DNA of 64,000 nt from Alphaproteobacteria bacterium (lineage in GTDB: Bacteria > Pseudomonadota > Alphaproteobacteria > Bin95): contig CBDBGH010000003.1 of assembly GCA_965205265.1 (NCBI GenBank), positions 5,152,001-5,216,000 of the forward strand. Direction: 5' to 3'. The translations under genes were made by a program, and so were the position numbers. The notes beneath the pieces were generated by a model. The model was not told the origin of the DNA, did not search any database, and was given only the letters and a program-made list of their open reading frames with translations. Each line of letters opens with the position of its first letter. Within the stretch, counting starts at the first letter, position 1. Below are positions 1 to 64,000 of this stretch, piece after piece.

Positions 1-315
1 CGAAAGGCTGGGCGCCCGGCAAGCTACGCCACCAAAAAAAACACCAAAAACTGAACCGCTGCCGCCAGATCGGCCCAGCGGCCACAACACTCACGGCCCG
101 CGGGAATCGCCTCCGCGGGCCGTCTCTTCTCCGACCCGACGGCCCCCCCGCGACAATCAAAACGCTCTCCGAAAACCTTGTTTGTCGCGCCGCGACAATC
201 AAAATCCGAAACCGCTTGCAATCCGCGCCCCGCGCGACAATCATCAACTCGCCGATGCCGCCGGGGAATCTCATCCTGATTGACGCGCGGCTCTCACCCA
301 GATTGTCGCGCTATA
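1..315 (+). mobile_element. Right end of an IS21-family element (istB 3' end and terminal repeats), near-identical to 19787-20101 reversed; runs off the window
   Basis: Reverse complement of 19787-20101 with a few SNPs; encodes the IstB C-terminus (RKAGRPASYAT..NTKN*); several CGCGACAATCA repeats; ends GATTGTCGCGCTATA at 315. Confidence 0.9.
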
Positions 316-758
316 GGCAGAGAACCACCTGGCGGCGGCACAGGGCGCAGGTGAACAGGCGGGCGGCGTTCCTCATCGCGACCGATGAGAACGGGGTGGA
401 CCCACGCCCGGACGCGCACGATACTGCGCTTCCGGGCCGCGCCTTGCATGGCTCGGGGGGTGCGGCGCCGGTCGTTGCCACCAAGCCAACGGGGCCGGCG
501 CCGCATCGTTCTCAGAAGCCCCAGTCTACCCCCTGCCGCAGCCCGGGAACGGCCAACCCGGTCGCCAGGACGTCGCCGCCCTCCGGGAGGCGAAAATCTC
601 AACGCGACGGGGGCCGAGGACTCCGGTCGGGCTACGCCCTCCTTCCGTCCTCGGCCCCCGTCATAAACCCGGCCGCGCCTGTCTCACGCTGTTTGTCGTG
701 CGCACCACAAAAGCGCGCTACGCCAGCAAATATGCGCCCTTTATGATAATCACCGACA
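316..758 (-). mobile_element. Truncated left end of the other IS21-family element (copy of 14688-15130)
   Basis: Reverse complement of 14688-15130, including the terminal IR TGTCGGTGATTATCATAAAGGGCG; cut at 316 by the neighbouring IS end. Confidence 0.9.
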
Positions 759-1911
759 CGCGGTTGTGGACCGAGACCGAGAGGGTCCGCGTGTCGTCCC
801 GGCGCGGCTTGCGGTCGATGGTGCGGTGGGCGGCGCCGCCGCCCTCATAGTCGGTGCGCTGCAGGGCGGCGCGCAGGCCGAGCGTGAAGCCGGCCGGCAG
901 CGCCAGCGTGGCGCCGAGGCTCGCCCGCGGGCCGCTGTTGCGCCAGTGTTCGGCCCTGGCGCGGGCCCAGCTCCAGCCGGCATTGCCGCCGAGGCGCAGG
1001 ATGGTCAGCGCGGCCCAGTTGGCGCCGAGCGAGACGTCGCCCACCGGGCCGTCGAGCCAGTCGCAGCCGCGGCAGTTGCGCCGGGCGGCGCCGGCGCGGG
1101 CGAAGAGCGCGAGGCGCGGCGTCAGCAGATGCTCGCCTTCGAGGCGCAGGCCGACGCTGTCGGTCTCGGGCCGGCCGGCGGTCCATTGCCGGTCCGCGGT
1201 CGCCAGCAGGCTCGCTTCGGTGCGGGCGTCGATCAGCCAGCGCGGGCCGACATGGGCGGCAAGGAAATGCCGGTCGAACTCCCCGCCCCTGTATTCCCGG
1301 ACGCTGGCGTCCGCCCCGGCGCGCAGGCGCAGGCGGTCGTTCAGCGGATGCTGGTATTCGCCGCCGCCCCAGAAGGAGACGCCGAGGCCGGATTCGGGCT
1401 TCGCGGGATCGTCCAGGGTGAAAGGCAGCCGGCCGAACGGGGTGTCGAGGAAGACCGTGCGCTCGCCCGAGGCGGCGTTGAGGTTGCTGTCCGGGACGAT
1501 GGCCGCCCCGAACCACGCCTCCCAGCGCCGCCGCGCGCGGATGATGTCGAGGAAGCGCCGGATGTTGGCGGCGACCGCCGGGGGCACGTCGCCCGCCAGC
1601 ACCTGCTCGAAATGCCGCCGCGCCAGCGTGTCCTCCTCCTTCAGGAAGAAGGCGCGGGCGAGTTCGAGACGCACCCGCACCAGCTCCGGGCGGTCCACCA
1701 GGATGGCCCGGAAGGCGGCGACCGCCTCGTCGAGCCTGCCCTCGCGGGCTTCCCGGTCCGGTGCGGCATCGGCGGCGGCAAGCGCCTCCATCCCGGCCCG
1801 GAAGCGCATGTCGGTCGCATCCTGGCCCAGGGCGGGGCGCGCGACGGGCGCCGCAACAAGCAGGACCGACAGCCCCGCCAGCACGGGAACAAGGAACCGG
1901 AAAGGTCTCAT
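718..1911 (-). pseudogene. Slam/DUF560 outer-membrane translocon, C-terminally truncated copy
   Basis: Identical to 12835-14109 up to SVSVHNR; the last 40 aa, including the terminal Phe, are replaced by IS-derived sequence. Confidence 0.85.
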
Positions 1912-2042
1912 CGCGTCTGTCGCATCGCTTGCCGTCCGGGCTCCCGATCGAAAAAGAAGGGCGGCGCAGGAAACGCGCCACCCTTGTCACGACCGGGAAC
2001 CGGGCCGGCCTCCCGCATGAACGGGAGCCCGGCCCCGTGCGG

Positions 2043-4691
2043 CTACTCCGTCGTCGGCGTCTGAAGCTCCGTGCCGAAGGCGCCGACCATCCGGTGGGTG
2101 CCGCCGTGTTCGGCCTGGAACTTGCCCATGATCGCGGTCGGATGGTTGCTGCCGTCGCCGCCATTCTCAACCGTGCCGGGCTTGTCGTCATACAGGTTGG
2201 CCACCCAGCTCCCGGCCGGCGCCGCCTTGTTGCCGTTGATCGACCACACCGTCTTTTCCGTGTTGACGATGTGGCCCTTCTGGGCATCGGTGGCCAAGCT
2301 GGGGTCGGTGGTCCAGGCCGCCTTGTTCAACGTCACGCTCCAGTCGTTCTTCATCCCGTTTTTCAGCCTGAAGTCGTGGATCGTGCCGGTCAGGCCCGTG
2401 TCGGCGTTCAGGTTGGCGGTCCCGAACTGGGCCTTCAGCGTGGCCGTCGCCGTGAACTCGCCACCGCCGCCCTTCTCGTTGAGCGGGTCGTTGATGGCGT
2501 ACCAGCCGATCGCGGGGCCCTCATAGGTCGCCGCCCTGCCTCGGTTGACGTTCAGGCTCTTGCCGTCCGTGGCGAGATCGACGCCCCCGCCGACGGACTG
2601 GTAGAAGGCGCTGACCGCCGCCGGCATGCCGTCGGCGTCGTTCCGCACCCACCAGCCGAAGTACATGTAGCTGAGGTCCCTTTCCAGCACCTTCGCGCCC
2701 GCGTCGTGGACGAAGTACCAGTCGGCGGACATGAAGTAGCCGCCGAACCCGCCTCCTCCGACCCCGGTCCCGACCGTGCAGGTGCCGCTTGCGGGGCAGA
2801 AGTAGTTGCCCGGCGCGCCGTAGTAGGTGCCGGGGACCTTGATCTCCGCGCCCCCGTCGGCCGGCTTCGGAGCGGTCACGGACCCTATCCCGACGGTCCA
2901 CTTGTCGAACGTGGCGGATGCGATCGCCCGGTCGACCCCGGTGCCCAGGGTCAGTCTGCGCGCGTGTTTTGGGCCGCTGTTGCCGGATACGAACGGCTCG
3001 TAGGTCCCCTTGTTGATCCAGTCGGTGTCGTCCTTGAAGAACTTCGCGGCATCCATCGGGACGACACCCCATCTCTCCAGCGGGCCGCCCTGCCGGTCGT
3101 TGTACACCCGGACCTTGTCGGTGACCTTCATGCTGCCGGAGCCGGTGGTCCTTTCGTAGTGCGTGACGTTCCACCGGCCCACCTTGTCCATGGTCGTGTC
3201 GTGCCCGGGGCGCCCCTCCGCGCCGTGCCTGAAGTACACGGCGGTGTGGGTGTTCGCAGTCGCGATGCTCCCCGCGCCGGCCGCGGGGTCGATGCGGAAG
3301 TCCCCCCGCTCGCCCCTCTGACCGGTCGCCTCCGCCGGGGCGTCGTGCTGGCTATCGGTGATACTGGTGATGTAGTACGGGACGGTCGCGAGGTTGTTCA
3401 GCGCGTTCACCGGGGCCGTTGTGTCATCGGACGGACCCATCGCCGCGTACAGCGCCCGGCCCATCCTGTGCCCGTCCATGCGCGCCGTCTTGGCGTCGCC
3501 GAAGGCGTCCTCCTGCAGGGCGAGCCTCGTGCGCAGCAACTCCTTGTTGGCCTCGGGGATGTTCGCGTCCGCGATCGCCGTCTTGGCCGCCGCGATGGCG
3601 GCTTCGACGTCGGTCACGGTGCTTTCCTCGGACAGGGACGTGATCCTGGCGATCGCGTCCATGACCGCCTTAATCTCGCCGTCCGTGATCGTCGTGACGA
3701 CGCCGGCGATGCGGGTCTCCTCGGCCTTGGCCGCCATGCGGGAGTCCTTGGCCCGGTCGAGCGCGCCCTGATGCATGGCAATCTTCGAGCGAAGCTTCGC
3801 CTTTTCAGACTCGGGGATGTTTGCGCCCTCGATCTCCGCCTTGGCCGCGTCGATGGCGGCCTGGGCGTCCGTCACGGTGTCGTCGCCGGACGTGTTCGTG
3901 ACCATCTTGACCGCCTCCATGGCCGCCGCGACCTGGGTGCCCTCGATGTTCTTGACAACATGATCGTGGTAATGGCCCTGCGCCGTCTTGATCTGCCCGT
4001 CGTCAGCGTCCGCACGGTCCGCCTGAGCCTGATACCGGTCCTTTTCGTCGTCGGTCAGATCCTCGGCGCCCGCGATCGCCGCTTTCAGCTCTCTGAGAGC
4101 GGCCATGGCGGCGTCGAGCTGCGCCTTCGTGGGCGTCACGCCCGCAAACGCCGCAAGAGCCATGTCGAGCTTTCCGGAAGCCCCCGAAAGCGCGTTCATC
4201 TGCTCTTTCCGGTCCACGGCTGTCTGGGCACTGGCCAGTTGCGTCCGATACGTCGCCTTGTTGGCATCGCTCACGTCGCCCGCATCGTCCAGCGCCTCCT
4301 TGAGAGCCGCGATGGCCGCCTTGGCCGCGGCGAGCTTGTCCGCGTCCGACAGGTCGGACGTGTCGACCTCGGCGAGCGCGTCCATCAGCGCCTTCTTCTG
4401 ATCCATCTCGCGAGCCATCGTCGCCAGCACCGTCTTGCGCGCCGCAGCCGCCGCCTGAAGCTTCGCGAGCTCCTCGCCGGAAACGCCGGCCGTTGCATCG
4501 GCAACGGCCTTGTCGACCGCAGCGTCCGTCGTGGCCGCCTTGATGGCCGCGTCCGCCTTCTGGTAGGGCGTCTGCGTCTGCGCCGGCATCTGCGTCGTCG
4601 TCGACGGCGAGCTTCCGCCCCCGCCGCAGCCGGCAAGCCCCAGAGCCGTGGCGGCCATGACCGCGATCGCCCAATGCTTCACAATTCTCAT
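2043..4691 (-). CDS. Surface lipoprotein (helical-repeat stalk plus TbpB-like C-terminal beta domain), copy 1
   Basis: Signal peptide with lipobox LAGC then GGGGSS linker; Ala-rich helical repeats; C-terminal ATYEGPAIG...MVGAFG barrel-like pattern; directly upstream of slam. Confidence 0.85.
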   Translation of the reverse strand: MRIVKHWAIAVMAATALGLAGCGGGGSSPSTTTQMPAQTQTPYQKADAAIKAATTDAAVDKAVADATAGVSGEELAKLQAAAAARKTVLATMAREMDQKKALMDALAEVDTSDLSDADKLAAAKAAIAALKEALDDAGDVSDANKATYRTQLASAQTAVDRKEQMNALSGASGKLDMALAAFAGVTPTKAQLDAAMAALRELKAAIAGAEDLTDDEKDRYQAQADRADADDGQIKTAQGHYHDHVVKNIEGTQVAAAMEAVKMVTNTSGDDTVTDAQAAIDAAKAEIEGANIPESEKAKLRSKIAMHQGALDRAKDSRMAAKAEETRIAGVVTTITDGEIKAVMDAIARITSLSEESTVTDVEAAIAAAKTAIADANIPEANKELLRTRLALQEDAFGDAKTARMDGHRMGRALYAAMGPSDDTTAPVNALNNLATVPYYITSITDSQHDAPAEATGQRGERGDFRIDPAAGAGSIATANTHTAVYFRHGAEGRPGHDTTMDKVGRWNVTHYERTTGSGSMKVTDKVRVYNDRQGGPLERWGVVPMDAAKFFKDDTDWINKGTYEPFVSGNSGPKHARRLTLGTGVDRAIASATFDKWTVGIGSVTAPKPADGGAEIKVPGTYYGAPGNYFCPASGTCTVGTGVGGGGFGGYFMSADWYFVHDAGAKVLERDLSYMYFGWWVRNDADGMPAAVSAFYQSVGGGVDLATDGKSLNVNRGRAATYEGPAIGWYAINDPLNEKGGGGEFTATATLKAQFGTANLNADTGLTGTIHDFRLKNGMKNDWSVTLNKAAWTTDPSLATDAQKGHIVNTEKTVWSINGNKAAPAGSWVANLYDDKPGTVENGGDGSNHPTAIMGKFQAEHGGTHRMVGAFGTELQTPTTE

Positions 4692-4749
4692 GAACCCTTC
4701 TCCTTTCAGCAGGAACGCCTCGCCGGTCCCCGATGCAAACTCCGGGCAA

Positions 4750-4777
4750 AGTGTAGGTGGAACGCAGGGCGTGTCAA
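4750..4777 (-). promoter_or_regulatory. Sigma70-like promoter of lipoprotein copy 1
   Basis: Mirror of 9969-9996 (TTGACA-N16-TACACT). Confidence 0.55.
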
Positions 4778-4855
4778 CAAACTAAAACACTTCATGCGCC
4801 GTTCCCTCATGCGAGCCCCAGCGCAGGCGGAGCATAGGCGGACAGGACGGGAGAA

Positions 4856-6013
4856 TCAACAACTCCGGAGCTTCCGCTCGACCGCCACCGCCACCCGCTC
4901 GGCGGCTTGGCCGAGGGTCGCGTCGTCGAGATGGACATAGCGGTTCGTCGTGCTGGCCCGGCGGTGTCCGAGCAGGCGTCCTGCGACATGCAGGCTTTCG
5001 CCATTCATGACGGCGTGCGAGGCATGCGCATGTCGCAGGTCATGAAGCCGCGCATCCGCCACGATCCCGGCCGCATCGCGCGTCGTGGTCCAGAAATAGT
5101 GGAGTTCGTTGCTGCCCAACGGCCCGTCTCCGCTCCTGCCCGGAAACACACATTCCCCGGACGCCGATTCGGCGAGGCCGGCCAGCAACGCCCGCGCCGC
5201 TTCGCCCAGCAGAACGTGCCTCGGGCCCGTCTTGGTGTCGGGCAGCGCGAGCCGGTCCGGCTTGACCTCGCACCAGCGCAGGCGGCGAATCTCCCCCGGC
5301 CGGCACCCGGTCAGCAGGAGCAGGCGCACCGCCGCGGCGCAGACCGGGTGTTCGGCCTCGCGCTCGCGCAGCACCGCGCCCAGCTTCGCCAGATCGTCCG
5401 CACCCAGCAGCCGCCCGCGCGGCGGACGCCGGTAGCGGACGATGCCCGTGCACGGGTTCCCGGCGGCCTCGGGCCGATGACCCCACGCGACGGCGCAGTC
5501 GAACATGTTGCGAAGGATGTCATGGGCGCGGTTCGCCCCGCCCGGCCTCCGCCGCCCGTAGTCGTGGAAGAAGCGGGCAATGTCGGCCCGCACGACCGCG
5601 CCGACGCGCAGATGGCCGAGCGCGGGCAGGATGGCGCTGTCGAGGTAGCTCAGGGTCGCCTGCACCGTGGACGGCTTCCAGGACGGGGCGCGCCGCTCGA
5701 CATATTCCACGGCGAACTTCGCCAGCGTCGGGCCGGAAGCGGGAAGGGGCAGAGAATCGCCGACGCCCTTCTCGCGGGCGAGGAAGGCGAGCGCCGCAGC
5801 GCGCGCCCGGTCGGCCTTTACCGCCTCCGGCCTGCCGAGCGTGACCCGGCACGGCTTGCCGTCGCGCCGGAAGCGGAACACCCAGGATCGCGCGCCGTTG
5901 GGCTGGACGCGCAGCATGAAGCCCTGAAGGGCGGTATCGTGGACGGCGTATTCGCGTTCGCGCGGACGGGCCGCGAGCGCGAGCGCATCGGTCAGCCGGG
6001 CGCGTTCGGTCAT
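4856..6013 (-). CDS. Tyrosine recombinase/integrase with N-terminal arm-binding (DUF4102-like) domain
   Basis: Starts MTERARLTD; motifs TGCRPGE, DTKTG, HDLRH, LLGH and RY complete the R-K-H-R-H-Y set; ATGA overlap with the upstream integrase. Confidence 0.9.
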   Translation of the reverse strand: MTERARLTDALALAARPREREYAVHDTALQGFMLRVQPNGARSWVFRFRRDGKPCRVTLGRPEAVKADRARAAALAFLAREKGVGDSLPLPASGPTLAKFAVEYVERRAPSWKPSTVQATLSYLDSAILPALGHLRVGAVVRADIARFFHDYGRRRPGGANRAHDILRNMFDCAVAWGHRPEAAGNPCTGIVRYRRPPRGRLLGADDLAKLGAVLREREAEHPVCAAAVRLLLLTGCRPGEIRRLRWCEVKPDRLALPDTKTGPRHVLLGEAARALLAGLAESASGECVFPGRSGDGPLGSNELHYFWTTTRDAAGIVADARLHDLRHAHASHAVMNGESLHVAGRLLGHRRASTTNRYVHLDDATLGQAAERVAVAVERKLRSC

Positions 6014-7161
6014 CGGTCCGCCTCCCCGCCGTCGAGCATGGCGGCAAGGCCGCGCGAGACCCGGTTCGCGGCCTCGAACACGGAGCCCTCGGCAAGGTGC
6101 GCATAGCCGAAGGTGGTCTGGATGTCGGCATGGCCGAGCAGCCCGGCGACGATGCGCAGGCCCTCGCCGCCGCCGACCGCGACCGCCGCATAGCTGTGGC
6201 GGAGATCGTGAATGCGCAGCGTCGGCAGACCCGCCGCCGCGCGGACCGCGTTCCATGCCCTGTCCACCGTCGCAGGGCCGCCGCAGGGAGACGCGAACAC
6301 CCACGGGCAGTCGTCGCGCCGGGGTTGCGCCGCGAGCACGGCGCGGGCGGGCGATGCGAGCCGGATCGTGCGCGGACCGGTCTTGCTGTCGGGCAACACA
6401 ACACGGTCGCCGTGGACATGCTCCCACCTGAGCCGCAGAGCCTCGGACTTGCGCGCGCCGGTATGGAGCAGGAAGCGCAGCGCGGCGACGGCGACCGGCC
6501 ATTCCGCTTCCGCGCCGTCGAGCGCCCGCCCAAGCGCGGCGAACTCGTCGTCCGTCAGGTAGTGCGCCTCGAAGCCGGTCCTGCGCCGCCGCAGCCCCTT
6601 GCACGGGTTGGAGTCCTCGCGCCGCAGGCCGAGCGCCTCCGCGTGCTTCATCATCGACGACAGCACCGCCAGCGCCCGGTTCGCCGATCCCGCCCGCCTG
6701 GCCGACAGATCGTCGAACCAGTTGTGCACATCTTTCGCGCCGATCGAATCGACGCGCCGACCGCCAAACACGGGCAGGATGAAGCGGTTCATGCCGTCCG
6801 CGTGCGCGCGCCGCGTCGCCGGCTTCCAGCGTTCGGCGCAGTCGGCGAGGAACGCCGGCGCGAACGTCCGCACCGTCGGCACCGTCGCCGGTGCGCCGCC
6901 CGTCTCCGCATCGGCGAGCAGCGCTCGCGCCGCGTGCCGCGCATCCTCGACCGTCAGTTCGTCGAGCGCGCCGAGCGTCCGCCTGACGACGGAGCCGCCC
7001 GCGCGCCGGTGCACGATCCATGTCTTGCGCCCTTTCGCCCGCACCCGCAGGCCGAGGCCCGGCGCGGCGCTGTCCCACAGCACGGCCTCGCGCCCGTCCG
7101 CAGCAGCGAAGGCGCGCGCCCGCGCCTCGGTGATCTTCGTCCTCTTCGTTCCGTTCGGCAT
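6010..7161 (-). CDS. Tyrosine recombinase/integrase with arm-binding domain
   Basis: Starts MPNGTKRTKIT; LWD..PGLGLRV arm motif; TGARKSE, DSKTG, HDLRH, LLGH, GYAH. Confidence 0.9.
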   Translation of the reverse strand: MPNGTKRTKITEARARAFAAADGREAVLWDSAAPGLGLRVRAKGRKTWIVHRRAGGSVVRRTLGALDELTVEDARHAARALLADAETGGAPATVPTVRTFAPAFLADCAERWKPATRRAHADGMNRFILPVFGGRRVDSIGAKDVHNWFDDLSARRAGSANRALAVLSSMMKHAEALGLRREDSNPCKGLRRRRTGFEAHYLTDDEFAALGRALDGAEAEWPVAVAALRFLLHTGARKSEALRLRWEHVHGDRVVLPDSKTGPRTIRLASPARAVLAAQPRRDDCPWVFASPCGGPATVDRAWNAVRAAAGLPTLRIHDLRHSYAAVAVGGGEGLRIVAGLLGHADIQTTFGYAHLAEGSVFEAANRVSRGLAAMLDGGEADR

Positions 7162-7578
7162 CTTCCGACCCCTTCCCTTGTCTGCCGGTCGCAGGAGCCC
7201 CCGTTGGGGAACACCCAGGACACGCCGGGGAACGGCGTCGGGTTCGAAGATCGGAAGGGCCGGAAGTGCCGCACTCAAACGCCGCGCGGGCTGCAAGCCA
7301 TTGTCAGAACTGGCCTTGCGGCGCTTCGCGGATGCGGGGGCGGAGTGATGATTTCTACGCCCTTCGGCGCGTGGTTCTCACACCCGACGCACCCGTGGTG
7401 CAGAGAGCGAGACCCGGCCGACCTTCAACGGTCGAGAGTTTTCCGTTGCACGACAAGGGGTTGGGGCCGGGTCCGGCCTCCGGCCGCGAGCCTGTGCGCA
7501 GGCCGCGTTGTCCGTTCGGAAACGCCGTTTCGTTCCCCCGGAACGGGCGGCATCCCAGGGAACGGATCCGGAGGCCCC

Positions 7579-8709
7579 ATGCGCATCCATGCCACCATCG
7601 ACGAACGGACGGCCAACAGGCCGTTCGAGCAGCGCCGGAAATCCCGCAACGGCATCACCGTCATCGACCGGGATCTGCCCGCCTTCGGCCTCAAGGTCGC
7701 GAAAGGCGGGGCAAGGTTCTTCCATGTCCTCGTCGGGGGAAGGACCGTCCGTCTCGGCTCCCCCGGCGACATGACCGCCGCCGAGGCGAGGGAGAAGGCG
7801 CTTGCCGCCATCGCGAAGGCCAGGGACGACAAGGAGGCCGGTCCCCTGTTCACCGACTTCGCAGCCGAGTTCATGCGCCGCCAGGGGCGGCGCTGGAAGC
7901 CGTCCACGAGGACAGGCAACGCCCACCTGATCGACCGCTACCTCGTCCCCTTCTTCGGTGCGATGCGCGTCCCGCAGATTGGCCGCGCCGACGTGCGGCG
8001 CTGGTTCGACGCCATGAGCGGCACGCCCGGCAACGCCAACCGGACCCTGCCGGTGCTCTCGGTGATGATGCGGCAGGCCGAGTTGTGGGACCTGCGCCCG
8101 CAGGGATCCAACCCCTGCCGCAACATGCGCCGCTACCGGACGAAGCCGAGAGAGCGGTTCCTGTCCGTGGACGAACTCAAGCGCCTCGGCTTCGTGCTCG
8201 ACCATGCCGGGGACAGGCAGGCCGCCGCCGCAATCCAGCTCCTGCTGTTCACCGGCGCGCGCTCGTCCGAGATCGCCGGCCTGCAATGGGACTGGATCCG
8301 CGATACCCGCGCGGTCCTGCCCGACAGCAAGACCGGGCCGAAGGCAGTCCAGCTTCCGCCGCCTGCAAGGGCGGTCCTCAACGCCCTGCCGCGCAGGGGG
8401 CGCTACGTCTTCCCCAACGGGAGGGGCGACGGGCCGATGACCGACCTCGGCCCGCGCTGGCGGAAGCTGCGCGGCCTCGCCGGGCTCGACGATGTGCGCC
8501 TCCACGACTGCCGCCATACCTTCGCCTCCCACGCCGTGATGAGCGGCCTCGACCTCTACACCGTCGGCCGTCTGCTCGGCCATGCCGACACCGCGTCCAC
8601 CGAACGCTACGCCCATCTCGCCGACGGACATGTCCGCGCCGCCGCCGGGCGCATCTCCGGCATCGTCCACGATGCCATGACCGGCAGCGGGAAGGAGGAC
8701 GGACGATGA
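7579..8709 (+). CDS. Tyrosine recombinase/integrase with arm-binding domain
   Basis: GGAGG RBS then MRIHATID; TGARSSE, DSKTG, HDCRH, LLGH, RYAH. Confidence 0.9.
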   Translation: MRIHATIDERTANRPFEQRRKSRNGITVIDRDLPAFGLKVAKGGARFFHVLVGGRTVRLGSPGDMTAAEAREKALAAIAKARDDKEAGPLFTDFAAEFMRRQGRRWKPSTRTGNAHLIDRYLVPFFGAMRVPQIGRADVRRWFDAMSGTPGNANRTLPVLSVMMRQAELWDLRPQGSNPCRNMRRYRTKPRERFLSVDELKRLGFVLDHAGDRQAAAAIQLLLFTGARSSEIAGLQWDWIRDTRAVLPDSKTGPKAVQLPPPARAVLNALPRRGRYVFPNGRGDGPMTDLGPRWRKLRGLAGLDDVRLHDCRHTFASHAVMSGLDLYTVGRLLGHADTASTERYAHLADGHVRAAAGRISGIVHDAMTGSGKEDGR

Positions 8710-9890
8710 GCGGGGGCAGGCGCCGCATCCGGCTGACCGTGAAGGCCATCGCCGCCGCCAGGCCGACGGAACGGGAATACACCCTCTGGGACAAGCTGCT
8801 GGCGCATTTCGGGGTCCGGGTGCAGCCTTCGGGAGTGCGCTCCTACATCGTCCAGACCCGCGTCAACGGGCGCATGCGCAAGATCACCCTCGGCCGCTTC
8901 CCCGAACTCTCCCTCGACGCCGCCCGGCGGGACGGCGCGGCCGCGCTCGCCCGCCTGTGGGGCGGCGAGGACATGGCGCCGCCGCGCAGGACCAGGGCGC
9001 CGCTGTTCCGCGACTTCGCCGCCCGCTACCGCGAACGGCGGAAACACCGCTGGAAGCCATCCTCTCTGGAGACCTTCGACATCTACATGCGGAACCGCCT
9101 GATGCCGCATTTCGACAGGCTCCGGCTCGACGCCATCGACCATGCCTGTGTCTCGGCATGGTTCGACGCCGCCAGCGTCGACCGGCCCGGCGCGGCCAAC
9201 CGCGCCTTCGAGATCCTCCGCGCCATGCTCGCGACGGCCCGCCAGTGGGGCGACCTCGGCGAGCATGTCCCCGACGCCTGCGCCAACATCGCCAGGAACC
9301 CGCGGCGGCCGGTCGCCCGCCATCTCGACCGTGCGGAGCTCAAACGCCTCGGCGCGGTGCTGGACCGGCGCCGGGAGGACCACCCCTGGCCGGTTGCGGC
9401 CATCCGCCTGCTGACGCTCACCGGAGCGCGACTCTCCGAAATCCTCGACCTCACATGGGACGAGATCGGGGAACTGGACGAGGACGGCGCCAGCGCCCGG
9501 CTGGCCGACACCAAGACGGGCCCGAGGCACGTTCTGCTGGGCGAAGCGGCGCGGGCGTTGCTGGCCGGCCTCGCCGAATCGGCGTCCGGGGAATGTGTGT
9601 TTCCGGGCAGGAGCGGAGACGGGCCGTTGGGCAGCAACGAACTCCACTATTTCTGGACCACGACGCGCGATGCGGCCGGGATCGTGGCGGATGCGCGGCT
9701 TCATGACCTGCGACATGCGCATGCCTCGCACGCCGTCATGAATGGCGAAAGCCTGCATGTCGCAGGACGCCTGCTCGGACACCGCCGGGCCAGCACGACG
9801 AACCGCTATGTCCATCTCGACGACGCGACCCTCGGCCAAGCCGCCGAGCGGGTGGCGGTGGCGGTCGAGCGGAAGCTCCGGAGTTGTTGA
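8706..9890 (+). CDS. Tyrosine recombinase/integrase whose C-terminus is identical to that of 4856-6013
   Basis: ATGA overlap; MSGGRRRIRL; TGARLSE, DTKTG, HDLRH, LLGH, RY; from 9505 it lies inside the inverted duplication. Confidence 0.9.
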   Translation: MSGGRRRIRLTVKAIAAARPTEREYTLWDKLLAHFGVRVQPSGVRSYIVQTRVNGRMRKITLGRFPELSLDAARRDGAAALARLWGGEDMAPPRRTRAPLFRDFAARYRERRKHRWKPSSLETFDIYMRNRLMPHFDRLRLDAIDHACVSAWFDAASVDRPGAANRAFEILRAMLATARQWGDLGEHVPDACANIARNPRRPVARHLDRAELKRLGAVLDRRREDHPWPVAAIRLLTLTGARLSEILDLTWDEIGELDEDGASARLADTKTGPRHVLLGEAARALLAGLAESASGECVFPGRSGDGPLGSNELHYFWTTTRDAAGIVADARLHDLRHAHASHAVMNGESLHVAGRLLGHRRASTTNRYVHLDDATLGQAAERVAVAVERKLRSC

Positions 9891-9968
9891 TTCTCCCGTC
9901 CTGTCCGCCTATGCTCCGCCTGCGCTGGGGCTCGCATGAGGGAACGGCGCATGAAGTGTTTTAGTTTG

Positions 9969-9996
9969 TTGACACGCCCTGCGTTCCACCTACACT
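9969..9996 (+). promoter_or_regulatory. Sigma70-like promoter of the lipoprotein-slam operon
   Basis: TTGACA(9969)-N16-TACACT(9991) with an AT-rich upstream stretch; AGGAG RBS before ATG 10055. Confidence 0.55.
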
Positions 9997-10054
9997 TTGC
10001 CCGGAGTTTGCATCGGGGACCGGCGAGGCGTTCCTGCTGAAAGGAGAAGGGTTC

Positions 10055-12703
10055 ATGAGAATTGTGAAGCATTGGGCGATCGCGGTCATGGCCGCCACGG
10101 CTCTGGGGCTTGCCGGCTGCGGCGGGGGCGGAAGCTCGCCGTCGACGACGACGCAGATGCCGGCGCAGACGCAGACGCCCTACCAGAAGGCGGACGCGGC
10201 CATCAAGGCGGCCACGACGGACGCTGCGGTCGACAAGGCCGTTGCCGATGCAACGGCCGGCGTTTCCGGCGAGGAGCTCGCGAAGCTTCAGGCGGCGGCT
10301 GCGGCGCGCAAGACGGTGCTGGCGACGATGGCTCGCGAGATGGATCAGAAGAAGGCGCTGATGGACGCGCTCGCCGAGGTCGACACGTCCGACCTGTCGG
10401 ACGCGGACAAGCTCGCCGCGGCCAAGGCGGCCATCGCGGCTCTCAAGGAGGCGCTGGACGATGCGGGCGACGTGAGCGATGCCAACAAGGCGACGTATCG
10501 GACGCAACTGGCCAGTGCCCAGACAGCCGTGGACCGGAAAGAGCAGATGAACGCGCTTTCGGGGGCTTCCGGAAAGCTCGACATGGCTCTTGCGGCGTTT
10601 GCGGGCGTGACGCCCACGAAGGCGCAGCTCGACGCCGCCATGGCCGCTCTCAGAGAGCTGAAAGCGGCGATCGCGGGCGCCGAGGATCTGACCGACGACG
10701 AAAAGGACCGGTATCAGGCTCAGGCGGACCGTGCGGACGCTGACGACGGGCAGATCAAGACGGCGCAGGGCCATTACCACGATCATGTTGTCAAGAACAT
10801 CGAGGGCACCCAGGTCGCGGCGGCCATGGAGGCGGTCAAGATGGTCACGAACACGTCCGGCGACGACACCGTGACGGACGCCCAGGCCGCCATCGACGCG
10901 GCCAAGGCGGAGATCGAGGGCGCAAACATCCCCGAGTCTGAAAAGGCGAAGCTTCGCTCGAAGATTGCCATGCATCAGGGCGCGCTCGACCGGGCCAAGG
11001 ACTCCCGCATGGCGGCCAAGGCCGAGGAGACCCGCATCGCCGGCGTCGTCACGACGATCACGGACGGCGAGATTAAGGCGGTCATGGACGCGATCGCCAG
11101 GATCACGTCCCTGTCCGAGGAAAGCACCGTGACCGACGTCGAAGCCGCCATCGCGGCGGCCAAGACGGCGATCGCGGACGCGAACATCCCCGAGGCCAAC
11201 AAGGAGTTGCTGCGCACGAGGCTCGCCCTGCAGGAGGACGCCTTCGGCGACGCCAAGACGGCGCGCATGGACGGGCACAGGATGGGCCGGGCGCTGTACG
11301 CGGCGATGGGTCCGTCCGATGACACAACGGCCCCGGTGAACGCGCTGAACAACCTCGCGACCGTCCCGTACTACATCACCAGTATCACCGATAGCCAGCA
11401 CGACGCCCCGGCGGAGGCGACCGGTCAGAGGGGCGAGCGGGGGGACTTCCGCATCGACCCCGCGGCCGGCGCGGGGAGCATCGCGACTGCGAACACCCAC
11501 ACCGCCGTGTACTTCAGGCACGGCGCGGAGGGGCGCCCCGGGCACGACACGACCATGGACAAGGTGGGCCGGTGGAACGTCACGCACTACGAAAGGACCA
11601 CCGGCTCCGGCAGCATGAAGGTCACCGACAAGGTCCGGGTGTACAACGACCGGCAGGGCGGCCCGCTGGAGAGATGGGGTGTCGTCCCGATGGATGCCGC
11701 GAAGTTCTTCAAGGACGACACCGACTGGATCAACAAGGGGACCTACGAGCCGTTCGTATCCGGCAACAGCGGCCCAAAACACGCGCGCAGACTGACCCTG
11801 GGCACCGGGGTCGACCGGGCGATCGCATCCGCCACGTTCGACAAGTGGACCGTCGGGATAGGGTCCGTGACCGCTCCGAAGCCGGCCGACGGGGGCGCGG
11901 AGATCAAGGTCCCCGGCACCTACTACGGCGCGCCGGGCAACTACTTCTGCCCCGCAAGCGGCACCTGCACGGTCGGGACCGGGGTCGGAGGAGGCGGGTT
12001 CGGCGGCTACTTCATGTCCGCCGACTGGTACTTCGTCCACGACGCGGGCGCGAAGGTGCTGGAAAGGGACCTCAGCTACATGTACTTCGGCTGGTGGGTG
12101 CGGAACGACGCCGACGGCATGCCGGCGGCGGTCAGCGCCTTCTACCAGTCCGTCGGCGGGGGCGTCGATCTCGCCACGGACGGCAAGAGCCTGAACGTCA
12201 ACCGAGGCAGGGCGGCGACCTATGAGGGCCCCGCGATCGGCTGGTACGCCATCAACGACCCGCTCAACGAGAAGGGCGGCGGTGGCGAGTTCACGGCGAC
12301 GGCCACGCTGAAGGCCCAGTTCGGGACCGCCAACCTGAACGCCGACACGGGCCTGACCGGCACGATCCACGACTTCAGGCTGAAAAACGGGATGAAGAAC
12401 GACTGGAGCGTGACGTTGAACAAGGCGGCCTGGACCACCGACCCCAGCTTGGCCACCGATGCCCAGAAGGGCCACATCGTCAACACGGAAAAGACGGTGT
12501 GGTCGATCAACGGCAACAAGGCGGCGCCGGCCGGGAGCTGGGTGGCCAACCTGTATGACGACAAGCCCGGCACGGTTGAGAATGGCGGCGACGGCAGCAA
12601 CCATCCGACCGCGATCATGGGCAAGTTCCAGGCCGAACACGGCGGCACCCACCGGATGGTCGGCGCCTTCGGCACGGAGCTTCAGACGCCGACGACGGAG
12701 TAG
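10055..12703 (+). CDS. Surface lipoprotein, probable Slam substrate, copy 2
   Basis: Identical to 2043-4691; lipobox LAGC. Confidence 0.85.
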   Translation: MRIVKHWAIAVMAATALGLAGCGGGGSSPSTTTQMPAQTQTPYQKADAAIKAATTDAAVDKAVADATAGVSGEELAKLQAAAAARKTVLATMAREMDQKKALMDALAEVDTSDLSDADKLAAAKAAIAALKEALDDAGDVSDANKATYRTQLASAQTAVDRKEQMNALSGASGKLDMALAAFAGVTPTKAQLDAAMAALRELKAAIAGAEDLTDDEKDRYQAQADRADADDGQIKTAQGHYHDHVVKNIEGTQVAAAMEAVKMVTNTSGDDTVTDAQAAIDAAKAEIEGANIPESEKAKLRSKIAMHQGALDRAKDSRMAAKAEETRIAGVVTTITDGEIKAVMDAIARITSLSEESTVTDVEAAIAAAKTAIADANIPEANKELLRTRLALQEDAFGDAKTARMDGHRMGRALYAAMGPSDDTTAPVNALNNLATVPYYITSITDSQHDAPAEATGQRGERGDFRIDPAAGAGSIATANTHTAVYFRHGAEGRPGHDTTMDKVGRWNVTHYERTTGSGSMKVTDKVRVYNDRQGGPLERWGVVPMDAAKFFKDDTDWINKGTYEPFVSGNSGPKHARRLTLGTGVDRAIASATFDKWTVGIGSVTAPKPADGGAEIKVPGTYYGAPGNYFCPASGTCTVGTGVGGGGFGGYFMSADWYFVHDAGAKVLERDLSYMYFGWWVRNDADGMPAAVSAFYQSVGGGVDLATDGKSLNVNRGRAATYEGPAIGWYAINDPLNEKGGGGEFTATATLKAQFGTANLNADTGLTGTIHDFRLKNGMKNDWSVTLNKAAWTTDPSLATDAQKGHIVNTEKTVWSINGNKAAPAGSWVANLYDDKPGTVENGGDGSNHPTAIMGKFQAEHGGTHRMVGAFGTELQTPTTE

Positions 12704-12834
12704 CCGCACGGGGCCGGGCTCCCGTTCATGCGGGAGGCCGGCCCGGTTCCCGGTCGTGACAAGGGTGGCGCGTTTCCTGCGCCGCCCTTCTTTTTCGATC
12801 GGGAGCCCGGACGGCAAGCGATGCGACAGACGCG

Positions 12835-14109
12835 ATGAGACCTTTCCGGTTCCTTGTTCCCGTGCTGGCGGGGCTGTCGGTCCTGCTTGTTGCGGCGCCC
12901 GTCGCGCGCCCCGCCCTGGGCCAGGATGCGACCGACATGCGCTTCCGGGCCGGGATGGAGGCGCTTGCCGCCGCCGATGCCGCACCGGACCGGGAAGCCC
13001 GCGAGGGCAGGCTCGACGAGGCGGTCGCCGCCTTCCGGGCCATCCTGGTGGACCGCCCGGAGCTGGTGCGGGTGCGTCTCGAACTCGCCCGCGCCTTCTT
13101 CCTGAAGGAGGAGGACACGCTGGCGCGGCGGCATTTCGAGCAGGTGCTGGCGGGCGACGTGCCCCCGGCGGTCGCCGCCAACATCCGGCGCTTCCTCGAC
13201 ATCATCCGCGCGCGGCGGCGCTGGGAGGCGTGGTTCGGGGCGGCCATCGTCCCGGACAGCAACCTCAACGCCGCCTCGGGCGAGCGCACGGTCTTCCTCG
13301 ACACCCCGTTCGGCCGGCTGCCTTTCACCCTGGACGATCCCGCGAAGCCCGAATCCGGCCTCGGCGTCTCCTTCTGGGGCGGCGGCGAATACCAGCATCC
13401 GCTGAACGACCGCCTGCGCCTGCGCGCCGGGGCGGACGCCAGCGTCCGGGAATACAGGGGCGGGGAGTTCGACCGGCATTTCCTTGCCGCCCATGTCGGC
13501 CCGCGCTGGCTGATCGACGCCCGCACCGAAGCGAGCCTGCTGGCGACCGCGGACCGGCAATGGACCGCCGGCCGGCCCGAGACCGACAGCGTCGGCCTGC
13601 GCCTCGAAGGCGAGCATCTGCTGACGCCGCGCCTCGCGCTCTTCGCCCGCGCCGGCGCCGCCCGGCGCAACTGCCGCGGCTGCGACTGGCTCGACGGCCC
13701 GGTGGGCGACGTCTCGCTCGGCGCCAACTGGGCCGCGCTGACCATCCTGCGCCTCGGCGGCAATGCCGGCTGGAGCTGGGCCCGCGCCAGGGCCGAACAC
13801 TGGCGCAACAGCGGCCCGCGGGCGAGCCTCGGCGCCACGCTGGCGCTGCCGGCCGGCTTCACGCTCGGCCTGCGCGCCGCCCTGCAGCGCACCGACTATG
13901 AGGGCGGCGGCGCCGCCCACCGCACCATCGACCGCAAGCCGCGCCGGGACGACACGCGGACCCTCTCGGTCTCGGTCCACAACCGCGCCGTGACCGTGCT
14001 CGGCTTCAGCCCCCGCCTCTCCCTCATCCGCGAGGAGCGCAAGACCAACGCCCAGGCCCTCGACTACCGGCGCAACCGCGCCGAACTCAGCTTCGTGCGC
14101 CAGTTCTGA
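12835..14109 (+). CDS. Slam / DUF560 surface-lipoprotein assembly modulator (type XI secretion), intact
   Basis: Signal peptide; TPR-like RVRLELARAFF; barrel region opening with PDSNLN; C-terminal SFVRQF with terminal Phe. Confidence 0.85.
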   Translation: MRPFRFLVPVLAGLSVLLVAAPVARPALGQDATDMRFRAGMEALAAADAAPDREAREGRLDEAVAAFRAILVDRPELVRVRLELARAFFLKEEDTLARRHFEQVLAGDVPPAVAANIRRFLDIIRARRRWEAWFGAAIVPDSNLNAASGERTVFLDTPFGRLPFTLDDPAKPESGLGVSFWGGGEYQHPLNDRLRLRAGADASVREYRGGEFDRHFLAAHVGPRWLIDARTEASLLATADRQWTAGRPETDSVGLRLEGEHLLTPRLALFARAGAARRNCRGCDWLDGPVGDVSLGANWAALTILRLGGNAGWSWARARAEHWRNSGPRASLGATLALPAGFTLGLRAALQRTDYEGGGAAHRTIDRKPRRDDTRTLSVSVHNRAVTVLGFSPRLSLIREERKTNAQALDYRRNRAELSFVRQF

Positions 14110-15069
14110 ACGAACCCGGCCGCGGCGCGCCGAAAGGGGCCGGCCGTCCGGAAAGGGTGGACCCGACCCGCAGGACATGCCACAACGTGTCCTGGACAGG
14201 GCCCCGGGCTCGCGGGCAGGAGGACAAGGAAGCGGCAGGCGGGAAGACCGGAAACCGTTGCAAAACAAGGGTTCCCCGGCAACCTCCCGCAACGCCAACC
14301 GGAAAGCGAAAAGGCATCACAGATGCGTCGGGTGTGACGAACCATGAACCCGACGGGGGTCAGGATGGTCGGGATTTCCCTGCACACCGTCACCGCCTGA
14401 AGCGCCGGCATCACAAAGGATTGAAGCCGTCGCGGCGATTGAGCGAAACAACCGGGCCGCAGTCTGCGAGCGCGTTCCACGTTGCCGTTCGCGAACCGCG
14501 GTAACGGAACGGGTCTCGCGGCGCTGCGGCGCGCCGTTCGTCACACCGTGCGCACCAGGCGCCGGCACGGGCGGGACCTGTTCCCGCAGCGCAGGGCGTT
14601 CGTCCCACATGGTCCATGTCTCCAGGGATCGCGTTTCACATGTTCCACAGCGCAGCAGTGAACGGCGGCAGCGACAGCATTGCCGGCTGTCGGTGATTAT
14701 CATAAAGGGCGCATATTTGCTGGCGTAGCGCGCTTTTGTGGTGCGCACGACAAACAGCGTGAGACAGGCGCGGCCGGGTTTATGACGGGGGCCGAGGACG
14801 GAAGGAGGGCGTAGCCCGACCGGAGTCCTCGGCCCCCGTCGCGTTGAGATTTTCGCCTCCCGGAGGGCGGCGACGTCCTGGCGACCGGGTTGGCCGTTCC
14901 CGGGCTGCGGCAGGGGGTAGACTGGGGCTTCTGAGAACGATGCGGCGCCGGCCCCGTTGGCTTGGTGGCAACGACCGGCGCCGCACCCCCCGAGCCATGC
15001 AAGGCGCGGCCCGGAAGCGCAGTATCGTGCGCGTCCGGGCGTGGGTCCACCCCGTTCTCATCGGTCGCG

Positions 15070-15504
15070 ATGAGGAACGCCGCCCGCCTGTTCACCTGCG
15101 CCCTGTGCCGCCGCCAGGTGGTTCTCTGCCGGCGCTGCGACTCTGGCCATATCTACTGTTCGCCGCGTTGCAGCGGGCGGGCGCGGCGTCGGTCGGTGCG
15201 CCTTGCGGGGCAGCGCTACCAGAACAGCCGCCGGGGCCGTCACAAGCATGCCGAGCGCCAGCGGCGCTACCGCGAACGGCGCCGTGTGCGGCAGCCGGCA
15301 GTTCGGGCCATCGCGCAGAAAGTGACGCATCACCCTTTGACCGTCGCGCGCCGGCGTCCTGATGTGGCGCGCATACCGGCGGGGCGGTCCGGAACCCGGC
15401 CCTTCGGGCCCGACCGTCCCGCCCGGGTGTTCCGCTGCGAGCGCTGCGGTCGGTTCTGCGGCCTGGCGGTCTATCCGGGCCTGCGCCAGGCGCGAAGGGA
15501 GTGA
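15070..15504 (+). CDS. Small basic Cys-rich (putative Zn-binding) IS-associated protein
   Basis: CALC, CRRC, CSPRC and CERCGRFC motifs; stop 1 nt before the istA ATG; start uncertain. Confidence 0.55.
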   Translation: MRNAARLFTCALCRRQVVLCRRCDSGHIYCSPRCSGRARRRSVRLAGQRYQNSRRGRHKHAERQRRYRERRRVRQPAVRAIAQKVTHHPLTVARRRPDVARIPAGRSGTRPFGPDRPARVFRCERCGRFCGLAVYPGLRQARRE

Positions 15505-15505
15505 G

Positions 15506-17011
15506 ATGGCGATCGACAAGCAGACCCGTGCCGAGATCCAGCGGCTGTATTTTGCCGAGAAGTGGAGGATCGGCACGATCGCGCGCCAGCTCGGCGTCCA
15601 CCACGGCACGGTCGAGCGCGCGGTAGCGGCCGCCGGGGCGCCCGCGCGTGAGAGGCGGCGCAGGGCTTCGATGATCGATCCGTTCCGGCCCTTCATCCGC
15701 CAGACCCTGGCGGTCTGGCCCAGGCTGCCAGCCAGCCGGCTCTACCAGATGGCGGTCGAGCGCGGCTACCGGGGCAGCCAGAGCCACTTCCGGCGCATGA
15801 TCGCGCCGGAGCGCCCGCGGCCTGTGGCCGAGGCCTATCTGCGCCTCAAGACCCTGCCCGGCGAGCTGGCCCAGGTGGACTGGGCCCACTTCGGCAAGGT
15901 GAGGATCGGGCGCGCGGAGCGCCCGCTGATGGGCTTCGTGATGGTGCTGAGCTACTCGCGCCGCATCTTCCTGCACTTCTACCTCAATGCCGCGATGGAC
16001 AACTTCCTGCGCGGCCATGTCGAGGCCTTCGAGGCCTGGCAGGGCGTGCCCCGCGAGCTATGGTACGACAACCTGAAGAGCGTCGTGCTGGAGCGCCAGG
16101 GCGACGCCATCCGGTTCAACCCCCGGCTCCTCGACTTCGCCGCCCGCTACCGCTTCCTGCCCAAGCCGGTCGCGGTCGCGCGCGGCAACGAGAAGGGGCG
16201 CGTGGAGCGCGCCATACGCTATGTGCGCGACAACTTCTTCGCCGCCCGCGCCTGGCGCGACCTCGACGACCTGAACGCCCGGGCCCGCGCCTGGTGCGAC
16301 GGCGTCGCCGCCGACCGTCGCTGGCCGGACGACCGCTCCCTCACCGTGCGCGAGGCCTTCGAGCGCGAGCGCGGCTCCCTGATGGCGCTGCCCGACGACC
16401 GGCCCCCCGTCGACGAGAGGGTCGAGGTCAGGATCGGCAAGACCCCCTACGCCAGGTTCGACCTCAATGACTATAGCGTCCCGCATACCCATACGCGGCG
16501 CACCCTCACCGTGGTCGCGACACTGGAGGAGGTACGCATCCTCGACGGCGCCGACACCGTCGCCCGTCATCCGCGCAGCTTCGACAAGGCGGCCCGCATC
16601 GAGACCCCCGAGCACATCGAGGAGCTGGTCAGGCTCAAACGTCACGCCCACCGCCTGCGCGGGCAGAGCCGCCTTCTCCAGGCCGCCCCCGACAGCGAGC
16701 GCCTGCTTGCCGAGACCGCCAGGCGCGGCGGCAATATCGGCACAACCGTCGCCTCCCTGCTGCGCCTGCTCGACGACTACGGAGCCGTCGAACTCGAAGC
16801 CGCCATCGATGAAGCCCTTGAGCGCGGCGTCCCCCATCCCAATGCGGTGCGCTTCAGCCTGAACCGGCGGCGCGAACAGCGCAACGAGCCACCACCCATC
16901 CCCATCGACCTGCCCGGCGATCCAAGACTGCGCGATATCGCGGTCCGCGATCACGACCTCGGCGGATACGACGGGCTCGCAAGCCACCACGAGGAGGACA
17001 GCGAAGAATGA
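15506..17011 (+). CDS. istA: IS21 transposase IstA
   Basis: N-terminal HTH; PGELAQVDW, YDNLKS, NEKGRVER DDE motifs. Confidence 0.93.
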   Translation: MAIDKQTRAEIQRLYFAEKWRIGTIARQLGVHHGTVERAVAAAGAPARERRRRASMIDPFRPFIRQTLAVWPRLPASRLYQMAVERGYRGSQSHFRRMIAPERPRPVAEAYLRLKTLPGELAQVDWAHFGKVRIGRAERPLMGFVMVLSYSRRIFLHFYLNAAMDNFLRGHVEAFEAWQGVPRELWYDNLKSVVLERQGDAIRFNPRLLDFAARYRFLPKPVAVARGNEKGRVERAIRYVRDNFFAARAWRDLDDLNARARAWCDGVAADRRWPDDRSLTVREAFERERGSLMALPDDRPPVDERVEVRIGKTPYARFDLNDYSVPHTHTRRTLTVVATLEEVRILDGADTVARHPRSFDKAARIETPEHIEELVRLKRHAHRLRGQSRLLQAAPDSERLLAETARRGGNIGTTVASLLRLLDDYGAVELEAAIDEALERGVPHPNAVRFSLNRRREQRNEPPPIPIDLPGDPRLRDIAVRDHDLGGYDGLASHHEEDSEE

Positions 17012-17793
17012 CCCTCAAGGACCGCGCCACGGCGCTCGGACTGCACGGCCTCCTCGCCCACTGGAGCGAGGTTGCGGAGCGCGACTGGCTCCCGCCCCTG
17101 ATCGCATGGGAAGAGGAAGAGAGGCGAAGCCGAAGCCTCAGGCGACGCCTCACCGCCGCCCGCCTCGGACAGTTCAAGCCGCTCGCCGACTTCGACTGGG
17201 ACTGGCCAAGGCGATGCGACCGCATGGCCGTCGAGGACCTCATGACCCTCAACTTCCTCCGCGAGGGCGCCAATGTCGTCCTCATCGGCCCCAACGGCGT
17301 CGGCAAGTCCACAATCGCCGCCAATATCGCACACCGCGCCGTCCTCGAAGGCCACACCGTGCGCTTCGCAACCGCCGCCAGCCTGCTCGGCGAGCTCGCC
17401 GCCATCGACTCCGACACAATGCTCCAGCGCAGGCTGCGCTTCTACGCCCGCCAGCACCTCCTGGTCATCGACGAAGTCGGATATCTCTCCTACTCCAACC
17501 GTCATGCCGACCTGCTGTTCAATATCGTCTCAAGCCGCAGCCAGCAGCGCTCCACCATCATCACCACAAACCGCCCCTTCGCCGAGTGGAGCGAGGCCTT
17601 CCCCAACGCCGCCTGCCTCGTGGCCCTTGTCGACCGGCTCGTCCACAATGCCGAGATCCTCGCCATCGACGGCGACTCATACCGCCGCAAGGAGGCCGAG
17701 GAACGCCAGAAGCAGCGCAGCGCCGATCGCCGCCGGCGGCGATCGGCAAAAGGAGCGGGCAAGAGCACGGCGCAAGACACGGGGGATGCCTGA
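17008..17793 (+). CDS. istB: IS21 helper ATPase IstB
   Basis: Walker A GPNGVGKS, Walker [23 protein letters not shown]. Confidence 0.95.
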
Positions 17794-18679
17794 GCCAGCC
17801 GTGCAGCATCTGCATCCATGGGATCGCCGCCTGCGGGCCGAGGGGCTGCGAAGCTGCCCCCTCGAAGACGTGGTCCACGCCCTCGGCTATCGCCGCGATC
17901 CCGCCGATGCCGCGCGCTGGAGACGAGCCGGTTCGGTCCTCTCCATCAACCGCTTCATGTTCTACGACCATCTGCGCGGAGAGGGAGGCGCCGGGGCCAT
18001 CCAGCTGGCGGTTCATGCGCTCGGATGCCCAACGACCGAAGCCCTCGACTTCCTCGCCCAACTGCCGCGCCACTCACGGCTCCCGAACAGTCGCTGTGAG
18101 GCGGAGCCCTCGTGCCAGGACCCTCGCTGGCCGGCGCTGCGGCAATACCTCATCGAGCAGCGCGGCCTCGCCGACGCGCTCGTCGAGCTATGCCGAGGCC
18201 TCGGCCTGATCCGTGCCGACCGGCGCGGCAATCCCGTGTTCCTCCGCCGAAACGCCGCCAGCAAGGTGGTCGGCATAGAGACCCTCCCCGCAGCGCAGGA
18301 GCCGGCCGCAGACGGCGGCTTCTGGATGTCATGGGAGCCCGACTGGCCCGGCACCGTCATCCTCACCGGCAGCGCCCTCGACGCCCTGTCGATCCTCTCC
18401 CTCCACCTCGTCCCGGAAAAACGCAGCAAATGCGCCGTCGTCTCCACCGGCGCCATCACGGCCAGAATCCCCAAATGGGTCGAGGCCTGGAACCCGCGCC
18501 GTATCTTCTGTGCCTGGGACGCTACACGATACGGCGATCACGCCGCCCGCCGCATGCAAGACAACGACACAAGAATCGTCCGAATGCGACCGGCCCTCGA
18601 AAACCAGGACTGGAACGACATGCTCATCCGTGACCGCGACGGCGAGCCGCTCGAAACCGATGACCGCCCAATCAGATGA
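17786..18679 (+). CDS. Primase-like (DUF3991/TOPRIM-like) passenger protein
   Basis: [28 protein letters not shown] patterns; overlaps the istB stop; inside the IRs. Confidence 0.6.
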
Positions 18680-18773
18680 ACGCAACACCTAACCCATGCG
18701 ACGCTGCTCGCAAGCCGCACAAACCGGCCGTTCCGCGCCAGCAAATAAACGCCCTTCCTAACCGTCGCTAACA

Positions 18774-18894
18774 TCCGGGAACGGTAACGGCGGACCGCGT
18801 CCAGGCCTGCCCCTGTCGGCGGTGGCGGATTGCCGAGAGCTTCCAGCAAGGCCCTGCTGTCCTGTTCCGACAGCGTCGTGGTCCGATCCGGCAT
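18774..18894 (-). pseudogene. Fragment resembling the C-terminus of a DUF1778/TacA-type antitoxin
   Basis: TLSEQDSRALLEALGNPPPPT; cut by the IS end at 18773. Confidence 0.4.
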
Positions 18895-19322
18895 TTCGTC
18901 GTTTACGGCCGTCTTCCTCTCCGAGGACAATTCGGTTTCTCCTGTGTGTCCCGACCATGTGTCGACTCTCGGATGTGCGCAATCATGCAGGTCAGCCGAT
19001 GCTGGCGTTGCATGGTCCCGTAATCGCAAGTCCCATGGGATTGTTCCAGTCGTACCGGCGCTGCGGCGGCGGCATGGACTGCTCGGCTGGAAAACGGCCC
19101 AAACGGGAAAGTCGCAGAGACTCCTCATACTGCCCGGATGGAGTTCGACAGACGGGCCGGCACGACTGCGGCCGATGGTGCGGATGCCGGGGGACGGTGA
19201 AGCCGTCATCGGCGAGAGCGGGAATGCGGAGGCGGTGCGCCGGGCTCTCGCGGCCGCGGCGGCGGACGCCGCCTTGCCCCCGTGCTCGGCGCTGCCACGC
19301 GTGAGTTCGCCCGCAGCGTCTT

Positions 19323-19337
19323 GATTGCACCGCAATC
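19323..19337. promoter_or_regulatory. Inverted repeat, putative toxin-antitoxin operator
   Basis: GATTGC-ACC-GCAATC about 40 nt upstream of the RHH antitoxin. Confidence 0.45.
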
Positions 19338-19378
19338 GCTGCGTAGACTGGTCTGCCGGAAGAACGGAGGACGGCGGC

Positions 19379-19621
19379 ATGGCGAGCATCACGATCCGCA
19401 ATCTCGACGACGAGGTGAAGACGCGCCTGCGCGTGCGGGCGGCCGAGCACCACCGCTCCATGGAAGAGGAAGCGCGGCTGATCCTGCGCGAGGCTGTCGA
19501 TCGCGGGCGGGAGACGAGGAACCTCGCGGAGATTGCCCGCTCGCATTTCGGGCCGGACAACGGGGTGGACCTGGAACTGCCGCCGCGCGAACCCGGACGC
19601 GAACCGCCGTCCTTCGATTGA
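19379..19621 (+). CDS. FitA-like ribbon-helix-helix antitoxin
   Basis: MASITIRNLDDEVKTRLRVRAAEHHRSMEEEAR; GGAGG RBS. Confidence 0.9.
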   Translation: MASITIRNLDDEVKTRLRVRAAEHHRSMEEEARLILREAVDRGRETRNLAEIARSHFGPDNGVDLELPPREPGREPPSFD

Positions 19622-19631
19622 GCGCGGCGCA

Positions 19632-19786
19632 ATGTCCCTGCTGGTCGATACGAACGTGGTGTCGGAGTTGATCCGCCGGTCGCCCGATCCGGCGGTGGCA
19701 GGCTGGGTCGCCGCCCGCCCGCTGCACGAGCTTTTCTTCTCTGCCGTCGGCGAGGCGGAGTTGCGCTACGGCGCCGCGATCCTGGC
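19632..19786 (+). pseudogene. vapC: VapC/FitB PIN toxin truncated by IS
   Basis: LLVDTNVVSEL...AELRYG; the frame runs into the IS end at 19787. Confidence 0.85.
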
Positions 19787-20047
19787 TATAGCGCGACAAT
19801 CTGGGTGAGAGCCGCGCGTCAATCAGGATGAGATTCCCCGGCGGCATCGGCGAGTTGATGATTGTCGCGCGGGGCGCGGATTGCAAGCGGTTTCGGATTT
19901 TGATTGTCGCGGCGCGACAAACAGGGTTTTCGGAGAGCGTTTTGATTGTCGCGGGGGGGCCGTCGGGTCGGAGAAGAGACGGCCCGCGGAGGCGATTCCC
20001 GCGGGCTGTGAGTGTTGTGGCCGCTGGGCCGATCTGGCGGCAGCGGT

Positions 20048-22395
<2,348 letters not shown>

Positions 22396-22576
22396 CTACT
22401 CGGAAAAACGTCACCGTTCGCCCAGCCGACCGACCCCGCCAGAAGGTCCAGGAAAAATTTTTGAGGCGGCGGCCCGGAACTCCGGTCGGGCTACGCCCTC
22501 CCTCCGTTCCGGGCCGCCGCCTTCCCCCGTCTCATCCTGATTGTCGCCAGCGTCTCAAGCTGATTGTCGCGCCGCA

Positions 22577-23769
22577 CCCAGGGCCGGCTCGCTCTCGAAG
22601 AGACCCCGGGGGTCGGCACCTGGATAACCATGCCGGCGAAGAGTCTGAAGCCCCCTGGGCAACGCTCCAACCGCTGGCTGTTCAAGTGCCTGCGGTCGCT
22701 CAGCCACTGCGAGCTTTCCGGCATCCGCGACGAAACCCCATGGCAATCGGTACTCGTTTCGGAGTGGGGCCTGAGCAAGGGCAACACGGAAATCCACATC
22801 CTGCTGCCTCCCCTGGCGGCGGAGTTGCTCAAGTCCAGGATAACCTACGCCCGGATCGAATCCTCGATCCTTCACAGCATGCCACGCTCCCGGCACTCCC
22901 AGAAGCTATTCGCCGTGCTGGCGGACAGGCGCCGTCAGGACCGTCCCACATGGACATACAGCCTCGACGAACTGCGTGAGGCCCTCGACCTCAACCATCA
23001 GCGGCAATATACCGACTGGACGCGCCTGCGCCAGAAAGTGCTCGTCCCGGCGATCAACACGATCAACGCGAACAGCCCCGTCCAGGTCGCCATGACCCCG
23101 ATAAAGCTGGGACGGCAGGTCACGGCGGTCCGCTTCGACTGGGACTGGTCCGGCTATTCGCCTTCTTCCGCCAACAGCCTTCCCGAAACGGAATCCCACA
23201 CCCCCGACGACGGCCACGCCGAGGGGACCGATCCCGACAACCGGACCGAGGAAGCGCGCGAATGGTGGGCGGGGACAGACCGCAAAACCCGGAAATACAC
23301 CCTCCTCAAGCTCGGCATCGCCAACCCCGGATCCGAAGACCTCCAGGACGAGTCCCCCTACGCCCTCGAAGCCTGGCAACTCATCCGCGACCTCAAGGCC
23401 CCACCCGACGAAAGGGAACACCAACGCGACGCGCGCAGGCGGGTGCGGGGCTCGGCCACAACCGAACGCGAACAGGAATTCGAGAGACTCCTCGATGACC
23501 TGGGGCAACGGCCCGAGGACATGCCGATCCAGACCGACCCCCCCGAAACCGGAGAGCATGAGCCCGCCCGGGACAATCCCTTCTCCTCACTCTCGAGGCC
23601 GGCCGCACCCGAGGCCCAGCCAACCAGCCTGCTTCCGTTCCCCTCGACCGAATCGCTCCCCGAAACGGAGAGCCCTCCCCCGGCAAGAGGCGACCCGACG
23701 GAACAGGAAGAACCGCCCGACGACGAACTCGACCAGTTGAGCTGGTACGAGTCCCTTATCGGCCAATAG
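22577..23769 (+). pseudogene. Rep_3/RepB-type plasmid replication initiator, N-terminus removed by IS
   Basis: YARIE...SRHSQKLF...YSLDELREAL...LRQKVLVPAINTIN...PIKLGRQVTAVRFDW winged-helix pattern; no native start. Confidence 0.7.
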
Positions 23770-23976
23770 ACCCCGGCCTGGAAATCACAACCCCTCCCCG
23801 CAGCACCGGGCAAGCGGGCCCGCCTGTTGCCAGCGGCAGGCCACCACCCTATATGGCCCGCATGAATCCCGCCGACCCGAATCGCGCATTCCCGCTATCC
23901 TGTCCTGAAGAACAGGGTCGCGGCCGCGCGCGCGGTCGCAATGCCGGTCGCCGAATAACGCTCTGAACAACCTTGC

Positions 23977-24051
23977 GGGCTCGTAGCTCAACGGTCAGAG
24001 CAGGCGCCTTATAAGCGTCAGATCCAGGTTCAACTCCCGGCGGGCCTACCA
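23977..24051 (+). tRNA. tRNA-Ile with UAU anticodon
   Basis: Cloverleaf: acceptor GGGCTCG/CGGGCCT, D-stem GCTC/GAGC, anticodon stem GGCGC/GCGTC with loop CT-TAT-AA, T-loop TTCAACT (one T-stem mismatch), discriminator A and encoded CCA. Confidence 0.9.
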
Positions 24052-24079
24052 ACGCCGTCCAGATACCCTCTTCCGTCCA

Positions 24080-24102
24080 TCCCCCCGCTCGCGAGCGGGG
24101 GA
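24080..24102. terminator. GC hairpin downstream of the tRNA
   Basis: CCCCCGCTC-GC-GAGCGGGGG; no clear U-tract on the + strand. Confidence 0.35.
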
Positions 24103-24209
24103 CAGCGAAAAAGGAAAGGCGCTCGGAATTTTTTGGCACAATTCGGCGCCCGGGCGTCAAGACGTCGGACAATTCCGCTCCCGCCGCCGTCGGCGCCGCG
24201 CCCGTTGTC

Positions 24210-25140
24210 TCACATCCCGAAATCGTCCGCTGCCCGATCCCGTCCTTCCGGCCCGGCCTCTTCCGGTTCCTTCGCCGGTGAGACGGGCGCCGGCGGTTCG
24301 GGCATGCCGGCCGCGACCCAGGACCGGAAGGACGGGATCGGGCAGCGGTAAAGGCCGTCCGCGCAGGCCTGCAGCGCCCCGTGGTGGACCAAGTGGTCGA
24401 GAAACTCGTTCGCCTCCATCTTCCGAGGCAGGCGCCAACCGGAGCTTTTGTCCCCGTTCTCCCGGGCCAGACGCTCCAGTTCGTCGACGATGGCCCGGCG
24501 GCGCACGCCGCCTTTCGGCGGCAGGACCTGCATCAGCGCCTGCAGCATGAACTCGGCGCCATCCATCTCCGTCGAGACGCGCGGCCGGTACGCCTCCTCC
24601 ACACGCCGCCGGGCTTCCGCCTCGTCCACGGCGGGGAAGTCCACATCGGCGAGGCGGCGGCCGGCATCGGCCAGCCCGACCGCCAGCGCGCTCATGGCGT
24701 TGTACAGATGCTGCGGCCAGCCGTCGGAGCGGTCGGCCAGCCACGCCTCCCAGGACGCCCGGCAGCCACCCGCGCAGTCCACCCGGTATTTCGTGAACAG
24801 TCCGTCCAGGGCCTCGCGCACCTCGTCCTCGTCCAGCGCCTCCAGCGGGCGCACCGCACCGCCCGTGAAACGCGACAGGCCGATCTCGCGCAGGCTCTCG
24901 CGCGAAGAGCCCAGCCCCGCCATCACCGGCACGATCGGCAGGCCGTTCTCGGCCAGGTGAAGCTGGTTCAGAACCGCCAGTACGGACCGTCGCGAGCGCC
25001 TGCGCGCAGACCCCTTCGACCGCGGCGATCTCGCCCTGGCGCCCGACGAAGAACTCCGCCGGATGCCGGTCGCCGCGCCGCGCGAACGCCCGCAGGCCTT
25101 CCGTCAGGACGCTTTCGTCATTGGAGGCCGGGCCGTGCAT
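24210..25140 (-). pseudogene. P-loop ATPase-like gene with internal deletion/frameshift
   Basis: N-part FFVGRQGEI (frame starting at 25140) joined out of frame to C-part VMAGLG...SDGWPQHL; no Walker A/B left. Confidence 0.55.
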
Positions 25141-25369
25141 CGCCCCCCCTTTCTCTCCCCAGTATAGCACCGGAGGCCGGGCGGAAGACTGCTCGAAGGT
25201 AATGTGGCACGGGACCCGGCATCCGGACCCACACAACGGCATCCGGTGTACCGCAACAATTCAATACGGCTGGATCGGGCCGCCGGGCCTGAGGGATTGT
25301 GAGCAGATGGCGGCCCCGGGATTGCGTCCTGACGAACAGGGGCCGCATCCGGCATACATCCACAAACGG

Positions 25370-25579
25370 CTATAGCCGCTTCCCGATACCGGCCTGTTTC
25401 AGAATGTCGTTCGCCGTATGGCGGCTTTTGGGATTGAGCGGGACCGACAGGGTCCGTTTGCCGGAGCCCGACGCCTCGCGCCGCCATATCTCATGGCTGC
25501 CCTTGCCGGGCCGCTCTCCTCGAACCCATCCCTCAGCAGACAGAATACGGCGAAGATCCCGGCCGAAGCCTGACCCCAT
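25370..25579 (-). CDS. hicA: HicA-family mRNA interferase toxin
   Basis: GKGSHEIW...KSRHTANDILKQAG. Confidence 0.85.
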   Translation of the reverse strand: MGSGFGRDLRRILSAEGWVRGERPGKGSHEIWRREASGSGKRTLSVPLNPKSRHTANDILKQAGIGKRL

Positions 25580-26001
25580 CAGGCGCGAACCGCTTTCGGG
25601 GCGAGATCGGGATCGGCCATCACCAGAGAAACGGACGATACCGAACCACTGCTTGGGCGCCAAAGACCGGGAAGGCCGACGACCATGCCGTCGTCAATGC
25701 TCGCGCTCCCCTTCTTGGGGGTGGAGTCTGTCACGAGACCGGGGAGCCCAAACCATTGTCCCTGTTGACGCCGCGAAGCCGGACGAACCGGCGGAACGGC
25801 GGGGACAAGGGACAGGCGGCAACCCTCTACCGGGATGCCGAGATTCTCCCGAATCAGGTACGGAGCGCAGTCCAGAAGGGCATCGACAAGCCCGGCTATG
25901 TCCGGAGCTTCCAGAACCAGGCCGGGGAGATCATCGCTCCCGGCAATCAGGACGCCGGTCTCCTCGCATTGCGAAACGGCAATCTGGAACTCACGGGTCA
26001 T
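25579..26001 (-). CDS. HicB-like (DUF1902-type) antitoxin
   Basis: GVLIAGSDDLPGLVLEA; TGATG coupling to hicA. Confidence 0.7.
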   Translation of the reverse strand: MTREFQIAVSQCEETGVLIAGSDDLPGLVLEAPDIAGLVDALLDCAPYLIRENLGIPVEGCRLSLVPAVPPVRPASRRQQGQWFGLPGLVTDSTPKKGSASIDDGMVVGLPGLWRPSSGSVSSVSLVMADPDLAPKAVRA

Positions 26002-26270
26002 GCCGCGCCTCTATCCGTGCGATGCTGCTCTGCGGCCGCGGCTGCAAAATCCAAGCTCATCATGAGGCACTCTACCCATTACTAACCTCACCTCAACTAT
26101 ACAGCCATTCGCGCTCCGCAGCCATAACATCGCCGACACCGGCAGCGAACGGGTCGGTCCGCGTCTGGCTGGCGGGGAAGGACGGGACCGGGGCACTTTG
26201 TGCCAGTTTAGCTTCGGCTAAAGGCGAGTACTTCGTCCACCGATCCCACAGAAATTCCGAACACCTCTCG

Positions 26271-26300
26271 AAAAAGGCCCCCGCGGCGAGCGGGGGCCTT
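26271..26300 (-). terminator. Rho-independent terminator
   Basis: AAGGCCCCCGC-GGCGA-GCGGGGGCCTT with an A5 run (U-tract on the - strand), downstream of the long minus-strand gene run. Confidence 0.7.
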
Positions 26301-26346
26301 CATTCGTGAACGAGCTGGGCTCCCGCCGCGAAAGCGGCGGGTCTGC

Positions 26347-27654
26347 CTACGGCTCCAGACGTTCCGCCTCGGCGGCCTCCGCACGCTGCGCCCAGTAACG
26401 GTCCTCGACCGCTGCACATGCCCCGCGCAACCGCTCCAGCTCGTCAGTGTCCGGAACTTCCTCCGGTGAAATCGTCGGGATCCCCTCGCCGCCATCCATC
26501 TCGAGCAGGGGACGCCGGTCCACCGTCTCCCAGGAATAGAAATAGTGCATCCCGTATCCCGGCTCGCGCACCAGAATCACGTCTCGCTCGTCCGCGCTCG
26601 CGAGCGACACCTCATACTGGTAGCGCTCCCCGACCGAGTCCTGGATCACCGTGCCCAGCTTCTCGACGGCCTTGTCCACCCGGGGGCCGCTCAGGACCTC
26701 GTCGCGGTCCCTGAACGCCTGGATCACCGTATCGTATTCCTCACGCTCCAGAATGCCGACCGCCAGATCCTCTATCGCCGTCTTCGTAAGCGGACGGAAA
26801 ACCTGCCTGCACAGGGCGCCATTCGTCCGCACCGCCTGGCGCAGCATGTTGTCGTCCACCAGCATCGGGCCGGTCGGCGCCCGCACCGTGACCCCGGCAT
26901 CCGCCCGGGCCGTCACGCCGCGCTCCCCGAGAACGCCGTTCATGCCCTCGGGACTCGCTCGGCCCGCATCCGCGTTCGCCGGATCGAGAACCCGAATGCG
27001 CTCCCGCAGCATCCTCGCCTCCAGATACCGGTCGAGTCCCTCGGGAACCGGGGCATCGCGCAGGTTCTCGAGGACGTTCATCATCAGCCCGGTCTGGTCG
27101 AAGGACCGGCTCTGCGTCCGCTCCCCTATATCGCCCACGAACACGCGCAGCGTCCCGATCAGCCCTCGGCGGAGATCCTCCTCGATCACCTCGTGCGCCC
27201 TGTCCGAGTGCAGCCAGGAATGCAGCCGAAGCATGATCGCCGCGTTGTTGCCCCCCTCCGCAATCAGGGGGATGTTGCCGTCCTGCTCGGCCCGCTCCAC
27301 GTCGCCCTCGATATTGCGCGTGTTCCGCAGCGTGTAGAGGACAGGCTCCATCCCATCCCCGTCCTCCTCCGCATCCGGAGCCTCGTCCGCCTCCGGCACA
27401 ATCACCGTCGCCCTGGTCGCGCCATCCTCGCTGCGCCAGATCGCCAGACCCATGCCGGGGTCCATGTCCACCGCGTAGGCAGCCGGGTCGTCGTCCTCGC
27501 TCTCCCGCAGGACCGCCGCCGACGGCAGTATCACCTGGGCGTTCGTCCTGTACGCCGTCTCCGCGTCATGACGCGTCGTCGCGAACGACTGATACGCCTC
27601 CTTCGCCTTCTCCATCAGGACGCTCACATTGATGCGCATCGCTCTCTTCTCCAA
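26347..27654 (-). CDS. Hypothetical acidic protein
   Basis: Long ORF with RBS and GC-rich third positions; no recognisable motif. Confidence 0.75.
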   Translation of the reverse strand: MEKRAMRINVSVLMEKAKEAYQSFATTRHDAETAYRTNAQVILPSAAVLRESEDDDPAAYAVDMDPGMGLAIWRSEDGATRATVIVPEADEAPDAEEDGDGMEPVLYTLRNTRNIEGDVERAEQDGNIPLIAEGGNNAAIMLRLHSWLHSDRAHEVIEEDLRRGLIGTLRVFVGDIGERTQSRSFDQTGLMMNVLENLRDAPVPEGLDRYLEARMLRERIRVLDPANADAGRASPEGMNGVLGERGVTARADAGVTVRAPTGPMLVDDNMLRQAVRTNGALCRQVFRPLTKTAIEDLAVGILEREEYDTVIQAFRDRDEVLSGPRVDKAVEKLGTVIQDSVGERYQYEVSLASADERDVILVREPGYGMHYFYSWETVDRRPLLEMDGGEGIPTISPEEVPDTDELERLRGACAAVEDRYWAQRAEAAEAERLEP

Positions 27655-27731
27655 TCGCGGTCCGCTGCTCCGTCACATCCCCGAACCTAAAAGGGGGGTG
27701 TGAAAACGCCAAACCCGAAACCCTGCCGCCA

Positions 27732-29384
27732 TCAATCCCAGGGCGACGGAGCCGGCAGGGTCTCCGCGCCGGGGCCCTCTATCCCCAGACGTCGAGCCCA
27801 GAAGGCAGCCGACGCCATCTCGTGGTTCTGCTCCGCATGCTGGCGCAATTCCATCCAGCAGCGCCCGAGAAGATTCTCCCCCACCAGACGCTCGCCCCTG
27901 GGAACAGCGCCCCAAAACCCGTCGCGGCGCGAGATCTCGACGATCGGCAATCCCCCTGTCCTCTCGAACTCCCGGTCAACCCCCGCAGGGTCCGCCTCCC
28001 GTTTCAGACGAATGGCCCATCTCATCACATCCAGCCGGCGGTCCTCCCAGCCCTCCACCGGGATGTTCGACGGATCGCGGCCGATCTCCGCCGCCCGCTT
28101 CGCCGTCGGCGCGGCCGCAATGAGATCCTGCACCTCCCGCGAATGCGGAAACTTCGCGAACATGTGATAGACATGCTCCGACGTCGGCAATTCCCACGGG
28201 CCGAGCCGGATCGGCTCTTCCAGCGGATAGAAGTTCGAGAACCGGCCCCACTCCGCGCGCGTGAACCGGAACGCGCAAACCCCGGATGGCTCATAGACCC
28301 GCGCGCCGCCGGCGCGGTCCTCCGGCGAATCCGAAAACGACCGCCTGGCCGACGTCACGGACCGATGCAGGGCCTCCATCGAATTGCGGACCTGCAACTC
28401 CGCCGTCTTGCCAAGGTTCAGGACCGGAATGCCATACCGCGACGCAATCAGGAGCCCCATCCCCGTGCCACCGGACACCGCGCCTCCGGCCGTCCAGCAA
28501 ACAACCGCATCCACAGGGCGGTCCAGCTCCGGGCCCAGAAGAATCGCGACATTGCGCGCATGCAGGCGCCGGGCACCCTGCGAGCACCGCTCCCACGCCG
28601 GGTGCAACGAAGCGGCAATCTCCACACAGCGCCCGAATGCAGGACGGTCCAGGACAAAGCAGTCCGGACCCTCCAGACCGTTGTAGCCCTCCCAGGGAAG
28701 CAACAGCTGGCGCTGCGAAGGCGGCACGCCGTCCTGGAAGGCGCTGTCCGCGCCCTTGGCGCCGCCGGTGCGCAACAGCCAGCCCTCCGACGCCCAGGCG
28801 GCTGCCATCAGCCGCATCGACTCCAGGACGGCGGGAGGAGTCTCCCGCGATCCGATGCCGGCATAGGCCGGCCTGCGCTGCCTGAACATCGAGTTCACTC
28901 CCTTCCCTCCTTGCTCCGGGGCGGTCGCCCGCGGTTGCATCACCGTCACGATCCCGGGAGCCATTCCCCCCAGTTCCCTCTCTATCAGTCCCTTCACAAT
29001 TCCCCAGTCCAGTCCGCCGAGTCCCGCACCCAGCGCCGGGACGGCGACCGAACCGATCCCTCTCCTCTCCAATTCCCGCCGGAGGCTCCTCAGCCCTTCC
29101 TCTACATCCCCGGCGCGGCTGCGGTCGCGCCAGTGCCTCTTGGTCGGGAAATTCACGATATAGCGCGGCAGCGTCCCTTCCCCCCGGTCGAACACCATGA
29201 CCCGGCCGGGGCGCATCGCATTCCGCCCGCAGGCCGCCCTGTATGCCTCGAAATTCTCCGGAAACCGTCTTCGGAACTCAAGCGCGAGCCCCTTCCCCAT
29301 CACCCCGACGCAATTCACCGGATTGACCAGCGCCTCGGCGCCGGTCTCGAAAATGTCGCCTTCCGTGAAAACAGGGCCGGCCAT
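27732..29384 (-). CDS. Macrodomain (DarG-like) + SLOG/DprA-like + NADAR fusion
   Basis: NPVNCVGVMGKGLA...NFPTKRHW...PALGAGLGGL; YAGIGSRETP...LRTGGAKGADSAF...GGTG; FSNFY...TSEH...FWG...GENLLGRCWMELR. Confidence 0.85.
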   Translation of the reverse strand: MAGPVFTEGDIFETGAEALVNPVNCVGVMGKGLALEFRRRFPENFEAYRAACGRNAMRPGRVMVFDRGEGTLPRYIVNFPTKRHWRDRSRAGDVEEGLRSLRRELERRGIGSVAVPALGAGLGGLDWGIVKGLIERELGGMAPGIVTVMQPRATAPEQGGKGVNSMFRQRRPAYAGIGSRETPPAVLESMRLMAAAWASEGWLLRTGGAKGADSAFQDGVPPSQRQLLLPWEGYNGLEGPDCFVLDRPAFGRCVEIAASLHPAWERCSQGARRLHARNVAILLGPELDRPVDAVVCWTAGGAVSGGTGMGLLIASRYGIPVLNLGKTAELQVRNSMEALHRSVTSARRSFSDSPEDRAGGARVYEPSGVCAFRFTRAEWGRFSNFYPLEEPIRLGPWELPTSEHVYHMFAKFPHSREVQDLIAAAPTAKRAAEIGRDPSNIPVEGWEDRRLDVMRWAIRLKREADPAGVDREFERTGGLPIVEISRRDGFWGAVPRGERLVGENLLGRCWMELRQHAEQNHEMASAAFWARRLGIEGPGAETLPAPSPWD

Positions 29385-29386
29385 CG

Positions 29387-29797
29387 CTACGGCGAAGGAC
29401 TCGGCAGCCCATCATCGGCATCCGGAAACCCGGCGCGGCGGGCCGCGTCATCCAGCTCGTCCCCCTCTTCAACAATCCGGCACGCCCGGCGCGCCGCAGA
29501 GCAATAGACGGAAAGCGGATATTTGGCCTCGAAGAAACGGTCGCGCTCCACCGCCAGACCCATAGGGCCCTTCAAGGATTCCAGCTCGCTTAGCCGGATA
29601 CTACCCGGTTCCGGGAATCCCATCCCCAGGTCGGCCAACCCGAACAGAAGATCGCGGTCCTCGGAATCCATCCGCGCAATGAGCCAGGTGCAGGGCCCGT
29701 CCGGCGTGAAGAACTTCACGACCGGGCAGTGATCGCCGCCACGCTCCTGTCCGTTCCGCAACAGAAGACGCTCGATGTCCTTGGTCACCAGCTTCAT
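29387..29797 (-). CDS. DUF2958-family protein
   Basis: PVVKFFTPDGPCTWL...LFGLADLGMGFPE...ERDRFF. Confidence 0.8.
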   Translation of the reverse strand: MKLVTKDIERLLLRNGQERGGDHCPVVKFFTPDGPCTWLIARMDSEDRDLLFGLADLGMGFPEPGSIRLSELESLKGPMGLAVERDRFFEAKYPLSVYCSAARRACRIVEEGDELDDAARRAGFPDADDGLPSPSP

Positions 29798-29817
29798 GGC
29801 CAGGTCACTCCTCTTTT

Positions 29818-30810
29818 TCACGGCCCCGCCGACGGCGTAGCCGCCAAGGGCGCGAACAGCGCTTCCCGGTCCACGCCCTCCGCAACGATCTCCGAGAGGT
29901 CGGCCCCGTCGAACCTCGCGTCCTCCACCCGACTCCAGGACAGGTCCGCCCCGAACAGATAGGCCTCCCGGAAATCCGCGTGGGTCATGTCCGCCGACAC
30001 CATGCGGACATGCGGAAAATACCCGTTCGCGAGCACGGCCGACCTCATGTCGGCCCGGCTGAAATCCGCATCGCGGCACTGCGCGCCCGTCATCCGAGCC
30101 CCCGAGAGCAGCGCGGAATCCAGCTTTGCGCGGTACAGGACCGCCCCATCGAGACCCGCCTCGCGCAAATCGCAACCCGTCATCACGGCATCCGCAAGCC
30201 CGGCTTTCCCGAGACTCGCCCGGGCCATCCGTGCCCCCACGAACGTGGCGCCCGGAAACCTGCCCTCCTCCATGACGGCCCCGGCCATGTCCGCCCGGAC
30301 GAAATTGGCCCCGGCGGCCATAATCCCCGTCATCCGGGCGCTGGACAGGACCGCATCCAGAAAACAGGCTCCTTCGGCACAGGCGTTCCGGAATCTCGCC
30401 CCGGTCAGGTCCGCCTGGATAAAATCCGCCCTGCCCAACTCGGCGGACACAAAACTCGCGTCCGTCAATTTCGCTTCCCGGAACAGGGCGCCGACAAGGT
30501 CGGCTTCGTCAAACAGCGTCCCGACGAGCGAGGCACGGTGAAACTTCGCTCCGCCCAGTCGTGCCCCGCGGAAATCCACGCCGTCCAGACGGGCATTGTA
30601 GAAGGACGAACACAGGCCCTTCAGATCGCGCAGCATCGCCGAGGTCAGGACCGCGGAATCCAGCCTCGCCCCGGTCAGGTCCGCACCGCGGAAATCCGAG
30701 CCGCTCAGGTCAAGGCCGCTCAGGTCGGCGCCGGCCATGTCCACATCCCGGAAATCGCGCTCACCGGCCGCATAGCGGGCAACAAGCTCCTCTCGGGAAA
30801 GCTCATGCAC
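29818..30810 (-). CDS. Pentapeptide-repeat protein
   Basis: N-cap ELVARYAAGERDF then A(D/N)(L/F)xx repeats. Confidence 0.92.
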   Translation of the reverse strand: MHELSREELVARYAAGERDFRDVDMAGADLSGLDLSGSDFRGADLTGARLDSAVLTSAMLRDLKGLCSSFYNARLDGVDFRGARLGGAKFHRASLVGTLFDEADLVGALFREAKLTDASFVSAELGRADFIQADLTGARFRNACAEGACFLDAVLSSARMTGIMAAGANFVRADMAGAVMEEGRFPGATFVGARMARASLGKAGLADAVMTGCDLREAGLDGAVLYRAKLDSALLSGARMTGAQCRDADFSRADMRSAVLANGYFPHVRMVSADMTHADFREAYLFGADLSWSRVEDARFDGADLSEIVAEGVDREALFAPLAATPSAGP

Positions 30811-30946
30811 TCGAAAATCCCCTCCTCGCCTTCCGGCGGCACGTCGATGCGCCGCCTCTCTCCCAAGCTCCCGTCATGCAGGGAATCCCTGAAAATTCAA
30901 AACCGCCGGGCACCGCGGCGGAAGCCGCCCGCCCGCACGTCCGGGC

Positions 30947-31480
30947 CTACAGTCCGAAATCGAGGCGGGTGAACAGCGGGACGAGCCGCACGCCTTCGCG
31001 GGCGAGATTCGCTTCCGCGCCCTCCCGGCGGTCCACGACGGTATAGAGTGTTTCTACCCGGGCACCGGCGGCCCGCGCCGCCTCGACAGCGATCAGGGCA
31101 GATCCTCCGGTTGTCGTCACATCCTCGAACAGCAAGACCTCGCCACCCCTCGGCAGCCACCCCTCGACACGGCGGCCGGTGCCATGACCCTTGGCCTGCA
31201 TGCGCACGAAAAAGCCGCGGAGCGGGCGTTCCGTGCGGTGGCTCAGGACGCAGATCGCCGCCACGACAGGCAGGGCGCCGATGGCGACGCCGCCTATATG
31301 GTCCGCCCGCTCCGCGGCGATCTTCTCAAGGAATGTCTCGGCCAGCAGGGACAGTCCCTCCGGGTCGAGCATGACCGGCTTCATGTCGACAAAGAAATCC
31401 GTGGTCGCGCCCGAGGCCAGAACGAAGCGCCCCCGGGACAGGGCCTGTTCGGAAATCAAGGCGTGAAGGCGGTCCCGCAT
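30947..31480 (-). CDS. pyrE: Orotate phosphoribosyltransferase
   Basis: GRFVLASG..DFFVD, RMQAKGHG, PRPP motif VLLFEDVTTTGGS, VVDRREGA. Confidence 0.9.
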   Translation of the reverse strand: MRDRLHALISEQALSRGRFVLASGATTDFFVDMKPVMLDPEGLSLLAETFLEKIAAERADHIGGVAIGALPVVAAICVLSHRTERPLRGFFVRMQAKGHGTGRRVEGWLPRGGEVLLFEDVTTTGGSALIAVEAARAAGARVETLYTVVDRREGAEANLAREGVRLVPLFTRLDFGL

Positions 31481-32049
31481 GGCCCGATGTCGTCCTCCGG
31501 CAATATCCCGGCAGCCATGCCCGCCACGCCGTCGAGGCGGGCTCCGGCGAAGTCCGATCCTGCCGCAACCGCACCGGTAAAGTCCGCCCGGTCGAGCCAG
31601 GCGTCCCGGAAGTCGGTTCCGTCCAGACGGGCCTGCCGGAAAAGAGCCCGGCACATCCGGGCTCCCTCAAACCTGCCGCCGGTCAGATTGGCCCCGGTGA
31701 AGTCGGCGCCCGAGGCGAACAGACGCCGCGCGTCCGCGCCGCGCAGATCGGACCGCGCCAGCTTCGCGCCTGCCAGGGTCGTCTCCGCCAGACACAGGCC
31801 GACCAGGATGGCGTCGGTAAAGTCGGCTCCGTTCAGATTGGCGCCGAAGGCATCCGCATCCGTCAAGTCCGCGCCGGCAAGCACGATCCCCGGCAGGTTG
31901 GCGGCCCGCAGGCGGGCCCTGGTCAGATTGGCCCCGGCGAGATCGAGGCCCGGCAGGGAGACGGAAAGAAGGTCGATTCCGCGCAGGTCCACGCCCCGGA
32001 ATTCGCGGCGTCCTTCCTTGTAGAGGCCGAGCAGTTCCCCGAGGGTCAT
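31456..32049 (-). CDS. Pentapeptide-repeat protein
   Basis: MTLGELLGLYKEGRREF plus repeats. Confidence 0.9.
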   Translation of the reverse strand: MTLGELLGLYKEGRREFRGVDLRGIDLLSVSLPGLDLAGANLTRARLRAANLPGIVLAGADLTDADAFGANLNGADFTDAILVGLCLAETTLAGAKLARSDLRGADARRLFASGADFTGANLTGGRFEGARMCRALFRQARLDGTDFRDAWLDRADFTGAVAAGSDFAGARLDGVAGMAAGILPEDDIGPCGTAFTP

Positions 32050-32858
32050 CGACGCGGCCGGGGCGTCGGCAACCCGTGGCCGGAACCCGCCGGCGTCGGC
32101 ACATGGCCTCCGGGGACGAGGATCGTCCCCTCCAGGCGGGCCCCGGAGAGGTCCGCGCCATCGAAATCCGCTCCCTGCAGCTCGGCGTCCGTCAGAATGG
32201 CTCCGGCGAGCTTCGCCCCCCGGAAATCCGAGCCTCTCAGGTTGCACCCGGAAAGATTGGCCCCCTCCATGCAGGCTCCGGTGAAGTCGGCCCCGCGCAG
32301 GTCCAGCCCGCGCAGGTCGACACGGGAGAGATCGACACCACGGAAGTCCCTCTCGCCGGCGGCGAAGCGCCGCCGGATATCTTCCGCGGTGAGCTTCTGA
32401 AGCCGCCCTGCCCCACCCGGGACGAGAGCCATCTCCTCCATCCCGCTCTCCCCGTCGCCGTCCATCTGTCCCGCGGCTTCCTGCTCTTCGTCCCGGGCGG
32501 CCTCCGCGGCGCGCTGCTCGTCGTCGCGCATGAACACGCCGCGCATGTTTGCTCCGTCAAACCGGCATCGGGAGATATCCGTGTCGCGGAAATTCGCCCC
32601 GGTCAGGTCCGCCTCGCGCATGTCGGATCCCGCGAAAAGCGTCCCGGCCGCGCTCGCCCCTACAAAACAGGCCCCGCGGAAATCCCCGTCTCTCATGTCC
32701 GCCCTGGAGAGCAAAGCCCCGGTCATGTCTGCCCCGGGGAGCCTGATCCCGGGCAGTCGCGCCCCGCGCAGATCGACGAATCTCAGCACCGCATTGCTGA
32801 AGTCGCGCTGGCCCGCCGCGAACCTGGCAAGAAGCATTTCAGCGGTCATGACCGACAT
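32046..32858 (-). CDS. Pentapeptide-repeat protein with two modules
   Basis: Two N-caps (RFAAGQRDF, RFAAGERDF) separated by an acidic linker. Confidence 0.9.
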   Translation of the reverse strand: MSVMTAEMLLARFAAGQRDFSNAVLRFVDLRGARLPGIRLPGADMTGALLSRADMRDGDFRGACFVGASAAGTLFAGSDMREADLTGANFRDTDISRCRFDGANMRGVFMRDDEQRAAEAARDEEQEAAGQMDGDGESGMEEMALVPGGAGRLQKLTAEDIRRRFAAGERDFRGVDLSRVDLRGLDLRGADFTGACMEGANLSGCNLRGSDFRGAKLAGAILTDAELQGADFDGADLSGARLEGTILVPGGHVPTPAGSGHGLPTPRPRR

Positions 32859-33319
32859 CGGCGCCGCCCCTACGGATCCGGCGTTGTGCCGTTTTCGGCG
32901 GCGTTGGAGGAAGACGGTGCCTTGGGAGGATCGCTCGATGGCATCGCGGGTCGTATTCTCCATCCGATAATGTGGAGGGACTATCCTGCATGCATCTGAA
33001 AACGCCAAACCGTCGCTTCCGTGCCGGCGCACGCCCCGCGAGCCCTTCCCCCGGAACCTGTCCGAAATCCCGAACGTCTTGGAGATTTCAGGGACGTCGG
33101 GAATAGTGGGCGCGGTCGACCGACAGGGATGTCCACATGAAGCCTCCCGGCACCAGGATGACCACAGGAGCATACCCCGCTCCACAGGAACCGGCCTGCC
33201 TGCGTCCAGGCAACAGAACACAATCAGATTGCAAGAACAATCGGATTATTGTTCCAGGGCGCATGGCGTCGTAGAATGCGTGGAGACATTCGATGCGGCG
33301 GCCGGAAAGGACAGGGCCG

Positions 33320-34402
33320 ATGAGCAAGCCTTACACCGTCCGGATCGACGATGGCCGGCATGAGGTCTGGTATGCCGGGTGGAGCCCCTTGCTCGAGACG
33401 CTCGATCATCTTGGCTGGCAGCCCCTCGCCGGTCCGGCCCGGGGCCCGGATTTCTTCGGACAGTCCGGTGAAACGGATTCCTGCGGGCTTCATGCCGCCC
33501 TTCCCCTCCTTCGTGCGCATGCCACGGACATGACCGCCACCGGCCGGCTGACGGCGGTCGCCGGTACGGACATATGGATGGCAAGCAAACCTCTCGTCCG
33601 GGAGGTCTTCTCCCGTCAATTCGACAGGGACCCCGGCGCCTACAGCCCCGTGGCCGGAAAGTACGGGGTCCCGGACCAGAGTATCGAAAGGCACCTGGCC
33701 GGCCGTCTCGGAGTGGAGCGTCGCACGGCCGATATTCTCATCGGCATGTTCGAGAATCTTCTCCGCAAGCCGCCGCGCAAGGGAATTCCGGATGCCGAAA
33801 TTCCCGCCCCCGACGATGAGGGGCCCGAGGCGCTCGCCCGGTTTATGGACACCGACATGACAGGGGCCGCCCTCACGGCGGCCGGAGACAGATGGACTGC
33901 ATGGTTGTTCTCCGGCCGGGACAGCCCCCTTGCCCGCTGGAACGGCGAACCTCACATGAAACCCGTAGCGGACATGCTCGCCCGGTTCGCGGACGGGCAA
34001 GGCCCGTCCGATACGGAATGGCAAAGGGCTCGCGAAAAGATCCATTTCCGGGCGCATGTTCTGGGCTACAACCTCACCGGGGCGGAAACGGCCCGCGGCA
34101 TGTCGCCATCCGAAAGGGAAGAGGCCGAAAAACGGTATTGGATGCGCTGGTCGCGCGCCACTGCCGCCCAGGCCGCGGCGCGTGCGCTCGACGGCGATAT
34201 GCCCGCTTGCATGCAGTCGCTCGATTCTTCCGTCAATTCGCTGGCGCGCGGTGAGGGGGCCTCCTTCGACAAGCGCAACACGGCTCGCAAACGCGCCTGG
34301 CGCGACCTGCGTGACCGCTTCGTCGAATTCATGGAGGAACACAGGCCCGAGCCGTCCGTCACGAGGGACGGGCCGGACGAGGCCCTGCAACCCTCCCTAT
34401 AG
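33320..34402 (+). CDS. Hypothetical protein
   Basis: Long ORF with RBS; ends PEPSVTRDGPDEALQPSL. Confidence 0.7.
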   Translation: MSKPYTVRIDDGRHEVWYAGWSPLLETLDHLGWQPLAGPARGPDFFGQSGETDSCGLHAALPLLRAHATDMTATGRLTAVAGTDIWMASKPLVREVFSRQFDRDPGAYSPVAGKYGVPDQSIERHLAGRLGVERRTADILIGMFENLLRKPPRKGIPDAEIPAPDDEGPEALARFMDTDMTGAALTAAGDRWTAWLFSGRDSPLARWNGEPHMKPVADMLARFADGQGPSDTEWQRAREKIHFRAHVLGYNLTGAETARGMSPSEREEAEKRYWMRWSRATAAQAAARALDGDMPACMQSLDSSVNSLARGEGASFDKRNTARKRAWRDLRDRFVEFMEEHRPEPSVTRDGPDEALQPSL

Positions 34403-34445
34403 ACGCGATGGTGCGGGCATCTGGCGGAGATGGAGGGCAGGTCCA

Positions 34446-35117
34446 ATGACCGGCGATACAGGCGCGAAAGAGACACGGGACGGCCTCACACCCTATGAGC
34501 GGCGGAACATCCGGCGCTCCTTCCTCCGAAGCCTTCTGGCCATGCTTGCGGCCATCAGCGTCACCACCTCTGTCACGATGCTGGTGGCCCTGCCGGCCAT
34601 CTATGTCATTGCGTTCATGTGTGCGGCGGGACTTCTCGTCCGCATCGATTCCTTCGACATGCCCCGGCGCGTCGCGCGCGCGCTCGACCAGGCCCTGGTG
34701 AAACCCCTTGCCTTCCTGGATACGCGTATCATCCTTGCCGTGGTGGTGATTCTTGCCGGATCCGGGCTTTTCGCCGGGATCCTTGTCCACGTCATTCTGG
34801 ACATCAATCTCGTCGCCGCCGGCAGCGACCCGGCTTTCGTGGGGCGTCTCTACGGACAGATTGCGGAAGCCATGCGGGCCATGACCGTATGGTCGAATCC
34901 CTTCTACGCCGTCACGATCATCACCTCGGTCGCCATTGCTGTCCTGTCCGGCCTCTATGACGGCCTGTGGACCGGCGCCGCTGCGGCACGGCACAGAGTC
35001 CGTCTGCGGCACCTCCTTCCTTCCGGGAAACGCCGCCGCCAGTGGAAGGACGATGCCCGGGAAAAGCGCCGGAACGAGCGCGAACAGCGCGAATTCTACT
35101 GGCGGGGACCACGGTAG
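34446..35117 (+). CDS. Hypothetical membrane protein
   Basis: About four hydrophobic segments; GGAGG RBS. Confidence 0.7.
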   Translation: MTGDTGAKETRDGLTPYERRNIRRSFLRSLLAMLAAISVTTSVTMLVALPAIYVIAFMCAAGLLVRIDSFDMPRRVARALDQALVKPLAFLDTRIILAVVVILAGSGLFAGILVHVILDINLVAAGSDPAFVGRLYGQIAEAMRAMTVWSNPFYAVTIITSVAIAVLSGLYDGLWTGAAAARHRVRLRHLLPSGKRRRQWKDDAREKRRNEREQREFYWRGPR

Positions 35118-35124
35118 GCTGTCC

Positions 35125-35844
35125 TCATCCTGTGGCGGCAGCCGGGCAGTGTTTCAGCATCAGGCCAAGACCGCGGCGCTGAATCTCTGTCGGGTGGAAT
35201 TCCAGAACGATATCGATCCCGCCGCCGTTCAGGCGAACCGGGAAGGAAGCCGACGACAGCGCCAGACGATGGGCCGCGCTGACGGTGCCGGCCGGGGACA
35301 CCTCCACACTGTGGTCCGGCCGCGGGAATGAGTAGTCCTGGTTGGGCATGACGAATTCCCGCGCCTCGCCCGGTAGGTCGCCCGCCTGGAACCGAACCGG
35401 GATGCGTCGGCTTCCCCGGCCTGTCAGGCCGGCAAGCAGAAAGCGGAATGGATTTCCCCAGAAGGTCCTCGCATCCGGTTCTTCCGGATGTCTCCGGATG
35501 AACAGCTTGGATTGCAGGGGGCGTCCCTCTGCGTAGCCCTCCAGAGAGCTTCCCACTGCTCCGGGAAGGGGCGCCCTGCAACCGATAGTCCAATCCCCCA
35601 GGGCGAGGTCCAGGCGGCTCTCTGCATCCAGAGGCTCGTAGCCCGACAGGCGCACGGTCCCTCGCGCCGGAAGCAGAAACACCCAGATGGTGTGTTCGTC
35701 GTTGCTCGTGCTGATCCCGTCATGCCTGTACAGATCCCTGAAAGGGGAAGCTGCGGCGTATTCATAGAGGACACGCTCGGGGCCATCCGCCAAGGCGACG
35801 CCGCTGACGATGAGGATCAGGAGAGCGGCTGCGAGCGGCGCCAT
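35125..35844 (-). CDS. Hypothetical secreted protein
   Basis: Signal peptide LAAALLILIVSGVALA|DG. Confidence 0.65.
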   Translation of the reverse strand: MAPLAAALLILIVSGVALADGPERVLYEYAAASPFRDLYRHDGISTSNDEHTIWVFLLPARGTVRLSGYEPLDAESRLDLALGDWTIGCRAPLPGAVGSSLEGYAEGRPLQSKLFIRRHPEEPDARTFWGNPFRFLLAGLTGRGSRRIPVRFQAGDLPGEAREFVMPNQDYSFPRPDHSVEVSPAGTVSAAHRLALSSASFPVRLNGGGIDIVLEFHPTEIQRRGLGLMLKHCPAAATG

Positions 35845-35862
35845 CGTCGACGGTCTGTAGGG

Positions 35863-36375
35863 TCAAACCGGTGCGCCGCCGAAGGGAGACGGTTCGGGTG
35901 CGCCCGACACCGAGGCCTCGTCCAACGGAGAGACGACGGGCTTGAAAGAGCTTTCCGGCCACGGGCCACCCCGGTCATCGAACAGCAGCACAGCACCGTT
36001 CCGGTCGATAGTGACCGAGCCGAATGATCCTTCATTCAACTCCCAGCCTGGGTGCTCAGTCCCCAGCAGCGAGAACATATACCAATCGAGGGCGTCTCTC
36101 AGGGACCGGGGCTCCTCTATCCCGACCCGTTCGGCTGTCCAGTCCGAGGGATCCCTTGTGGGATGAATTTCCCGAACGTCCTGGAGCCCGGGAATCAGGA
36201 AGTCGGTGTTCCTCTCCGCCGGTTCGAGAAGAACCTCCCCGATCTGGCCATCATCACCGAATCCTTCGTATTTGACGGTCACGGCCGATATTTCCCGCTC
36301 CTGCAGAGCCTTGATAATGCAGGCCAGGTTGTGCCCGCAGGCCGCCCTGTAGATATCGGGAATTGTCTGTGTCAT
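35863..36375 (-). CDS. DUF6878-like protein
   Basis: VTVKYEGFGDDGQI...HPGWELNEGSFG; paralogue of 37885-38394. Confidence 0.7.
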   Translation of the reverse strand: MTQTIPDIYRAACGHNLACIIKALQEREISAVTVKYEGFGDDGQIGEVLLEPAERNTDFLIPGLQDVREIHPTRDPSDWTAERVGIEEPRSLRDALDWYMFSLLGTEHPGWELNEGSFGSVTIDRNGAVLLFDDRGGPWPESSFKPVVSPLDEASVSGAPEPSPFGGAPV

Positions 36376-36413
36376 GGGGTCTCCTATCCTTCTTTGAGCC
36401 GCATCTTCGCGGA

Positions 36414-37661
36414 TCAGGGTTCCGGCGTATCGGGCGACGCCTTGCGCCCGTGCTTCAGCGGCCAGTCATTCTGGCTTGCAACAGCCCGGTGCGTGCGCAG
36501 AACGGCATAACTCTCCGGCTCGGTCTCTCCCCGCAGCCGCCAGTACAGCAGGTCCCTGTCCCGGTCGAAGCCGTACCATTCCCGTCTGGCCCAGTCATTG
36601 GAGGCGTAAGCGCGGGGAGCCTTGCCGTCGGCATCCTTCACATCGATGGCGGCGCCGCCGTCAAGCAGACCGTGCGCGGCGCCATACCGCTCTTCCATCA
36701 CCGCCAAGTGCAGGGCCGTGCGCCCCTGCGCATCGGGGGCATCGACCGGCGCTCCAGCCGCCAGCAGCGCGGCAATCCCGGCGACATCCCCCTGGACGGC
36801 GGCGATATGGAGGTCCGTGAACCCCCAGGCGATGATCGGGGTCGGATTCCGGCTGTCTGCGGAGCGGGCCACCACCCGGAAAGCCGTGTTGCGTAGGGCG
36901 TCGGTCACCTGACGGTCGATTTCGTCGGACGCCGGGCCGCCGCCCGGCCGATGCCGTATGGCGACGGCGCGCGGGACATTCACCGCGGCGCGGTGAAGCG
37001 CCCCGCCGAACCCGAGCAGGGCGTCGGCATGGCGGGCCATCTCCCAGTTGGCGTTCGCTCTCCTTCCGGAGTCCACCAGGGCGCGGGCCGAGAGCAGGGG
37101 GTCCCCGGTCAACATGCTGTGGGCGATGAGGGCCGCGGCTCCCGAGCGGTATTTCCCCTGCATGCAGTGGATGAGCATCGAGGGCGGCGGGCCGTCCTTC
37201 GCCGAGTCCATCCACTGGCGAAAGAACGCGATCAGGCCGCCGACATTGTCCGCGTCCGGAGAATGGGCGCCGCGCCCGTCACTGCGCTGGTCGTCATCGT
37301 CGATACGCGCATGATGCATGCGCAGGCCGGACTGCCCGGCCGCCCGAAACGCCTCCCATTCCTCATCCATGTCGACCTGCACGACACTTGCGAGAAAGCG
37401 GATCTCGGGGTGCTCCTCCAGCACCTCGACGACCTCGTTCATGGCGCAGATGTAGATGGCGGGCGAGGTGTCCGCATAGAGCCGTTCGATCTCCGCGGCG
37501 ATGCGGTCCCCCTCCGCAATCTCTTCGGGGCTGAAAGGCCGTCCTTCCTGCTTCCGGTATTCGATCGATCCGGGCCCGATCCGGCTGCTGTCGATCAGAG
37601 CGCGGGCGGAGGGCCGGTGGAACATTCTCACTCCAGGGCCTCCAGGCGTCCTCGTATTCAT
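36414..37661 (-). CDS. Cys-based protein phosphatase + ankyrin-repeat fusion
   Basis: IHCMQGKYRS (HCx5R); ankyrin repeats TDLHIAA...GAPVD, GRTALHLA...GAAID. Confidence 0.82.
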   Translation of the reverse strand: MNTRTPGGPGVRMFHRPSARALIDSSRIGPGSIEYRKQEGRPFSPEEIAEGDRIAAEIERLYADTSPAIYICAMNEVVEVLEEHPEIRFLASVVQVDMDEEWEAFRAAGQSGLRMHHARIDDDDQRSDGRGAHSPDADNVGGLIAFFRQWMDSAKDGPPPSMLIHCMQGKYRSGAAALIAHSMLTGDPLLSARALVDSGRRANANWEMARHADALLGFGGALHRAAVNVPRAVAIRHRPGGGPASDEIDRQVTDALRNTAFRVVARSADSRNPTPIIAWGFTDLHIAAVQGDVAGIAALLAAGAPVDAPDAQGRTALHLAVMEERYGAAHGLLDGGAAIDVKDADGKAPRAYASNDWARREWYGFDRDRDLLYWRLRGETEPESYAVLRTHRAVASQNDWPLKHGRKASPDTPEP

Positions 37662-37888
37662 GGCGTCGAACGCACCTCGCCAGCTTCGATCCGGCTGCCC
37701 GTGAAATCGGCCCCTGCCATGGCGGCCCTGCGGAACCGGTAGGCGGACAGGGGTGCGCCCCGGAAGATGGCTCCTGTCAGATCGACATCCGGGAGTTCGA
37801 GGCCCTCAAGATCTTGCTCGGAGAAGTCAGTGCCGCGGAAATCATGTACGCCCGTAGCGAAGCGCTCCAGAAGCTCCTGCGGCGTCAT
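37658..37888 (-). CDS. Short or remnant pentapeptide-repeat protein
   Basis: MTPQELLERFATGVHDF plus a few repeats; ATGA-coupled on both sides. Confidence 0.65.
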   Translation of the reverse strand: MTPQELLERFATGVHDFRGTDFSEQDLEGLELPDVDLTGAIFRGAPLSAYRFRRAAMAGADFTGSRIEAGEVRSTP

Positions 37889-38394
37889 CCGGTTGCGCTT
37901 CCGTCGCCCTGCGGAGAGGGTTCCGGCAGGCCGCCTCCTGCATCGAGCGGGGACGACTGAGGCGTGTCCCCGCCGCTCTCATGCTCGATGTGACGCGTAT
38001 AGAAGTCGATTTCGGCACCGGCCGGGGTGATCTTGAACGCCCCGAAGGACCCGTCATCCAGTTCCCAGCCGGAATGCTCGAGAAACAGATAGTCCATGCA
38101 GTAACGGTCAATGGCGTCGTCCAGGTCCATCGGCCCGAGGGCGGTTCGCTCGGCATCGGGCGAATACGGCGGCCCCCCGCTGATCGTCTGCAATCCCTCG
38201 ATTATCCTCTGCGTGAGAGGAATGTCCGGAGGGGAGGTGATGATCTCCTCGACCATTCCGTTGTCCCCTTCTCCGTTGAACCGGGCCGTGATCTCGTCAA
38301 TGCCGCTTGCCTGCATGGTCTCGATTATGAGAGCCAGGTTGTGGCGGCTCGCAATCCGGGCGGGAAGGGGCTGTTGCTCCTGAAGGTCGTTCAT
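37885..38394 (-). CDS. DUF6878-like protein
   Basis: ARFNGEGDNG...HSGWELDDGSFG. Confidence 0.7.
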   Translation of the reverse strand: MNDLQEQQPLPARIASRHNLALIIETMQASGIDEITARFNGEGDNGMVEEIITSPPDIPLTQRIIEGLQTISGGPPYSPDAERTALGPMDLDDAIDRYCMDYLFLEHSGWELDDGSFGAFKITPAGAEIDFYTRHIEHESGGDTPQSSPLDAGGGLPEPSPQGDGSATG

Positions 38395-38470
38395 GCTTCC
38401 GCTTCTCCTGATTGTCGGCCGGGACCGGGAGAACTATTGCGCGGATGTCTGAAATTCCCAACGGGCTGGT

Positions 38471-40528
38471 TCAGCGGCGGTCCCGGACCGCAGTGACCGC
38501 GATCCCCTCGGCGGTCATTGCGTCGGCGAGTCCGGGGAAAAGACGGAACATCGCCTGCGAAACTGAGACCGGGTTCCGGGAACGGCCTTGTTGCGCCTCG
38601 AGGAAAGCGACCTGGGCGGCCTTCCGGACCTTCCGGGCTTTCCGGGGCCTGTAGGGGCGCCGGAAAGCCCGGGCGTTCAGGGCGGCGACGACAATGTCCG
38701 CCGCCTTGCGTTCGCGCACTGTCGGCTGACGGTTCCTGTAGCCGGCATGTTCGACCTGCCTCCAGGGTTCCGCCCCCATTTCATCGGGCTCCTCCCTTTC
38801 CCTTACGCCAAGCAGCGTCGAACGGCCGTCCTTCCAGAACAGCCGGTACACATGGAGTGGATGGCGGGGTGCGATGCAGTCCGCGATCATGCCGCCTGCG
38901 CAGTTCCGTTCGTTCTTCCCCGCGCCTATCAGCGCCCGACCGTCGGTAACCGGCTGAACCGAGAATCCGGCACGGCGTTCCAGGATCGGTTCCGGGCTCA
39001 TCCAGCAAACCGCAGCGAATCGCCCGGCTTCCGCTTCCGCCGTTTCCCGGCTCAAGACGTCGCCAGCCCAAGCCCAGCGCCTCGCCAGGTCGGCAAGCTG
39101 CCGGAAACTGCCGCCAGTGCCGTCAAGGCGGCCCCACAGGCGGTCCCATACCCGCGTGGCAGGATCCTCGGCCTCAGCGGTGAGATTGAACCATCGCTGG
39201 GCATCCCCGGTCTCGGGGGATTGCGTTTCGACGATGATCTGCCCGATCCGGTGTCTTGCGTCCCGCATCTCCCGGGCCACGAATCTTGCCTCCGAGATTG
39301 CCGCGATGGCCACCCTCCTGGGCGTCGGGCGAAGGGGGACTCCGTAGCGGGCGCAATCGCGCTCCAGCCCCTTCGGTGCCTCTTCGGGGTCTTCCAAGGC
39401 TCTCAACAGACGGCGGCCGTCTGTCCGGAAAATCGCGCACGCCCGTTCGAGGTCGGATCCGGAGAATCCGAAATCCCGAATTACGGTCCCGGCCAGGGCC
39501 GCCTCTTCCGGTCCTTCCCCGTCACGCCGCTTGCCGGGATGATCGAGCAGGTTCCGGGCCCAGCGCATCGCGGATCTCTGGCTGTTGCGTGAAAACGCCC
39601 CGCGGGACATGACGCCGGGGCCTGTCATCGCGGCTTCATAGCGCCGGACCCAGTCCCGATTGACACCGAAGACCTGTCGGCGGCGCCCTGTGCTTGCCTC
39701 GGCAAAACCCGTCTCGCCGGCGTCTCCCGGGCCGGACCGGGTAACCGACCGGCATTCCCTTTCCAGAACGGCGAGGATATCGCGCTCGCGCGCGCCCTGC
39801 TCCAGCATCGGGCGGATGTCCTCGCACCACAGGCGAGGATTCTCGCCGCGCACGGCGAGCGCAAAGCCCATGGGATAACGCAGGGCAAATCGGCGGGTGG
39901 CCATGCCGAGCGTGTCGTCGCGCCACAGTGCCTCGGCCACCCCGATCGCAACCCAGCCTGCATGGTCGAGTATTGCCATGGCCTGGAACATGGCCTCGAC
40001 ACGCCGAGGTTCGCCTGCGGCCTCGGCCAGAGACCGGCGGGCTGAGTGAAAGCGCGCCGCGAGCTGGCGGCGCAGCACCGCAACGGTCGCACGGGCGCGC
40101 CGGTTGCCCCATCCCCTGAGGATCGTGAAGAGGTGCGTGTCGATGCGCCAGGCGACCTCCTCCGCCGCCGGCATGTTGTTCCCGATCCCGCGACAGGCCG
40201 CAGCCCGGACGCTCCAGGCGCGGCACTCCGCTGCCGTTGGCCAATCGCGCAGACCGCCGGTGTCCTCCCCGAACCAGCCTGGCCGGACGCTCTCGCAGCG
40301 CGCGATCTCCTCGCCGGCGGGGAAAACCCTGATGACCGCGGCATCGGCCGGGCCCCTCAGGCCATATCCGTTGTGGAGACGCGGGACAGGCCAGCTGAAC
40401 CGCCCGCCTCCCAGTTCCCACGGCAGACGGTCCAGCACCCGCATCCCCCTCGGACGATTCCCGACATTGTCCCGGCGCAGGTTGTCCACCGCCAGGAGGT
40501 TGATTTCGAGGGGGCCTTCAAGACTCAC
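38471..40528 (-). CDS. Hypothetical protein, possible PcfJ-like C-terminal domain
   Basis: 685-aa ORF; LIGAGKNERNCAGG resembles the PcfJ motif only weakly. Confidence 0.55.
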   Translation of the reverse strand: MSLEGPLEINLLAVDNLRRDNVGNRPRGMRVLDRLPWELGGGRFSWPVPRLHNGYGLRGPADAAVIRVFPAGEEIARCESVRPGWFGEDTGGLRDWPTAAECRAWSVRAAACRGIGNNMPAAEEVAWRIDTHLFTILRGWGNRRARATVAVLRRQLAARFHSARRSLAEAAGEPRRVEAMFQAMAILDHAGWVAIGVAEALWRDDTLGMATRRFALRYPMGFALAVRGENPRLWCEDIRPMLEQGARERDILAVLERECRSVTRSGPGDAGETGFAEASTGRRRQVFGVNRDWVRRYEAAMTGPGVMSRGAFSRNSQRSAMRWARNLLDHPGKRRDGEGPEEAALAGTVIRDFGFSGSDLERACAIFRTDGRRLLRALEDPEEAPKGLERDCARYGVPLRPTPRRVAIAAISEARFVAREMRDARHRIGQIIVETQSPETGDAQRWFNLTAEAEDPATRVWDRLWGRLDGTGGSFRQLADLARRWAWAGDVLSRETAEAEAGRFAAVCWMSPEPILERRAGFSVQPVTDGRALIGAGKNERNCAGGMIADCIAPRHPLHVYRLFWKDGRSTLLGVREREEPDEMGAEPWRQVEHAGYRNRQPTVRERKAADIVVAALNARAFRRPYRPRKARKVRKAAQVAFLEAQQGRSRNPVSVSQAMFRLFPGLADAMTAEGIAVTAVRDRR

Positions 40529-40814
40529 GGTGCGCCTGCCTCCATCCGTTTGCCCGCAGTGAATCTCCTTACACGGGGAAGGGGCTCAACGCGAGCTGCG
40601 TGGCTTCACGGGACGGCTCCGCCAGCTGGCGGCCCCGGGGAAGAGGACTGTCCTCTCCGGGTCCTCTTCTCCACTGGAACCCTCGGGGTTTTACCGGCAT
40701 GGCGGATATGGGGGCCGGAAATCTGAAGATTGTGCGGTCGACAGGGTGGACGGGTTTGGCGGTTTCATGGATGGGCTGCATATTTCGGGGCTCCTGCAGA
40801 CAAGGAATCCCGGC

Positions 40815-41402
40815 ATGCCGCAAGACAGCTCCTTGCCCCGAGTGGACTTCAGGCACGGCCGCCGCCCAGGACTCGTCTTCTGCGAGGCAACCGTGCAGAT
40901 CGGTGACGAGAGGACCGTCGAGACATTCTACGGAGCGGACGGCTTTGTCGCCGCCCATGACTGGGCGGCGGAACTGGTGCGTCCGGTGATCGGCGAGGTT
41001 ACCGCAACCCGTCTCGCGGCGCGGGTCGCCGATCTCTGGAGGGCGGGGTTCACCAAGGAGGCCCACGCCGTCGACGCGGCAGGGAAGCAGGTCTCTCCGT
41101 TCGCCGACGAGGCCTGCGCCTGGAACTACCACGGCGCGGTCGAGCGGGCCTGCTACGAGTTCATGGTCGACAGGGGCCTCGACGACAACGGCCCGGATGT
41201 CCAGTTCGTCAATCTCCTCGAGGGTGAGTTCGGGCGGCGATATCCTGAAATGGTCAGCGGGCAGAGCGATGAATGGGGGGACTGGTGGCTTGAGGATGTT
41301 ATCGCCCGGCCGGAAATCACCCAGAAGACGATGATCGAGTTGGCAGAGGCCGTTCGGGACCTGCCGCAAGCTGTCCCGGGCGACGGGATGTCGCCCCCCT
41401 GA
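40815..41402 (+). CDS. Hypothetical protein
   Basis: ORF with RBS; ends GDGMSPP. Confidence 0.6.
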   Translation: MPQDSSLPRVDFRHGRRPGLVFCEATVQIGDERTVETFYGADGFVAAHDWAAELVRPVIGEVTATRLAARVADLWRAGFTKEAHAVDAAGKQVSPFADEACAWNYHGAVERACYEFMVDRGLDDNGPDVQFVNLLEGEFGRRYPEMVSGQSDEWGDWWLEDVIARPEITQKTMIELAEAVRDLPQAVPGDGMSPP

Positions 41403-42032
41403 ACCCCGGCTCCACAGGGCAGGAAGCCGGAACAACTCGCGCATGCCGGCGCGGACCGCCTTCGGACAGGGAGCATATAGGTTGCGAGCCGCTGAGATCC
41501 TGCTGCCGCCCCAAGTGCGGTATTTCCTTTCGGCAGGCGAGGCCGAGACGTGGCTCACGGAGAATCTGACCGAAATGGAGAGGGACAGCCTCTGGCCCTC
41601 GGTGCATTCCCGGTTGTTCTCGCGCATGTGGTTCTGCGCCCGTCGCTCGGCCGCGCCATCGCGACCCGTGCAATGGCTGTGCGTCGATGGGCAGTGGCGG
41701 GAACGGGTCATGTGGCCGTGTGAACCGGTCGGGCTGCAGGAATGGCTTCGCGGGGAGGACGGCCGCTGTCCTCACCCGGCTCTGCGCGCGGACGACCCCG
41801 TCAATGTGTGATATAGGCGCCCTGGGCAAGGAAGGAGGCTGGCGGCGGGTGGCCGCCAGCCTTCACGATGGCTGGTTGCGCCTCAGGAATCGGGAGCATG
41901 TAGCCCCGGGAGCCCTTCAATGTGCGGGACCGCCGGAACCCCTGTAGTGCGGCCCTTGATACGCCCATTGTACCAGCCCTTCCTCGAATCCTTTACCCCC
42001 GGAGGCGAAAAATCGGACTGGCACAGCTGGAG

Positions 42033-43315
42033 TCAGAGAGGGGCCGCCGCTTCTTCCCTTTCAGCAGGCTCCGTCTCGCCCCGCAGATTGATGACGGCGC
42101 CGTCCACCAGCGCCGTGGACAGGTCGGTGCCCGCCGCGTCGACATACCCCAGGAGGACATCGCGGAGATCGGCCCGGTCCGCGGTTACGTCAGGCATCCG
42201 GGTTGCGATGAACTCCGAAAACCGGAAAACCGCTTCCGAAATATCGGCCCTGTCCATCTGGGCGGCCTCGAAATTGCAATCCGGCAGGGAGGCCTGACGC
42301 ATGTCCGTGTCTGTCATGACGGCCCCGGCGAAGGTCGCGCCTCCGCAGTCCCCTACCTTGATCTGCCGGAGGTCCGCGCCCCGGAACGATGACTGACGGA
42401 GGTCGCCGGCGCCGACAAGGGCCTTCACCAGTGTGGCGCGGTCGAACACCGACCCGCGCGCCTCGATGAAGGTCATGTCGGCCCGGGCAAGGTTGCAGCC
42501 GGAAAGAATGCAATCCTTGAGGGAGGCCCCCGAGAAGACGGCTTGCGAGCAGTCGGCATTCTCGAATCCGCACTTCTCGAAGCGCGCTCCCCGGCAATCC
42601 GCCAATGCCATGTTGGCCTGCCCGAAGGCGGCATTGTCCGCGTGGACCCGCATGAGACGGGCGCCCGGCAGCTTCGCTCCGCGCAGGTTGGCATCCTTCA
42701 GGATCGCCCAGGGCATATAGACCGCGACAAGGCTCGCTTCCTTCAGGGAGGCCCCGGTAAAGTCGGCCCGGTCCATGCGGGACTCGTCGAGAGTGGCATT
42801 GTCCAGTCTGGCCTCGTTCAGGCCGAGGTCCCGCATGGACGCCCTGCTCATGTTGGCGTGCCGCAGATCGCTTCGGTAGAGAGCGGCGCCCTGGAGGTCT
42901 GAATCGCGCAGGTCGGCATCCCGGAGGACCGCATCGGCCATGCGCGCGTGCCGGAGATGGGCGTCCCTGAAACTCGTGCCCCGCATCCGGGCGTCCTCAA
43001 GGATGGCCCCCGGCAGATACGCCCCACTCAGGTCGCTGCCCTCAAGGTTCGCCCTGGTGAAATCGGCGTCGGGCATCCTGGCCTTCTTCAGGCTGGCCTG
43101 CTGGATATGCGCCCCTCGAATTTGGCGCCGGTCAGGTCGGCATCGTCGAAGAGCGTTCCGACCAGGCGTGCCTGGCTGAAGTCAGCGCCGGCAAAATCAA
43201 GGCCTGAAAGATCGAGGCCGCTCAGGTCCCAACCGCGGAAATCCAGATGACGGAATTCGCGCTCGCCGAAGGCACACAGCCGCTCGATCGCCTCTCTCGT
43301 CGTCATCTTCTGCAT
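42033..43315 (-). pseudogene. Pentapeptide-repeat gene with a 1-nt frameshift
   Basis: The N-part (43315, RLCAFGEREF) and C-part join in frame if one G is added in GAGGGGC near 43113. Confidence 0.8.
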
Positions 43316-43400
43316 GATGGAACCTCCCGTCGTTTTGCTATCGGGCGAAGAAAGGGATTGGCGGCTTTATTCGCACTGCGGCTTTCGCAGTCGGTGCCGG

Positions 43401-43817
43401 TCAGCATGGAACGCTCCCTTCATCGAACATGTCGGCAAACTGGTTGAGGTAGCGCACGAGAGAGGGGCGCCGGTAGCAGTGGGCCCGGGCGTGTCGGGCC
43501 AGATCCTCGACCCTGACCCCGCAGCCGGCAAGCAGAATCGAGCATTCATGCGGATGGATGGTGGAGAGCATCCAGTCGACCGCCGCACTGTGATTGCAGT
43601 CGGGGTCCGGCGGCCGCGCCAGGGCGGCAATTATGCCGGTCCCGGTCGGGGGCGGTCCGGGCATGCCGGCGCAGTGCTTGCGCACAATACGTCCCGCGAG
43701 AGCCTCCGCATCGGGCCATGGCCCGGATTTGCAACGGGCAAAGCGGCGCGAGTGTGCGGCAAACGCTTCCTGGCTGCACAATTCCACGGGCTCAAGATGT
43801 CCGTGACGGCGTCTCAT
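43401..43817 (-). CDS. Hypothetical protein, coupled partner of the nucleotidyltransferase
   Basis: ATGA overlap with the upstream gene. Confidence 0.55.
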   Translation of the reverse strand: MRRRHGHLEPVELCSQEAFAAHSRRFARCKSGPWPDAEALAGRIVRKHCAGMPGPPPTGTGIIAALARPPDPDCNHSAAVDWMLSTIHPHECSILLAGCGVRVEDLARHARAHCYRRPSLVRYLNQFADMFDEGSVPC

Positions 43818-44563
43818 TGTCCCGGGTCCTTGAAGCCACCGTCATCTTCCGGGGCTTCCGCCGTGGACGGCGGAACGCTGAGCGCCTCGATCACGGCTTC
43901 CTTGAACGCCTCTCCGGTCCATTGGAAATAGGGCTCCACAAGGGGCCTCACCCTGTCGTTGAGCAGACGCTCGCCCGAAACATGCTGCCGGATGAGTCCT
44001 CGGACAGTCTCGATGTTCCGCGGATCGCTCTTCCCCAGGGCGGCCTGGAGGGCCGGTAAATCGAACTGTCTCGCGCAAACGATGTCGAAGAGGTCACGCG
44101 CGGCGATTTCGCCGGCCTCGTACATCCGCCGCACGATTTTCCCGTAGAGAATATCCACGTTCGAATGCAGGGCGAGGGCGGTGCCGGCCAGTCGGGTCGT
44201 ACGGCGGGGGTCGAGGTCGAAACCTCTGGGCAGAACGGTCACCTCGATGCCGTCTATCTCGGCATAGGTTCCGATTGAATCGCACCAGGTGGATTCTTCC
44301 ACACATCCCGGGATCGCCCTGATGGCCGCTTCCAGGCGTTCAAGTCCCGGCCTCCCCAGGGACTCGTAGGCACCCGGATCGCAGAACAGGTCCACGTCGA
44401 GGGAAACCCGGTGCGCCCACCGGGCCGCTAGAACCGAGCCTCCCCCGAACGACAGGTGCTCCGGTGCGATGAACTCCGAAAGCACGTTGAACATGCGCCG
44501 CGCGACCAGACCGGGACGGCCGGGGATCTCCTCTTCCCCCATGCAGTCCAAGGGTCTTTTCAC
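43814..44563 (-). CDS. AbiEii-like nucleotidyltransferase
   Basis: FGGGSVLAARWAHRVSLDVDLF and ARDLFD; GTG start with AGGAGG RBS. Confidence 0.78.
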   Translation of the reverse strand: MKRPLDCMGEEEIPGRPGLVARRMFNVLSEFIAPEHLSFGGGSVLAARWAHRVSLDVDLFCDPGAYESLGRPGLERLEAAIRAIPGCVEESTWCDSIGTYAEIDGIEVTVLPRGFDLDPRRTTRLAGTALALHSNVDILYGKIVRRMYEAGEIAARDLFDIVCARQFDLPALQAALGKSDPRNIETVRGLIRQHVSGERLLNDRVRPLVEPYFQWTGEAFKEAVIEALSVPPSTAEAPEDDGGFKDPGQ

Positions 44564-44564
44564 A

Positions 44565-46004
44565 CTACGCCCCTCCTGCGTTTTCACGGTTTGGGAGAGA
44601 ACGGTCATCCTCCGGCTCCGGCGCGGTGTCGAAAAGGGCCTGTGACGTGTCGGCCCCGGCGAACCCTGCCACATGCTCCGGTACGGCGCCGCGGAAATCC
44701 GCGAACATCATCTTGGCGCCCGCGAAATTCGATCCGCTGATGCCCCAGGCGTCGGCAACCCTTGCCCCGGCCATCCAGGCCTCGGAAAAGTCGCTTTCGT
44801 TGAGATAGGCCTCCGAGAGGTCCGCGCCGTCCAGGCGAATGCCCGGCGCCGTTACGCCGGACAGGTAGGCTTCCCGCAGCCCGGCCCGGCTCAGCGTGGC
44901 CCGGGTAAGGTTGGCATTGACGAACCCCGCCCCCTCGAAAAAGCCTCCGGCCATGTCGGCCTCGACAAGGATCGCCGCCTCCAGATCAACCCCGGGGGCC
45001 CAGACATTCAGCATGCCCGCTCTCGAGAGATCGGTCCTTCGCATGTTGGTCCGTTCCAGAACAGCCCCGTGAAGGGAGGCTTCCTTCATGACGGCAAGCG
45101 TCATTCTTGCGCCGGTGAGGTCGGCTTCGCCCAGCCGGGCTTCGGAAAGGTCGGCAGACACGAAGGAGGCCCCGCAGAAACGCCCGTGCGCCAGAGCCGC
45201 GCCGGTCATCCTGGCTCGCTCGAAATCCGCGCCGGTCGCGAGCGCGTGCTTCAGGATCGCGCGGGTCATGTCGGCATGGATGAAACGCCCCCCGGACATG
45301 CGGGCTTGGGACAGGTCCGCGCCGGTCATGGAAGCGTCCACGAAGAACGCAAAGCCGAGACTGGCCCGGTGCATGATGGCCTCGGACAGGCGGGCCCCGT
45401 CGAAGACCGTGCGATTAAGCTTGGCATCGCTCAGGACTATCCCTTCCAGATGAAGGCCCGACAGGTCGAGACCGGACAGGTCCTCGCCGCGGAAGTCCCG
45501 TTCCCCGTCCCGGTAACGGCTGTTGACGGTCTCCCGGGTCTCCCTGAGCAGGGCATCGACAAGGTTGGCTCCCTGCATGTCGCAATATGCGAGTTTGGCC
45601 CCCGGAAGACAGGTTCCGCGAAAGCGCGCCTCTGCAAAGGAGCTCATGAAGAGCATGGCCCCTCGCATGTCGGCTCCGTCAAACACAGCCCGGTCGGCCG
45701 AAACGTCGGCCAGATTCACCTCACGCATGAGGGCGTCGGTGAAGTCGGCCCCTTCGAGACCGCTCCCCTTGAAATCGGTCATGTGGAGCCGCGTGGAGCG
45801 CAAACAGGCCCCGGCAAACGAACAGCCTTTGAAGCTGGAGTGAGTGATGGATGCCCCGGAGAAGTCGGAACCCGAAAAGTCGGCATCCGTCACGCTGAGG
45901 GTGTTCAGGTCGGCGCCCCGGAAGTCGCGGTTGCGGAAATCGCGCTCCCCGTCCGCGTAGCGCCGCTTGAGTTCCTCGCGTGTCATCGGTGTCAACGAAG
46001 CCAT
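44565..46004 (-). CDS. Pentapeptide-repeat protein with two modules
   Basis: RYADGERDF and internal RYRDGERDF caps. Confidence 0.93.
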   Translation of the reverse strand: MASLTPMTREELKRRYADGERDFRNRDFRGADLNTLSVTDADFSGSDFSGASITHSSFKGCSFAGACLRSTRLHMTDFKGSGLEGADFTDALMREVNLADVSADRAVFDGADMRGAMLFMSSFAEARFRGTCLPGAKLAYCDMQGANLVDALLRETRETVNSRYRDGERDFRGEDLSGLDLSGLHLEGIVLSDAKLNRTVFDGARLSEAIMHRASLGFAFFVDASMTGADLSQARMSGGRFIHADMTRAILKHALATGADFERARMTGAALAHGRFCGASFVSADLSEARLGEADLTGARMTLAVMKEASLHGAVLERTNMRRTDLSRAGMLNVWAPGVDLEAAILVEADMAGGFFEGAGFVNANLTRATLSRAGLREAYLSGVTAPGIRLDGADLSEAYLNESDFSEAWMAGARVADAWGISGSNFAGAKMMFADFRGAVPEHVAGFAGADTSQALFDTAPEPEDDRSLPNRENAGGA

Positions 46005-46028
46005 GGCCGCGCCCCCTGTATGCGTGGA

Positions 46029-47348
46029 TCAGGCCGCTTCGGGAGCGGGGTCCGCACTGTCGGGCGGCAGGACCGCGTCCTTCAGGATGCAGTGTCCTGC
46101 CTTGAGGGCGCCGTCGAGGAACCGGGAGCGCGAGAGGTTCGCGTCGGTGAAGTCCGTCAGCAACAGCCGCGCCTCGACGAACGAGGCGTCTCTCGGTTCC
46201 GTGCCGGAGAGAATCGCGCGCTGCAGGGAGGCATAATGCAGAACGGACCCGACCATAAGCGCATCGGACAGGTCGGCGTCATCGAGATTTGCCCTTGTGA
46301 AGTCGGCCCGGTCGAGATCGCTGCCCGCGAAAGAACATCTGGTGAGGCCAGCCTTCTGAAACCGGGCTTCTTCAAGGTGTGCGCCTTGGAAGCCTGCGCC
46401 ATGCGCCGCGACGTTTTCGAACCCGGCTCTTGCGAGTTTGGCGTTCGGGAACCAGCTGTCCCGGATCCCCGCCTTCCGGAAATCGGCATCCTCAAGGTGG
46501 CTTCCATCGAAGATGGAACCGGGCATCGAGCACTCAACGAAGCATGCGCGCCCCGCGAGGACGTTGGTGAAATTGCAACGGTCCATACTGGCTCCGGTGA
46601 AATCCGCGCCCTGGAGGAACGCCCCGCAGAACTGCGCGTAATCCGCATTGCAGCCCTGGGCGTTGGCATTCGGGAGCTGGGCACCGTTCAGAACGGCGTA
46701 TTTGAGATTGGCCTTCTGGAGGTCGGATCCGCTGAGATCGGCGTCGATCATGCAGGTCCGCTGAAGCCGGGCCCCTGCAAGACGGGCATTCTTGAAATCC
46801 GCAGCGGCAAGATCCGCATCCTCGAAGCCGGCTTCTTCCAGGTTGGCCCCGGCGAAACTGGTGCCGCGGAGTCTCGATGCGGAGAAGACAATTCCGGGAA
46901 GATCGGCCCCGGAGAAATCAAGGCCCGAAAGATCGAGACCGCAGAATGCGCGTTCGCCGGCCGCATAGCGGCGCAACACTTCTCCGGCCGTATAGCGGAT
47001 TACCGCCCCGTCAAAGTCGGCGCCGGCGGTTCTCAGCCCGATCAGGCGCGCGCCGACAAGCAGGCTCTGCCGGAAATCCGCATCGGTGAAGTCGACATCC
47101 ATAAGGGAAGCATGCCGGAGATCGGCGCCTTTCAGGATGGCCCCTCTGGCTGATGCCTGGTGGATTTCCGCCTCACGAAGGCGGGCGCCGGAAAGATTTG
47201 TCCCGTTGAGCTGGACGTCATGCATCAGGGCTTCTTCGAAGCAGGCCCCGGAGAGATCGCAGTCGGAGAGGTCCTGCCCCTTGAAATTCTCGCCGGCAAA
47301 GTCCCGTGTTCCGGCCGAGTAGAGGCTCAGCAATTCTATCCGGTGCAT
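46029..47348 (-). CDS. Pentapeptide-repeat protein with two modules
   Basis: LYSAGTRDF and internal RYAAGERAF caps. Confidence 0.93.
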   Translation of the reverse strand: MHRIELLSLYSAGTRDFAGENFKGQDLSDCDLSGACFEEALMHDVQLNGTNLSGARLREAEIHQASARGAILKGADLRHASLMDVDFTDADFRQSLLVGARLIGLRTAGADFDGAVIRYTAGEVLRRYAAGERAFCGLDLSGLDFSGADLPGIVFSASRLRGTSFAGANLEEAGFEDADLAAADFKNARLAGARLQRTCMIDADLSGSDLQKANLKYAVLNGAQLPNANAQGCNADYAQFCGAFLQGADFTGASMDRCNFTNVLAGRACFVECSMPGSIFDGSHLEDADFRKAGIRDSWFPNAKLARAGFENVAAHGAGFQGAHLEEARFQKAGLTRCSFAGSDLDRADFTRANLDDADLSDALMVGSVLHYASLQRAILSGTEPRDASFVEARLLLTDFTDANLSRSRFLDGALKAGHCILKDAVLPPDSADPAPEAA

Positions 47349-47378
47349 GTTTGCATCCTTCTTTGGGTTTCCCCTCCC

Positions 47379-48296
47379 CTAGCGCGGCGAGGGTTCCGGC
47401 GGCCAGTCGTCATCGTTGCTGAGCCGGACCTGCGCCAGGTCGTTGAACTGTTTGATGTGGGGCGAAAGAGTGGCCCCGCGCAGGTCGGCGAGAGCGAAAT
47501 TCGAGCCGACGAGCGTGGCTGCGGACAGATCTGTGTCGCGGAAATCCGCACCGCCGAAATCGACGAACTTGAGATGGGCGCCCTCCAGAACGGCGTCACG
47601 CATATAGGCGTCGCGGAAGACAGCGAGACAGACCTCGGTAGTGAGGACCCCCTCATCATCCACAGGGAGCGTCCCGGGCGGCAGCGTGTAAGCTCCCTTC
47701 AGACAGGCCTCAAAAAACGTGCCGGCAGTGAAATCGCCACCCTCTATCCGCCCTGTCACTGTGCTTCGGGTGAAGTCGGCCTTCTTGGCGGAGACATGAT
47801 CCAATGCTGCCTCGGACAAGTCGGCGAAGCGCAGCGAGGCTCCCTGGAGCTTCGCATGCGAAAGCGTCGCCTCGAAGGCGGCGGCGTGGTCGAGGTTGGC
47901 CCCGCGGAGATCCGCGTCTGTGAGGTCGGCCCGCGTGAGCAGCGCCCTGTCCAATTTGGCCTCTCTGAAATCTCCGGCCGCCAGCGAGGCCCCCTCCATC
48001 CGGGAGAAGGACATGTCTGCATGATGGAATATCGCCCCCGGGGCGATCATGCCGGCCATATCGGCGTTGGTGAGATTGGCTCCGATGAAGTCGGTGTCCA
48101 CTGCTCGGATACCGCGCAGGATTGTCCGCCTCAGGCTCGTGCCGGCAAAGCTCGTCCCACTGAAGTCCAGCGCCTTGGCAAGTTCGTCGCGTTGTGCGCT
48201 GAAGTCGAGCCCCGACAGGTCCAGGCCCGAGAAGTCCCGCTCCCCGTCCGCCAGGCGCTGGATCACCTCTTCTGCCGTGAGACGCGGTTTGGACAT
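47379..48296 (-). CDS. Pentapeptide-repeat protein
   Basis: MSKPRLTAEEVIQRLADGERDF; ends PPEPSPR. Confidence 0.92.
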   Translation of the reverse strand: MSKPRLTAEEVIQRLADGERDFSGLDLSGLDFSAQRDELAKALDFSGTSFAGTSLRRTILRGIRAVDTDFIGANLTNADMAGMIAPGAIFHHADMSFSRMEGASLAAGDFREAKLDRALLTRADLTDADLRGANLDHAAAFEATLSHAKLQGASLRFADLSEAALDHVSAKKADFTRSTVTGRIEGGDFTAGTFFEACLKGAYTLPPGTLPVDDEGVLTTEVCLAVFRDAYMRDAVLEGAHLKFVDFGGADFRDTDLSAATLVGSNFALADLRGATLSPHIKQFNDLAQVRLSNDDDWPPEPSPR

Positions 48297-48454
48297 GGCG
48301 CTCCGTTCCTCCGATTGCCGTGATCTGGACAGTATTGCAGCGGTTCGTGAAAACCGGAACCTGATTGTTACGATAATCAGATTGCAATAAAAAGCGGATT
48401 GTGATATCTTGTTCCAAGCGCTGGAACAGCCCTGCAAGCGCGGAGGAAAGCCGG

Positions 48455-49678
48455 ATGCGCTTCATCCATAGCCTGAGACTGGCCGGCCTGCTCTCCTTTC
48501 CTCCGGACATGGAGCCGTTCGAACTCGAATCGCTCAATGTCCTCATCGGACCGAACGGGTCCGGCAAGTCGAACCTGATCGAGGCGTTCGAGCTTCTGCG
48601 GACCCTGCCGCAGGACCTTGCGATGACGCTTGCGGAAGGCGGCGGCGTGGACGAGTGGATATGGAAGGGGTCGCCTTCCAGCCGGACGGCGTGTGTGGAA
48701 TTGATGGTCGAGCAAATCCGGAGAAACAACGGCGGCAGCCGGTCCCCAGGCGGGGGACGGCTCCCTCTGCGGTACCGGCTTGAATTCGGGGAAGAGAACC
48801 GCCGCGTCCGCATTCTCGACGAGGCGGTTGAAGAACAGGAATTGAGTGGCGGCGATCACGAAGGCTTCTTCCACTACCGGCTTGCCGGGGACAGTTCCGG
48901 AACCAATCCGGTAATCTGCATCCGCGAGGGCGCGGTCCGGAAACGCAAGGAACTGCTGCGGTCGGAAGTCGGTCTCGGCACGTCGATTCTGGCGCAGCGG
49001 CGCGACCGGAATCTTTATCCGGAGATCACATGGCTGGGCTGGATACTGCCGCAAATCCAGACCTTCCGCGAGCGGTCGTTCGGCTGCCGTTCGGAGGCGC
49101 GCAAGCCTCAACCGACAGACCTGTCGGGAGACCGGCTTCTGCCTGATGCGAGCAATCTCGCCGCAATTGTCGACAATCTGGATAGCTGCGGGAATCGGCG
49201 GGCATTCGACGATTTGCTGAAACGCTTCTTCCCGCGCGTTGAAGGTTTGAGGACTGCGGTCATCGGCAAGACCGTCCAGCTTCAGCTCCACGAAACCGGT
49301 TTCGACGCCCCCATCCCGGCATCCCGCATGTCGGACGGCATGCTGCGGTTCATCGCGATACTGGCGGTGCTGATGTCGCCGGAGCCGCCGCCGCTGGTTT
49401 GCATCGAGGAGCCGGAACTGGGGCTGCACCCGGACGCGGCGGCGCTGCTGGGCGATGTGCTGAAGGATGCCTCCGAACGGATGCAGTTGATCGTCACCAC
49501 GCATTCAAGCGCCCTGCTGTCGGAGTTCAGCGACCGGCCGAACGCCGTCATTGCCTGCGAGCGGCCCGGCGCGGGCACGATGCTGCGCCGGCTGGACCCG
49601 GAGCGCGTCGCCCACTGGCTCGAGGACCATGCCTTGGGCGACATCTGGCGCATGGGAGCGCTGGGCGCGAACCCGTGA
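48455..49678 (+). CDS. ABC/AAA_21-type ATPase
   Basis: GPNGSGKSN, MSDGMLR, IEEPELGLHP, TTHS. Confidence 0.9.
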   Translation: MRFIHSLRLAGLLSFPPDMEPFELESLNVLIGPNGSGKSNLIEAFELLRTLPQDLAMTLAEGGGVDEWIWKGSPSSRTACVELMVEQIRRNNGGSRSPGGGRLPLRYRLEFGEENRRVRILDEAVEEQELSGGDHEGFFHYRLAGDSSGTNPVICIREGAVRKRKELLRSEVGLGTSILAQRRDRNLYPEITWLGWILPQIQTFRERSFGCRSEARKPQPTDLSGDRLLPDASNLAAIVDNLDSCGNRRAFDDLLKRFFPRVEGLRTAVIGKTVQLQLHETGFDAPIPASRMSDGMLRFIAILAVLMSPEPPPLVCIEEPELGLHPDAAALLGDVLKDASERMQLIVTTHSSALLSEFSDRPNAVIACERPGAGTMLRRLDPERVAHWLEDHALGDIWRMGALGANP

Positions 49679-49718
49679 CCGCCGAAACGATTTTCATGAT
49701 TTTCGACAGGAGGTCCTG

Positions 49719-50540
49719 ATGGCGGCTGCACCCGCCGGTTTCGCTCCCGTTGTGCGGCTCGGGCAGAACCCCGCGAGGGGGCGCGACCTGGTCGTGGGCG
49801 ACGTGCACGGGCATTTCGCGACGCTCCGCCACGCTCTCGCCGAGCTGGAGTTCGGCCCGGGCGACAGGCTGTTCTCGCTCGGCGACCTGATCGACCGCGG
49901 TCCGGACTCCCTTCAGGCACTGTCCTGGATCGATGGCAAGGAGCCCCCGGCGCGCTTCGACCTGGTCATCCGCGGCAATCACGAGCAGCTGATGCTCGAC
50001 GCGCTGGCGCCTGAAATCTCGGCGGCCTATGAGCCGCTTTGGCCGACCGACCGGGACCTCTGGTACGGCAACGGCGGCTACTGGTGGGAAGAGCGCGGCC
50101 CGGACGACCCCCGTCCGGAAGCCTGGACGGCGGCGCTCGGCGCCCTGCCCTTCGCGGCGCGCATCGAGACACCGCACGGCCCGGTGGGCCTGGTGCATGC
50201 CTGCCCCGTCCACCGGTCCTGGGAGGATCTGGAGAAGGCCCTGGCGCGATCTGGACCGGACAGCCGCCGGACCCGCATGCGGGCGCTCTGGAGCCGCATC
50301 TGGCATCGCTTCCCGCAGTCGGAGATCGGCGAGAGCGGCCGCGAATATGCCGGCCCGGTCGCCGGCGTGCGCGCCGTGGTGACCGGGCACACGCCCGTGA
50401 GCGACCCTGTCTGGCATTGGAACGTACTCGACATCGACACCGGCATCATCCGCCCGAATTTGCGCTGCCTCACCGTTACGCGCATTGACACGGAGGAAAT
50501 CGGGACATGGACCTTCGACCAGGTCGGGATAGACCGGTGA
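49719..50540 (+). CDS. Metallophosphoesterase (PphA/lambda phosphatase-like)
   Basis: GDVHG, GDLIDRG, RGNHE, GHT, IDTG. Confidence 0.9.
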   Translation: MAAAPAGFAPVVRLGQNPARGRDLVVGDVHGHFATLRHALAELEFGPGDRLFSLGDLIDRGPDSLQALSWIDGKEPPARFDLVIRGNHEQLMLDALAPEISAAYEPLWPTDRDLWYGNGGYWWEERGPDDPRPEAWTAALGALPFAARIETPHGPVGLVHACPVHRSWEDLEKALARSGPDSRRTRMRALWSRIWHRFPQSEIGESGREYAGPVAGVRAVVTGHTPVSDPVWHWNVLDIDTGIIRPNLRCLTVTRIDTEEIGTWTFDQVGIDR

Positions 50541-50992
50541 TGGCCCGGGACAGCATCTTCGATGACGGTGCCCGGCTCATTGCGGATTTCGTGACGCCGG
50601 CCGAGGAAGCGCGCATTCTCGAGCGGATCGCCGAAGCGTCATGGCTCGGCGAACTCAACCGGCGGGTGCAGCATTACGGCTTCCGCTACGACTATCGCGG
50701 CGGCTTGTCCGATACTCCGGTTCCTGCCCTGCCCCGCTGGGCCCGGGTCATGGCCGAACGCCTGCGGCCTCTTTTCGCGGGCATGCTGCCAGTGCAGTGC
50801 ATCGTCAACGAATACCGGCCGGGCCAGGGCATCGGAATGCATGCCGACCACCGGGACTTCGGTCCCGTGGTGGCGTCCCTTTCGCTTGGGGAGGACTGGC
50901 CGATGCGTTTCAGGCCGCGCCGGGGCCGCTATGTACGCGACGGCCTGCCGGGTGACGAGATCGTCACCCTGCCCAGGCGATCGGTTCTCGTT
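50540..50992 (+). pseudogene. AlkB-family 2OG-Fe(II) dioxygenase truncated by IS1634
   Basis: RRVQHYGFRYDY, VNEYRPGQGIGMHAD, SLSLG; the distal His/Arg segment is lost at the IS junction. Confidence 0.85.
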
Positions 50993-52908
50993 CCTGACTT
51001 CGACGGTTGGGCTGACTTCTGACCGATCTCGCGTCTGGAGTTTTCAGTAAAGCCAATGAGTTGGCAGTTGCGGTGCGGTCAAGCTGCGTTGTAGTGCCTA
51101 GTAAATCTTTGAGACTGTCAATGCCTCCGCCACGCGCTACACTCCCCCCATGTTCGTGCGCATCAAGACCTCCCCCAACAGCCCGCGACGCTCGGTCCAG
51201 ATCGTCGAGGCCGTGCGCGACGGCGGCAAGGTCCGACAGCGCATCGTCCGCCATGTCGGCGTGGCCATGGACGAGGACGAGCTCGAGCGCCTGAGGCAGC
51301 TCGGCGAGTACGTCAAGGCGAAGCTGGAGGACGAGCGTCAGCCGGCATTGTTTGCGCCCGAGAAGATCGCTGAGCAGGCGATCCGTGTCGGCCGCCGGGG
51401 GGACGGCAAGGAGGAACTCCCGGTCGACCTCAAGCAGCTTGAAGAGGAGCAGCGCCTGATCACAGGCATCCACGAGGTCTATGGCGAGATCTACCGGCTG
51501 CTGGGCCTCGACGCGCTGCTGCCGCGCTCGCGCTACCGGGCCTCCCATGACGCGCTGTTCCATGTGGTGATGGCGCGGGTAGCCAACCCCGACAGCAAGC
51601 GGGGCAGCGTGCGCCGGCTCGAGGAGGACTTCGGCGTGAGTCTTCCGCTCGAGAAGGTCTACCGGATGATGGATCAGCTCGACGCGACGGTGATCGAGCG
51701 ACTGCGCACGCGCGTCGGCGAGGCGAGCCGGTCGCTGCTGCCGGAGCCGGTCGCGATCCTCTTCTTCGATTGCACCACGCTCTACTTCGAGACGGCCGCC
51801 GAGGACGAGCTTCGCCAGCACGGCTTCAGCAAGGACGGCAAACACAAGGACTCGCAGGTTCTGCTGGCGCTGATGGTGACGCGCGAAGGGCTGCCGATCA
51901 GCTACGAGGTCTTCCCCGGCGCCACCTACGAGGGACACAGCATGGTCCCGGTCCTGCAGGACATGCAGCGCCGCCACCAGGTGGAGCGCACGGTATGCGT
52001 GGCCGACCGGGGCATGCTGAGCGCCGACAACCTCGACGCCATGGACGCCATCGGCGGCGAGTATGTCGTCGGCGCGCGGCTGCGCAAGCTGCCGCTCGCG
52101 CTGCTGGGGCAGGTTCTCGACCCCGGGACCTATGCCCCGCTGGAGGGCTCACAGGACCGCCGGGTCGGCGAGTGGGAGTACAAGGGCCGTCGCCTGATCG
52201 TCGTCTTCTGCCCCCAGCGCGCACGCAAGGACGCGCACGAGCGCCGCCATCAGGTGGAACGCCTGCTCGACAGGCTGGCCCGCAGCGACAATCCCAGGGA
52301 ACTGCTCTCCAATCACGGGGCGAAGCGCTTCATCGCCGTCGAGGGCGACGCACGGCTCACGGTGAACCCGGAGAAGATCGCCGAGGCCGCACGATGGGAC
52401 GGGCTCACCGGCGTCATCACCAATCTGCGCGACGCGCGCGTCACCGAAGTGATGGCTCACTACCAGGGGCTCTGGCAGGTCGAGGAGAGCTTCCGGATCA
52501 CCAAACACGACCTGAAGATACGTCCCATCTGGCACTGGAACCCGGACCGGATCCGCGCTCACATCGCCATCGCCTTCCTGGCCTTCGCCTGCGTTCGACA
52601 CCTTGCGTACCGCGTCGCCATCCAGAAGCGGCGGATGTCCCCGGAGGTCATCCGCTCCGCCCTCGTCCACCGCCAGTGCTCCCTGCTGCGCTGTCGGCAA
52701 TCGGGCAACCGCTACGTCATCCCCTCGAAGCCGACACCGGCGGCGGAGCAGATTTACGCAACCATGGGGCTGCCCCTGACGATCACCCCGTATCAACTCG
52801 CCTGACCGTCGACGAAGCACGGCTCGAAGAAATGCCGGATGTAGTGCCTAGCCGAAATGAGAACCAGGCAATATCAACTACTTATGCGAATCAACCGTCG
52901 AAGTCAGG
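50993..52908 (+). mobile_element. IS1634-family element, copy 1
   Basis: 17-bp perfect IRs CCTGACTTCGACGGTTG / CAACCGTCGAAGTCAGG; no target duplication. Confidence 0.92.
51150..52805 (+). CDS. IS1634-family DDE transposase
   Basis: FFDCTTLYFE, GFSKDGK, VADRGM, YQGLWQVEESFRITK, RPIWHW. Confidence 0.93.
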   Translation: MFVRIKTSPNSPRRSVQIVEAVRDGGKVRQRIVRHVGVAMDEDELERLRQLGEYVKAKLEDERQPALFAPEKIAEQAIRVGRRGDGKEELPVDLKQLEEEQRLITGIHEVYGEIYRLLGLDALLPRSRYRASHDALFHVVMARVANPDSKRGSVRRLEEDFGVSLPLEKVYRMMDQLDATVIERLRTRVGEASRSLLPEPVAILFFDCTTLYFETAAEDELRQHGFSKDGKHKDSQVLLALMVTREGLPISYEVFPGATYEGHSMVPVLQDMQRRHQVERTVCVADRGMLSADNLDAMDAIGGEYVVGARLRKLPLALLGQVLDPGTYAPLEGSQDRRVGEWEYKGRRLIVVFCPQRARKDAHERRHQVERLLDRLARSDNPRELLSNHGAKRFIAVEGDARLTVNPEKIAEAARWDGLTGVITNLRDARVTEVMAHYQGLWQVEESFRITKHDLKIRPIWHWNPDRIRAHIAIAFLAFACVRHLAYRVAIQKRRMSPEVIRSALVHRQCSLLRCRQSGNRYVIPSKPTPAAEQIYATMGLPLTITPYQLA

Positions 52909-52991
52909 CGGCTGTCTGTAGAGGGGCCGTTTCGGGTTTTCATGTCGGCGGGGTAGGCTTTGTGTCGGTCTTGCAGGGAAAACGGCTGGCG

Positions 52992-53582
52992 ATGATCCTG
53001 AGTGAGTTCAGGCAGGCCTATGAAGCCGGAAGGCGGGATTTCTCCGGCGAGGTTCTGGCTGACGTGAACTTCGAGGGCCGCGACATGGAGGCGGTCAACT
53101 TCTCCGGCGCCGATCTGCGTGGCAGCCGGTTCCGGGACTGCCGGCTGGTAGAAGTGAGGTTCGACAGGGCCGACATGCGGCAGGCCGACCTGGCCGGCGC
53201 CTGGATCGAGGGGTGCCGGTTCGAGGAAGCCGAGATGGCGGACAGTGGACTGCCCGAGGCGCGGGTGTTCGATACCGATTTCCGGCACGCTTGGCTTCTG
53301 GGCGCCGATCTGCGCGGCGCGAGGGTCCGCGACTGCTCTTTCGTGGAGACGGACATGAGGCCGAGCGACCGCGCGAGAACCCGGGCGGACAATGCGCTGT
53401 TCGAGAATTCGGACTTCGAGGGCTCGATGGTGTCGGAGATGTCCTTTGCGGGAGTGCTGCTCCAGGGGTGTGCGGGCGAGCCTGCGCTGAGCGACGGAGC
53501 GGATTTCACGAATTGCCGGGCAATCCCGCGGCCGCCGGAGCCGGGTCCCGGGCCGGAACCGGACGCGGGGCCGACGCCATAG
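52992..53582 (+). CDS. Pentapeptide-repeat protein
   Basis: AYEAGRRDF cap; Pro-rich tail. Confidence 0.9.
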   Translation: MILSEFRQAYEAGRRDFSGEVLADVNFEGRDMEAVNFSGADLRGSRFRDCRLVEVRFDRADMRQADLAGAWIEGCRFEEAEMADSGLPEARVFDTDFRHAWLLGADLRGARVRDCSFVETDMRPSDRARTRADNALFENSDFEGSMVSEMSFAGVLLQGCAGEPALSDGADFTNCRAIPRPPEPGPGPEPDAGPTP

Positions 53583-53607
53583 CGGCCCGCTCGAGCTGGC
53601 GGAGGGT

Positions 53608-54513
53608 GTGATGGACAGGATGACGCGCGAGCAGGTCGAGAGAGCCTATGGCGAGGGCATGCGGGATTTTCGCGAGTTCGACCTGTCGGAACTGGACCTT
53701 TCTGGCCTTTCCCTGTCGAATGCCTGGATCGGCTGGGCGCGCAATACCGACTTTTCCAACGCCGATCTGGAGGAGGCGGTCCTCACGGATGTGACAGGTT
53801 GCAATTTCACCGATGCCCGGCTGTCGCGTGCCGTATTCGGGGAGCTTCTGCTGACCAGCACGGGCCCCGGCTACGCTGGCGGGGCCTGCTTCAGGGGAGC
53901 GAACCTGTCGCGTGCCGTATGCAAGCGGGCCATCTTCACCGGGGCCGATTTCACGGGGGCGAACATGACCGGCTGCGACTGCCGGTCCGGCAATTTCAGC
54001 AAGGCTGACCTTTCCGGGATCATAGGCAACTGGATCGTTTTCACAGGCGCCAGGCTGGACGGCGCGACGCTGAGCGACGCCCGGCTGTTGTACTCCAATT
54101 TCGACAGGGCCTCGCTTCGGGAGGCGATCCTGAAGGACACCCTGATCTCTGCCGTTTCGGCGGATTCGGCGACCTTCTCGAATGCGCGGATGGAGAAGGC
54201 CCGGATAGAACAGTCCGACTTTACACGGGCCGACCTGTCGGGCGCGGACATGCGCGGCGTCGTCGCCGCCTGGTCCCGGTTCGACGGGACGGTGTTCCGC
54301 AAGGCCGACCTGCGGGATCTGGAGGCGGAGGCTCCGGTGTTTGCCAGGGACGCCGACTGGAGGGAGGCCGACCTGTCCGGCGCCGGACTGGCAGAAGTGG
54401 TTTTCGCAGACGGCCGCTTCGAGGGAACGCGGGCGGAAGGCGTCCGGTTCGGCGATGGTGGCCCGCCTGAAGGGCTTGTTACGGGAAGGGCTGCGGCGGC
54501 GGGGCCCGGCTGA
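53608..54513 (+). CDS. Pentapeptide-repeat protein
   Basis: AYGEGMRDF cap plus repeats. Confidence 0.92.
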   Translation: MMDRMTREQVERAYGEGMRDFREFDLSELDLSGLSLSNAWIGWARNTDFSNADLEEAVLTDVTGCNFTDARLSRAVFGELLLTSTGPGYAGGACFRGANLSRAVCKRAIFTGADFTGANMTGCDCRSGNFSKADLSGIIGNWIVFTGARLDGATLSDARLLYSNFDRASLREAILKDTLISAVSADSATFSNARMEKARIEQSDFTRADLSGADMRGVVAAWSRFDGTVFRKADLRDLEAEAPVFARDADWREADLSGAGLAEVVFADGRFEGTRAEGVRFGDGGPPEGLVTGRAAAAGPG

Positions 54514-54528
54514 GCTGGAGGAGATCTG

Positions 54529-55668
54529 GTGATGGACAGGGTAGTCCGGCGGATCGAGGAGCTTTACGCTGGCGGGCGCCGCGATTTCCGCGGCTGGGAC
54601 CTGCGTGGGCAGGACCTGCGCGGACTCCATCTATCGGGCGCGAACTTCACCGGCTGCGATTGCCGGGGTGCGGATTTCTCCGAGGCGACGCTCAACCGCG
54701 CGAGGTTCGACATGTGCGACATGCGCGGGGCTCGCTTTGCCGATGCCGCGCTCGGCATGGCACGGTTCTGGAGGGCTGATATTTCCGGGACCGACTTCCG
54801 GGGTGCCTATATCTATGGAGCAAGAGCCCGCGGGGCGAAGGTGGACCATACGGATTTCTCCGGGGTGCGCGGCGCGGAGCCGGGAGCAATGCTCGGCGGG
54901 CCGGATGAGGCGCTTGCCGAAGCGCGCCGGCATGTGCAGATCGACGAAGTCGGAAATGTGCGTGTGAATCCCGCGCGCATGGAGGGCCGTCGGCCCCAAT
55001 TCAGGCAGGAGGATGTGGATTTCCTGCGACGCGAGCGGATCGTGGCCCGCCTTGCGGCAGGCCAGCCGCGCACGACGTCCGGCCTGGTGGACTTCGGCGG
55101 CTATGACTTCTCGGGCCTGGACCTCTCGGGGCTGGACATGTCCAGCTGCGATATGACCCGGGCGCGGTTCCATGGCGCCGACATGCGGGGTGCGAAACTG
55201 ACAGGCTCGGCCCTTTACCGGGCCGAACTGGTGTCGGTGGACCTGACCGAGGCCCGGGCGGACGGCTGCTATATCGCCGAGGCGGACATGCTCGGATGCA
55301 GGGCCTCGGACGCGGTGTTCGACGAATGCGACATCAGGCGCACGGCCATTCTGGCATGCGACCTGGAAAGGGCAGGGTTCGAGCGAGCGAATATGAGCGG
55401 CAACCGGTTTGTGGACCCGGACATGGAGCGTGGCCTTCCGTTGGATGTCTGCCGTCGTCTCGATACGCCGTCGCGCACGGAGATGCCCGGGGCGACGTTG
55501 CGGGGCTCCCGGATCCGCGAGAGCGTGTTCAGCGAGGACCAGATGGCGGAGGCGGATTTCGCCGACGTCTCCTACAGTCCGCCGACCGCAGGGAAGGGGG
55601 GATACGGTGCGGAACCCGGGATGGTCCCGGAGGCGCGCCCCGAAGGGCCGACGCTGCCTTCGCTCTAG
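54529..55668 (+). CDS. Pentapeptide-repeat protein with two modules
   Basis: LYAGGRRDF cap; non-repeat insert; second repeat block. Confidence 0.92.
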   Translation: MMDRVVRRIEELYAGGRRDFRGWDLRGQDLRGLHLSGANFTGCDCRGADFSEATLNRARFDMCDMRGARFADAALGMARFWRADISGTDFRGAYIYGARARGAKVDHTDFSGVRGAEPGAMLGGPDEALAEARRHVQIDEVGNVRVNPARMEGRRPQFRQEDVDFLRRERIVARLAAGQPRTTSGLVDFGGYDFSGLDLSGLDMSSCDMTRARFHGADMRGAKLTGSALYRAELVSVDLTEARADGCYIAEADMLGCRASDAVFDECDIRRTAILACDLERAGFERANMSGNRFVDPDMERGLPLDVCRRLDTPSRTEMPGATLRGSRIRESVFSEDQMAEADFADVSYSPPTAGKGGYGAEPGMVPEARPEGPTLPSL

Positions 55669-55767
55669 CCCGGTCCCGCCGGGGTGTTCGGACGCCATAG
55701 GCGGACCTTCGTGTTTTCACCCCTCTGAAGCACAATGGCGTGAGAGGGTAAACGAGAGGCGTCGGCC

Positions 55768-56673
55768 ATGCTGCACGGGCTGAAGATGACCGAGGAGGAT
55801 GTCCGGAAGCGTCTTCAGAGAGGCGAGAAGAACTTCGCCGGCTGCGACTTCTCGATTCTCGATCTCGGCGGCCTCGACTTCTCGGGCTGCCGTCTCGACC
55901 GAGCACAGTTCAGGAGCTGCATTCTGGATCTGGAGAAGGCCAATCTGCGCGGGGCGGACATCAACGGCGCGGATTTCACCGGGGCGGCCTTGAGCGGGGC
56001 GTGCCTCGACGCCGCCCGGGGCGTCGGGGCGCGGTTCGCCGGGGTTGTGTTGCGTGAGGTCAGCATGGTGCGGGCCGACATGACGGAAGCGGATTTCAGC
56101 CGGGCCGACCTGACCGGCTCCAATCTCTACGGAACCCGCTTCCTGCGCGCGAACGCAGTCGAGGCGGTCATGCGCCGGGTCGAAGCACGCCGATCCTGTT
56201 TCATGGATGCGGACATGCGCAAGGCGGACATCGCGGATGGCCGCTTCGACCATGCGGTGCTGGACGCCGCCGACATGCGCGGCGTGTATGGTCCGGAGGC
56301 ATTCTTCACCGGGGCATCCATGCACATGGCATGCCTTGAGGAAGCGGTGCTCGACGATGTGAGGATGGGAGAGGCCGATCTCGGGTCGGCGAGCCTGCGA
56401 AACGCGGAAATGTCGGGCGCCCGTCTTTCCAGGGCCCATATGTCCGGCGCAGACATGTGCGAGGCCAAATTGCAGGGAGCCGATCTGGAGGAAGCGACCT
56501 GCGCCGGTGCGTCTTTCCTGGGTGCGGACCTGTCGGAAACGAATTTCAGGAACGCCCATTGGGACGAGGCCGCCGATTTCTCCGGAGCCCGGGTGACCGG
56601 GGCGCATTTCACCGGAGGGGCAGCGCCGCCGGGCGCCGTTCAGGATGAACCGGCGCCAGCGCTTGCGTCCTGA
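55768..56673 (+). CDS. Pentapeptide-repeat protein
   Basis: RLQRGEKNF cap plus repeats. Confidence 0.92.
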   Translation: MLHGLKMTEEDVRKRLQRGEKNFAGCDFSILDLGGLDFSGCRLDRAQFRSCILDLEKANLRGADINGADFTGAALSGACLDAARGVGARFAGVVLREVSMVRADMTEADFSRADLTGSNLYGTRFLRANAVEAVMRRVEARRSCFMDADMRKADIADGRFDHAVLDAADMRGVYGPEAFFTGASMHMACLEEAVLDDVRMGEADLGSASLRNAEMSGARLSRAHMSGADMCEAKLQGADLEEATCAGASFLGADLSETNFRNAHWDEAADFSGARVTGAHFTGGAAPPGAVQDEPAPALAS

Positions 56674-56718
56674 CAGGGTCTGGGTGGACCGATTACACGA
56701 AACGAGGAGGACAGCAGG

Positions 56719-57396
56719 ATGGGTGACAACGAACCGCAGGAGGTCCTGTCCATTCCGTTGCTCGGAGCCGGGGAGCGCGACCGCTTCGCGGCGTTGACAT
56801 TCAAATTGAAGAGGATGTTCCGGGACCTGGAAGAGTTCCCCCGCGCCTTGGACGGAATGGAGCGCAACGACATGATTCGCTCGCTCGGTCTCCTGGACGA
56901 GGTCATTTACGGTCTGGACAGGTGGATGGAAGACCATCTGAGCGCGGCCTTCAGGGCCCGGGACCTGGCGGGCGAGAACGAGCGTCTGCGGGCGAGCAGT
57001 TCCGCCCTGTCGGAGGCCCTCCGGGGTTGGCACGAGCTGGATGACGGTCACACGCCGGAGCGCGTGTCCAGAGAGCAGCCCCTGATTTCAAGGGCAGAAA
57101 GGGATCGGGCCGGGTCCATCCTCTTCAATGCCGATGACGCCAACAGGATTGCCGAGTGGTCCCGGGAGCGGTTTGCCGAGGCGCTCGATGACCTCGAGGC
57201 TGAAATCCGGGGACAGTCGGCTCTGGCGTTCCGGTTCGCGCGGCACGCTTTGCAGGCCTATGCCCGGATTGCGCCGGACGAACCTGCGAGCAATCTCGTG
57301 AATGACTTCGATACGCTGGCGGAGATCGTCGAGGAGGTCCGCACCGATGCGCACAGGAGGCTGGAGGCGGAACAAGGGGACAGCGCGGAACCATAG
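56719..57396 (+). CDS. Hypothetical helical protein
   Basis: GAGGAGG RBS; ends DSAEP. Confidence 0.7.
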   Translation: MGDNEPQEVLSIPLLGAGERDRFAALTFKLKRMFRDLEEFPRALDGMERNDMIRSLGLLDEVIYGLDRWMEDHLSAAFRARDLAGENERLRASSSALSEALRGWHELDDGHTPERVSREQPLISRAERDRAGSILFNADDANRIAEWSRERFAEALDDLEAEIRGQSALAFRFARHALQAYARIAPDEPASNLVNDFDTLAEIVEEVRTDAHRRLEAEQGDSAEP

Positions 57397-57435
57397 TCGG
57401 TTCCGTCTTCCGGATTTACGAGGAGGGGAGCGGCC

Positions 57436-58395
57436 GTGAGAGGTCAACGTCCCTACAGGGAAATCCTGATGGAGCAGGCCGTGGTCATCAAGGACGCCCT
57501 CTGCGCCGATGTGGCGGCGTGGAACAGGGTCTTCGACGCCGGCGACGAAGAGCGGGCCGATGCGCTTCGCGCGGAAATGGCGGAGGGAGTCGCGCATGCG
57601 GTCGCGTTTCGGGTCAGTGACGGGTCCTGGCATTGGGAGTGGGGGCTGGCCGGCGCTCGTTTAGGCAGTGTCGATGTTCGCATGACCGGCCCGGTCGGGA
57701 AGGATGGCGAGATTGCCGATGCCACCCTGCAATGCCTGCAGGACGGCGCCTGGACCGATGTGCCCTGCACAGAGGACGAGAAAGCGCTGCTTTACGATGC
57801 GGCGCTCTTTGCGCTCGGGAATTGCGACAGCCTCATAGAGGAGGCGGTCGAGGAGGAGATCGACGAAGGCTTGCGGGACGGGCTGTCAGAGTTCTATTCG
57901 ATGCCGGTGGATCCGGGACGCGGCGAGGGCGATGGAAGCCCGCAGGCAGACGCGGTGCGCCACAATGTGGCGGTCGTCTGCGGTGCCTTGGAGGAGAACC
58001 GGATCGGTGGCCTCGTGGCCGCGTTCGGAGGGGAGGCAGGCGAGGGATCGGTTCGGATAGATCTGCCGAAGGCAGAGTGGATATTCGCGCTTCCCGTTCG
58101 GGGCCTTCTGGAGGACACCGGAGAGGGGCTGGCGGCTCCCCGGCCGGACATGCGTCTCGACGCGGCCGTGGCGTTTGTCGGCGCGGAAGTCCTGGACTCG
58201 CTCTACGGAGGAGAGTGGAAGGAGGGAGACGGCGCGCTCGGCAGGATCGTCTTCATGGACGACAAGGCGAGGGTGATGTGCGGGTCTCGGGCGGTTCTGG
58301 CCGAAGACCCGGCCGCGCGCTGGGACCGAGCGGAGATCGGAGGCCGTCATCTCCGTCGCCTCCCTGAGGAGGGAGGCCTTTCGCCTTCGCCATAG
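57436..58395 (+). CDS. Hypothetical protein; C-terminal half resembles a degenerate DUF6878-like domain
   Basis: RHNVAVVCGALEENRI..AAFGGEAGEG...GEWKEGDGALG; ends LSPSP. Confidence 0.65.
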   Translation: MRGQRPYREILMEQAVVIKDALCADVAAWNRVFDAGDEERADALRAEMAEGVAHAVAFRVSDGSWHWEWGLAGARLGSVDVRMTGPVGKDGEIADATLQCLQDGAWTDVPCTEDEKALLYDAALFALGNCDSLIEEAVEEEIDEGLRDGLSEFYSMPVDPGRGEGDGSPQADAVRHNVAVVCGALEENRIGGLVAAFGGEAGEGSVRIDLPKAEWIFALPVRGLLEDTGEGLAAPRPDMRLDAAVAFVGAEVLDSLYGGEWKEGDGALGRIVFMDDKARVMCGSRAVLAEDPAARWDRAEIGGRHLRRLPEEGGLSPSP

Positions 58396-58681
58396 GGGCG
58401 CGGGATGCCCGGTATTTTCCCGGTTCGGAGACTTGTCCGGAGCCGCAGAAGGAGAAACCCTCATGTCGGAAGCGGGCCCATCCATTACCCTGACCGGGCT
58501 GCAGGAGCGCTACAACGCCGGCGAACGGGACTTCCGGGGGATTTCCGCACGCGGCCAACGTATCCGGAATATCGAGGTTCCCGGCGCGGACTTCAGCGGT
58601 GCGGATTTCAGCGGCGTCCACATCGAGGCGACGTGCGATTTTTCCGATTGCCGGCTGGACGATGCGGATTTCAGCCATAGC

Positions 58682-58881
58682 AGGATCGCTCGCGGGCATT
58701 TCATCCGCTGCGGTATGCAGCGGGCAAATCTGGAGGGGGCCCGGTTTCGCCAGCCCCTGTTCACCAAGGCCGATCTGAGCGAGGCCAATTGCAGGGAAGC
58801 CTATCTATGGGGCAGCGGCCTGACAAGCGCCTCTTTCAGGAATGCCGACCTTACGGAAGCGCTCGTCTCAAGGACAGATCT
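58682..58881 (+). repeat. 200-bp target-site duplication, left copy
   Basis: AGGATCGCTC...GACAGATCT repeated at 60798-60997. Confidence 0.93.
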
Positions 58882-60797
58882 CCTGACTTCGACGGTTGGG
58901 CTGACTTCTGACCGATCTCGCGTCTGGAGTTTTCAGTAAAGCCAATGAGTTGGCAGTTGCGGTGCGGTCAAGCTGCGTTGTAGTGCCTAGTAAATCTTTG
59001 AGACTGTCAATGCCTCCGCCACGCGCTACACTCCCCCCATGTTCGTGCGCATCAAGACCTCCCCCAACAGCCCGCGACGCTCGGTCCAGATCGTCGAGGC
59101 CGTGCGCGACGGCGGCAAGGTCCGACAGCGCATCGTCCGCCATGTCGGCGTGGCCATGGACGAGGACGAGCTCGAGCGCCTGAGGCAGCTCGGCGAGTAC
59201 GTCAAGGCGAAGCTGGAGGACGAGCGTCAGCCGGCATTGTTTGCGCCCGAGAAGATCGCTGAGCAGGCGATCCGTGTCGGCCGCCGGGGGGACGGCAAGG
59301 AGGAACTCCCGGTCGACCTCAAGCAGCTTGAAGAGGAGCAGCGCCTGATCACAGGCATCCACGAGGTCTATGGCGAGATCTACCGGCTGCTGGGCCTCGA
59401 CGCGCTGCTGCCGCGCTCGCGCTACCGGGCCTCCCATGACGCGCTGTTCCATGTGGTGATGGCGCGGGTAGCCAACCCCGACAGCAAGCGGGGCAGCGTG
59501 CGCCGGCTCGAGGAGGACTTCGGCGTGAGTCTTCCGCTCGAGAAGGTCTACCGGATGATGGATCAGCTCGACGCGACGGTGATCGAGCGACTGCGCACGC
59601 GCGTCGGCGAGGCGAGCCGGTCGCTGCTGCCGGAGCCGGTCGCGATCCTCTTCTTCGATTGCACCACGCTCTACTTCGAGACGGCCGCCGAGGACGAGCT
59701 TCGCCAGCACGGCTTCAGCAAGGACGGCAAACACAAGGACTCGCAGGTTCTGCTGGCGCTGATGGTGACGCGCGAAGGGCTGCCGATCAGCTACGAGGTC
59801 TTCCCCGGCGCCACCTACGAGGGACACAGCATGGTCCCGGTCCTGCAGGACATGCAGCGCCGCCACCAGGTGGAGCGCACGGTATGCGTGGCCGACCGGG
59901 GCATGCTGAGCGCCGACAACCTCGACGCCATGGACGCCATCGGCGGCGAGTATGTCGTCGGCGCGCGGCTGCGCAAGCTGCCGCTCGCGCTGCTGGGGCA
60001 GGTTCTCGACCCCGGGACCTATGCCCCGCTGGAGGGCTCACAGGACCGCCGGGTCGGCGAGTGGGAGTACAAGGGCCGTCGCCTGATCGTCGTCTTCTGC
60101 CCCCAGCGCGCACGCAAGGACGCGCACGAGCGCCGCCATCAGGTGGAACGCCTGCTCGACAGGCTGGCCCGCAGCGACAATCCCAGGGAACTGCTCTCCA
60201 ATCACGGGGCGAAGCGCTTCATCGCCGTCGAGGGCGACGCACGGCTCACGGTGAACCCGGAGAAGATCGCCGAGGCCGCACGATGGGACGGGCTCACCGG
60301 CGTCATCACCAATCTGCGCGACGCGCGCGTCACCGAAGTGATGGCTCACTACCAGGGGCTCTGGCAGGTCGAGGAGAGCTTCCGGATCACCAAACACGAC
60401 CTGAAGATACGTCCCATCTGGCACTGGAACCCGGACCGGATCCGCGCTCACATCGCCATCGCCTTCCTGGCCTTCGCCTGCGTTCGACACCTTGCGTACC
60501 GCGTCGCCATCCAGAAGCGGCGGATGTCCCCGGAGGTCATCCGCTCCGCCCTCGTCCACCGCCAGTGCTCCCTGCTGCGCTGTCGGCAATCGGGCAACCG
60601 CTACGTCATCCCCTCGAAGCCGACACCGGCGGCGGAGCAGATTTACGCAACCATGGGGCTGCCCCTGACGATCACCCCGTATCAACTCGCCTGACCGTCG
60701 ACGAAGCACGGCTCGAAGAAATGCCGGATGTAGTGCCTAGCCGAAATGAGAACCAGGCAATATCAACTACTTATGCGAATCAACCGTCGAAGTCAGG
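58882..60797 (+). mobile_element. IS1634-family element, copy 2
   Basis: Same IRs and identical transposase translation as copy 1. Confidence 0.93.
59039..60694 (+). CDS. IS1634-family DDE transposase
   Basis: Identical to 51150-52805. Confidence 0.93.
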   Translation: MFVRIKTSPNSPRRSVQIVEAVRDGGKVRQRIVRHVGVAMDEDELERLRQLGEYVKAKLEDERQPALFAPEKIAEQAIRVGRRGDGKEELPVDLKQLEEEQRLITGIHEVYGEIYRLLGLDALLPRSRYRASHDALFHVVMARVANPDSKRGSVRRLEEDFGVSLPLEKVYRMMDQLDATVIERLRTRVGEASRSLLPEPVAILFFDCTTLYFETAAEDELRQHGFSKDGKHKDSQVLLALMVTREGLPISYEVFPGATYEGHSMVPVLQDMQRRHQVERTVCVADRGMLSADNLDAMDAIGGEYVVGARLRKLPLALLGQVLDPGTYAPLEGSQDRRVGEWEYKGRRLIVVFCPQRARKDAHERRHQVERLLDRLARSDNPRELLSNHGAKRFIAVEGDARLTVNPEKIAEAARWDGLTGVITNLRDARVTEVMAHYQGLWQVEESFRITKHDLKIRPIWHWNPDRIRAHIAIAFLAFACVRHLAYRVAIQKRRMSPEVIRSALVHRQCSLLRCRQSGNRYVIPSKPTPAAEQIYATMGLPLTITPYQLA

Positions 60798-60997
60798 AGG
60801 ATCGCTCGCGGGCATTTCATCCGCTGCGGTATGCAGCGGGCAAATCTGGAGGGGGCCCGGTTTCGCCAGCCCCTGTTCACCAAGGCCGATCTGAGCGAGG
60901 CCAATTGCAGGGAAGCCTATCTATGGGGCAGCGGCCTGACAAGCGCCTCTTTCAGGAATGCCGACCTTACGGAAGCGCTCGTCTCAAGGACAGATCT
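60798..60997 (+). repeat. 200-bp target-site duplication, right copy
   Basis: Matches 58682-58881. Confidence 0.93.
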
Positions 60998-61843
60998 GGA
61001 TAGAGCCGATTTCACCGGCGCCGTTCTTGACCATGCATCCTTCAACTTCTGCAAGGGAGATCATGCCGGTTTTGCAGGCGCCAGTCTTCGTCATACGGAT
61101 TTTGCCGGAAGCAGGCTCAGATGGGCCGATTTTGCGGGTGTAGAGATGTTTGCAACCCGCATGGAATCGACCAATCTTGCCGGAGCCCGTATGGCGGAGG
61201 CGACGATCTCGAGCGCCGGGTTCGACAACAGTTTCCTGCCCGGTACATCGTTCAGCCGCACGAAGATCTCCTCGTGCAGCTTCAAGGAGGCCCATATGCG
61301 CGCGGTTGACATGACCGGCGCGAAACTCATTCAGGCGATGTTCGAAAAGTCGGATCTGAGCGAAGCTAATTTTGAAGGGGCGACTATGGATGGCGTTGTG
61401 TTCTGTGAAACGGACATGACCCGGGCCCGCTTGACTGGCATAGACGCCTTTCCCCTCTGCTGGTTCGAGAAGAACATCCTGGAAGACGCAGAAGTCCCGG
61501 ATGGTTTCCCCGAGATGATCGAGAGGCTGAACCGTCAACAACGCGAACGTGACCGCCTGCCCGAACCGTCCCCGTTGGGAGCCGGCAGATGATTGCCGGC
61601 GCTTGTCCGCAAAAGATGCCTCGACCCGAACAGCAGGTTATTGAGATTGGCCTCCTGTGCCGGATGCCTTGATGGAGGCCGGTGTCAACTGAAGCCTGTT
61701 TGGGTTCCGTGCCTCCCGGCCTCGATGAACAGGATCACGATAATTTCGCACCTGGACCACCATAAGGAAGAGATAAATGGCGGTTGCGCAGAACCTGTGG
61801 TATGGCCCCGGCTCCGGCTGAACAGGGAAGGACAGACAGCCTC

Positions 61844-62119
61844 ATGATCGATGAAACGAACCTTACCAAGGGGCAACTGCGAAAGCTGAACGCGCTTCGG
61901 AAATCCGTCGGCGATGCCATCGCCGATGAGGCGTTTTCCAAGTGGCTGGCACAACATGGCAATGAGTCCGAGGCCGTCGACGGCAACGCCGATATCATCG
62001 CCGATACGCTCTGGCGACTGGTGGAACAGGGCAAGTTGGCAATTCGGCGCGGCGGTTATGTCGTTCGCCGGGGCCGCGGGCGTGTCATCGTCGAGATGCC
62101 GGCGGGATCCGCCGGTTAG
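61844..62119 (+). CDS. Small hypothetical protein
   Basis: MIDETNLTKGQLRKLNALRKS...; AAGGA RBS. Confidence 0.6.
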   Translation: MIDETNLTKGQLRKLNALRKSVGDAIADEAFSKWLAQHGNESEAVDGNADIIADTLWRLVEQGKLAIRRGGYVVRRGRGRVIVEMPAGSAG

Positions 62120-62668
62120 CGGGTTCTTGAGCCCGGTCCGCTTACGGCGGGCCGGGCCGTTTTTGAGTTCCCGAGAGATTCTGGATAACCATTTTGTGTT
62201 TGAGAGAAGTCCGGTGAAGATTTCGGGGGGAAAACCGTATATGGGGAATTCCCCCGCCAGTTTGGCGCCCCCCTCTTGTGCGCCCGGCCTGAACGCTTCG
62301 ACGATGTAGCGCTGTTCGAACACTTTGCGCCGGAGTTAAATTCTCTCCCGCCGAAACTCGGCGGCATCCGCGCTCCGGACCGCGAAATGGTTGCAGGCCG
62401 AGGCGTCAACCTGCCAGTCCCTCCTGCCTATCTTGGAGAGGCTGTCCGCCGCCTCGGCCATATAGGTTGCGACGTTGCGGATGAACCGTCCATAGTCTTC
62501 GGCAGAGAGGTTTGGAATTTCTGTGAGAATCGCACCGGCGTTCCCTGCAAATCGTTGAAGCGACAGACTAACGTCCTTCCGTTCGCCGAACTTCAAGGTG
62601 GCGTGCCGCGGGGACGGCGAGGTCGCGCCGTGCTACAATGGCGCCTGCGTGAGGAAAGAGCGCCGCTC

Positions 62669-63499
62669 ATGAGCATGATCGACATGTCGTTCGCGTCCGG
62701 CATTCCGCCGGTTCCCGCTTGCGCGGGCCCGTCGGTATCGGCCGTGACCGAGACGAGTTCGCTGGGGTCCCGCACCCTGGTGCTGCGCGGCACATCGGCG
62801 GACATCGCCGCCCTGCTGGACCGAATGGACGAGTGGCGGGGCGATGCGGGACGCCTGTTTGCCGATGTGAAAGCAGGACTGATCGCGCTGATGGCACCGT
62901 CATGGCCGCATGAGAACTACGGCGATGGCGTCGGTGACCTGGTCAAGACGATCGCGCGCGTCGGTGGTCTCCCCGTTATGGGCGGCGGCTCCTGGACACT
63001 CGGCCCGCGCAAGTCGCCAAAGGGTGGCGGGCTTGTGCCCGGAGACCGATCGCAGGCGGAACCCGACGCCTGCTACATTTTCGGCGAAAAAGTGCTGCGG
63101 GCGCGCACCGCCATCGCTGCCGGACAGAAGGCGGTGGAGGATGATTTCGGGGAGAAGGAACTGCCGGATCTTGTGGTCGAGGTGGATTTTACCAGCGCTT
63201 CGGCGAACAAGCCGGCCTTCTACCGTAGCCTTGGGATCCCGGAGATGTGGCGTCTGCGCTGGTCTGGACCGGAGTCCGCCGAAGCGCTGACGGTGGAAAT
63301 ACTCGACCTCCAGGCCGAGGCCGGGCCGGAGACGAAGCGGGCTGCCTCGGCGCTGCTGCCGCTGTGTACGCCGGAATTTGTGGTGGCGGCGCTGCCGGCG
63401 GCGAGAGGCGGCGACTGGGAAGCCCTTGATGCGCTGGTCGCCGAAGCAGTGGCGGCGGCGAAAGCCGACGCTCTGCCGGAGCCGTCTCCGTTCGACTGA
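62669..63499 (+). CDS. Uma2-family (PD-(D/E)xK) endonuclease-like protein
   Basis: MAPSWPHE, AEPDACY, PDLVVEVDFTS, YRSLGIPEMWR; extended -10 TGCTACAAT at 62631. Confidence 0.82.
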   Translation: MSMIDMSFASGIPPVPACAGPSVSAVTETSSLGSRTLVLRGTSADIAALLDRMDEWRGDAGRLFADVKAGLIALMAPSWPHENYGDGVGDLVKTIARVGGLPVMGGGSWTLGPRKSPKGGGLVPGDRSQAEPDACYIFGEKVLRARTAIAAGQKAVEDDFGEKELPDLVVEVDFTSASANKPAFYRSLGIPEMWRLRWSGPESAEALTVEILDLQAEAGPETKRAASALLPLCTPEFVVAALPAARGGDWEALDALVAEAVAAAKADALPEPSPFD

Positions 63500-63718
63500 G
63501 GCGTGCTCGCAGGCCATGACGGCGCGGTGAGCCGGACATACGGACCTACGATGTTTCAGGAGATCTGCAGGACGTCACATGCCCGGGATCGGGATTCCCA
63601 CAGAAATTCAGAGGCGCTCGGAATTTTGTGGCACAATTCGCCTCTTGAAGCAGGGCCCGGTAATTTTGGGACTCCCCGCTTTCTCAAGGACTTGTCGCCT
63701 GGGGACGGCGCGCCGCCT

Positions 63719-63747
63719 TTGTAATTGCGGTCGCTTCTTCCTATAAT
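63719..63747 (+). promoter_or_regulatory. Sigma70-like promoter
   Basis: TTGTAA-N17-TATAAT upstream of ATG 63777. Confidence 0.6.
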
Positions 63748-63776
63748 TCGTCTGTTCACGGGAACAAGGGACGGCA

Positions 63777-64000
63777 ATGGAGCCTGTCGGAAGCATCGTC
63801 GAGGAACGGTTCGCCTGCGCGGCGGAAGACTGCGCCGTCCAGTGGAAAATCTCGCCGGCCTATGACGATATCGGCGAGAAGCTGATGGCGCTGCGCAAGG
63901 AGGCTTGGGACCGCTATTCCCTGCGCGCCCTCTGGAACGTCCGGCCCGATGCGACGCTGGGCGCGATGCGCAGCGTCGCCAATGCCCTGCGCTGCTATGG
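63777..64000 (+). CDS. Hypothetical protein, partial (runs off the window)
   Basis: Open frame MEPVGSIVEE... to the window end, behind the promoter. Confidence 0.5.
   Translation, partial: MEPVGSIVEERFACAAEDCAVQWKISPAYDDIGEKLMALRKEAWDRYSLRALWNVRPDATLGAMRSVANALRCY

Follow-up and report, generated by a model that had tools for sequence, protein, structure and literature searches.

Several proteins encoded in a 64,000-nucleotide stretch of bacterial DNA (the window) end in similar proline-rich peptides although they belong to different families, which raises the question of what the shared tail is for. Translation of the window in all six frames yields the pentapeptide PEPSP five times, always one to eight residues upstream of the stop of a reading frame that is open for 170–425 codons (Table 1). 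The first-pass annotation had placed PEPSP near the stop of five genes from three families. The six-frame scan and Pfam confirm this, assigning two of the genes to DUF6878, two to pentapeptide-repeat proteins, and one to Uma2. The close variants LPAPSPWD, LPSPSP, and LSPSP are also present at gene ends, including those of the macro+NADAR and DUF2958 genes. Looser variants proposed earlier stood in part: LPTPRPRR, SPDTPEP, GMSPP, and EPAPALAS, for example, score as tails, whereas LQPSL, TLPSL, ERLEP, DSAEP, and DPAPEAA are below the threshold and were excluded from tail counts. Tails were scored on 13 of the 52 genes called in the window, all of these 13 in the 34-gene segment at positions 26,347–63,499. 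The genes were called with our own crude codon-likelihood caller; public-collection calls for three of them (P0001, P0153, and P0256) have identical ends. An alternative, longer start at 60831 is possible for the gene at 61191..61592. The tail encoded at 32046..32858 is basic, the poorest match to the acidic consensus.

Table 1. Tailed genes of the window and type IVB/I-type genes of the same island. Families are by Pfam; motif positions refer to PEPSP or the named close variant in the six-frame translation; C-terminal residues directly precede the stop codon. The tail-score threshold is 8.0, and the gene at 57469..58395 is exactly at it.
Feature	Position	Strand	Motif position	C-terminus	Tail score
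Macro + NADAR fusion, 550 aa	27732..29384	-	LPAPSPWD, 27741-27755	...ETLPAPSPWD	9.3
DUF2958	29387..29821	-	LPSPSP, 29390-29404	...DADDGLPSPSP	11.6
Pentapeptide-repeat	32046..32858	-		...GHGLPTPRPRR	9.9
DUF6878	35863..36375	-	PEPSP, 35884-35898	...SGAPEPSPFGGAPV	10.7
Ankyrin-repeat, 403 aa	36414..37625	-		...KASPDTPEP	11.5
DUF6878	37885..38394	-	PEPSP, 37912-37926	...GGGLPEPSPQGDGSATG	11.4
186-aa protein, no Pfam match	40842..41402	+		...VPGDGMSPP	8.8
Pentapeptide-repeat	47379..48266	-	PEPSP, 47385-47399	...DDDWPPEPSPR	11.6
Pentapeptide-repeat	52962..53582	+		...PEPGPGPEPDAGPTP	11.7
Pentapeptide-repeat	55768..56673	+		...QDEPAPALAS	9.5
308-aa protein, no Pfam match	57469..58395	+	LSPSP, 58381-58392	...EEGGLSPSP	8.0
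Pentapeptide-repeat	61191..61592	+	PEPSP, 61560-61574	...RLPEPSPLGAGR	10.2
Uma2-family (PF05685), 251 aa by chosen start	62744..63499	+	PEPSP, 63476-63490	...DALPEPSPFD	10.4
DotB, IcmT, DotC/TraI-like, DotD, DotH, DotI, DotG	C3 4.75-4.97 Mb
DotO-like ATPase, DotA/TraY, thin-pilus PilN/Q/R	C3 4.75-4.97 Mb
DotL-like coupling ATPase, 1163 aa	C3 4.75-4.97 Mb
DotM-like protein, 591 aa (PF23127, E 4e-29)	C3 4.75-4.97 Mb

The region had been taken for a separate replicon, but it is a mobile island of about 590 kb integrated in a 5.46-Mb contig (C3, about 4.74–5.33 Mb). Six-frame translation of the whole genome contains 33 PEPSP matches; seven of these are at most 12 residues from the stop of a reading frame with 80 or more codons, and each of the seven is located at C3 5.02–5.216 Mb. 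Of the 4934 called genes, 14 have the pattern P.PSP among their final 20 residues, compared with 1.6 expected from the interior rate, and all 14 genes map to C3 4.99–5.27 Mb. The PEPSP pattern reported earlier is real, and it was understated. A general motif near the C-terminus, [GAED][DGPA][LGA]-P-[EGSA]-P, which often takes the longer form LPEPSP(F/W)D, is carried by 102 of 463 single-copy island proteins and by 44 of 4118 proteins elsewhere. The pattern is far broader than PEPSP, with 102 proteins built on the core [LGA]-P-x-P.

The C-terminal enrichment exceeds composition-preserving shuffles and is cross-validated. Motif models from one half of the island detect 36/220 and 34/243 tails in the other half, and 0.9–1.5% of the 4118 tails elsewhere. 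P.P is found in the last six residues of 95 of the 463 proteins, compared with 24.1 ± 4.4 after shuffling of the last 20 residues, and it forms the final three residues of 50 proteins, compared with 6.5 on shuffling. Proline occupies positions -1 and -3 in 24% of the proteins each, against about 8%. The tails contain 18% D+E and 7.5% K+R, compared with 13% and 13%. In the structure model of the DUF6878 protein encoded at 35863..36375, the fold is formed by residues 1–134 (pLDDT 88–97), and the final approximately 35 residues are a low-confidence coil behind this confident domain (pLDDT 61–63 in the last 20). The motif is a short, disordered, acidic C-terminal feature with signal-like anatomy.

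The position of the motif bears on a possible role in protein stability. The motif forms the extreme C-terminus of 36 of the tailed proteins and is at most five residues from the end in 85 of the 102. This marked terminal preference would fit protection from C-terminal proteolysis by a Pro-x-Pro end with acidic neighbours, or a degron, recognised by an island or host protease, that controls the level of potentially toxic proteins of the island's arsenal. Many carriers are toxin-like, and the island has genes for a second ClpS and, within the type IVB gene region, for a PDZ-plus-M48 peptidase. However, ClpS recognises N-termini, PDZ domains usually favour hydrophobic C-terminal residues, and 17 of the 102 motifs keep the consensus more than five residues from the end, which makes a stability function unlikely.

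The first-pass annotation placed the conservation at the level of the peptide, and the gene ends bear this out. Proline codons differ between copies of the tail and follow genomic usage. All-against-all DNA comparison of the 102 tailed gene ends produced four short matches and no DNA-level similarity between the ends. The tail is selected as a peptide rather than as DNA. A C-terminal proline slows termination and provokes tmRNA tagging, and the island has a second prfB, 70% identical to the chromosomal copy; the proline codons might slow termination as a means of regulation, perhaps together with the island release factor 2. Alternatively, the tail codons might coincide in part with a repeat element or a downstream ribosome-binding site. 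Both variants are very improbable. The motif is often several residues upstream of the stop, stop-codon choice does not differ between tailed genes (TGA 71%) and the others (66–69%), and a co-directional gene begins within 15 nucleotides downstream of 20 of the 102 tailed genes, an equal share to that among untailed island genes.

BLAST sorts the tailed proteins into 53 clusters, among them ankyrin, pentapeptide, DUF6878, Uma2, Fic, HipA, macro-NADAR, and DUF2958 proteins. The tail had been described as shared by unrelated proteins, missing from integrases, transposases, and housekeeping-type genes, and not accompanied by signal peptides; these claims hold across the island. Only two of 48 transfer-machinery, second-copy housekeeping, Cas, and integrase genes are tailed (1/20 type IVB parts, 1/17 second-copy housekeeping, 0/7 Cas, and 0/4 integrases). 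An N-terminal hydrophobic stretch is present in 2% of tailed proteins, compared with 16–18%, and a transmembrane-like window in 6%, compared with 23–26%. The tailed proteins are soluble, cytoplasmic, and Sec-independent, and the tail marks cargo-type families, not machinery. Toxin-like carriers are numerous and include Fic, HipA, Uma2, and neighbours of AbiEii.

Tails are found on 16 of 26 DUF6878, 14 of 42 pentapeptide, and four of six Uma2 proteins, and on 16 ankyrin proteins, whose BLAST cluster has 23 members. These four expanded families make up half of the tailed set (16+16+14+4 of 102), and within-family inheritance inflates the counts. High-GC DNA also favours proline, alanine, and glycine codons, and the tail could be a product of lineage-specific drift of disordered proline-rich extensions, spread by family duplication without a specific function. 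Nevertheless, another 46 clusters, each with one or two members, are tailed, arginine, another GC-rich residue, is depleted, and the motif is position-specific above same-residue shuffles. It is rare in island interiors (1.2% of windows) and missing from machinery and housekeeping genes of equal GC. Drift is quite unlikely on these grounds and on the retention of PEPSPFG in homologues with 55% overall identity.

The foreign DUF6878 protein P0002, which is 55% identical and ends ...AGLPEPSPFGEATA, is one of only two tailed proteins among approximately 146 foreign DUF6878 representatives, the other being P0030 (...DLPEPTPS); the rest stop with the domain. The suggestion that homologues elsewhere lack the tail holds for most of the DUF6878, Uma2, and DUF2958 proteins checked. 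However, Uma2 paralogues on plasmid C1 and some foreign Uma2 homologues also end in PSPFD, an ending that may be partly inherited within the family, and comparable acidic proline-containing ends are present on a number of foreign homologues of DUF2958 and Uma2. An extended form, W-x-P-P-x-P-S-P-F-D, recurs in different families: in the gene at 47379, in a Fic protein (...WEPPSPSPFDDD), and in the foreign proteins P0207, P0182, and P0184. Tailed homologues are also encoded on two related metagenome contigs of 302,850 and 55,746 bp.

The first-pass annotation expected transfer machinery outside the window. An I-type/type IVB system with DotL- and DotM-like coupling proteins is located 220–400 kb upstream in the same island, adjoined by an F-type transfer set. 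Within this genome, the motif is restricted to the island carrying the type IVB system, and no tailed genes surround the genome's other coupling proteins. The DotM-like query has one match in the genome, in the type IVB region of the island, and none in the 40 relatives searched or on plasmid C1. In Legionella, DotM residues R196/R197, R217, and R314/R315 bind acidic C-terminal effector peptides (PMC5802825). The phmmer alignment of the island protein with the solved DotM (6EXA), with the residue offset derived by hand, has arginine at R217 and Arg-Arg at R314/R315 (NRRLWY and DRRLWY); three effector-binding arginines are conserved. The relaxase adjoining the island ends ...GRGGMDLGL and does not bear the tail.

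The explanation that we favour, at a probability of roughly 0.45, is that the tail may act as a C-terminal recruitment or translocation signal that directs export by way of the I-type/type IVB system encoded in the island itself. It is suggested by the signal-like anatomy of the tail (terminal, acidic, cross-validated, and above shuffles), the 53 unrelated clusters without DNA similarity, the contrast between tailed cargo and untailed machinery, and the cytoplasmic, Sec-independent nature of the carriers. The tail is an add-on missing from nearly all foreign DUF6878 proteins, the type IVB machine and the only genomic DotM match are in the same island, and the Legionella precedent is matched by the aligned arginines. 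Soluble cargo would fold in the donor cytoplasm, and its exposed acidic Pro-x-Pro tail would be caught at the inner membrane by a DotL/DotM-type coupling complex. The cargo would then move through the channel into the contacted cell, which would be a bacterial recipient in conjugation or perhaps a eukaryotic cell. The link between tail and type IVB system is drawn only from co-location in one island of one genome and from analogy; we infer the reading of the tail by this system, the transport, and the target cell.

Several observations count against the type IVB reading. The 40 ORFs of a distant I-type relative, a transfer region on a plasmid of Roseomonas mucosa, include no such tails; three score marginally, without the acidic context. 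PSPFD is present on the Uma2 proteins of plasmid C1, where DotM has no match. The Pro-x-Pro core differs from the Glu-rich type IVB effector signal. Only 22–36% of island proteins bear the motif, and members of cargo families are often without it (28 of 42 pentapeptide proteins). The relaxase usual for I-type systems (PF03432) was not found. The foreign DUF2958 and Uma2 proteins with similar ends indicate that the reader of the motif could be more widespread than this secretion system. The tail has a small but real chance of being a docking motif for another common partner, which would gather the defence, anti-defence, and effector arsenal in one place. Such a partner might be a hub protein in the carrier or the target cell, for instance a chaperone, a factor of replication, repair, or translation, or an adaptor encoded by the island. 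A short, terminal, disordered tail on 53 unrelated clusters fits docking, as does the extended form recurring across families, and the PSPFD-type ends outside the island fit a widespread partner. However, no candidate partner was identified, DNA-acting housekeeping-type proteins of the island are untailed, and the tail is restricted in this genome to the type IVB-bearing island.

Among known systems, the LPxPSP and PEP elements superficially resemble the sortase and exosortase signals LPXTG and PEP-CTERM, and share their C-terminal position. Those signals precede a transmembrane helix and a basic cluster, and the proteins that carry them have signal peptides. In the island, by contrast, 85 of 102 chains end within five residues of the motif, and N-terminal hydrophobic stretches are found in 2%. 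Conjugative plasmids transfer proteins into recipients, such as PsiB and SSB of the F-plasmid and anti-restriction and 'polyvalent' proteins. The island cargo resembles such a defence and anti-defence arsenal, with macro-NADAR, DUF2958, methylases, RNA ligases, pentapeptide DNA mimics, and a Strawberry-notch-like protein of 1749 residues with a PcfJ neighbour. To our knowledge, however, the proteins transferred by conjugative plasmids are few per plasmid and have no described Pro-x-Pro tag in common.

I-type conjugation systems also move proteins, for example primase, into recipients. The island shares TraQ, TraO/DotG, TraY/DotA, TrbA/DotM, TrbC/DotL, TraJ/DotB, TraK/IcmT, a TrbB-like DsbG-type protein, and the PilN/Q/R thin pilus with the IncI1 R64/ColIb-like systems, but a NikB-type relaxase was not found in it. 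We know of no short tag common to a large set of cargo proteins of I-type plasmids, and a literature search for one found none. According to PMC9302130, type IVB systems and I-type conjugation systems are close relatives. The type IVB system of Pseudomonas putida IsoF kills bacteria by effector delivery (PMC9519443), and is likewise outside Legionellales. One toxic effector is described for it, whereas the island encodes a tagged set of more than 100 members.

The Dot/Icm systems of Legionella and Coxiella differ from the island in that their signal is a Glu block rather than an often extreme C-terminal [LGA]-P-x-P core. No IcmS/IcmW-type adaptors were matched in the island by Pfam or NCBIfam, its system resembles a thin-pilus conjugation apparatus of the IncI type, and its carriers, whose transport is putative, are grouped in one 590-kb island rather than scattered. 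Nevertheless, the E-block signal is, like the island tail, disordered, net acidic, and placed in the last approximately 20–35 residues (PMC5802825 and PMC3096851). In the same sources, the carriers are unrelated soluble proteins (hundreds in Dot/Icm), many of them ankyrin, pentapeptide, and Fic proteins, as in the island. In both cases, the organism itself has genes for a DotL/DotM coupling complex, and R217 and R314/R315 are kept in the DotM-like protein of the island.

Six-frame translation of the window contains five occurrences of PEPSP, which coincide with the positions reported in the first-pass annotation, and all of them are 1-8 residues upstream of the stop of a long open reading frame. 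The variants LPAPSPWD, LPSPSP and LSPSP, each immediately followed by a stop, are also present. According to Pfam, the five PEPSP genes encode two DUF6878 proteins, two pentapeptide repeat proteins, and one Uma2 protein, and the genes with variant tails encode a macro+NADAR protein (at window 27732-29384) and a DUF2958 protein. The genome studied (5.70 Mb, 68% GC, three contigs) contains 33 instances of PEPSP in six frames. Seven of these adjoin the stop of a long open reading frame, all at 5.02-5.216 Mb of contig C3, which carries the window. Genes were called with our own simple codon-likelihood caller, which gave 4934 genes genome-wide. The pattern P.PSP is present within the final 20 residues of 14 of them, compared with 1.6 expected from the rate in protein interiors, and all 14 are located within C3 4.99-5.27 Mb.

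The tailed genes are concentrated in an island of about 590 kb, rich in IS elements, which includes the window and is bordered by integrase genes (table). Its C-termini display a wider habit, in which the endings GPGP, APSP, APTP, GPEP, LPEPxx, and PGL are common. Proline occupies position -1 in 24% and position -3 in 24% of the island proteins, compared with about 8% elsewhere. Proteins with P.P in the final six residues number 12-24 per 100-kb bin in bins 48-52 of C3, and 0-6 in other bins. When expectation-maximisation was applied to the C-terminal 20 residues of the 463 single-copy proteins of the island, four seeds converged on the motif [GAED][DGPA][LGA]-P-[EGSA]-P, whereas the same procedure yielded no comparable motif from 463 random non-island tails. 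At a threshold of 8 bits, 102 of the 463 island proteins are tailed, compared with 44 of 4118 proteins elsewhere and 1.2% of windows from island protein interiors. Models trained on either half of the island marked 36/220 and 34/243 proteins of the opposite half as tailed, compared with 0.9-1.5% outside. The motif is the very C-terminus of 36 of the 102 proteins and lies no more than five residues from the end in 85. Of the 52 genes called in the window, 13 are tailed, and these 13 all belong to the 34 genes of positions 26347-63499. A FitA-like antitoxin encoded outside that span ends in REPGREPPSFD and is a near-miss with a score of 7.2.

The tails were also compared with a null in which each tail's own 20 residues were permuted. 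P.P in the final six residues was observed 95 times, compared with 24.1 +/- 4.4 in shuffled tails (maximum 39 in 300 shuffles), and P.P as the last three residues 50 times, compared with 6.5 +/- 2.5. These numbers speak against the explanation that the tail arose by drift and has no function, which we consider very unlikely.

The motif is a property of the peptide rather than of the DNA. The codons of its two prolines (CCG, CCC, CCT, and CCA) are used at genome rates. When the last 175 nt of each of the 102 tailed genes were compared all against all, four short matches resulted, one of which is a paralogue pair. The conservation at the peptide level noticed earlier is borne out by these two results, and the near-zero similarity of the gene ends rules out a DNA repeat. 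A co-directional gene starts within 15 nt downstream of 20 of the 102 tailed genes, the same share as for untailed island genes. Therefore, the codons are not a disguised ribosome-binding site. The tails are acidic (D+E 18%, K+R 7.5%) and poor in arginine and lysine, a composition opposite to that of wrong-frame open reading frames in GC-rich DNA. TGA is the stop codon of 71% of tailed genes and 66-69% of others, and this unchanged use excludes a relation to release factor 2; the stop codons of tailed genes show no link to the release factor 2 encoded in the island. The open reading frame of that factor begins at model position 47, as would be expected with the usual prfB frameshift upstream. 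A translational or DNA-level feature at the gene ends is an extremely improbable explanation of the tail, and it is largely excluded by the unremarkable codons, gene ends, stop use, and downstream spacing.

The 102 tailed proteins form 53 BLAST clusters: DUF6878 (16 members), ankyrin (16), pentapeptide (14), Uma2 (4), three pairs, and 46 singletons, which include Fic, HipA, macro-NADAR, DUF2958, and HTH proteins. A TM-like window is present in 6% of the tailed proteins, compared with 23-26% of other proteins, and an N-terminal hydrophobic stretch in 2%, compared with 16-18%. The carriers are soluble proteins, in agreement with the previously reported lack of signal peptides. The tail is rare on the parts of the type IVB system (1/20) and on second-copy housekeeping genes (1/17). 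It was found on none of seven Cas proteins and none of four integrases, and multi-copy transposases do not have it, as had been stated for integrases and transposases. A protein with a Thg1-like tRNA-His guanylyltransferase domain ends in GSRGSPEP.

With a DUF6878 protein from the window as query, a full HMMER search against 1.84 billion representatives listed about 146 foreign homologues, nearly all of which stop where the domain stops. Among those listed, only P0002 (55% identical, end ...AGLPEPSPFGEATA) and P0030 (end ...DTDLPEPTPS) have the tail. In the AlphaFold model of one DUF6878 protein, residues 1-134 form a confident fold and the end is a low-confidence coil. Eight of 97 Uma2 homologues are tailed, three of them from the genome studied; further ones have ends of the PAPGL type, and most stop after the last helix of the family. 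Six of 120 DUF2958 homologues are tailed, one from the genome studied, and many others have short acidic ends whose last residue is proline. The expectation that homologues elsewhere lack the tail holds for nearly all DUF6878 and most Uma2 proteins, but some Uma2 and DUF2958 proteins have similar ends. On these comparisons, the tail is an add-on to the cargo domains. That it serves as a stability or degron element is an explanation we regard as quite unlikely.

The DUF6878 homologue P0030 is encoded on a 302,850-bp contig. The Uma2 homologues P0166, P0181, and P0219, which have tail-like ends, are probably located on the same contig, because the contig size listed for them is identical. P0154, which belongs to a cluster of at least 90% identity with the second Uma2 gene of the island, is on a 55,746-bp contig. 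Therefore, elements related to the island exist. A two-sequence DUF6878 alignment detected no related loci in genome or metagenome contigs, and tblastn of the Uma2 protein against the plasmid collection returned cyanobacterial homologues only, in alignments that do not reach the tail. Within the genome studied, the only tail-like cluster outside the island is formed by the ends of Uma2 paralogues on the 193-kb plasmid C1.

In addition to dozens of ankyrin and pentapeptide genes, the island encodes Fic, HipA, Uma2, methylases, RNA ligases, and nucleoside deoxyribosyltransferases. It contains divergent second copies (39-91% identical) of DnaA, DnaB with DciA, DnaG, RpoD, GyrB, RNR, ThyX, RF2, LexA, RecQ, RecJ, and ClpS; a divergent second RNase H is also present. 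The identity of the island and chromosomal copies is 39% for DnaA, 61% for RpoD, and 70% for RF2, and the island RNR is of class II. The second copies probably explain the 7.3% 'contamination' figure of the genome. Two CRISPR-Cas sets are present; the Cas9 set comprises Cas9 (1056 aa), Cas1, and Cas2, with an IS element (460-aa gene) between Cas9 and Cas1. A GPP34 (Golgi phosphoprotein 3) family protein and the Thg1-like protein are eukaryote-like domains in the island. The genome as a whole has a very high load of mobile DNA with many IS21-like pairs, and a BLAST cluster of 68 proteins includes a 551-aa DDE transposase with two copies in the window. Nine homologues of TrwC-type relaxases and thirteen of SSB suggest many integrated conjugative elements. 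The window also contains a perfect inverted repeat, each arm of which carries an 879-aa gene, a Slam-like (SlipAM) gene, and part of an integrase, with more integrases in the spacer. The repeat represents an invertible segment or, alternatively, an artefact of the assembly.

Coordinates of the island, its type IVB system, and other features of the genome studied
Feature	Location	Local piece	Details
IS-rich island	C3 about 4,737,000-5,325,600		
Border integrase pair	C3 4,734,547-4,737,038		
Integrases at the other border	C3 ~5,322,257-5,325,578		
DotB, IcmT, DotD, DotI, DotH	C3 4.75-4.97 Mb		DotB, E 4e-86
DotG/TraO, TraQ, DotC/TraI-like, DotO-like ATPase	C3 4.75-4.97 Mb		
DotA/TraY	C3 4.75-4.97 Mb		E 3e-76
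DotL-like coupling ATPase	C3 4.75-4.97 Mb		1163 aa; TrbC_conju, E 8e-106; DotL- and DotM-like genes at C3 4,924,915-4,930,259
DotM-like protein	C3 4.75-4.97 Mb		591 aa; PF23127, E 4e-29
DsbG-like protein and thin-pilus genes	C3 4.75-4.97 Mb		among type IVB genes
PDZ + M48-peptidase protein	C3 4,752,664-4,753,596	L030:3651-4580	
Thg1-like protein	C3 4,807,647-4,808,399	L001:16985-17734	
CRISPR-Cas sets	C3 5,045,981-5,052,738 and 5,124,121-5,130,463		GSU0053/GSU0054-type; Cas9
Release factor 2	C3 5,228,095-5,229,081	L020:12319-13302	TIGR00020, E 4e-124
GPP34 family protein	C3 5,285,727-5,286,389	L023:11958-12617	E 8e-44
TOTE primase-helicase	C3 4,701,776-4,704,223	L027:11182-13626	AEP-TOTE, E 1e-96
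Inverted repeat arms	window 759-5246 and 9500-13987		4,488 nt, 100% complementary; spacer 4,253 nt
FitA-like antitoxin	window 19379-19621 (+)		80 aa
DUF2958 query	window 29387-29821		
DUF6878 query	window 35863-36375		
DDE transposase	window 51150-52805 and 59039-60694		
Uma2 query	window 62744-63499		
Uma2 paralogues of plasmid C1	C1 21675-22427, 62753-62977, 64309-65061		ends APSPFD, SPSPFG, SPSPFD

Transfer machinery encoded outside the window, as predicted in the first-pass annotation, is present within the island in the form of an I-type/type IVB system. Its DotM-like protein is the single match of its kind in the genome, and it was not found in the 40 relatives searched, 16 of which are of the same genus. 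Among 400 further genomes sampled from the class, 27 have a match to PF23127, and all 27, including G064, are small. The DotM-like query gave no related loci in genome contigs, and its tblastn matches in the plasmid collection are only 27-29% identical. Neither PF03135 (VirB4) nor PF03432 (relaxase) matched anything in the genome; families other than PF03135 revealed the F-type and I-type ATPases. Between integrases just left of the island is a separate F-type transfer set, which includes TraD and a TrwC relaxase, and the F-type element adjoining the island also encodes a TOTE conflict-system primase-helicase. Similar coupling genes elsewhere in the genome have no tailed genes nearby.

In Legionella, acidic peptides from effector C-termini are bound by patches of arginines on DotM, and in L. 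pneumophila the arginines are R196/R197, R217, and R314/R315 (PMC5802825). The island DotM-like protein aligns with the structure 6EXA (phmmer, E 1e-11) and has Arg at R217 and, in the stretch NRRLWY, Arg-Arg at R314/R315, whereas R196/R197 fall outside the aligned stretch; the numbering is our own mapping, with the offset derived from chain lengths. Complex prediction for the cytoplasmic part of the DotM-like protein (residues 125-480) and the C-terminal 40 residues of Uma2, run without controls, gave a score of 0.00, which counts neither for nor against binding.

Substrates of type IV secretion are typically recognised by C-terminal unstructured signals. The acidic Pro-x-Pro tail may bring its carriers to the DotL/DotM coupling complex, from which they would be transferred into a contacted cell; we assign this reading a probability of roughly 0.45. 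The secretion reading is favoured because the tag is limited to soluble cargo-type proteins without Sec signals, is largely absent from the machinery, and is confined to the island with the only DotM match of the genome. The tail would be captured by the coupling complex, and the cargo would then be passed into a recipient bacterium or eukaryote. The conjugative look of the apparatus and the resemblance of many cargo families to tools of defence or anti-defence favour a bacterial target; a eukaryotic one would also suit the ankyrin, Fic, and GPP34-like genes. The link between the tail and the type IVB system is one of co-location only. Further observations speak against secretion. A Roseomonas mucosa plasmid with a distant I-type region has no comparable tails; the C1 Uma2 paralogues end in PSPFD, yet there is no DotM match on C1; foreign homologues have similar ends; and the Pro-x-Pro core does not resemble the glutamate-rich signal that has been described. 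The tail could instead be a docking motif for another common partner, which is unlikely. PDZ domains read C-termini, and the protein with PDZ and M48-peptidase domains encoded among the type IVB and thin-pilus genes is therefore a possible alternative reader of the tail.

C-terminal type IV secretion signals are poorly defined, and prediction of the substrates is difficult. In the genome studied, which is of cultivable size, about 100 candidates bear a compact motif anchored in position, and one candidate machine is encoded beside them, so that the question of signal and receptor is directly testable. If confirmed, recruitment by the tail would allow substrates of I-type conjugation systems to be recognised from sequence by a simple rule, would show that the protein arsenals delivered by conjugative elements can be very large (with ankyrin, pentapeptide, Fic, HipA, macro/NADAR, and other members), and would open a way to the function of DUF6878, DUF2958, and many families that lack annotation. 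The broader proposal, that an integrated conjugative element of about 590 kb with its own second set of genes for replication, transcription, and translation injects more than 100 proteins of more than 50 families, tagged with a hitherto undescribed acidic Pro-x-Pro end, through its I-type/type IVB system into contacted cells, is tentative and on the doubtful side. If true, no conjugation-type machine would be known to have a larger set of tagged cargo, and the tail would define a new class of type IV secretion signal. Should the tail turn out to serve docking or stability, it would still be a new short linear motif common to more than 50 bacterial protein families.

In the open-access library that was searched, nothing relevant turned up on the motif, DUF6878, or a proline-type type IV signal. 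What is putatively new in this type IV-style C-terminal cargo tag is its motif, together with the unusual size and clustering of the carrier set. A likeness to sortase (LPXTG) or PEP-CTERM signals is ruled out by chains that end just past the motif and by the low shares of TM-like windows (6%) and N-terminal hydrophobic stretches (2%). Sortase and exosortase motifs precede a hydrophobic helix and a cluster of basic residues, on proteins with an N-terminal signal peptide. The type IVB signal of Legionella occupies the last ~20-35 residues and is unstructured, as is the island tail in the one protein modelled. The E-block signal of type IVB systems is rich in glutamate; the island tail is net acidic, but its conserved element is P-x-P rather than a glutamate block.
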